The notes under the pieces: generated by a model
Seen by the model: the letters and a program-made list of their open reading frames with translations, nothing else
What the model was told of the DNA's origin: nothing
Database searches by the model: none
Shown: one piece after another, positions 1-25,922 of the stretch
How the letters are laid out: every line of letters starts with the position of its first letter
Numbering within the stretch: position 1 is the first letter of the stretch
Source: Spirochaetia bacterium
GTDB lineage: Bacteria > Bacillota > Desulfotomaculia > Desulfotomaculales > JAJYZD01
Length of the DNA: 25,922 nt
Direction: 5' to 3'
Assembly (NCBI GenBank): GCA_035530395.1
Contig: DATKUX010000180.1
Location: 1 to 25,922 of the forward strand
Made by a program: the position numbers and the translations under genes

Positions 1-762
1 CGAAGGCACCACTTGCGTTACGGTAACCTTTTCTCTCTGAATGGTTTCCAGGACCTCCCGTGGATCAAATTCCCGCATAATCACAATCGTACATCCCCGG
101 AAAAAATGGGACAGGGTAGAACTTTTCCCCCCGGAATGAAAAAGAGGCAGCACCGCCAGGTGAACCGAGTACTCACCGGACCGCATTTCCGCCAACTGAT
201 GGACAGCGCAATCAAGTTGTCCACCGTGGGTTAACATGATCCCTTTCGGTAACCCGGTTGTTCCGCTGGAATAGATGATGTATGCCACATCATCGGAGTC
301 AATCGCGACGTCCGGCTCATCCGGTACACCCTGGTTCAAGACATCCTCATAGAATTCATACCCTGGAACGCGGCTGTGCAGGCTGATATAAATCCCCACA
401 TCCGACAGGTCTTCGCGAATAGTATCGATCACCGGCGTATACTCCGGCGCGACAATCAGAGCCTTGGCTCCGGCATCAGCCAACATGAATTTGAGCTCCC
501 GGGCCACCAAACGCCAGTTGAGGGGCACCAGCACGATACCGCCTTTTTCAGCCAGGCCGTACGCTTCCATATATTCGTTGCAATTCTTGCTTAAAACAGC
601 CACCCCGTCGCCTTTGCCGATACCTCTAGCGGCCATGGCGCTAACCAACCGGTTAACCCGTAAATTCAAATCCCGGTAAGCAAGTTTTTGCCCATCAAAA
701 ATTAAGCCTTTATCGGGATAGAGTTTGGCATTACGGGTAAATATCTCGCCCAATGTCCACAT
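1..762 (-). CDS. AMP-dependent acyl-CoA synthetase/ligase (3' end cut by left window edge)
   Basis: Minus-strand reading frame from ATG at 762: MWTLGEIFTRNAKLYPDKGLIFDGQKLAYRDLNLRVNRLV... with the AMP-binding P-loop motif YIIYSSGTTGLPKGIMLTHGG; open to the window edge. Not in the ORF track because it has no stop inside the window. Confidence 0.9.
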   Translation of the reverse strand, partial: MWTLGEIFTRNAKLYPDKGLIFDGQKLAYRDLNLRVNRLVSAMAARGIGKGDGVAVLSKNCNEYMEAYGLAEKGGIVLVPLNWRLVARELKFMLADAGAKALIVAPEYTPVIDTIREDLSDVGIYISLHSRVPGYEFYEDVLNQGVPDEPDVAIDSDDVAYIIYSSGTTGLPKGIMLTHGGQLDCAVHQLAEMRSGEYSVHLAVLPLFHSGGKSSTLSHFFRGCTIVIMREFDPREVLETIQREKVTVTQVVPS

Positions 763-826
763 TCCGGCTCCCCTCCCTCTTCCAGCGAGTACTGATAAAT
801 CCAAACAACCCGGCCCTTATGCTCTT

Positions 827-1825
827 CTATTCAACCCCGTTGACTACCGCCAACGGACGCTCTCCCCTAATAACCCGGATACAATTGTGCAAAGCGGCGT
901 CCAGCATGCGGTTTAAAGCCTGAACCGTAACCCCGCCCAAATGAGGGGTAAGGAAAAGCCGGTCCTTGACCTCCTCGGGCAAGGTCAAAAGAGGGTGATC
1001 AGCCGGTAAGGGCTCAATTTCAAAGGTATCAAGTCCCGCCCCGCCCAAATGTCCGGCGGCCAGCGCCGCCGCCACGGCCGTATCGTCGACGATCCCACCC
1101 CGGGCCGCATTGATTAAAATAGCTCCCGGTTTCATCATTTGTATTTCCCGCGCCCCGATCAGCCGCCGGGTTTCCCCGGTCAACGGCACACAGATGATAA
1201 TAACGTCGCTGGTAATCAACAGTTCCTCAAAACTTCGGTAATTAACTCCTAGCTGCTTTTCTTCCGCTTCCGGTTTGCGCAGCGGCTTATAGTAATTTAT
1301 CTCCGCCCCCAGAGCTTGGCCGGCTTCAGCCAATTTGGACCCGATCCGTCCCAAACCGATGATTCCCCATCGGCTGCCGTTTACTTCCGACATCCCGCTT
1401 TGAAACAGCCTTTCCCGGCCCGGTTGGTAATTACCGCGTTTAATTTCCCGGTCGGCATAGATGAACCGCCGTTGCAGGACTATGATGGCGGCCAAAACAA
1501 GTTCCGCCACCGCCAGCGTATTTATGCCAGGTGTATTCGCAACCGGAATTCCGGCCCTTGCCGCCGCTTCGATGTTAATCTTGTCGTAGCCGGCACCCGC
1601 GGTTTGGATTAATTTCAAATTGGGCAAGGCGTTTATAACTTCCGCGGAAATGACCGGGTAAGGCGCCGGGCATAACAAACATGTCGCATCCTTGGCGGCG
1701 GCAATAATATGATTGGGTTCGTAGTCCGTGGAAAAATCCAGATCATCCTTGAAAGCTTCCAAAGTCGCCAGAGTGCCGGGGTCCTTAAAGTAAATTTTCG
1801 GCATCAAACTCAGTATTTTTGCCAT
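827..1825 (-). CDS. D-isomer-specific 2-hydroxyacid dehydrogenase (phosphoglycerate dehydrogenase-like)
   Basis: 332 aa; Rossmann motif WGIIGLGRIGSKLAEAGQALGAEI, GAILINAARGGIVDD, and LTPHLGGVTVQ typical of the family. Confidence 0.9.
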   Translation of the reverse strand: MAKILSLMPKIYFKDPGTLATLEAFKDDLDFSTDYEPNHIIAAAKDATCLLCPAPYPVISAEVINALPNLKLIQTAGAGYDKINIEAAARAGIPVANTPGINTLAVAELVLAAIIVLQRRFIYADREIKRGNYQPGRERLFQSGMSEVNGSRWGIIGLGRIGSKLAEAGQALGAEINYYKPLRKPEAEEKQLGVNYRSFEELLITSDVIIICVPLTGETRRLIGAREIQMMKPGAILINAARGGIVDDTAVAAALAAGHLGGAGLDTFEIEPLPADHPLLTLPEEVKDRLFLTPHLGGVTVQALNRMLDAALHNCIRVIRGERPLAVVNGVE

Positions 1826-1885
1826 TTCCGAATTCCTCCATGCGCATTTTTTCCGATGGGTAACCGCCGCTAAGACTCCCTCTTT

Positions 1886-2482
1886 TTAAGCAGGAAAAGC
1901 TTCCTTTAGTTCCCGGCCGGCCGCAAAAGCCTGTTTATTCAATTCCGTAAATTTCGCCGGAACCAGATCCACGATTACCTCCAGCCAGGTTTCCACGGCA
2001 ACCTCCAGGTCCCTGGAGAGCCTCCCAAGCACCACCACACCCGCTAAGGCCTGGTTGCCAAGTTCCATAGCCTTGCCGGTGGCGTTAACCCATTCAAAAA
2101 ATCCGGCCCGCCCGGTCAAAAGTTGTTCAATATTTTTCGCTTCCGGATATCTTGCCTGCCCGATATTTACGGAGGGTGGATAAATTTTGTGGGTGTTAAT
2201 ATAAACTTTAGACCGGGGATTGAGATAGGTGGCCCAACGCGCGCCTTCCAGCATTTCAAACCCGAGCAGGTAATCAACCCGGCCCTGTTCCACCACCGGC
2301 GAATAGACTTTCCGGCCCCAGCGCACATGGCTTTCCACCGCGCCGCCACGCTGGGACATCCCGTGAACCTCCGATTTTTTGACATCGTACCCCGCTTTTA
2401 AACCAACCTCGACCAGAATATCACTGGCCAGGATCGTACCTTGGCCACCCACTCCGGCGAGGATAAAATCATATTTTGGCAT
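1886..2482 (-). CDS. iorB: Indolepyruvate:ferredoxin oxidoreductase-like beta subunit
   Basis: 198 aa; MPKYDFILAGVGGQGTILASDILVEVGLKAGYDVKKSEVHGMSQRGGAVESHVRWG is characteristic of the IorB/gamma-domain 2-oxoacid oxidoreductase family; adjacent to iorA. Confidence 0.87.
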   Translation of the reverse strand: MPKYDFILAGVGGQGTILASDILVEVGLKAGYDVKKSEVHGMSQRGGAVESHVRWGRKVYSPVVEQGRVDYLLGFEMLEGARWATYLNPRSKVYINTHKIYPPSVNIGQARYPEAKNIEQLLTGRAGFFEWVNATGKAMELGNQALAGVVVLGRLSRDLEVAVETWLEVIVDLVPAKFTELNKQAFAAGRELKEAFPA

Positions 2483-2496
2483 TTAATCCCACCTCC

Positions 2497-3822
2497 TTAT
2501 TGCTTCTCCGCAGTTACCTGAATCGCCTTGAATGCGCAAACTTTGGCGCAGAAACCGCACCCGTTGCACAATAAAGTATCGATGGCAACACCCTCTTCAG
2601 TTTTGGTCAGCGCCGGGCAGCCTGTTTTCAGGCAGTTTCCGCAATTGGTACAGGCTTCGGGATCAACTTCCGGAGTAGGATGTTTTTCCTTTACATTAAG
2701 CACACAAGGGTAACGGGCGATGATTACCGACGGCTCCGCGGACGCCATAAATTCCTTGAGGGTCTGGAGCATCTGGTTAAGTTCATAGGGATTGACAACG
2801 GCAACTTTCTTAGCGCCCAGGCTCCGCACCAATTGCTCGATGTCGATCCGCTCCGTCGCCTCCCCTAACAGCGTCTTGCCGGAGCCAGGATTATCCTGGT
2901 GCCCGGTCATCGCCGTAATCCGGTTATCGGCAATGATGACTGTACTGACGCCCTTGTTGTAAAGGACATTGATTAGCGGGTGAATACCGCTGTGGAAGAA
3001 GGTAGAATCGCCGATCACCGCCACGGTCCGGTCTTTGACTCCAACTTTGTCGACTCCGTGTACCACGCCGATACTGGCACCCATACATCCGCTGGTATGC
3101 ATGGCACCCAACGGGGACGATCCACCCAAGGCATAACAGCCTATATCACCGTGTACCACCGCATTTAAGCGTTTCAAAGCATAGAAAACACCCCGGTGGC
3201 CACACCCGGGGCAAAGCATCGGCGGCCGGACCGGCAATTCCAGGCTAACCGGCTCCACTGGTGCCGGGGCATCCACCAACCCTGCTTTGGCAGCCATTTC
3301 CCGGATTAAATACGGGCTGAACTCACCCTCGGCCGGAAAAACTTCCTTACCTATAACTTCAATACCCAGCGTCCTGAAGTACTCTTCGAAAAAAGGGTCC
3401 AGTTCTTCGATGATCACTACTTCCTTGACCTGTTTGGCAAAATCAAGGATTAACCGCTTTGGAAGGGGATAAATCATGCCCAGCCTCAAGAAAGTGGCAC
3501 TGGGGAATACCTCCCGGGCGTACTGGTAAACCACGCCACTGGTGACGATGCCGATTTCACCATCTCCTGGCTCAATAACGTTGCAAGGGAAAGTTTCGGC
3601 ATATTCGGCTAGTTTACGTATTCTTTCTTCCACAACCGGATGACGTCGACGGGCATTGACCGGCACCATCACGTATTTGACCGGATTACGTTCAAATTCT
3701 AATTTTTCTGCGCTGGGTACTACCCGTAAGTCATCATCCATCGCCACGACTGTCCGGGAGTGGGACAATCGGGTGGTGGTACGGATTATAACAGGAGTAT
3801 CAAACTGTTCGCTAATCTCCAT
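2497..3822 (-). CDS. iorA: Indolepyruvate:ferredoxin oxidoreductase-like alpha subunit, C-terminal part (separated from the N-terminal part by an apparent frameshift)
   Basis: TPP-binding region (CPGCGHRGVFYALKRL...GDIGCYALGG...DSTFFHSG) and two [4Fe-4S] motifs at the C terminus (CTNCGNCLKTGCP, CNGCGFCAKVC). Starts mid-protein relative to the family. Confidence 0.87.
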   Translation of the reverse strand: MEISEQFDTPVIIRTTTRLSHSRTVVAMDDDLRVVPSAEKLEFERNPVKYVMVPVNARRRHPVVEERIRKLAEYAETFPCNVIEPGDGEIGIVTSGVVYQYAREVFPSATFLRLGMIYPLPKRLILDFAKQVKEVVIIEELDPFFEEYFRTLGIEVIGKEVFPAEGEFSPYLIREMAAKAGLVDAPAPVEPVSLELPVRPPMLCPGCGHRGVFYALKRLNAVVHGDIGCYALGGSSPLGAMHTSGCMGASIGVVHGVDKVGVKDRTVAVIGDSTFFHSGIHPLINVLYNKGVSTVIIADNRITAMTGHQDNPGSGKTLLGEATERIDIEQLVRSLGAKKVAVVNPYELNQMLQTLKEFMASAEPSVIIARYPCVLNVKEKHPTPEVDPEACTNCGNCLKTGCPALTKTEEGVAIDTLLCNGCGFCAKVCAFKAIQVTAEKQ

Positions 3823-4250
3823 CGCCAGCGGAACGAATCTTTTGGCTTCTCGCTATCCGCCGGCTCCAGCATGGGGATTTTAGCGAACTTCGCGTAATTG
3901 CGATTATCCTGTTCATTTTGGGAGCTGTGCATGCCTGGGTCATCGGCGTTTACCACCACCAAACCGGCTTTTTGGCCGGTGTATGAGGCATAAAAGAGGG
4001 AATCGGCCGCCACATTTAGACCTACGTGTTTCATGGCGCACAATGCCCGCCCACCGGCATAAGCAGCTCCCACGGCCACATCAAAGGCCACTTTTTCATT
4101 GGGAGACCATTCGGCGTAAATTGTGTCGTATTTCGCACAATTGAGAACAACTTCGGTACTAGGGGTACCCGGATAAGCTGCCGCCACTTTAACTCCCGCC
4201 AGGTACGCCCCGTAGGCCAAGGCCTCATTTCCGGTCAGCAACTTCTTCAT
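3786..4250 (-). CDS. iorA: Indolepyruvate:ferredoxin oxidoreductase-like alpha subunit, N-terminal part
   Basis: MKKLLTGNEALAYGAYLAGVKVAAAYPGTPSTEVVLNCAKY...EWSPNEKVAFDVAVGAAYAGGRALCAMKHVGLNVAADSL is the IorA N-terminus; strong RBS GGGAGG upstream of ATG 4250; family similarity stops at ADS| near 3850 and resumes in another frame. Confidence 0.85.
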   Translation of the reverse strand: MKKLLTGNEALAYGAYLAGVKVAAAYPGTPSTEVVLNCAKYDTIYAEWSPNEKVAFDVAVGAAYAGGRALCAMKHVGLNVAADSLFYASYTGQKAGLVVVNADDPGMHSSQNEQDNRNYAKFAKIPMLEPADSEKPKDSFRWRWRLANSLILLL

Positions 4251-4386
4251 CCCATAACCCTCCCATATCAGTCAACCCCAAACTTCCAAAGAGAACTCTC
4301 TTGGTCTGGCATGCCCTTCTGGCAAATTGTGTATTTTTGCTAAGAATTTTCTCCTCGCCTTCCGCTGTTAGACAGAATTAGTAAAC

Positions 4387-4401
4387 GCAAATAGCGTGCC
4401 A
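4387..4401 (-). promoter_or_regulatory. Sigma-54 (RpoN) -24/-12 promoter for the iorA-iorB-dehydrogenase-ligase set
   Basis: Plus strand GCAAatagcGTGCCA = minus strand TGGCACgctatTTGC; correct GG/GC spacing and essentially consensus -24 and -12 elements; lies in the non-coding gap between a sigma-54 activator gene and iorA. Confidence 0.87.
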
Positions 4402-4453
4402 ACCTGCGACACGCTGCTATTTCTCAATTATCCAAATTATCTGATAACTAAAG

Positions 4454-4467
4454 TGTCAGTTTTGACA
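4454..4467. promoter_or_regulatory. Candidate activator binding site (inverted repeat TGTCA-gttt-TGACA)
   Basis: Perfect 5-bp arms, 4-nt spacer, about 85 bp upstream of the predicted sigma-54 start site. Confidence 0.4.
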
Positions 4468-4484
4468 TGCTAAGGTTGGGGCTC

Positions 4485-4523
4485 GACCTGTGAAGAGCTT
4501 TAATAAAGGTTTTTTACCAGGTC
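4485..4523. promoter_or_regulatory. Second candidate upstream inverted repeat (GACCTG-N27-CAGGTC)
   Basis: Arms 4485..4490 and 4518..4523, in the gap between the regulator stop and the sigma-54 promoter. Confidence 0.22.
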
Positions 4524-4533
4524 ACTTTTTAAT

Positions 4534-5979
4534 TCATTTTTGACTCTTCAGACTTCTCATCCTTCTTGACAGGCTGGAAAGGCTGATCCCCAATTTACCG
4601 GCAGCTTCTTCCCGGCTCTTACAAAGTTTTACAGTGTTTTTAACGAGTTGCAATTCAAACTTTTCGACGGCATCGCGGAGAGACTCAAAACCGAATTCGT
4701 GTTGCGCTGGATTCCTGGCCCTAACCAGGTATTTCTCTTGCAGATGGTCAGGCGTGATAATTAATTCCTGGCTGGTTACGACCAGTCTTTCCACTAGATT
4801 GGCAAGTTCCCGCACATTACCCGGCCAGTCATACCTGTATAATACTTCAATCGCCTCTTGGCTGAACTTAACCTCCCTGTGGTATTTTTTTTGAAATAGT
4901 TCCGTGTAATGAACGATCAGAAATGGTATATCTTCTTTACGCTCCCGTAGCGCTGGAATTACGATCGGGACTACATTCAGCCGGTAGAAAAGGTCTTCGC
5001 GGAAATCTCCGATCTTGACCATACCCTCCAAGTCACGATTGGTGGCCGCAATGATACGGACATTTATGGCTTTTTCTTTTACCCCTCCCAACCGCGTTAT
5101 TTTTTGGTCCTGAATAACCGCTAACAGTTTAACCTGCAGCTTTTTGGGCAGCTCTCCTATTTCGTCCAAGAATATGGTTCCTTTATCCGCCAACTCAAAG
5201 TAACCGGCTTTCCCCTCCTTGTTGGCCCCAGTAAAGGCACCACCTTCATAACCGAAAAGTTCCGATTCCAGTAAATCGGCCGGGATGGCACCGCAATTAA
5301 TTTTTATAAACGAGCCTAAATCCTTACGCGGACTGGCCTCATGAATGATCCGAACTACCATGTCCTTGCCAACTCCGGATTCACCGAGTATTAGAACTGT
5401 ACTATCCACAATAGCAATGCGATAAGCCATTTCCAGCACTTGCTTGATTTGTTTGCTATGGGCAACAACCTCCACCGACTTTGGCTTCTTCAGTTCTAAC
5501 AGTTCCAAAAAGTATTTCGAAGCCAGTGTCTGGGTTTGCTGATATTTTTGCCTTAGACGGTTTAATTCAGTTACATCTCGTAAGTTGCAACATACTCGCT
5601 GAATTTTACCATTACTATCATAGACCGGAACACCGGTACTCAAAACCTGCCTTCCCGTGCTGGTGTTGATAATCACAGTTTCTTCCTTGCCCGTCTCAAA
5701 TACTCTTAAGGCCGCGCTATCGTCAGTACTCCCTTCATTGAGCATATCATGAATTTTGCGGCCAAGGGTTTCCGCCTTCTTGAGGCCCATGACCCGCTCA
5801 AAGGCGGGATTGGCCAAAATAATTCTGCCCTCGGAATCTGCGATGGTCATGGCATCATATGATTTTTCAATCATCAGCAAATAGTCCCGGTTTATTTCCG
5901 CCAATTCACTCACTCTGTCGCGCAAATACTGAAATTCTTCCGCTATTTTGTCGGCATTTTGACTGCTAGCCATCGCCAC
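4534..5979 (-). CDS. Sigma-54-dependent transcriptional activator with PAS sensor domain and Fis-type HTH
   Basis: 481 aa; PAS region (YDAMTIADSEGRIILANPAFERVMG), AAA+ Walker A GESGVGKD, GAFTGA, RLNVVPIVIPALRERKEDIPFL, Fis HTH (REEAAGKLGISLSSLSRRMRSL). Confidence 0.93.
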   Translation of the reverse strand: MAMASSQNADKIAEEFQYLRDRVSELAEINRDYLLMIEKSYDAMTIADSEGRIILANPAFERVMGLKKAETLGRKIHDMLNEGSTDDSAALRVFETGKEETVIINTSTGRQVLSTGVPVYDSNGKIQRVCCNLRDVTELNRLRQKYQQTQTLASKYFLELLELKKPKSVEVVAHSKQIKQVLEMAYRIAIVDSTVLILGESGVGKDMVVRIIHEASPRKDLGSFIKINCGAIPADLLESELFGYEGGAFTGANKEGKAGYFELADKGTIFLDEIGELPKKLQVKLLAVIQDQKITRLGGVKEKAINVRIIAATNRDLEGMVKIGDFREDLFYRLNVVPIVIPALRERKEDIPFLIVHYTELFQKKYHREVKFSQEAIEVLYRYDWPGNVRELANLVERLVVTSQELIITPDHLQEKYLVRARNPAQHEFGFESLRDAVEKFELQLVKNTVKLCKSREEAAGKLGISLSSLSRRMRSLKSQK

Positions 5980-6074
5980 ACCTTCCTTCTAGGGCCATAC
6001 TCTATTCTGGTACACCAATTCGATTTTCATCGATGAACCGAGTAGGAGGGAGTAATCAACTCCCGTCTCCCGGC

Positions 6075-6101
6075 GGCTGAGCCACCTTCGGTGGCTCAGC
6101 C
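6075..6101 (-). terminator. Strong hairpin overlapping the stop codon of the second sigma-54 activator (terminator-like but lacking a T-tract)
   Basis: Perfect 12-bp arms GGCTGAGCCACC / GGTGGCTCAGCC around TTC; followed in the transcription direction by further sequence without a T run. Confidence 0.45.
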
Positions 6102-7820
6102 CATAATGGCATACTGCTTCATCTTTTTGTAGAGCCATGCCCGGGATATGCCCAGGACGCCGGCCGCCTTGACCTTATTGCCGCCGCAGGCGGCCAGGGC
6201 TTCCACCAGCGCCTCCCGCTCAACCTGCTCCAGGAGCCGGGGCAGGGTCGACCCGCCGGCCTGCCGCTTATTCCCGTACTGCCTGAGGTACAGCGGCAGG
6301 TCCTCCACCTCGATCACCTGGCCGTCCAAAAGGTTGAAGGCCCGTTCGATGACGTTCTCCATTTCGCGGATGTTGCCGGGCCAGTGGTAGTTCTTAAGCA
6401 GGGACCATACTTCGGGGGCGAGGTCCAGGACCTGGACGCCGAATTCCCGGTTGAAGCGGGCGATGAAGTGCCGGGCCAGCGGGTGTACGTCCTCGATGCG
6501 CTCCCGCAGGGGCGGAATAAAGATGGTCACCACGTTGAGGCGGTAGTAGAGATCCTCGCGGAAGCGTCCCTCCCGCAGGAGGGCCTCCAGGTCCTGGTTG
6601 GTTGCGGCCAGCACCCGCACGTCCACCCGGCGTGACCGTCCCTCGCCCAGGCGCTCGATCTCCCTCTCCTGCAATACCCGCAGCAGCTTGGCCTGCATCA
6701 CGAGGGGCATGTCCCCGACCTCGTCCAGAAAAATGGTCCCGCCGTCGGCCAGTTCGAACTTGCCGGCCTGGCCCCCCTTGCGGGCCCCGGTAAAGGCCCC
6801 CTGATTATAGCCGAACAGCTCTGATTCCAGAAGGTTTTCCGGCACAGCCGCGCAGTTGACCCGGACGAAGGGACCATGGCGGCGGGGCGACGCGGCGTGA
6901 ATGGCGTGGGCCACGAGTTCCTTGCCGGTGCCGCTCTCACCATGGATAAGAACCGTCGAGGGTCCTCTGGCCACGCGCCGGGCGGTATCTTTCAACTCCT
7001 GCATGGCCGGGCTCTGGCCGATAATGCTGTCGATGGTATAACGAGCCCCCTGGGCCAGTTCCAGTTCCTTGCGGTAGTAACCGACTTCCCGGGACAGGGA
7101 CTTGACCCGGTCGGCCAGCCGCAGGAGGTCGCCGACATCCTTGAACATCACCCGGCTGACCGCTCCCACGATGCGCCCGTCTCTCTCGATCGGATAGCGC
7201 ATCACCACCGCCTCCCGGCCCTTGAAGCGGACCACCTCGCCCGGAAAGAACCGGCCCGAGAGCGGCACGAGGTAAAGTTCGCCGTCCTCGATGACCTCGC
7301 GGACATGGCGGCCGATCGTCCCCTCCAGGCTCACCCCGGCCAGTTCGGCAAAGGTCCGGTTCATGTGCGTAACCCGGCCCCCGGTGTCGATGACCAGATA
7401 GCCATCCGGCCCGGCGTCCAGGATGGTTTCCATGGTAACCTTGAGCTGCTTGACCGATTCCAGCTCCTGGGCTACGTGCGCCAATTCGGTGATCTCCTGG
7501 GCCACGCCGACAGCCCCCGCTATGCGGCCGTTGGCCAAAATGGGAGTGCGGTTGACCACGAACAGCGCGTTACCCGAGGCAAATTTTCGACCGATGTGGC
7601 TTTGTCCGGTCTTTAAAACCTTCATAAGACCGCTGTACGGCATGACCTCATCCACCGGCCGGCCCATGGCTTCCCGGGCCGGCACCCCGAAGAGACGCTC
7701 GCACGCCTCGTTGTAAACGACGATGCGGCCCTGACAGTCAACCGCCACCACCACGTTGTGGATGGCGTTCAGGATGTCCTTGTCACCGGTGTGATTTTTG
7801 GCGGCCGCGTTTTTCGTCAT
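6096..7820 (-). CDS. Sigma-54-dependent transcriptional activator with two PAS-like domains and HTH
   Basis: ORF track start is 7853; start MTKN at 7820 preceded by GAAGGGG is preferred. [26 protein letters not shown]-terminal HTH ([25 protein letters not shown]). Confidence 0.92.
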
Positions 7821-7845
7821 CGAAACCCCTTCGTGCTCATTTTCG

Positions 7846-8307
7846 TTACGCAAATCCGGGAAAGTCCTGCTGGCGCAGGGCCTCGTACAGCACCACCGCC
7901 ACCGAATTGGCCAGGTTCAGGGAACGTACATCACCGGCCATGGGGATGCGCAGGCACTCATTCGGATGATCGGCCAACACCTGGGGCGGCAATCCGGCCG
8001 TTTCCCGGCCGAAAACCAGGAAATCGCCCGGCCGGTACACCACCCCGTGGTAGGGCCGGTCGCCCCGGGTGGTGATAAAGAAAAAACGGCTCCCGGTGAA
8101 GGCCCCAAAGACCTCTTCCAGGCTGTCATGATAACTTAGCTTAACCAGCGGCCAGTAGTCCAGTCCGGCCCTCTTCAGGTAGCGGTCGGACGTGGAAAAA
8201 CCGAGAGGCCTGACCAGGTGCAGAAAGGCCCCGGTCACCGCGCAGGTGCGGGCGATGTTGCCCGTGTTGGCCGGGATCTCCGGCTGATACAAGACCACGT
8301 GCATCAT
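7846..8307 (-). CDS. trmL: tRNA (cytidine(34)-2'-O)-methyltransferase, TrmL-like SPOUT methylase
   Basis: (M)MHVVLYQPEIPANTGNIARTCAVTGAFLHLVRPLGFS...VFGRETAGLPPQVL...RIPMAGDVRSLNLANSVAVVLYEALRQ. The ORF track extends upstream, but homology begins at 8307/8304 in an ATGATG overlap with the upstream gene stop. Confidence 0.9.
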   Translation of the reverse strand: MMHVVLYQPEIPANTGNIARTCAVTGAFLHLVRPLGFSTSDRYLKRAGLDYWPLVKLSYHDSLEEVFGAFTGSRFFFITTRGDRPYHGVVYRPGDFLVFGRETAGLPPQVLADHPNECLRIPMAGDVRSLNLANSVAVVLYEALRQQDFPGFA

Positions 8308-8963
8308 CCGCCGGCCCCCTCCCGGTTCTCCGCCGGATAGACACACAGGGAAACGAGCGGACAACTGCCGCAGCGCGGCGAGCGGGCCGGGCACACCGTC
8401 CGCCCGTGGGCAATCAGGCGGTGATGGACGGCCAGACGGCTTTCCGGCGGCACGAGCAGGCAGAGTTCCTCCTCAACCCTGACCGGGTCGGCAGCATGGG
8501 CCAGGCCCAGCCGGTGCGTCACCCGGAAAACGTGGGTATCTACGGGCAGGGTGGGTTGGCCGAACAAAACGCCCAAAACCACGCTGGCCGTCTTGTGTCC
8601 CACCCCCGGCAGTTGTTCCAGGGCGGCCCGCTCACCCGGTACATCGCCCCCGTGTTCGCGATCCAGGGCCGCGCTCAGGTCAATCAGGTGGCGAGCCTTG
8701 GCCCGGAAAAGGCCCACGTGGGCTATCAGTTTCTCCAGATCGGCCCCCCCGGCCAGGGCCATGGTCTGCGCCGTGGGATAGCGCCGAAAAAGGGCAGGCG
8801 TGACCTTGTTCACCTGAACGTCGGTGGTGCGGGCGGAGAGCACGACTGCCACCAGCAACTGGAAGGCATCCTGGTAGACCAGGGCCGTTTCGGCCCGGGG
8901 ATAGGTACGTGCCAACACCGCCAGGATCCGGGCCGCCTGCTCCCGCGCTTTGTCAGAGACCAA
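8304..8963 (-). CDS. nth: Endonuclease III (DNA glycosylase/AP lyase)
   Basis: HhH motif LEQLPGVGHKTASVVLGV, catalytic VDTHVFRVTHRLGL, C-terminal FeS cysteines CPARSPRCGSCPLVSLC. Confidence 0.92.
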   Translation of the reverse strand: MVSDKAREQAARILAVLARTYPRAETALVYQDAFQLLVAVVLSARTTDVQVNKVTPALFRRYPTAQTMALAGGADLEKLIAHVGLFRAKARHLIDLSAALDREHGGDVPGERAALEQLPGVGHKTASVVLGVLFGQPTLPVDTHVFRVTHRLGLAHAADPVRVEEELCLLVPPESRLAVHHRLIAHGRTVCPARSPRCGSCPLVSLCVYPAENREGAGG

Positions 8964-9363
8964 GCCTGGTATGCTCCCTCTTCAGGCAATGGTCCATGAC
9001 CACAGGGACGCCGGCGGCTTCAGCCAGGTCCGCCGCCTCGTGGTTGACTACTCCCAGCTGCATCCAGATAGCCCTGGGTTTTAGGATCAGGGCCTCTGCC
9101 ACAATGGCCGGTACCTCCTCCGGCCGGCGGAAGATGTCCACGATGTCCACGGGTTCCGGTATGTCCTTCAGGGAGGGATAGGCCTTTTCCCCCAGCACTT
9201 CGGTCAGTGTGGGGTTGACCGGAACGATACGGTAGCCATGCTCCTTCAGATAGCTGGCCACCTTAAAGCTGTCCCGCTCCGGGTTGGCGGAAACACCCAC
9301 CATGGCCACGGTATGCGACCCGGTGAGCAGTTCGCGCAAAAATTGGTCCTCCATATTCCTCAT
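8953..9363 (-). CDS. CoA-binding domain protein (YccU-like)
   Basis: 136 aa; TVAMVGVSANPERDSFKVASYLKEHGYRIVPVNPTLTEVLGEKAYPSLKDIPEPVDIVDIFRRPEEVP...AIWMQLGVVNHEAADLAEAAGVPVVMDHCLKREH. Confidence 0.88.
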   Translation of the reverse strand: MRNMEDQFLRELLTGSHTVAMVGVSANPERDSFKVASYLKEHGYRIVPVNPTLTEVLGEKAYPSLKDIPEPVDIVDIFRRPEEVPAIVAEALILKPRAIWMQLGVVNHEAADLAEAAGVPVVMDHCLKREHTRLGL

Positions 9364-9570
9364 CCCCCGCTGTTTTTATGCTGATTTCGCGATCTTTACC
9401 GCCCATCCCTGCCGGAGCCGACATTTTTTTGCCCTCTGGGCCGCTCGTCCGGCACCATCCGCCGCTAAATATGTCATAATCTACCTCGTGGATAAGGACA
9501 GGAAAAGGGGAACTATTGCCGAATTTCTCTCTTCAAGAGCCGGCACAAAAAGAGAGGCACACGTAAACAC

Positions 9571-10380
9571 ATGGCTGCAATATCCTGGCAAGAACGCCGG
9601 GTCCGCTACCTGCTGCTGACTCTTTTTCTCCTCGCCGCCGGCCTGGGTCTGGGCGGGCCTGGTTGCGCGCCCCTGCCGGGGCGGACGGAGTCCCTGACCC
9701 AGCTCAAGCCACCCTCCGACACGGATGCCGGTCCGGTCAAGGTGGTTTTCCACCTGCCCGTATCGCAACCGGCCGTCTTCCTGACCATCGACGACGGCTG
9801 GTACCCCGATTCCACCGTTCTCGGCCTCATGCAGACATATCATCTGCCGCTTACCGCCTTTTTAATTGAGAAGGCCATGCAGGATCACCCCGCCTACTGG
9901 CGGCAATTCGTGCAGGCCGGAGGCCACATCGAGGACCACACTTACGACCACCCCTTCCTGACCCGCATAGCCGCCCAAAAGCAGTACCAGGAAATCGCCT
10001 GGCCCCTGGACTATTTCAGCCGCTACGTTCCCCGGCCCGATGAGTTGCGCCCCCCTTACGGGGATTACAACGCCGCCGTGGGGATGGCCGCCCAAAAAGC
10101 CGGCATAAAATACGTCGTGATGTGGGATGCCGAAATAAGCCACGATCACCTGTACACCCTGCATAACCGCCCGCTTCAGCCGGGAGACATCGTCCTCCTG
10201 CACTGGGTGCCGGGCCTGGGACGGGAAATTAGTGACCTTTTGCCCATCCTGCAACGGGAAAAACTGGGCGTGGCCGATCTGACCCAGGCCCTGGCCGGCG
10301 GACCGCTGACCGTAACCTACTTGCCACCGCCACCCGGCCAGTCGACAGCCACCCAGGTCTATAAAAAGAGCGTTAAATAG
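9571..10380 (+). CDS. Polysaccharide deacetylase (NodB-like) family protein, copy 1, membrane/secreted
   Basis: 269 aa; hydrophobic N-terminus LLLTLFLLAAGLGLGG; VFLTIDDGW, EDHTYDHPFLTR, ELRPPYGDYN, DIVLLHW motifs. Confidence 0.87.
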   Translation: MAAISWQERRVRYLLLTLFLLAAGLGLGGPGCAPLPGRTESLTQLKPPSDTDAGPVKVVFHLPVSQPAVFLTIDDGWYPDSTVLGLMQTYHLPLTAFLIEKAMQDHPAYWRQFVQAGGHIEDHTYDHPFLTRIAAQKQYQEIAWPLDYFSRYVPRPDELRPPYGDYNAAVGMAAQKAGIKYVVMWDAEISHDHLYTLHNRPLQPGDIVLLHWVPGLGREISDLLPILQREKLGVADLTQALAGGPLTVTYLPPPPGQSTATQVYKKSVK

Positions 10381-10487
10381 CGGGCGCCTGACCGGGCAGG
10401 AAAAGCGACAGCGACCGCGAATCTATGTAGGATCATCTTACCGGACGCCATAGGCGGCCGGAACCCGGCATGAAGGGATAAGTTCTT

Positions 10488-11459
10488 GTGGCAGAGGAGA
10501 AAAAACCCCGGTCCGGTTTGGCCAGGGTGTTTGGTAACTGGTTCGTCAGATATACGGTGTTGCTCGTAGCCATTCTCTTTTCCGGCTACGCCCTGGCCCA
10601 GGCCTATAACTGGGGTAAACCGCCGGCCGGAGAGCCACCGGACATATCGCCCGCAGTCGTGGGAACGGTTTACCAGTCCACGCCTGCGGTCACAGAGACC
10701 GAGACGGATCCCAACCCCGTCGCGGCCAAACCACCGCAGAGACCGGTGCCCCCCGGACCGGCGGCGCCCGTGGTGTGGAGTGTACCCCTAAACCAACGGG
10801 CGGTGTTCATCACCATCGACGACGGCTGGTTCCCCAGCCAGGGAGTTCTGGCCCTGATGCAGCAATACCACCTGCCCGTCACGGCTTTTCTCATTCAGAA
10901 GGCGGCGGCGGAACATGCGGCCTACTGGCAGGAATTTCTTAAAGCGGGGGGGCAGATCGAGGACCACACCTATTCACACCCGTTCCTCACTCGCATTCCC
11001 GAAAGCCAGGACCTGACCCAGATTGCCGACCCGGTCAACTACTTTAAAACTTTGGGAGCATCCCCGGACGAACTGCGTCCGCCCTACGGCGACTACGACG
11101 CGGTTGTGCAGAAGGTAGCGGCCCAAGCCGGTATCAAGTATGTGGTGATGTGGGACGCGGTCATGACCGGCGGCAAACTCACCACTGCAAACGGCCGGCC
11201 CCTGGCCCCCGGCGACATCATCCTCCTGCACTGGGTCCCCGGTCTGGACGGCAACCTGGTCACCCTGCTCCATATGCTGCAGCAGCAGAATCTGGGCGTG
11301 GCCAGCCTGGGCGACGCTCTGGACGGCCGGCCGGTACGGATAACCTGGCTGCACGAAAAAGGGGCGGTGAAGACTCAGTCCCCACCCGCCGCAACGTCGA
11401 CCTCGGTTTATAGTAACGTGTACACCCGGCCACAGCCGGCACCCAAGCCCAAGCCCTGA
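10488..11459 (+). CDS. Polysaccharide deacetylase (NodB-like) family protein, copy 2, membrane-anchored
   Basis: 323 aa; TM segment YTVLLVAILFSGYALAQAY; VFITIDDGW, EDHTYSHPFLTR, ELRPPYGDYD, DIILLHWVPGL; clearly paralogous to 9571..10380. Confidence 0.87.
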   Translation: MAEEKKPRSGLARVFGNWFVRYTVLLVAILFSGYALAQAYNWGKPPAGEPPDISPAVVGTVYQSTPAVTETETDPNPVAAKPPQRPVPPGPAAPVVWSVPLNQRAVFITIDDGWFPSQGVLALMQQYHLPVTAFLIQKAAAEHAAYWQEFLKAGGQIEDHTYSHPFLTRIPESQDLTQIADPVNYFKTLGASPDELRPPYGDYDAVVQKVAAQAGIKYVVMWDAVMTGGKLTTANGRPLAPGDIILLHWVPGLDGNLVTLLHMLQQQNLGVASLGDALDGRPVRITWLHEKGAVKTQSPPAATSTSVYSNVYTRPQPAPKPKP

Positions 11460-12035
11460 ACGGCCGTAACCGGTACCTTTTAACGCCGTCAGATATTCCC
11501 CGGCCAGGCGGCGGCCGATTGCAGTGAGCATCCATTCTTCCACCGAGGCGTTCAATCTCTGCCAGTACTCTTTCGGATCCAACCGGAAGCGGATGCTGTC
11601 GACCATGAAACCCTCCGCAGTGAAGCGCCACAGTTTATCGGCGTCCTTGACCAGGGCATCGTTTAGGGATACGGCCGTGAGCCCCGAATCATGGTTCCCG
11701 ACGATAGCCAGGATCTCCTGCCACCAGCGCCCTGGATAGCCGCTCGCGCACAGGATTTCCCTGGCCAAACGCACTCCCTCGACTTCATGAACCCTGTTCA
11801 GCCCTTTGTCCGATCCAGGCCCAAAGGCCTTCAACTGGAGATCCTCGGGCACGCACGACCATCCCACGTCATGCAGGATAACGGCAGGGATGACCACTTC
11901 CGCCTGGCCTCCTTCCTCCGCCAGCAGGGCGCGGGCGAAGTCCAGGGCTATCCCGGTATGCAGGCGGTTGGCCCGGGTGGCGAGGTAGGGCAGGGCCAGC
12001 TCCATAATGCGCGGCCAGAGACTTTCCGCAACCAT
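10974..12035 (-). CDS. HD-domain phosphohydrolase-like protein, copy 1 (homologous core about 11460..12035; the ORF runs on antisense into the deacetylase gene)
   Basis: Core MVAESLWPRIMELALPYLATRANRLHTGIALDFARALLAEEGG...VILHDVGW...HEVEGVRLAREIL...HDSG...DALVKDADKLWRF, paralogous to 12053..12628. The tail beyond GTGYGR lies opposite the deacetylase CDS. Confidence 0.72.
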   Translation of the reverse strand: MVAESLWPRIMELALPYLATRANRLHTGIALDFARALLAEEGGQAEVVIPAVILHDVGWSCVPEDLQLKAFGPGSDKGLNRVHEVEGVRLAREILCASGYPGRWWQEILAIVGNHDSGLTAVSLNDALVKDADKLWRFTAEGFMVDSIRFRLDPKEYWQRLNASVEEWMLTAIGRRLAGEYLTALKGTGYGRSGLGLGCRLWPGVHVTINRGRRCGGWGLSLHRPFFVQPGYPYRPAVQSVAQAGHAQILLLQHMEQGDQVAVQTGDPVQEDDVAGGQGPAVCSGEFAAGHDRVPHHHILDTGLGRYLLHNRVVVAVGRTQFVRGCSQSFKVVDRVGNLGQVLAFGNASEERV

Positions 12036-12052
12036 TTTAGCCTACCTTCCTG

Positions 12053-12628
12053 TTACCGGCCGTCACCGGTTTGCTGCAACCGGGCCAGGCACTCGCCGGC
12101 CAGGCGCCGGCCGCTTGGCGTCAGCAGCCACTTTTCCACCCGGGAGTTCAAAGCCCGCCAGTTGCTGGCGGGATCCAACCGGAGGCGGGTGGCGGCAAAG
12201 GCAAAACCATCCTCCGAAAAGCGCCACAGTTTGTCGGCGTCCTTGACCAGGGCATCATTGAGGGACAACGCCGTCCGCCCCGAGTCATGCTGGTCGATGA
12301 TGGCCAGGATGTCCGGCCACCAGGCTTCCGGATAACCGCTTCGGGTCAGGATTTCCCGGGCCAAACGCACGCCCTCCACTTCGTGGATGCGGTTGAGGCC
12401 GCGGTCGGCCTGCGGTCCGAAGGCCTTCAACTGCAGTTCCTCGGGCATGCACGACCAGCCCACGTCATGCAGGGTGACGGCGGGTATGACCACTTCCGGC
12501 CGACCTCCTTCCTCCGCCAGCAGGGTGCGGGCGAAGTCCAGGGCTATCTCGGTATGCCGTTGGTTGCCCCGGGTAGCGAGGTAGGGGAGGGCCAGTTCCA
12601 TAATTCGCGGCCACAGAGTTTCTTCCAT
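12053..12628 (-). CDS. HD-domain phosphohydrolase-like protein, copy 2
   Basis: 191 aa; H...LHDVGW...HEVEGVRLAREIL...HDSG...DALVKDADKLWRFSEDGF. Confidence 0.82.
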   Translation of the reverse strand: MEETLWPRIMELALPYLATRGNQRHTEIALDFARTLLAEEGGRPEVVIPAVTLHDVGWSCMPEELQLKAFGPQADRGLNRIHEVEGVRLAREILTRSGYPEAWWPDILAIIDQHDSGRTALSLNDALVKDADKLWRFSEDGFAFAATRLRLDPASNWRALNSRVEKWLLTPSGRRLAGECLARLQQTGDGR

Positions 12629-12632
12629 CGTC

Positions 12633-13283
12633 TCAGCTCCCAGGCAGGAAATCCTTGAGTTCCAACAGGGAGGACAGCCAATAATCCGGATGGGCGGCCA
12701 GGAGTTCTCCCGTTCCCGTCTCCCCTCCCGCCACTATGGCCACCCTTACCCCGGCGGAGCGGGAGGCCAGGATGTCGGTAATGCTGTCGCCGACGAACAG
12801 CGCTTCGTTTGTACCGGCCTTCAAGCCGGCAAGACATTTCGTTATGCCCTCGCCTTCGGGTTTCATGAGGGTCACATCGTTGCGCGTCAGGAGGAGGGAG
12901 AAATAAGCGCGCAGTCCGAACCGGTCCATGACTTGGGAGACGGCTGCCCGGCCCACGTTGGTCACCAGTCCCGCCGGCACGGCTGTTTCCCGGAGAAACG
13001 TCAGCAATTCACGGGCTCCCGGCCGGGGCGACCAGCGGGTAAGGGCATCGAGATCGTAGCGGTCATAGATGGCCGTCAGACGTTCCCGCCAACCCGGCCG
13101 TATGCCGGGCGACGCCATGGTAACGGCTGTGTTCCACATCCGGGCGTAATTGGCGGCCGGGAAAAGGGAAGCCGGGAAGCCCCACTCCTCCAGGGCTGTT
13201 CTCAGCTCCCTTTCTCCTGCCTGCAAGTTCCACTGAAAGTCGACGAGCGTACCTTCCAGGTCGAATAAGACCGCCTTAATCAT
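12633..13283 (-). CDS. HAD-superfamily hydrolase (phosphoglycolate phosphatase-like)
   Basis: MIKAVLFDLEGTLVDF (motif I), AGLVTNVG (motif II), KPEGEGI (motif III), EALFVGDSITDILASRSAG (motif IV). Confidence 0.85.
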   Translation of the reverse strand: MIKAVLFDLEGTLVDFQWNLQAGERELRTALEEWGFPASLFPAANYARMWNTAVTMASPGIRPGWRERLTAIYDRYDLDALTRWSPRPGARELLTFLRETAVPAGLVTNVGRAAVSQVMDRFGLRAYFSLLLTRNDVTLMKPEGEGITKCLAGLKAGTNEALFVGDSITDILASRSAGVRVAIVAGGETGTGELLAAHPDYWLSSLLELKDFLPGS

Positions 13284-13318
13284 CGGTGCTTCCCTCCGGA
13301 TTGAACCATGGCCCGTAG

Positions 13319-14983
13319 TTAAAGCGACGGGATGCTACTTTCGGCCCGGTCGATCTCTGTTTCCAATTGTTCTCTGAGAACCTTTTTGTTCACCTTGCCG
13401 GAATCACCCACCACCGGCAGGCCGTCGACGACTTCCAGGCGCTCCGGCAGCTTGAAGGAAGCCAGCTTTTTCTCCTGCAGAAACTCCTTTGCTTCGGCAA
13501 GGGTGAAGGTTTGGCCGGGCCTGGGTACGACAAAGGCACAGGCCCGCTCCCCGAGTTCGCGGTCCGGGAAACCGACTACCACCACCAGCTTTATCTTCGG
13601 GTGCTCCTGCAACAGGCCCTCGATCTCCGCCGGGTAAATATTCTGGCCGCCCCGGATGATCATGTCCTTGGTCCGGCCCATGATCCAGAGACATCCCTCA
13701 TCCCATTTCACGGTGTCACCGGTGGTCGTCCAACCTTCGGGGTTGAAAACAGCGGCCGTGCTTTCCGGCTCCCGGTAGTAGCCGGCCGGCGAATGCGGAC
13801 CCCGGAACCAGAGCTGGCCGGGATCGCTTTCCGTAACCTCGTTTCCGTGTTCATCCAGCAGCCGGACGGCATTGCCCGGCAGGGGCCGTCCCACGGTCCT
13901 CCTTCGCAGGTCGGCCGGGTCATCCACCCGGCAGCCGGAGACGGAGCCCACATCCTGGGTGCCGAGGTCACTCGTTATTACGCCGCCCAGGCGCCTTTCC
14001 GCCTCCTGCGCCACATCCGGGGGCAGGTAACCGCCGGCCGAACGGATGAAACGCAACGAGAGGTCGTATTCCTCCACCGGTTGCTCCAGCATGCGGACCA
14101 GATGGGTGGGAACCACCCCGATGCAGGTGGCTTTCTCTTTGGTGATCAGATTGAGCGCTCTTACGGCTGTAAATTCCTCCAGGAGAACGGTCCTGGCCCC
14201 GACCAAAGGGGCCGCGAAGTAGGTGAGCGTGCCGGCGGCCCCGCCGGCGAAAGGGGCGATGGCCGCCGCGGTATCCCCCGGTCCCAGGTTCCAGATATCC
14301 ACCCGGGCCTTGGCCGTGCACAGACGCGGGGCGATGTTCCACTCCACCAGCTTGGGCAGACCGGTCGTGCCGCTGGTGCTGGTCAGAAAGGCCACTTCCC
14401 GGAAGGGATCGAAGCGGCGCTCTTCCAGGATCCGCAGTTTCTCCGCCGCCACCGGATCCCGGGTGAGCTTCATCAGGGAGTAGGTATCCCCGGGGCCTCC
14501 GGACGGCACGTCCTCGCTGAGCAGGAAGGTGTAGCGGAAGTTGGGGGAGAACTTCCTCAGACTCCCGTACATCGCCAGGTAATCGAAATCACGGTAGGTA
14601 TGGGGAATGACGACCGCCGAGACGGCCATCTTCTCCACCATGTAGGATAGTTCTTTCTCCCGCATGTAGGCGTAGACCAACAGGGAGATCAGGCCGGCCC
14701 GTTCGGCGGCCATGCGCGCCAGAAAGGCATACACCTCGTTGGGAGCCTGGATGAGGATGCGGTCGCTCTTCTTTAGACCCATCTCCACCCAGCGGTAGGC
14801 CAGGCGGTCCACCAGATCCCTGGCCTGGGCCCAGGTCAGCCGGTACCGGGAGTCCACCACGGCTTCCTTGTCCGGCATTTCCCGGGCGTTTTGGGCCCAG
14901 AAATCGTAGAACGTTTCGGACGTCCAGTAACCCTTATCCCTGAACTCGTCGATTACTTCGTCTGTGTACCGGATAACTCGCAT
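13319..14983 (-). CDS. AMP-forming acyl/aryl-CoA ligase, candidate 4-hydroxybenzoate-CoA (or related aromatic acid) ligase
   Basis: TSTSGTTGLPKLVEWN, TTGDTVKWDEGCLWIMGRTKDMIIRGGQNIYPAEIEGLLQEHP, GKVNKK. The substrate assignment is from neighbourhood only. Confidence 0.85.
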   Translation of the reverse strand: MRVIRYTDEVIDEFRDKGYWTSETFYDFWAQNAREMPDKEAVVDSRYRLTWAQARDLVDRLAYRWVEMGLKKSDRILIQAPNEVYAFLARMAAERAGLISLLVYAYMREKELSYMVEKMAVSAVVIPHTYRDFDYLAMYGSLRKFSPNFRYTFLLSEDVPSGGPGDTYSLMKLTRDPVAAEKLRILEERRFDPFREVAFLTSTSGTTGLPKLVEWNIAPRLCTAKARVDIWNLGPGDTAAAIAPFAGGAAGTLTYFAAPLVGARTVLLEEFTAVRALNLITKEKATCIGVVPTHLVRMLEQPVEEYDLSLRFIRSAGGYLPPDVAQEAERRLGGVITSDLGTQDVGSVSGCRVDDPADLRRRTVGRPLPGNAVRLLDEHGNEVTESDPGQLWFRGPHSPAGYYREPESTAAVFNPEGWTTTGDTVKWDEGCLWIMGRTKDMIIRGGQNIYPAEIEGLLQEHPKIKLVVVVGFPDRELGERACAFVVPRPGQTFTLAEAKEFLQEKKLASFKLPERLEVVDGLPVVGDSGKVNKKVLREQLETEIDRAESSIPSL

Positions 14984-15004
14984 CTGTCCGCACCACCCCA
15001 ACCC

Positions 15005-16423
15005 TTAATCAAGTCCCAACTCACTCCAGCGGGCCCGCACCTTCTTGACTATTTCCTCATCCAGGAAGATTTCGTCCGGTTTGCGGTCCCACTCGTAAGG
15101 AATGGTCGCGTCCATGATGATCTTGGAACCGATGTCCCGCGCCGTGATGGGCAGGGCGGGATCAAGGGGCGTCGAACGGGCCCGCTTGATGATCTCCGTG
15201 CTCCGGTTCGGGTCGTAGCGCACGGCCAGGGCCCACAACACTTTGTCCAGGTCGTCGGCCGGAATGTCCTCGTCGACGATGATGGTACCCTTCATCCCGT
15301 AGTGGCCCGTCGTGGACCCGTGCACCGCCATGCCGACATGCATGGAATGGCCGGGATACATCGTCTTCACGGAGACGATGCTCCAGAACCGGCCGCCCAT
15401 CTGGGGCGGCAGGTAGACCGACTTGATCCCCGGCACGCCCGCCGCCAGCAGGTCGGTCCAGAGAGTGGCCGTCCTGTTCAGGGACTGGATCATGTGGGTA
15501 TCGGTGATCGGCTTGCCCACCGTGGTCGACCAGAAAACGGGCTTCTCACGCCGCCATACCCGCTGCACGTGCAGGACTTGTTTGGGCCATTCCTCGCCGG
15601 TCTTGCCGGAATAGTAGCCGGTGTACTCGCCGAAGGGCCCCTCTTCCCGCAGGTCGTTGGGGTCGATATAACCATCCAGGATGATTTCGGCATGGGCGGG
15701 CAGGGGCAGGCCGCTCACGTCGCTGGTGAAGACCTCCACGGGCTCTCCCCTTAGGGCACCGATGACGTCGTACTCATCGACCTGCTGCTGGATGAAGGTG
15801 CTGGACACCAGGAAGTGCAAGGGATCGCAGCCGATCACGGCCGCGGCGGGCATCAGCTTCCCCGCCTTCTGGTACTGTTTGAAATGGAAGTCGGCATGCT
15901 TGCCCTTGATGATCTGAACTCCCACATGGTTCCTGTCGTGGACCATCATCCGGTACGTTCCCAGGTTGACCCATCCCGTTTCCAAATCGCGGCTGACCAG
16001 GTAGACCGCCGTGCCGATGAACCGGCCGCCATCCTGGGGATAGAAAAAGGGCACGGGAAAATCCCTCAGGACGTCGACGTCGCCTTCGTCGACCACCTTT
16101 TCGCAGACCGGACCGGAATCCACCCGGACGGGTTTGATCAACCCTTTCCGCGTGGTCTCGACCCAGGTTCTGGCCATTTCGCACATGGAATAGTCCGTGG
16201 GCATGCCCAGAGTGATGGCCAGCCTTTTGTCCGTGGTCATGGAGGACGTCAGCACCGGTATGTCATAGCCCTTGACGTTCTCGAAAAGGAGGGCCGGGCC
16301 TTTTTTTTCCTCGTTGAGCTTGGCGATATGCGCGAGTTCAAGGTTCCAGTCCACTTCGGCGGAGATCCTTTTGAGCTCCCCTTCCTGTTCGCACTTATCG
16401 ATCCATTCCCGCATACTTTTCAT
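15005..16423 (-). CDS. UbiD-family (prenyl-FMN) (de)carboxylase, candidate phenylphosphate carboxylase-type or hydroxybenzoate decarboxylase subunit
   Basis: MKSMREWIDKCEQEGELKRI..., PFGEYTGYYS, EIILDGYIDPNDLREEGPFGEYTG, YDPNRSTEIIKRARSTPLDP; ATG 16423 preceded by AGGGGG. Confidence 0.9.
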   Translation of the reverse strand: MKSMREWIDKCEQEGELKRISAEVDWNLELAHIAKLNEEKKGPALLFENVKGYDIPVLTSSMTTDKRLAITLGMPTDYSMCEMARTWVETTRKGLIKPVRVDSGPVCEKVVDEGDVDVLRDFPVPFFYPQDGGRFIGTAVYLVSRDLETGWVNLGTYRMMVHDRNHVGVQIIKGKHADFHFKQYQKAGKLMPAAAVIGCDPLHFLVSSTFIQQQVDEYDVIGALRGEPVEVFTSDVSGLPLPAHAEIILDGYIDPNDLREEGPFGEYTGYYSGKTGEEWPKQVLHVQRVWRREKPVFWSTTVGKPITDTHMIQSLNRTATLWTDLLAAGVPGIKSVYLPPQMGGRFWSIVSVKTMYPGHSMHVGMAVHGSTTGHYGMKGTIIVDEDIPADDLDKVLWALAVRYDPNRSTEIIKRARSTPLDPALPITARDIGSKIIMDATIPYEWDRKPDEIFLDEEIVKKVRARWSELGLD

Positions 16424-16483
16424 GGTTATCCCCCTTACCATTTTGGTTTCATGACTGACGAGCGAAGATTGTTGCAGTGGGAG

Positions 16484-17557
16484 TCAACTCGTAAACAGTT
16501 TTTTCCCTGTCAGCAGGTTGCCGGCGATGAGATCGAGGGCGCTTGCTTTCGGTTGGGATAAAGGGACGTTCGGCTTCTGCGTCCAAACGGTTTCCGGCCG
16601 GGTCTGCACCAGGATGATGTTTTCCGGAAAAGCCAGGTCGGCATCAATGGCCCATTCCATGTCCTGGGGAATACCCCAATGCTTTTCCACCATCTTGCCC
16701 AGTCTGGCCAGGTGGATTATCTCTCCATCGGAGAGACAGGGCGCGTCCCGCCTCTCGGGGGGCACCTCCAGTGACTTCACGTTGCCACCCTCATCGTAGA
16801 CCAGTTCGATGGTCTTGTTACAGATTATCCGTTTGGAGATCTCCAGGGTGACCTTGTCCAGGACATACTTGTCCGGGGTAACCTGCCCGCTGACCAGGCT
16901 CTCTCCCAGGCCCCAACTGCCCTCGATAAAGATCCTGGACCGGTCGCCGTTTACCGGATCGAGGGTGAACATAACGCCGGAGGACTTTGACTTGACCATC
17001 TTGAGCACGGCCACACCGATGGGGGAACTCTCCACACGCATGCCGCGCTGCAAACGGTAGGCCATGGCCCGCCCGGTGAAGGAACTTGCCCATACCTTGA
17101 CCACATGGTCTATTACCTCCCTTTCACCCTTCACATTGAGGAAGGTATCGAACTGTCCGGGCATGCTGACGGGCCCGCTGGAGCGCACGGCGACGTCGGC
17201 CTCGGCCAGGTTGCATTTCTTGGACAGTTCGCGGTAATAGGTGAGAATGGGTTCCTTTATTCCCTCCGGCATGGGGCTTCCTTCAACCAGGTTCCGGATG
17301 TACCGGCTGGCTTCCTCGAAGAGGTTGATATCCTCTTTCAGGCGCTCCACCATAGGATCAAGGTATTCGATGATCATCCGGCCCAAACCGGTTTCCTCGA
17401 CGAACTGCTCGTACGCGTCCAGGGTGACGGCATAACCGGGAGGAACAGGCATACCGGCCCGGATCATCTCGCCCAGGTTGTAGCACTTTTTGCCGGCTGT
17501 TCTATAGTTGTCATTGGCCAGCTGTTCCAGCCAACATACATACGGCTTACCGCTCAT
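16484..17557 (-). CDS. PEP-synthase/PPDK N-terminal (ATP-grasp) domain protein, PpsB-like (phenylphosphate synthase beta-like)
   Basis: 358 aa from MSGKPYVCW; CYNLGEMIRAGMPVPPGYAVT, VAVRSSG, FTLDPVNGDRSRIFIEGSWGLGESLVSGQVTPDKYVLDK, ILVQTRPETVW; lacks the phosphohistidine domain, which is supplied by 18422..20257. Confidence 0.82.
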   Translation of the reverse strand: MSGKPYVCWLEQLANDNYRTAGKKCYNLGEMIRAGMPVPPGYAVTLDAYEQFVEETGLGRMIIEYLDPMVERLKEDINLFEEASRYIRNLVEGSPMPEGIKEPILTYYRELSKKCNLAEADVAVRSSGPVSMPGQFDTFLNVKGEREVIDHVVKVWASSFTGRAMAYRLQRGMRVESSPIGVAVLKMVKSKSSGVMFTLDPVNGDRSRIFIEGSWGLGESLVSGQVTPDKYVLDKVTLEISKRIICNKTIELVYDEGGNVKSLEVPPERRDAPCLSDGEIIHLARLGKMVEKHWGIPQDMEWAIDADLAFPENIILVQTRPETVWTQKPNVPLSQPKASALDLIAGNLLTGKKLFTS

Positions 17558-17683
17558 CCGAAAAACCCCTCCCCAATCTTTTTCTCCAGAGCGAACCGGG
17601 TACCAACCGAGGCGCCAAACCACTGCCCCCTGGAAGAGTGTTGAATTCTTCCGCAGTCTTGATCACTTTGACGGGCCCCCGAA

Positions 17684-17758
17684 CCGCCTTCGGCGGACCG
17701 GCAAACCCCCTTTGTTTATGGAAGCGATGTAGGGGTTGTAAAACAAAGGGGTGCCGGT
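17684..17758. repeat. Structured non-coding element: small hairpin (CCGCC-TTC-GGCGG) abutting a long imperfect inverted repeat
   Basis: Arms ACCGGCA(17697..17703)/TGCCGGT(17752..17758) and CCCCTTTGTTT(17707..17717)/AAACAAAGGGG(17741..17751), 23-nt loop; adjacent CCGCC 17684..17688 / GGCGG 17692..17696. Confidence 0.7.
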
Positions 17759-17791
17759 ATGTTTCAACTTGAGGAACCGACGGCCTTTTAG

Positions 17792-18379
17792 CTATTTAAA
17801 AACCGGACGACCAAGTGGCAATATGGGTCTTTCGAAGTGTTCCGCCCACAGTACCGCTGTTGAAGAGTAGATGCAGAACGCAGCGAATAGCAAAAGCAGG
17901 TACCCGGCTATAACGCCTGCGTTGGCTGAGCCACCTAAGATAGAAACCCCTAGTAACAGGAAGGCCACACCAACTTCTGCTATGCCTGCCATAAGCAACC
18001 AGCTTATGCGTCCGAACCCGACCGCATATGTCTCTGTGATAACAAACAACGTAACCCAGAAAACACCCATTACCTCGGGAGTGAACGCCCCTGGCTTCGG
18101 CGCCTGAATCACTTGTTGCCATAATGTAATGGCTGCGCCAAGGGTGATTACCGTGCCGAATACCCCGGATATGGTGCCCAGCAGTAATTCTCCTCTTTTG
18201 AAGAAGATGATACCGGCTAGCAGTTGTGGCAAAGAACATGCCAACAAGATCCCTATCAAGAGGGGGATCGTTGTGGGAGGCACCCATCCCGCGTAAACAG
18301 CCCCTACCGACGCGGTGAGCACAGCCACCGCATTAATAGCCCAGGGAATCTGATTGGCCCACTCTTGTTGTTGAGGCAC
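17792..18379 (-). CDS. GPR1/FUN34/YaaH (SatP-like) small carboxylate uptake transporter family protein
   Basis: 195 aa, about six hydrophobic segments (PLLIGILLACSLPQLLAGIIFFKRGELLLGTISGVFGTVI... ) with family-like layout; GTG start with upstream GGAG. Confidence 0.72.
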   Translation of the reverse strand: MPQQQEWANQIPWAINAVAVLTASVGAVYAGWVPPTTIPLLIGILLACSLPQLLAGIIFFKRGELLLGTISGVFGTVITLGAAITLWQQVIQAPKPGAFTPEVMGVFWVTLFVITETYAVGFGRISWLLMAGIAEVGVAFLLLGVSILGGSANAGVIAGYLLLLFAAFCIYSSTAVLWAEHFERPILPLGRPVFK

Positions 18380-18421
18380 TGTTTATTCACTCCTTTCTAG
18401 TGGCGGACAGTCCGTGCGCCG

Positions 18422-20257
18422 CTAGAGTAACGTGATAACCCCCTGGTTGCCGTCCACCCGGATCAACTGTCCGGTTTTAATGGTCGATGTGGCGAAACCG
18501 GTACCTACTACGGCCGGCAAGCCATACTCCCGGCACACGATGGCCGCATGGGACATGATTCCGCCGACATCCGTGACGCAGGCCCTGATTCTGGTAAAGA
18601 TCGGTGCCCAACTGGGGGAGGTGGTGGCCGCGACCAGAATCTCGCCCTCCTGCAGGGTATTGAGCTCTTCCAAGGTCCGGATCACCTTGGCTTTGCCTTC
18701 CACAACTCCCGCCGACCCGGCGAAGCCGCTTAATTCCTTGACATCCGCGAGGTTCACCTTACCCGCGGAGAGCCACGCGTCCATCGATTTGCTGGTTATC
18801 CCCCACAACATGATCGTGAAGGGTTCGCTTATGGTCTCCGGCGCAACCCCCAGGGCCGGTGGAGGCATGAATTCCCTGAACTTGTTGATGACATCCTTGC
18901 GCCAGGCGATTTCCGGCGGCCAGTAGGACGGCCCGCGGCCTTTGACCCCGGTGGCCCAGGCCGTCAGGAGATCATACAGCGCTTCCTGGATCTCGTAGCG
19001 GTTAAGGTACCAGATGTCCTCCCCATCGGCAAAGAAACCATGATTGACAAAAATCCGGGACAATTCACGGATTTTGTTCCAAAACACACCATGGAACCAG
19101 TGCTCCACGTAGAAATTATGGTTTTCGACATAGGGGAAAACCCTTTGGGCCACGGCAATCAACTGCCGGAAAGTATTCCGGTCATCTTCCGCAGCCAAAA
19201 GGTCCGTATATTCGGCGATGATCCGGTCCCGCTCCAGGCGCACCTGTTCCAACGGGCGGGCCAGGCTTTGCCCTTTTTCCAGTTTCCCGATATAGCTCTG
19301 GATGGCCATGAAAGGTATTTCCAACCGGTCCAGCCAGGAATAGTGGTCATGGTACCACCCGGTCCCCGAAGACAGGTAGAACCACGGGTATTTAGCCTTC
19401 TCCAGTCGGTCCAGCCACTGGCGCCCCGGTTCGGTGGTACCCAGCCGGTCGATGATTTCCTGGGGCCGGGAAGACGACTTGACGATTTCAGCCACGCCGA
19501 GATCGACGGCCGCCTGGGCCAGTTCTTTCAACCTCTCGTCCGGCTGGAACAATATCACGTCGATGCCGGCCACCATCTGGGTAATCGTCCGGTCCTCGAT
19601 GCCGGGGAAAGCCTTGTGGCAGAACTCGGTCAAGGGAAGGTAGGCGGCGTAGCCCAGGTTCAAGAATTCGAAGTGGTACTGCCAGGCCCGCAGCGCACAA
19701 TCGATCAAATGGGTGTAGGTTTTGGTCAACTGGTAACCACTGCTTAAGCCAATGCCCTCAAAAACCAGGGAGCTATCCTCCATCTCGGGAAGGTCTTTGA
19801 TCTCGATATCTTCCAGTTCCTTGATAAGGGCCTCCATTTTCTTCTGCCACTTGGCGTACAACTCATCCCAGTTCTCATAGTAAAAGCCGGCGCGCTCCAA
19901 AAAGTGGGGCAACCTTTCCTGAATCTTCGCCGGATCGGTTACCGGTACCGGGCTGATATAGATATATCCGTTAACGATGCGATGATCTATACCCAAAGCC
20001 GGTGGGATCATGAAAATCCTGCTGTTATACTGTGATAGGGCCATAAACCAGGCTTCATCCCAGATCAGGTCGAAAGGGTACATGGGCTCGGGGTAGTGAA
20101 GCCCGTCGTAATACCAGAGGACACTTTCCTCATAGGCTTTTCTCTCCGGATCATCCTTGCTGACCCGGTAAAAGTACGGATACATCCTTTCCCAGCCCTC
20201 GGTACCGGGAATCGTCTTTACCTCGCTGGGCATGGTGAATGCCCTCTGCTCGGCCAT
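18422..20257 (-). CDS. PEP-utilizing phosphohistidine (swivel) domain protein, PpsA-like (phenylphosphate synthase alpha-like)
   Basis: VKTIPGTEGWERMYPYFYRVSKDDPERKAYEE...YYDGLHYPEPMYPFDLIWDEAWFMALSQYNSRIF... and C-terminal swivel motif VTDVGGIMSHAAIVCREYGLPAVVGTGFAT. Start at 20257 with GGAGG RBS. Confidence 0.8.
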   Translation of the reverse strand: MAEQRAFTMPSEVKTIPGTEGWERMYPYFYRVSKDDPERKAYEESVLWYYDGLHYPEPMYPFDLIWDEAWFMALSQYNSRIFMIPPALGIDHRIVNGYIYISPVPVTDPAKIQERLPHFLERAGFYYENWDELYAKWQKKMEALIKELEDIEIKDLPEMEDSSLVFEGIGLSSGYQLTKTYTHLIDCALRAWQYHFEFLNLGYAAYLPLTEFCHKAFPGIEDRTITQMVAGIDVILFQPDERLKELAQAAVDLGVAEIVKSSSRPQEIIDRLGTTEPGRQWLDRLEKAKYPWFYLSSGTGWYHDHYSWLDRLEIPFMAIQSYIGKLEKGQSLARPLEQVRLERDRIIAEYTDLLAAEDDRNTFRQLIAVAQRVFPYVENHNFYVEHWFHGVFWNKIRELSRIFVNHGFFADGEDIWYLNRYEIQEALYDLLTAWATGVKGRGPSYWPPEIAWRKDVINKFREFMPPPALGVAPETISEPFTIMLWGITSKSMDAWLSAGKVNLADVKELSGFAGSAGVVEGKAKVIRTLEELNTLQEGEILVAATTSPSWAPIFTRIRACVTDVGGIMSHAAIVCREYGLPAVVGTGFATSTIKTGQLIRVDGNQGVITLL

Positions 20258-20342
20258 AATCACTTACCTCCTTTGCGTTCAATTTGGGAATCTCCACCGA
20301 ACATGCTAGCCGCCTGCGAAAGGCAGTTCGCTGATTCCTGAT

Positions 20343-22292
20343 CTATTCACCTCCTAAACTGGTTATCAACTTTAAAGCCAACTGTACCTGCAGGTTCGTC
20401 TCCGGATCGTCTAAATCGATGTGGGCGATTTCCCTGATTCTTTTCAGCCGGTATCTCAGGGTGCCCGGGCTCAGGAAGCCTTTCCGCGCCGCTTTGAGGA
20501 TATTGCAATTGTTTTGGTAGTAAAGGTCCAGGGTGGACAGCAGGTGGGATCCGTGTTTTTCCTCGTAGGCCAGCAGCGGGCCGATAACCCGGCCGGCAAA
20601 CTCCTTGAAGGCCTCCCGGTTGATAGAAAGCAGGCTGAAGACACCGAGTTGCTCGTAGGCGAAAGAGCAGTTCCGGCGCCCCAGGGACCGGGCGATTTCC
20701 AGGCAGGCCCGGGCTTCGCGGTAGGAACGGGCGAAATCGGTGACCGTAAAACAGGGCGCGCCTATGCCCAGCCACCAGGTTTCATGAGCCATCTGGACGG
20801 AGAGTTGGTTGGCCAGGTTGTGGAGGACGGTCAAAGACTGGTTGTTTATCTTGTTTGGTTCGGCAGCAGGATCCGGTATCAACATGATGAGATTATTATT
20901 GTATTCAGCGAGAAGGGCGAAGATATGGGCGGATCTTATCGTCCGGTCCACTATTTGCAGCAGGTTCCTGCGGCCGCCCGAAACAGGCGGGGCAGGTCTG
21001 GTGCCCGGATACCTCGCATTGGTCTCCAGAACCACCACGCGGTGAACCTGGGACAAATCCAGTCCAAGCTGCCTTGCCTTCCAAATCACCCCTTCTTCAA
21101 ATTCGTAGCTGCCTTCCATCAATTCCTTCAAAAAGTTTTTCCTGAGTCTAAGTTCGGTTTCAAATGCGGCCTTTTGTTTCAACAAGTCAAGAGCGACTAC
21201 CGTGCTGGTGTGTTCCAGGGCGATATAATCGAGTTCGTTCAATTTGCGCTTACCTTCCAGCGTGGCCACAAAGCCCAGATGATCCTGTCCGGCGATGACC
21301 GGAAGGACTATCAGCTGGTCCTCGTTCCCTTCCGGTGTGGTCCCGTTCAACCGGATGAGACGTTTACCCTGAAAGAGGGACAATATCTCTTCCTTGCGGG
21401 CCGGGTCCGCGCTGGCGTTTTGCCAGGTTGCCCGCAGGTCGGAACCACCGGCGGCCGGCCTTAGGCAGACTGCCAGGGGAAAAAGAGACTGGTCCGTGAC
21501 GATAACGGAATTATCAATTATTTCGGCCAGGCTCCTGGTAATGGCATCGAGACCGTGTCCTTCGAGGACCAGGTTGGTAAGCAGGTTATGGATGGTCATT
21601 GATTTTTGCAGGGCCGCATGCTGGGAAGACAGCACGTTGTTCAGTTTGCGCAATTGGGTCAGGTTATCCTGTAATTTAAGATTGCTCTGCGCGCAAATTC
21701 TGGCGTTGCCGAGGACTGTGGATACCTGGCAACCCAGGAGGTACAGGAAATCCTGGTCGTACCTGGTGAACGGCCTGCCGCCCAGTTTGTCGACGGCCAA
21801 AAGGGCGCCGATATTCCGGCCGGCGAAGGAGAGCGGGACTCCGCAAAGGTTCCGGGCTCTGACGGCCGGGGCTTCGTTCAGTTGGAGCAGCGATGTCTCG
21901 TTCAGGAGGAGCGGGCTGCTCAGTTGCAAAATGTCGGCCAGGGGCCCCCGGGTGACGGCGGCGGAATGCCTTTGCACTTCGTCGTCCCGGCTGTGGTCGT
22001 AGAGAGATAATTCCCGCCCCTCCTCCATCGCCAGAACCAGGTAAGCCTTCTCGGCCTGGAGCAAGGCGCGGGCGTGGCGGACCAACCGATCCGGCAAGTC
22101 CGTGGAATCGACATGGCGGTGGAGATCCATAACGGCCTTATATACGGAGCGCCAGCGAGTCAGCAAATGTCTTTCGGCCACGTCCAGTTTAACCGTTCGG
22201 GCCACCGGTAGATTCTCGGTAATGTGGATCACCCCCCTGTTCCAGTCTTCCGGGGGACCGGTTGACGGCGGCCAAAAAGGACGCCTGCTCAA
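20343..22292 (-). CDS. GAF-domain PucR/CdaR-type transcriptional regulator
   Basis: GAF-like segments (KAYLVLAMEEGRELSLYD..., RNLCGVPLSFAGRNIGALLAVDKLGG) and C-terminal PucR HTH (LLSTLDLYYQNNCNILKAARKGFLSPGTLRYRLKRIREIAHIDLDDPETNLQVQLALKL). The exact start is uncertain. Confidence 0.85.
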   Translation of the reverse strand: MSRRPFWPPSTGPPEDWNRGVIHITENLPVARTVKLDVAERHLLTRWRSVYKAVMDLHRHVDSTDLPDRLVRHARALLQAEKAYLVLAMEEGRELSLYDHSRDDEVQRHSAAVTRGPLADILQLSSPLLLNETSLLQLNEAPAVRARNLCGVPLSFAGRNIGALLAVDKLGGRPFTRYDQDFLYLLGCQVSTVLGNARICAQSNLKLQDNLTQLRKLNNVLSSQHAALQKSMTIHNLLTNLVLEGHGLDAITRSLAEIIDNSVIVTDQSLFPLAVCLRPAAGGSDLRATWQNASADPARKEEILSLFQGKRLIRLNGTTPEGNEDQLIVLPVIAGQDHLGFVATLEGKRKLNELDYIALEHTSTVVALDLLKQKAAFETELRLRKNFLKELMEGSYEFEEGVIWKARQLGLDLSQVHRVVVLETNARYPGTRPAPPVSGGRRNLLQIVDRTIRSAHIFALLAEYNNNLIMLIPDPAAEPNKINNQSLTVLHNLANQLSVQMAHETWWLGIGAPCFTVTDFARSYREARACLEIARSLGRRNCSFAYEQLGVFSLLSINREAFKEFAGRVIGPLLAYEEKHGSHLLSTLDLYYQNNCNILKAARKGFLSPGTLRYRLKRIREIAHIDLDDPETNLQVQLALKLITSLGGE

Positions 22293-22546
22293 GCGGTACC
22301 CGGTTTTGCGAAGAGACCACCCTATGACCTGCCAAGCCTGTATCTGGACCGGGAGGGGACCGGATCACCCCGCGGGGTCGGGGGCCGGAGGATCTGCAAT
22401 TCGGAAATGGTTCGGATCATCCCGGGCGAAGTTGGCTTGACCCGGGCACTGTGCGTGTTAGTGCCAATTGACGACGGGAGTAGGACGATGACTGTTCGCT
22501 GAAAGAGAGACGGAGCAGATGTTCCGGATAGTAGGGTAAGAATTAC

Positions 22547-22614
22547 GTCTATAGATATTTTAGTCAATAGTTGACCAACCTGTCTATAGCACAATATTGC
22601 AAAAATTCAGTCAA
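22547..22614 (-). promoter_or_regulatory. AT-rich regulatory island with operator-like repeats upstream of the PucR-type regulator
   Basis: Perfect inverted repeat GTCAA-tag-TTGAC (22563..22575), GTCTATAG repeated at 22547 and 22582, each followed by AGTCAA (22562, 22609; minus-strand TTGACT), and CAATATTG palindrome (22592..22599). Confidence 0.45.
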
Positions 22615-22662
22615 CTCCTTTGTCCAATTCGGTTAAAACCTTGTACTGACGTCGGCCCGGGC

Positions 22663-22694
22663 CGGTCATCGGCCTAATAATTTCCGAATGACCG
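22663..22694. other. Imperfect hairpin in the ubiX-pucR gap (CGGTCATCGG / CCGaATGACCG)
   Basis: About 10 bp stem with one bulged A and 11-nt loop, just beyond the UbiX stop codon on the downstream side; no T-tract. Confidence 0.35.
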
Positions 22695-22795
22695 CGCAAT
22701 GTCCTCCTGCCGGGCGGCCAAAATCATCCGACCGGTTGTGAGGGTGTCTTACAAGATCCACCGACCGGACCCGCGTTACCACGGCAGACGAAACC

Positions 22796-23365
22796 CTAAC
22801 GGCTGTGGTCGCCCCAGCGCCGGAATAGATCATGTTCGATGGCGAATTGATCCAGTATTTTGCCCACCGTCTGATTGACGATGTCGTCAAGGGTGACGGG
22901 CAGGTGATAGAAGGCCGGCATGGGGGGAAGGACGACGGCGCCCAGTTCGGCCACTGCAACCAACAACTTCAAGTGGCCCGCATGCAGGGGGGTCTCCCGG
23001 GGAACAACCACCAGTTTTCTTCTTTCCTTGAGGGTGACATCGGCCGCGCGGACCAGGAGATTGTCGTTGTAAGAGTTGGCAATGGCCGAAACTGTCTTCA
23101 TCGAACAGGGTACAACGACCATTCCGTCCGTCCTGAACGAACCGCTGGCCACCGCAGCCCCGATATCGGAGTTGTCGTAGACGCGGTGGGCCAATCTCCC
23201 TACCTGCTCGACGGAATAGGCGGTTTCCAGCCTGATTGTCCTCCCGGCCGCCTCCGAGACAACCAGGTGAGTCTCGATTTCCGGACAGGCAGAAAGGGTC
23301 TCCAAAAGCCTGATCCCGTATATGGCCCCCGAGGCACCCGATATCCCCACCACAATCCTGGTCAT
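22796..23365 (-). CDS. ubiX: UbiX-like flavin prenyltransferase
   Basis: 189 aa from MTRIVVGISGASGAIYGIRLLETL; VVPCSMKTVSAIANSYNDNLLVRAADVTLKERRKLVVVPRETPLHAGHL; upstream extension in the ORF track is not homologous-looking. Confidence 0.92.
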   Translation of the reverse strand: MTRIVVGISGASGAIYGIRLLETLSACPEIETHLVVSEAAGRTIRLETAYSVEQVGRLAHRVYDNSDIGAAVASGSFRTDGMVVVPCSMKTVSAIANSYNDNLLVRAADVTLKERRKLVVVPRETPLHAGHLKLLVAVAELGAVVLPPMPAFYHLPVTLDDIVNQTVGKILDQFAIEHDLFRRWGDHSR

Positions 23366-23617
23366 GTCGCCACCCCCGCTGATATTGTCCATTGTTCCTG
23401 CCGGGCAAACGCCTAGGTGCTTGGAGAGTCCAACGGGTCGTCCGCTTTGCTTAGGCCCATTGTACAACAGACCCCGGGGGAAAACCATATCCATATGTAG
23501 CAAAAAATGTGAAGAAAAATTGGCTAAATTCGGCCATCCATGGCCGCGGCACATGGCCGGGGGGAAAGGACCAGACATTGCCGGGTGGCAAAGCCGGCCC
23601 GCCTGGTGGGTAGCGGG

Positions 23618-23653
23618 CAAAAAGAAAATCGTCCCGGCGACCGGGACGATTTT
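23618..23653 (-). terminator. Rho-independent terminator downstream of the 4-hydroxybenzoyl-CoA reductase alpha-like gene
   Basis: Minus strand AAAATCGTCCCGG-tcg-CCGGGACGATTTT followed by CTTTTT; perfect 13-bp stem (arms 23625..23637 and 23641..23653). Confidence 0.87.
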
Positions 23654-23750
23654 GGACAAAGTGCCGATGTCGGGATCCGTCAGGCAAGAGGGCTGGCTGG
23701 CAGCGCGGCGGAAAGGTCCCTTTAACGGCGCGGACCTCCTATCCGGATCC

Positions 23751-25922
23751 TCATCCCTCCTGGGCCCGCTTCTCCTTCAGGGCCCGCCAGACCTTCTCAT
23801 AAGACAGCGGCAGGCTGTCCAGCCGGATACCCATGGCGTCGTAAATAGCGTTGGCGTAGCAGCCCATGGTGGGTATGGTGGCACCCTCCCCCACCTCTTT
23901 GACGCCCCACGGACCGGCCGGCTCCGGTTCCTCGCTATAGACCAGGGCCGAGGTTATCCGGGGCATATCCAAAGCCGTCGGCAGACGGTACTCACCCAGG
24001 TTCCCGTTGAGGATTTTGCCCTTATCGTCAAAGATAACCTGTTCCCAAATCGACTCGCCCATACCCATGAAGAGGGCCCCGTGCACCTGGGCGTGCAACA
24101 GCGACGGGTTGATCACCATGCCGCAGTCGTGCACGTCCCAGACTTCGGCCACCTTGATCTCCCCCGTCTCGGCGTCGATCTCCACTTCGCTGATCTGGGT
24201 GGCGAAGCTATAGGCAGGCGAAGTTCCCACCGCCGCTCCCTTGAACTTCCCGCCCAGCTTGGGCGGCGCATAGGAGCCCTTCCCCACCAGCGGACCCCGT
24301 TTGACGAAAAAGGTGCGGGCTACCTCGGCGAAAGTGAACTTGGCCTCGCCGGTCTCCCGGTCGAAAATTACGCCTAAACGGCAGTCGAGACTGGCCGCAT
24401 CCACCGCCAGTAGTTCGGCCGCCATTCCCATCAGCTGGGTCTTCACCTCTTCACCAGCCCGCTTGACGGCCCAGCCGGACATCAGGGTCTGGCGGCTGGC
24501 GTAGGCGCCGAAATCGTGGGGGGCGGTTTCGGTGTCCGCGGACACGATCTTCATGTTGTCATAGGTAAAGCCCATGGCCTCGGCCGCCATCTGACAGAGG
24601 ACGGTGTCACTCCCCTGGCCGATGTCCACCGCCCCGGTATACAGGGTGGCCGAGGTGCCGTCCTCGTTGACCCGGACGACGGCGGAGGCATGAGGTAGAT
24701 CGGTGCGGTAGATGGGATAACCCGCCCCGGAAACGAAGCTGCCCACGGCGACGCCGATGCCGCGGCCCGGCGGCAGGTGGCCCTTCTTTTCGTCCCAGCC
24801 GGACAGTTCGCGCGCCTTTTCTATGCAGGCCGCCATCTCACAGGAATTAACCTGAAAGTCGTTCGGGGTAACGGTATTGGGCCGCCGGGCGTTGACCAGC
24901 CGCAATTGCAGCGGGTCCATCCCCAGGTCCTTCGCTACCATGTCCAGGTGGCACTCCAGGGCGTAGCGGGGTTGCGGAGCCCCGTGGCCGCGCTGGGCGC
25001 CGCAGGCCGGCAGGTTGGTGTAAACACGGTACATATCGAACTTGAAGTTGTCAAACTCATAGGTTAGGGGCAGCATGGCCCCGGCATAGTAGGCGCTGGC
25101 CACGCCCAGACTGGTGTAAGCGCCCCCGTCCATGATGAAGTTGGCGTGCAGGCCCAGGATACGGCCGTCCTTATCCACCCCGGTGGTGACCTCCATGTAC
25201 TGGCGGTGCCGGCCCCGGTTGTGGGCAAACATCTCGTGGCGGTCGTAGAACATGCGGACCGGTCGCCCGGTCAGACGGGCCAGAACCGCCCCGGCAAACT
25301 CCAGGCCGGTTGGTTCCAGCTTGCCGCCGAATCCCCCGCCCACGAAAGGCTTGATTACCCGGACGTCGCCCATCGGCAGTCCGAACTCCCGGGCCAGGTA
25401 ATACTGGAAATAGTGGGGCGACTGGGTGCTGGAGTAGACCGTGAGCTTGCCGTCCTGCCACATGGATATGGCCGAATGGGGTTCGATCGGGCACTGGTAC
25501 GTCCTCTGGCCCACAAAACGGTCGGTGCGTACGTGGTAGGCCCCGGCAAAGGCCTGGTCCACATCGCCGAAGTGCTGGTGGATCTCGGTGTTGATATTCC
25601 TGGGGAACTCGTCGTGGATCTGGGCCGTCTCCTCATTCATGGCCTTTAACGGGTCCAGGACGGTCGGTAGCTCCTCGTATTCCACCTTGATCAACTTAAG
25701 GGCTTTGTAAACGGTCTCCTCGTCCAGGGCGGCCACAGCCGCCACCTTGTCGCCGACGAAGCGAACCTTATCGATGCAAAAGATGTTCTCGTCCCAGCGG
25801 GCCGGACTGATCCCGTATTTCATCTCCGGCACGTCGCGATGGGTAATCACCGCTTTGACCCCGGGCAGCTTCTCGGCCTCGCTGGTGTCGATGCTCAGGA
25901 TACGGGCGTGGGCATGCGGGCT
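23751..25922 (-). CDS. Xanthine-oxidase-family molybdenum hydroxylase large subunit, 4-hydroxybenzoyl-CoA reductase alpha-like (5' end beyond right edge)
   Basis: FVGDKVAAVAALDEETVYKAL, VGGGFGGKLEPTGLEFAG, GAQRGHGAPQPRYALE, GAVDIGQGSDTVL, PWGVKEVGEGATIPT. The frame stays open to 25922 (SPHAHARILSIDTSEAEKLPGVKAVITHRDVPEM). Confidence 0.85.
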   Translation of the reverse strand, partial: SPHAHARILSIDTSEAEKLPGVKAVITHRDVPEMKYGISPARWDENIFCIDKVRFVGDKVAAVAALDEETVYKALKLIKVEYEELPTVLDPLKAMNEETAQIHDEFPRNINTEIHQHFGDVDQAFAGAYHVRTDRFVGQRTYQCPIEPHSAISMWQDGKLTVYSSTQSPHYFQYYLAREFGLPMGDVRVIKPFVGGGFGGKLEPTGLEFAGAVLARLTGRPVRMFYDRHEMFAHNRGRHRQYMEVTTGVDKDGRILGLHANFIMDGGAYTSLGVASAYYAGAMLPLTYEFDNFKFDMYRVYTNLPACGAQRGHGAPQPRYALECHLDMVAKDLGMDPLQLRLVNARRPNTVTPNDFQVNSCEMAACIEKARELSGWDEKKGHLPPGRGIGVAVGSFVSGAGYPIYRTDLPHASAVVRVNEDGTSATLYTGAVDIGQGSDTVLCQMAAEAMGFTYDNMKIVSADTETAPHDFGAYASRQTLMSGWAVKRAGEEVKTQLMGMAAELLAVDAASLDCRLGVIFDRETGEAKFTFAEVARTFFVKRGPLVGKGSYAPPKLGGKFKGAAVGTSPAYSFATQISEVEIDAETGEIKVAEVWDVHDCGMVINPSLLHAQVHGALFMGMGESIWEQVIFDDKGKILNGNLGEYRLPTALDMPRITSALVYSEEPEPAGPWGVKEVGEGATIPTMGCYANAIYDAMGIRLDSLPLSYEKVWRALKEKRAQEG

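What the first reader, a model, noticed from the sequence alone, without database searches (positions are those of the whole stretch)
12633..25922. Compact anaerobic phenol/phenolic-acid carboxylation and CoA-activation cluster
One strand carries PpsA-like and PpsB-like halves of a PEP-synthase-type kinase, a UbiD-family carboxylase, a UbiX cofactor enzyme, an AMP-forming ligase and a 4-hydroxybenzoyl-CoA reductase alpha-like subunit. Known anaerobic phenol pathways (Thauera-type) go phenol -> phenylphosphate -> 4-hydroxybenzoate -> 4-hydroxybenzoyl-CoA -> benzoyl-CoA, and each step has a plausible gene here. Substrate could also be catechol, a cresol or another phenolic.
Basis: partly seen in the sequence, partly recalled or inferred. 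Interest (0 to 1): 0.85.

Follow-up and report, generated by a model that had tools for sequence, protein, structure and literature searches.

The report
Strict-anaerobe phenol-to-benzoyl-CoA gene cluster
This is a real but ordinary gene cluster for breaking down phenol without oxygen, of the reduced "one carboxylase subunit" type already known from Geobacter and Desulfatiglans, here in an uncultured Peptococcaceae-like bacterium with a few extra accessory genes.

Summary
Window 12053-25922 (minus strand) carries, in order: hcrA-like (cut by the window end), ubiX, a GAF-PucR regulator, ppsA, an acetate-channel-family membrane gene, ppsB, one PpcB-type ubiD, an aryl-CoA ligase, a HAD-IA phosphatase and two HD phosphohydrolases.

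PpsA, the UbiD and HcrA each pass curated NCBIfam equivalog cut-offs: the model that scores Thauera PpsA best, PpcB and 4-hydroxybenzoyl-CoA reductase alpha. PpsA is 59% and the UbiD 54% identical to the Thauera aromatica proteins.

The core order ppsA-ppsB-ubiD(-ligase) recurs in 57 of 83 related loci. An independent assembly is 100% identical over 15 kb.

The window has no PpcA, PpcC, PpcD or PpsC. It is therefore the "PpcB-only" strict-anaerobe type (Geobacter metallireducens, Desulfatiglans anilini, Desulfotomaculum gibsoniae, Peptococcaceae BF), not the Thauera type.

Two modest additions. The membrane protein and the HAD each belong to subfamilies that recur in such clusters. The single UbiD keeps the full canonical prFMN/Mn site, which Thauera-type PpcB has lost.

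The parts
23751..25922 (-). [quoted passage not shown]
   Evidence: TIGR03194 scores 1010.7 bits against a cut-off of 994.55, matching profile positions 57-746. The frame is open to the window edge. It is 90% identical to the full-length 765-aa gene in L082, which is preceded there by FAD and 2Fe-2S subunit genes.
23625..23653 (-). terminator-like hairpin (13-bp stem plus T run) downstream of hcrA
   Evidence: This is a consensus scan only, and the overall number of such sites is not above the shuffled controls.
22796..23365 (-). ubiX, the flavin prenyltransferase that makes prFMN for the UbiD
   Evidence: NF004685 scores 272 bits against 188 and TIGR00421 scores 250 against 109. It is 63% identical to the Thauera cluster's UbiX. 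It is absent at this position in the closest relative L082.
20343..22232 (-). GAF + GGDEF_2-like + PucR-type HTH transcription regulator; the start codon is uncertain (22232 or 22292)
   Evidence: Pfam PF13185, PF17853 and PF13556. The Logan gene call is 629 aa. Orthologous regulators sit upstream of ppsA in L003, L007, L018, L082, L085 and L095. In L084 the orthologous regulator carries XylR_N + V4R aromatic-sensor domains.
18422..20257 (-). ppsA, the phenylphosphate synthase alpha subunit (substrate domain plus swivel His domain)
   Evidence: NF006152 scores 914.5 bits against 723, full length. The same model scores Thauera PpsA at 1324. Identity to Thauera PpsA is 59%. The TDVGGxMSH motif with His570 is invariant in alignment A1.
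17792..18379 (-). GPR1/FUN34/YaaH (acetate-channel family) membrane protein inserted between ppsA and ppsB
   Evidence: PF01184 scores 30.6 bits against 25. Orthologs at 61-77% identity lie in or beside pps-type clusters in L085, L087, L091 and L093, and beside hcr-like genes in L092. It is absent in L082. Its GC3 is 0.55, against 0.70-0.82 for its neighbours.
16484..17557 (-). ppsB, the stand-alone ATP-grasp (PPDK_N) subunit of phenylphosphate synthase
   Evidence: PF01326 scores 312.7 bits. It is 42% identical to Thauera PpsB. A PpsB gene follows ppsA directly in nearly all of the 83 related loci. Sequence alone does not separate it from the PEP-synthase N-domain.
15005..16423 (-). PpcB-type UbiD-family (de)carboxylase, the only UbiD in the cluster
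   Evidence: TIGR02724 scores 582.4 bits against 468.95. It is 54% identical to Thauera PpcB and 30% to PpcA. It groups with the single-UbiD loci inside the PpcB superclade. N165, R170, H188, E229, E273 and E278 match the Fdc1 residues N168, R173, H191, E233, E277 and E282 by motif and spacing (residue roles from PMC4947166).
13319..14983 (-). AMP-forming aryl-CoA ligase, putative 4-hydroxybenzoate-CoA ligase
   Evidence: PF00501 and PF13193. The best solved relatives are 2,3-dihydroxybenzoate-AMP and salicylate-AMP ligases. Orthologs at 59-83% identity directly follow the UbiD in 31 of 57 single-UbiD loci. It falls below the benzoate-CoA ligase family cut-off (174 vs 375).
12633..13283 (-). 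HAD-IA phosphatase or pyrophosphatase-like hydrolase
   Evidence: PF13419 and PF00702. The best NCBIfam match is PpaX pyrophosphatase, below its cut-off. Homologs at 50-55% identity sit at the end of pps clusters (L095) or next to ppsAB and flavin enzymes (L093). Some are fused to a CTP-dependent riboflavin-kinase domain (L094). It is absent in L082.
12053..12628 (-). HD-domain phosphohydrolase, copy 1; it starts 4 nt after the HAD stop
   Evidence: PF01966. No NCBIfam or PDB relative was found. Orthologs follow the ligase or ubiX in L082 (76%), L018 (52%) and L003 (50%).
11460..12035 (-). HD-domain phosphohydrolase, copy 2 (tandem duplicate). The ORF runs on to 10974 and overlaps the convergent deacetylase gene.
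   Evidence: It is 72% identical to copy 1 over 191 aa. The ORF is 10974-12035. The Logan annotation does not call it as a gene.

Best explanation
The region is a catabolic operon set from an uncultured Peptococcaceae-like Bacillota bacterium. It encodes the strict-anaerobe ("PpcB-only") version of the anaerobic phenol pathway. The steps below are inferred from homology and conserved gene order; none was measured here.

1. The GAF-PucR regulator switches the operon on in response to a phenolic effector.
2. PpsB (ATP-grasp) pyrophosphorylates His570 of PpsA. PpsA then passes the beta-phosphate to phenol, giving phenylphosphate + AMP + Pi.
3. The single PpcB-type UbiD uses prFMN made by UbiX to convert phenylphosphate + CO2 to 4-hydroxybenzoate. 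Phosphate release pays for the carboxylation.
4. The DhbE-like ligase makes 4-hydroxybenzoyl-CoA.
5. The HcrA-type molybdenum reductase removes the hydroxyl to give benzoyl-CoA. Its FAD and 2Fe-2S subunit genes are expected just beyond the window, as in L082.

Three accessory roles are guesses:
- The acetate-channel-family membrane protein probably moves an aromatic monocarboxylate such as 4-hydroxybenzoate, or exports acetate.
- The HAD-IA and HD hydrolases most likely support flavin/prFMN cofactor supply.
- Alternatively, they act as the pathway's phosphatase.
For: **Family assignments**
- PpsA passes NF006152, the model that scores Thauera PpsA highest.
- The UbiD passes PpcB TIGR02724, HcrA passes TIGR03194 and UbiX passes NF004685.
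- Identities to the Thauera aromatica cluster in L031 are 59% (PpsA), 42% (PpsB), 54% (PpcB) and 63% (UbiX).
- The catalytic His motif of PpsA is invariant.
- The UbiD keeps all six Fdc1-type Mn/prFMN and Glu-Arg-Glu residues (PMC4947166).

**Phylogeny and synteny**
- The UbiD groups with the Geobacter-type single UbiDs inside the PpcB superclade.
- ppsA-ppsB-ubiD occurs in 57 loci and is followed by the same ligase family in 31 of them.
- Close relatives L082 and L095 (86-92% aa identity) have hcrB-hcrC-hcrA-REG-ppsA-ppsB-ubiD-ligase.
- In L084 the orthologous regulator carries XylR_N/V4R aromatic-sensing domains.

**Literature**
- The same gene content (pps-alpha, pps-beta, ppc-beta only, CoA ligase, HCR) is phenol-induced in Desulfatiglans anilini, and phenylphosphate synthase activity was measured there (PMC6114531).
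- According to that paper, the Geobacter metallireducens cluster likewise contains only a ppc-beta homologue.
- PpsA, PpsB and HcrA homologs are already annotated in Peptococcaceae culture BF (PMC5852087).
Against: - There is no expression or enzyme data for this organism.
- PpcA, PpcC, PpcD and PpsC are missing.
- Phenylphosphate carboxylase activity could not be demonstrated even in D. anilini (PMC6114531), so step 3 is unproven for this whole cluster type.
- PpsB is as similar to a PEP-synthase N-domain (45%) as to Thauera PpsB (42%).
- The ligase is not in the benzoate/4-hydroxybenzoate-CoA ligase family (174 vs 375 bits).
- hcrB and hcrC are not in the window. In L082 they score below the HCR beta and gamma cut-offs (154.6 vs 404.55; 185.4 vs 257.8).
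- The window lacks the UPF0261 gene found in 47 of 57 single-UbiD loci.
- Substrate specificity (phenol versus catechol, cresols or hydroquinone) cannot be read from sequence.
Confidence: 0.75

Rival explanations
1. The enzymes work the same way, but the physiological substrate is another phenolic or an arylamine (catechol, hydroquinone, o-cresol or aniline). The cluster would then yield a substituted 4-hydroxybenzoyl-CoA or 4-aminobenzoyl-CoA.
For: - The D. anilini aniline cluster has the same parts list: a two-subunit kinase, one Ppc-beta-like UbiD, an acyl-CoA synthetase and an HCR-like reductase (PMC7500099).
- L087 and L091 show that the same membrane protein, UbiD and ligase families also accompany a divergent PpsA-like kinase, only 42-43% identical to the window's.
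- The ligase is of the DhbE/salicylate type.
Against: - Pas-alpha is only 26.7% identical to Pps-alpha, and the aniline proteins are at most 42% identical to Thauera's (PMC7500099). The window's PpsA is 59% identical to Thauera PpsA and passes the same equivalog model.
- The kinases for phenol, alkylphenols and hydroxyphenylethanones are reported to form separate clades (PMC9618137).
Confidence: 0.15
2. The phosphate stays on the ring during carboxylation, as in the Cre and Hpe pathways. The UbiD would make 4-phosphooxybenzoate. A separate soluble phosphohydrolase (HAD-IA or HD here; LMW-PTP or the UPF0261 kinase in relatives) would then remove the phosphate. This replaces the integrated delta subunit of the Thauera enzyme.
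For: - Phosphatase-type genes of four different families sit at the tail of these clusters: HAD-IA and HD here, LMWPc in L087 and L091, HAD in L095.
- In the Hpe pathway a PpsAB-like kinase is followed by carboxylation of the phosphorylated compound and then by a HAD-type phosphatase, HpeD (PMC9618137).
- No KdsC-like delta subunit is present.
Against: - A phosphorylated phenol is a poor nucleophile for para-carboxylation.
- HAD-IA homologs are fused to a riboflavin-kinase domain or sit beside flavin enzymes, which points to cofactor supply.
- HAD-IA and HD are present in only 12 and 8 of 57 loci, not significantly more than in Thauera-type loci.
- The closest relative L082 has no HAD.
Confidence: 0.08
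3. The genes are neighbours without a shared pathway. The Pps-like proteins would be a split PEP synthase or antibiotic kinase, and the UbiD/UbiX pair would be a detoxifying phenolic-acid decarboxylase.
For: PpsB is 45% identical to a PEP-synthase N-domain. Public annotation calls PpsA a "PEP-utilizing enzyme".
Against: - The first ~500 residues of PpsA have no PEP synthase or RPH match and match the Thauera PpsA model over its full length.
- The gene order is conserved across Bacillota, Desulfobacterota and Proteobacteria.
- The UbiD scores 291 bits against a cut-off of 650 on the VdcC decarboxylase model.
Confidence: 0.02

Closest known systems
Geobacter metallireducens GS-15 pps-ppcB cluster and Desulfatiglans anilini phe cluster (strict-anaerobe phenol pathway)
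   Same: Both have ppsA-ppsB followed by a single PpcB-type UbiD and no ppcA, ppcC or ppcD in the cluster. [quoted passage not shown] The window's UbiD groups with UbiDs from Geobacter-labelled MAG loci (L060, L076).
   Different: - The window has a PucR/GAF regulator.
- It has no PpsC, which is present in 39 of 57 such loci.
- It has no UPF0261 gene, which is present in 47 of 57.
- It adds a membrane channel gene, a HAD-IA gene and two HD genes.
- PpsA identity to the Geobacter-type loci is only about 60%.
Thauera aromatica ppsABC-ppcBCAD-ubiD-ubiX cluster
   Same: The chemistry is expected to be the same. PpsA is 59%, PpsB 42%, PpcB 54% and UbiX 63% identical. The same NCBIfam models apply.
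   Different: - PpcA, PpcC (a KdsC-like HAD phosphatase), PpcD, PpsC and the third UbiD are absent.
- The Thauera cluster has no ligase or hcr genes next to it.
- Thauera-type PpcB has Arg/Lys at the Fdc1 H191 position and Asp at E233, where the window's UbiD keeps His and Glu.
Peptococcaceae culture BF / Desulfotomaculum gibsoniae phenol genes
   Same: These are from the same bacterial group. PpsA, PpsB and HcrA are annotated in BF (PMC5852087), and D. gibsoniae is described as having the strict-anaerobe carboxylase type (PMC4148979).
   Different: The nearest sequence found (87% PpsA identity) is an unnamed Peptococcaceae MAG protein annotated only as "PEP-utilizing enzyme".
Desulfatiglans anilini ani cluster (aniline to 4-aminobenzoyl-CoA via phenylphosphoamidate)
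   Same: The parts list is the same: a two-subunit kinase, one Ppc-beta-like UbiD, an acyl-CoA synthetase and an HCR-like reductase (PMC7500099).
   Different: Pas-alpha is only about 27% identical to Pps-alpha, whereas the window's PpsA is a close PpsA ortholog. The ani UbiD needed a second UbiD from another locus to be active in vitro.
CreHI / HpeHI / AcvAB aromatic dikinases with HAD-type phosphatase (HpeD)
   Same: A PpsAB-like two-component kinase phosphorylates a phenolic OH, and a dedicated HAD-superfamily phosphatase is encoded in the cluster (PMC9618137).
   Different: Those pathways are aerobic. They use biotin carboxylases or P450 oxidation rather than a UbiD, and their kinases form separate clades. 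HpeD is NagD-like, not HAD-IA.

Membership tests
Phenylphosphate synthase (PpsABC) | Alpha subunit: ~610 aa with a full-length match to PpsA and a C-terminal PEP-utilizer swivel domain carrying the phospho-His | tested here: met
   NF006152 scores 914.5 against 723 over residues 9-612. Thauera PpsA scores 1324 on the same model. Identity is 59%. His570 sits in the invariant TDVGGxMSH motif.
Phenylphosphate synthase (PpsABC) | Beta subunit: a stand-alone ~40 kDa ATP-grasp (PPDK_N) protein encoded next to ppsA | tested here: met
   It is 357 aa with PF01326 only. It lies next to ppsA here and in the related loci.
Phenylphosphate synthase (PpsABC) | Beta subunit forms a clade distinct from the PEP synthase N-domain | tested here: inconclusive
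   Identity is 45% to PDB 9dae and 42% to Thauera PpsB. Thauera PpsB is itself 46% identical to 9dae. Only one outgroup was available.
Phenylphosphate synthase (PpsABC) | Gamma subunit (CBS-domain PpsC, stimulatory) | tested here: not met
   No ORF of 50 aa or more in the window matches Thauera PpsC. PpsC is reported as not essential for activity (PMC6114531).
Phenylphosphate synthase (PpsABC) | ATP-dependent formation of phenylphosphate + AMP + Pi | not testable with these tools
   This needs an enzyme assay.
Phenylphosphate carboxylase, Thauera type (PpcABCD) | Beta subunit (PpcB) | tested here: met
   TIGR02724 scores 582.4 against 468.95. The protein lies in the PpcB superclade.
Phenylphosphate carboxylase, Thauera type (PpcABCD) | Alpha subunit (PpcA, a second UbiD paralog) | tested here: not met
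   The window has only one UbiD. It scores 186.7 against 564.6 on TIGR02723.
Phenylphosphate carboxylase, Thauera type (PpcABCD) | Delta (KdsC-like HAD-IIIA phosphatase) and gamma (10 kDa) subunits | tested here: not met
   No window ORF matches Thauera PpcC or PpcD. By BLAST the window's HAD matches no Thauera reference, PpcC included. Its best family matches are HAD-IA types (PpaX, phosphoglycolate phosphatase); only 25 of its 34 NCBIfam hits were shown.
PpcB-only strict-anaerobe phenol cluster (Geobacter / D. anilini type) | ppsA-ppsB-single PpcB-like ubiD contiguous, with no ppcA, ppcC or ppcD | tested here: met
   The same order occurs in 57 loci, including MAG loci labelled Geobacter (L060, L076). 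The type is described in PMC6114531 and PMC4148979.
prFMN-dependent UbiD enzymes | Mn/prFMN ligands (Fdc1 N168, H191, E233), the R173/E277/E282 network, and a UbiX partner | tested here: met
   N165, H188, E229, R170, E273 and E278 match by motif and spacing. Residue roles are from PMC4947166. ubiX is in the cluster. The mapping was not checked against an Fdc1 sequence alignment.
Benzoate / 4-hydroxybenzoate-CoA ligase family (TIGR02262) | Score above the family cut-off | tested here: not met
   It scores 174 against 375.25. It is closer to DhbE, EntE and salicylate-AMP ligases. It may work like a 4-hydroxybenzoate-CoA ligase but is not a member of that family.
4-Hydroxybenzoyl-CoA reductase (HcrABC) | Alpha (molybdopterin) subunit | tested here: met
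   TIGR03194 scores 1010.7 against 994.55 on the truncated protein. The full-length ortholog in L082 scores 1111.
4-Hydroxybenzoyl-CoA reductase (HcrABC) | Beta (FAD, with an extra [4Fe-4S] loop) and gamma (2Fe-2S) subunits | tested here: inconclusive
   These lie outside the window. In L082 the adjacent genes score 154.6 against 404.55 (beta, matched in two pieces, 288 aa) and 185.4 against 257.8 (gamma).
Phenylphosphoamidate (aniline) synthase Pas-alpha/beta | Closer to Pas-alpha than to Pps-alpha | not tested
   The Pas sequences could not be fetched. Indirect evidence: Pas-alpha is 26.7% identical to Pps-alpha (PMC7500099), whereas the window is 59% identical to Thauera PpsA.
AceTr / GPR1-FUN34-YaaH channels | Pfam PF01184 above gathering score; NCBIfam AceTr equivalog | tested here: inconclusive
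   PF01184 scores 30.6 against 25, so it is met. NF038013 scores 24.8 against 50 and NF007941 scores 29.9 against 297, so these are not met. It is a divergent subfamily.

The most novel reading that the evidence does not exclude
Strict anaerobes may carboxylate phenol by a mechanism different from the Thauera four-subunit enzyme. A single, canonical prFMN-dependent UbiD would do the C-C chemistry. Phosphate handling would be outsourced to interchangeable soluble partners: HAD-IA or HD here, LMW-PTP in L087 and L091, and the MarK-type UPF0261 aromatic kinase in 47 of 57 related loci. Phosphate removal might come after carboxylation, as in the Cre and Hpe pathways. In relatives that carry UPF0261, the phosphoryl group might go back to ADP, which would ease the ATP budget that puzzles the field. 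A dedicated acetate-channel-family membrane protein would be part of this module.
Probability: 0.2. Interest if true: 0.65.

Novelty: new member of a known kind. Interest (0 to 1): 0.3.

Why it matters
Anaerobic phenol degradation matters for contaminated aquifers, coal and oil reservoirs and digesters. Public annotation of this contig says only "PEP-utilizing enzyme" and "HAD-IA family hydrolase", so recognising it correctly assigns phenol-degrading potential to an uncultured Peptococcaceae-like organism.

The kind of cluster is already known, so the finding does not change the picture. Its modest value is comparative. It is a stripped-down PpcB-only cluster, with no PpsC and no UPF0261, which has picked up ubiX, a channel gene and a HAD gene. 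It therefore helps define which genes are core and which are accessory in the still unexplained carboxylation step of strict anaerobes.

Tried and rejected
**Extending the contig past 25922 to find hcrB and hcrC**
- An exact-protein look-up of UbiX found nothing on record.
- Two exact-pattern scans of JGI metagenome contigs with hcrA 32- and 41-mers found nothing.

**Literature**
- The Geobacter phenol paper (PMC2698347) is not held, so statements about Geobacter rest on how PMC6114531 and PMC4148979 describe it.
- A search for the run accession SRR8554504 found no paper.

**Regulatory and RNA signals**
- There are no Rfam families and no tRNAs in the window.
- The promoter and terminator scan gave counts no higher than shuffled controls. 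Only the 13-bp hairpin after hcrA is worth noting.
- A search for shared 9-mers among the intergenic regions gave nothing convincing.

**Ideas considered and rejected**
- HAD as an ortholog of the Thauera delta subunit: rejected. It is HAD-IA rather than KdsC-like HAD-IIIA, and it does not hit PpcC.
- The aniline (Pas) system: judged unlikely on reported identities (PMC7500099).
- A VdcCD/ShdCD-type reversible 4-hydroxybenzoate decarboxylase: rejected. The UbiD scores 291 against 650 on VdcC and the cluster carries ppsAB.

**Other limits**
- HAD-IA and HD enrichment in single-UbiD versus Thauera-type loci is not significant (p = 0.17 and 0.19).
- No structure predictions were run, because none would decide between the explanations.

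Full report
**What is there**

All real genes of window 11.4-25.9 kb lie on the minus strand. Start codons were chosen by ribosome-binding sites and agree with an independent gene call. In transcription order the genes are:

| Gene | Coordinates |
|---|---|
| hcrA-like | 25922 (cut) to 23751 |
| ubiX | 23365-22796 |
| GAF-PucR regulator | 22232-20343 |
| ppsA | 20257-18422 |
| GPR1/FUN34/YaaH membrane protein | 18379-17792 |
| ppsB | 17557-16484 |
| ubiD | 16423-15005 |
| AMP-forming ligase | 14983-13319 |
| HAD-IA hydrolase | 13283-12633 |
| HD-domain gene 1 | 12628-12053 |
| HD-domain gene 2 | 12035 to about 11460 |

- The hcrA frame is open to the last base of the window, so it is truncated only by the window edge.
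- A Logan assembly of run SRR8554504 is 100% identical to window 9511-24586, so the cluster is not an assembly artefact.
- The PpsA protein is identical to GenBank HUW65957.1, annotated "PEP-utilizing enzyme [Spirochaetia bacterium]".
- The nearest relatives are Peptococcaceae, Desulfotomaculales and unclassified Bacillota MAGs, so the Spirochaetia label is probably a binning error.

**Family assignments**

- *PpsA.* Its best match is NCBIfam NF006152 (914.5 bits, cut-off 723), covering residues 9-612. That model is unnamed ("hypothetical protein"), but the PpsA ortholog in a Thauera aromatica genome (L031) scores 1324 bits on it. Identity to that protein is 59% over the full length. PEP synthase and rifampicin phosphotransferase match only the last ~100 residues, the swivel His domain. 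The TDVGGxMSH motif with His570 is invariant in an alignment of 12 family members.
- *UbiD.* It passes the PpcB equivalog TIGR02724 (582 vs 469). It fails PpcA (187 vs 565) and VdcC (291 vs 650).
- *UbiX.* It passes its family cut-offs.
- *HcrA.* It passes TIGR03194 (1010.7 vs 994.55) despite lacking about 56 N-terminal residues.
- *Ligase.* It is an ANL-family enzyme. Its closest solved relatives are 2,3-dihydroxybenzoate-AMP and salicylate-AMP ligases. It is not in the benzoate-CoA ligase family (174 vs 375 bits).
- *PpsB.* It is a stand-alone PPDK_N ATP-grasp protein, 42% identical to Thauera PpsB. It is equally similar (45%) to the N-domain of a PEP synthase (PDB 9dae), and so is Thauera PpsB (46%). 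Its identity as PpsB therefore rests on architecture and on its position next to ppsA, which holds in nearly all of the related loci, not on sequence clustering.

**Which kind of phenol cluster**

I fetched 80 genomic loci encoding PpsA relatives and a few more through exact-protein look-ups. I then mapped window and Thauera reference proteins onto their ORFs.

Two architectures appear.
- Eighteen loci have the Thauera order ppsA-ppsB-ppsC-ppcB-ppcC-ppcA-ppcD-ubiD-ubiX.
- Fifty-seven, including the window, have ppsA-ppsB followed by a single UbiD and no ppcA, ppcC or ppcD.

In the single-UbiD loci:
- The window's ligase family follows the UbiD in 31 of 57, against 1 of 18 Thauera-type loci.
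- PpsC is present in 39 of 57.
- UbiX is present in 43 of 57.

The single-UbiD type occurs in MAGs labelled Geobacter, Sulfuritalea, Syntrophobacteraceae, Desulfomonilaceae, Syntrophorhabdus and Bacillota.

In a neighbour-joining tree the window's UbiD lies among these single UbiDs. They share a superclade with Thauera PpcB, well separated from PpcA and from the third Thauera UbiD. No window ORF matches PpsC, PpcA, PpcC or PpcD.

This is the type already described in the literature:
[quoted passage not shown] It is phenol-induced, and phenylphosphate synthase activity was measured (PMC6114531).
[quoted passage not shown] - PpsA, PpsB and HcrA homologs are annotated in Peptococcaceae culture BF (PMC5852087).

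The finding is therefore a new member of a known kind.

**Alternative substrates**

The D. anilini aniline cluster has the same parts list. However, its kinase alpha subunit is only 26.7% identical to Pps-alpha, and its proteins are at most 42% identical to Thauera's (PMC7500099). The window's PpsA is a close PpsA ortholog, which makes aniline unlikely.

I could not fetch Pas, CreH or HpeH sequences for a direct tree. Phenol versus catechol, cresols or hydroquinone cannot be resolved from sequence.

One supporting hint for a phenolic effector: in L084 the regulator orthologous to the window's carries XylR_N and V4R domains in front of GAF-PucR.

**Mechanism**

Inferred from homology, not shown:
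1. PpsB loads a pyrophosphoryl group on His570 of PpsA, and PpsA phosphorylates phenol.
2. The UbiD carboxylates at the para position, driven by loss of phosphate.
3. The ligase and the HcrA-type reductase lead to benzoyl-CoA.

The carboxylation step is the weak link. It has not been demonstrated in vitro for the PpcB-only type (PMC6114531).

One observation bears on it. The window's UbiD and 54-56 of the 56 single-type UbiDs keep the full set of residues that bind Mn2+/prFMN and form the Glu-Arg-Glu network in Fdc1. These are N168, H191, E233, R173, E277 and E282 (roles from PMC4947166); in the window they are N165, H188, E229, R170, E273 and E278. I mapped them by motif and spacing. Thauera-type PpcB has Arg or Lys at the H191 position (19 of 19) and Asp at E233 (17 of 19). 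PpcA has Leu or Gly at H191. The single UbiD thus looks like a standard prFMN enzyme, which fits the ubiX gene in the cluster.

**Accessory genes**

DNA alignment with the closest relative L082 (hcrB-hcrC-hcrA-REG-ppsA-ppsB-ubiD-ligase-HD; 76-87% nucleotide identity) shows three gene-sized extra segments in the window. They contain ubiX, the membrane gene and the HAD gene.

*Membrane protein.*
- It belongs to a small subfamily, with 98 hits in the protein database search.
- Of six other contexts examined, three are inside pps-type clusters (L085, L087, L091). One is 5 kb from a ppsAB-FMN_dh-HAD unit (L093), one is next to hcr-like genes (L092) and one is unrelated (L089).
- Its GC3 is 0.55 against 0.70-0.82 for its neighbours, consistent with recent acquisition.
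- Its role is a guess: uptake of an aromatic monocarboxylate such as 4-hydroxybenzoate, or acetate export.

*HAD-IA.*
- Homologs at 50-55% identity are the last gene of the cluster in L095 (REG-ppsA-ppsB-ubiD-ligase-UPF0261-HAD).
- They also follow ppsAB and an FMN-dependent dehydrogenase in L093.
- In L094 the HAD is fused to a CTP-dependent riboflavin-kinase domain after ppsAB and a flavin reductase.
- The Thauera cluster ends with a riboflavin-kinase-like gene and a Nudix gene after ubiX.
- Together this favours a role in FMN/prFMN supply. A role as pathway phosphatase, by analogy with HpeD (PMC9618137) and the Thauera delta subunit, remains possible.

*HD protein.* It has no characterised relative, but it follows the ligase or ubiX in the Bacillota relatives L082, L018 and L003.

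**Caveats on the reductase**

Only the alpha subunit lies in the window. In L082 the adjacent FAD and 2Fe-2S subunit genes score below the HCR-specific cut-offs, and the FAD subunit is only 288 aa. The enzyme may therefore differ from the Thauera reductase in how electrons enter.

**Verdict**

It is a new member of a known kind, with interest about 0.3.

The most novel reading that remains open is that these clusters use a single canonical prFMN UbiD with interchangeable soluble phosphate-handling partners. I give that about 0.2.

Noticed in passing
Related loci, e.g. L060 14569-15885, L003 7242-8522, L095 8697-9983; absent from the window: A UPF0261 (PF06792) gene follows the UbiD or the ligase in 47 of 57 single-UbiD pps loci and in 0 of 18 Thauera-type loci (Fisher p = 1.4e-10; the loci are not phylogenetically independent). 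The L095 protein matches PDB 9MPY (MarK) at 215 bits over its full length. MarK is an ADP-forming aromatic kinase and the first UPF0261 protein with a known activity (PMC12624787). These phenol clusters may therefore encode a second, cheaper phenol kinase or a phosphotransferase.
   Followed up: partly
UbiD alignment of 108 sequences; window UbiD residues H188 and E229: Thauera-type PpcB has Arg or Lys instead of the Mn-ligand His (Fdc1 H191) in 19 of 19 sequences and Asp instead of Glu (E233) in 17 of 19. PpcA has Leu or Gly at the His position. The single UbiDs of the PpcB-only clusters keep His (54 of 56) and Glu (56 of 56).
   Followed up: partly
L087 13960-14424 and L091 6958-7566: In two metagenome loci a low-molecular-weight phosphotyrosine-phosphatase-family gene (PF01451) sits between the ligase and UPF0261. 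The cluster there is MEM-ppsA-like-ppsB-ubiD-ligase, and the PpsA-like kinase is only 42-43% identical to the window's. This is possibly a sister system for another phenolic substrate.
   Followed up: no
L094 9471-11053: In a Deferrisomatales MAG, ppsA-ppsB are followed by a flavin reductase and by a fusion of a CTP-dependent riboflavin-kinase domain (PF01982) with a HAD-IA domain 50% identical to the window's HAD. No UbiD follows in the 3 kb downstream.
   Followed up: partly
window 17792-18379: The membrane gene has a GC3 of 0.55 against 0.70-0.82 for all neighbouring cluster genes, and it is missing at this position in the closest relative L082. It looks like a recent insertion. By eye, its N-terminus lacks the NPAPLGL-type signature that I recall for this family; I did not check this.
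   Followed up: partly
window 1-5979: The left 6 kb has a different composition: GC3 0.49-0.60 against 0.73-0.82 from 6096 onward, with a sharp change between two adjacent sigma-54 PAS regulator genes (4534-5979 and 6096-7853). It encodes a partial acyl-CoA ligase, a D-2-hydroxyacid dehydrogenase and indolepyruvate:ferredoxin oxidoreductase IorB/IorA, that is, an arylpyruvate module. It is either a horizontally acquired island or a chimeric join. The independent assembly L001 does not cover it.
   Followed up: partly
window 2497-4250: iorA is split into two overlapping ORFs, 3786-4250 (N-terminal part) and 2497-3822 (IOR_alpha positions 148-595), by a single frameshift that I place by eye near 3845-3855. 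It does not lie in a long homopolymer. It is either a pseudogene or an assembly error.
   Followed up: partly
window 10974-12628: There is a tandem duplication of the HD-domain gene (72% aa identity). The second copy has no stop at the expected place and reads on for about 160 further codons, overlapping the 3' end of the convergent polysaccharide deacetylase gene (10488-11459). The Logan annotation does not call it as a gene.
   Followed up: no
L084 7279-9717: The regulator upstream of ppsA in this Bacillota MAG is an 812-aa fusion of XylR_N + V4R (the aromatic-effector sensor of XylR/DmpR-type regulators) with GAF-GGDEF_2-PucR HTH. This is an unusual pairing of a sigma-54-type sensor module with a PucR output.
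   Followed up: no
L082 3880-5357: Upstream of the hcrA ortholog, the FAD subunit (288 aa) and the 2Fe-2S subunit score below the HCR beta and gamma equivalog cut-offs (154.6 vs 404.55, matched in two pieces; 185.4 vs 257.8). The alpha subunit passes (1111 vs 994.55). The beta subunit probably lacks the extra [4Fe-4S] loop of the Thauera enzyme.
   Followed up: partly
whole window (public record): The proteins are deposited as a TPA MAG labelled Spirochaetia bacterium. All close relatives of the cluster proteins are from Peptococcaceae, Desulfotomaculales or unclassified Bacillota MAGs. The bin label is likely wrong.
   Followed up: partly
L031 19487-20577: The Thauera aromatica pps-ppc cluster ends, after ubiX, with a CTP-dependent riboflavin-kinase-like gene and a Nudix hydrolase gene. 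These are plausible FMN and dimethylallyl-phosphate supply genes for prFMN synthesis.
   Followed up: no
window 9571-10380 and 10488-11459 (+ strand): Two adjacent paralogous polysaccharide deacetylase genes (the second is called as PF01522) with signal-peptide-like N-termini lie between the phenol cluster and the housekeeping genes (nth, a SpoU/TrmL-like tRNA methyltransferase named by eye only, and a CoA-binding protein). They are unrelated to the finding.
   Followed up: no
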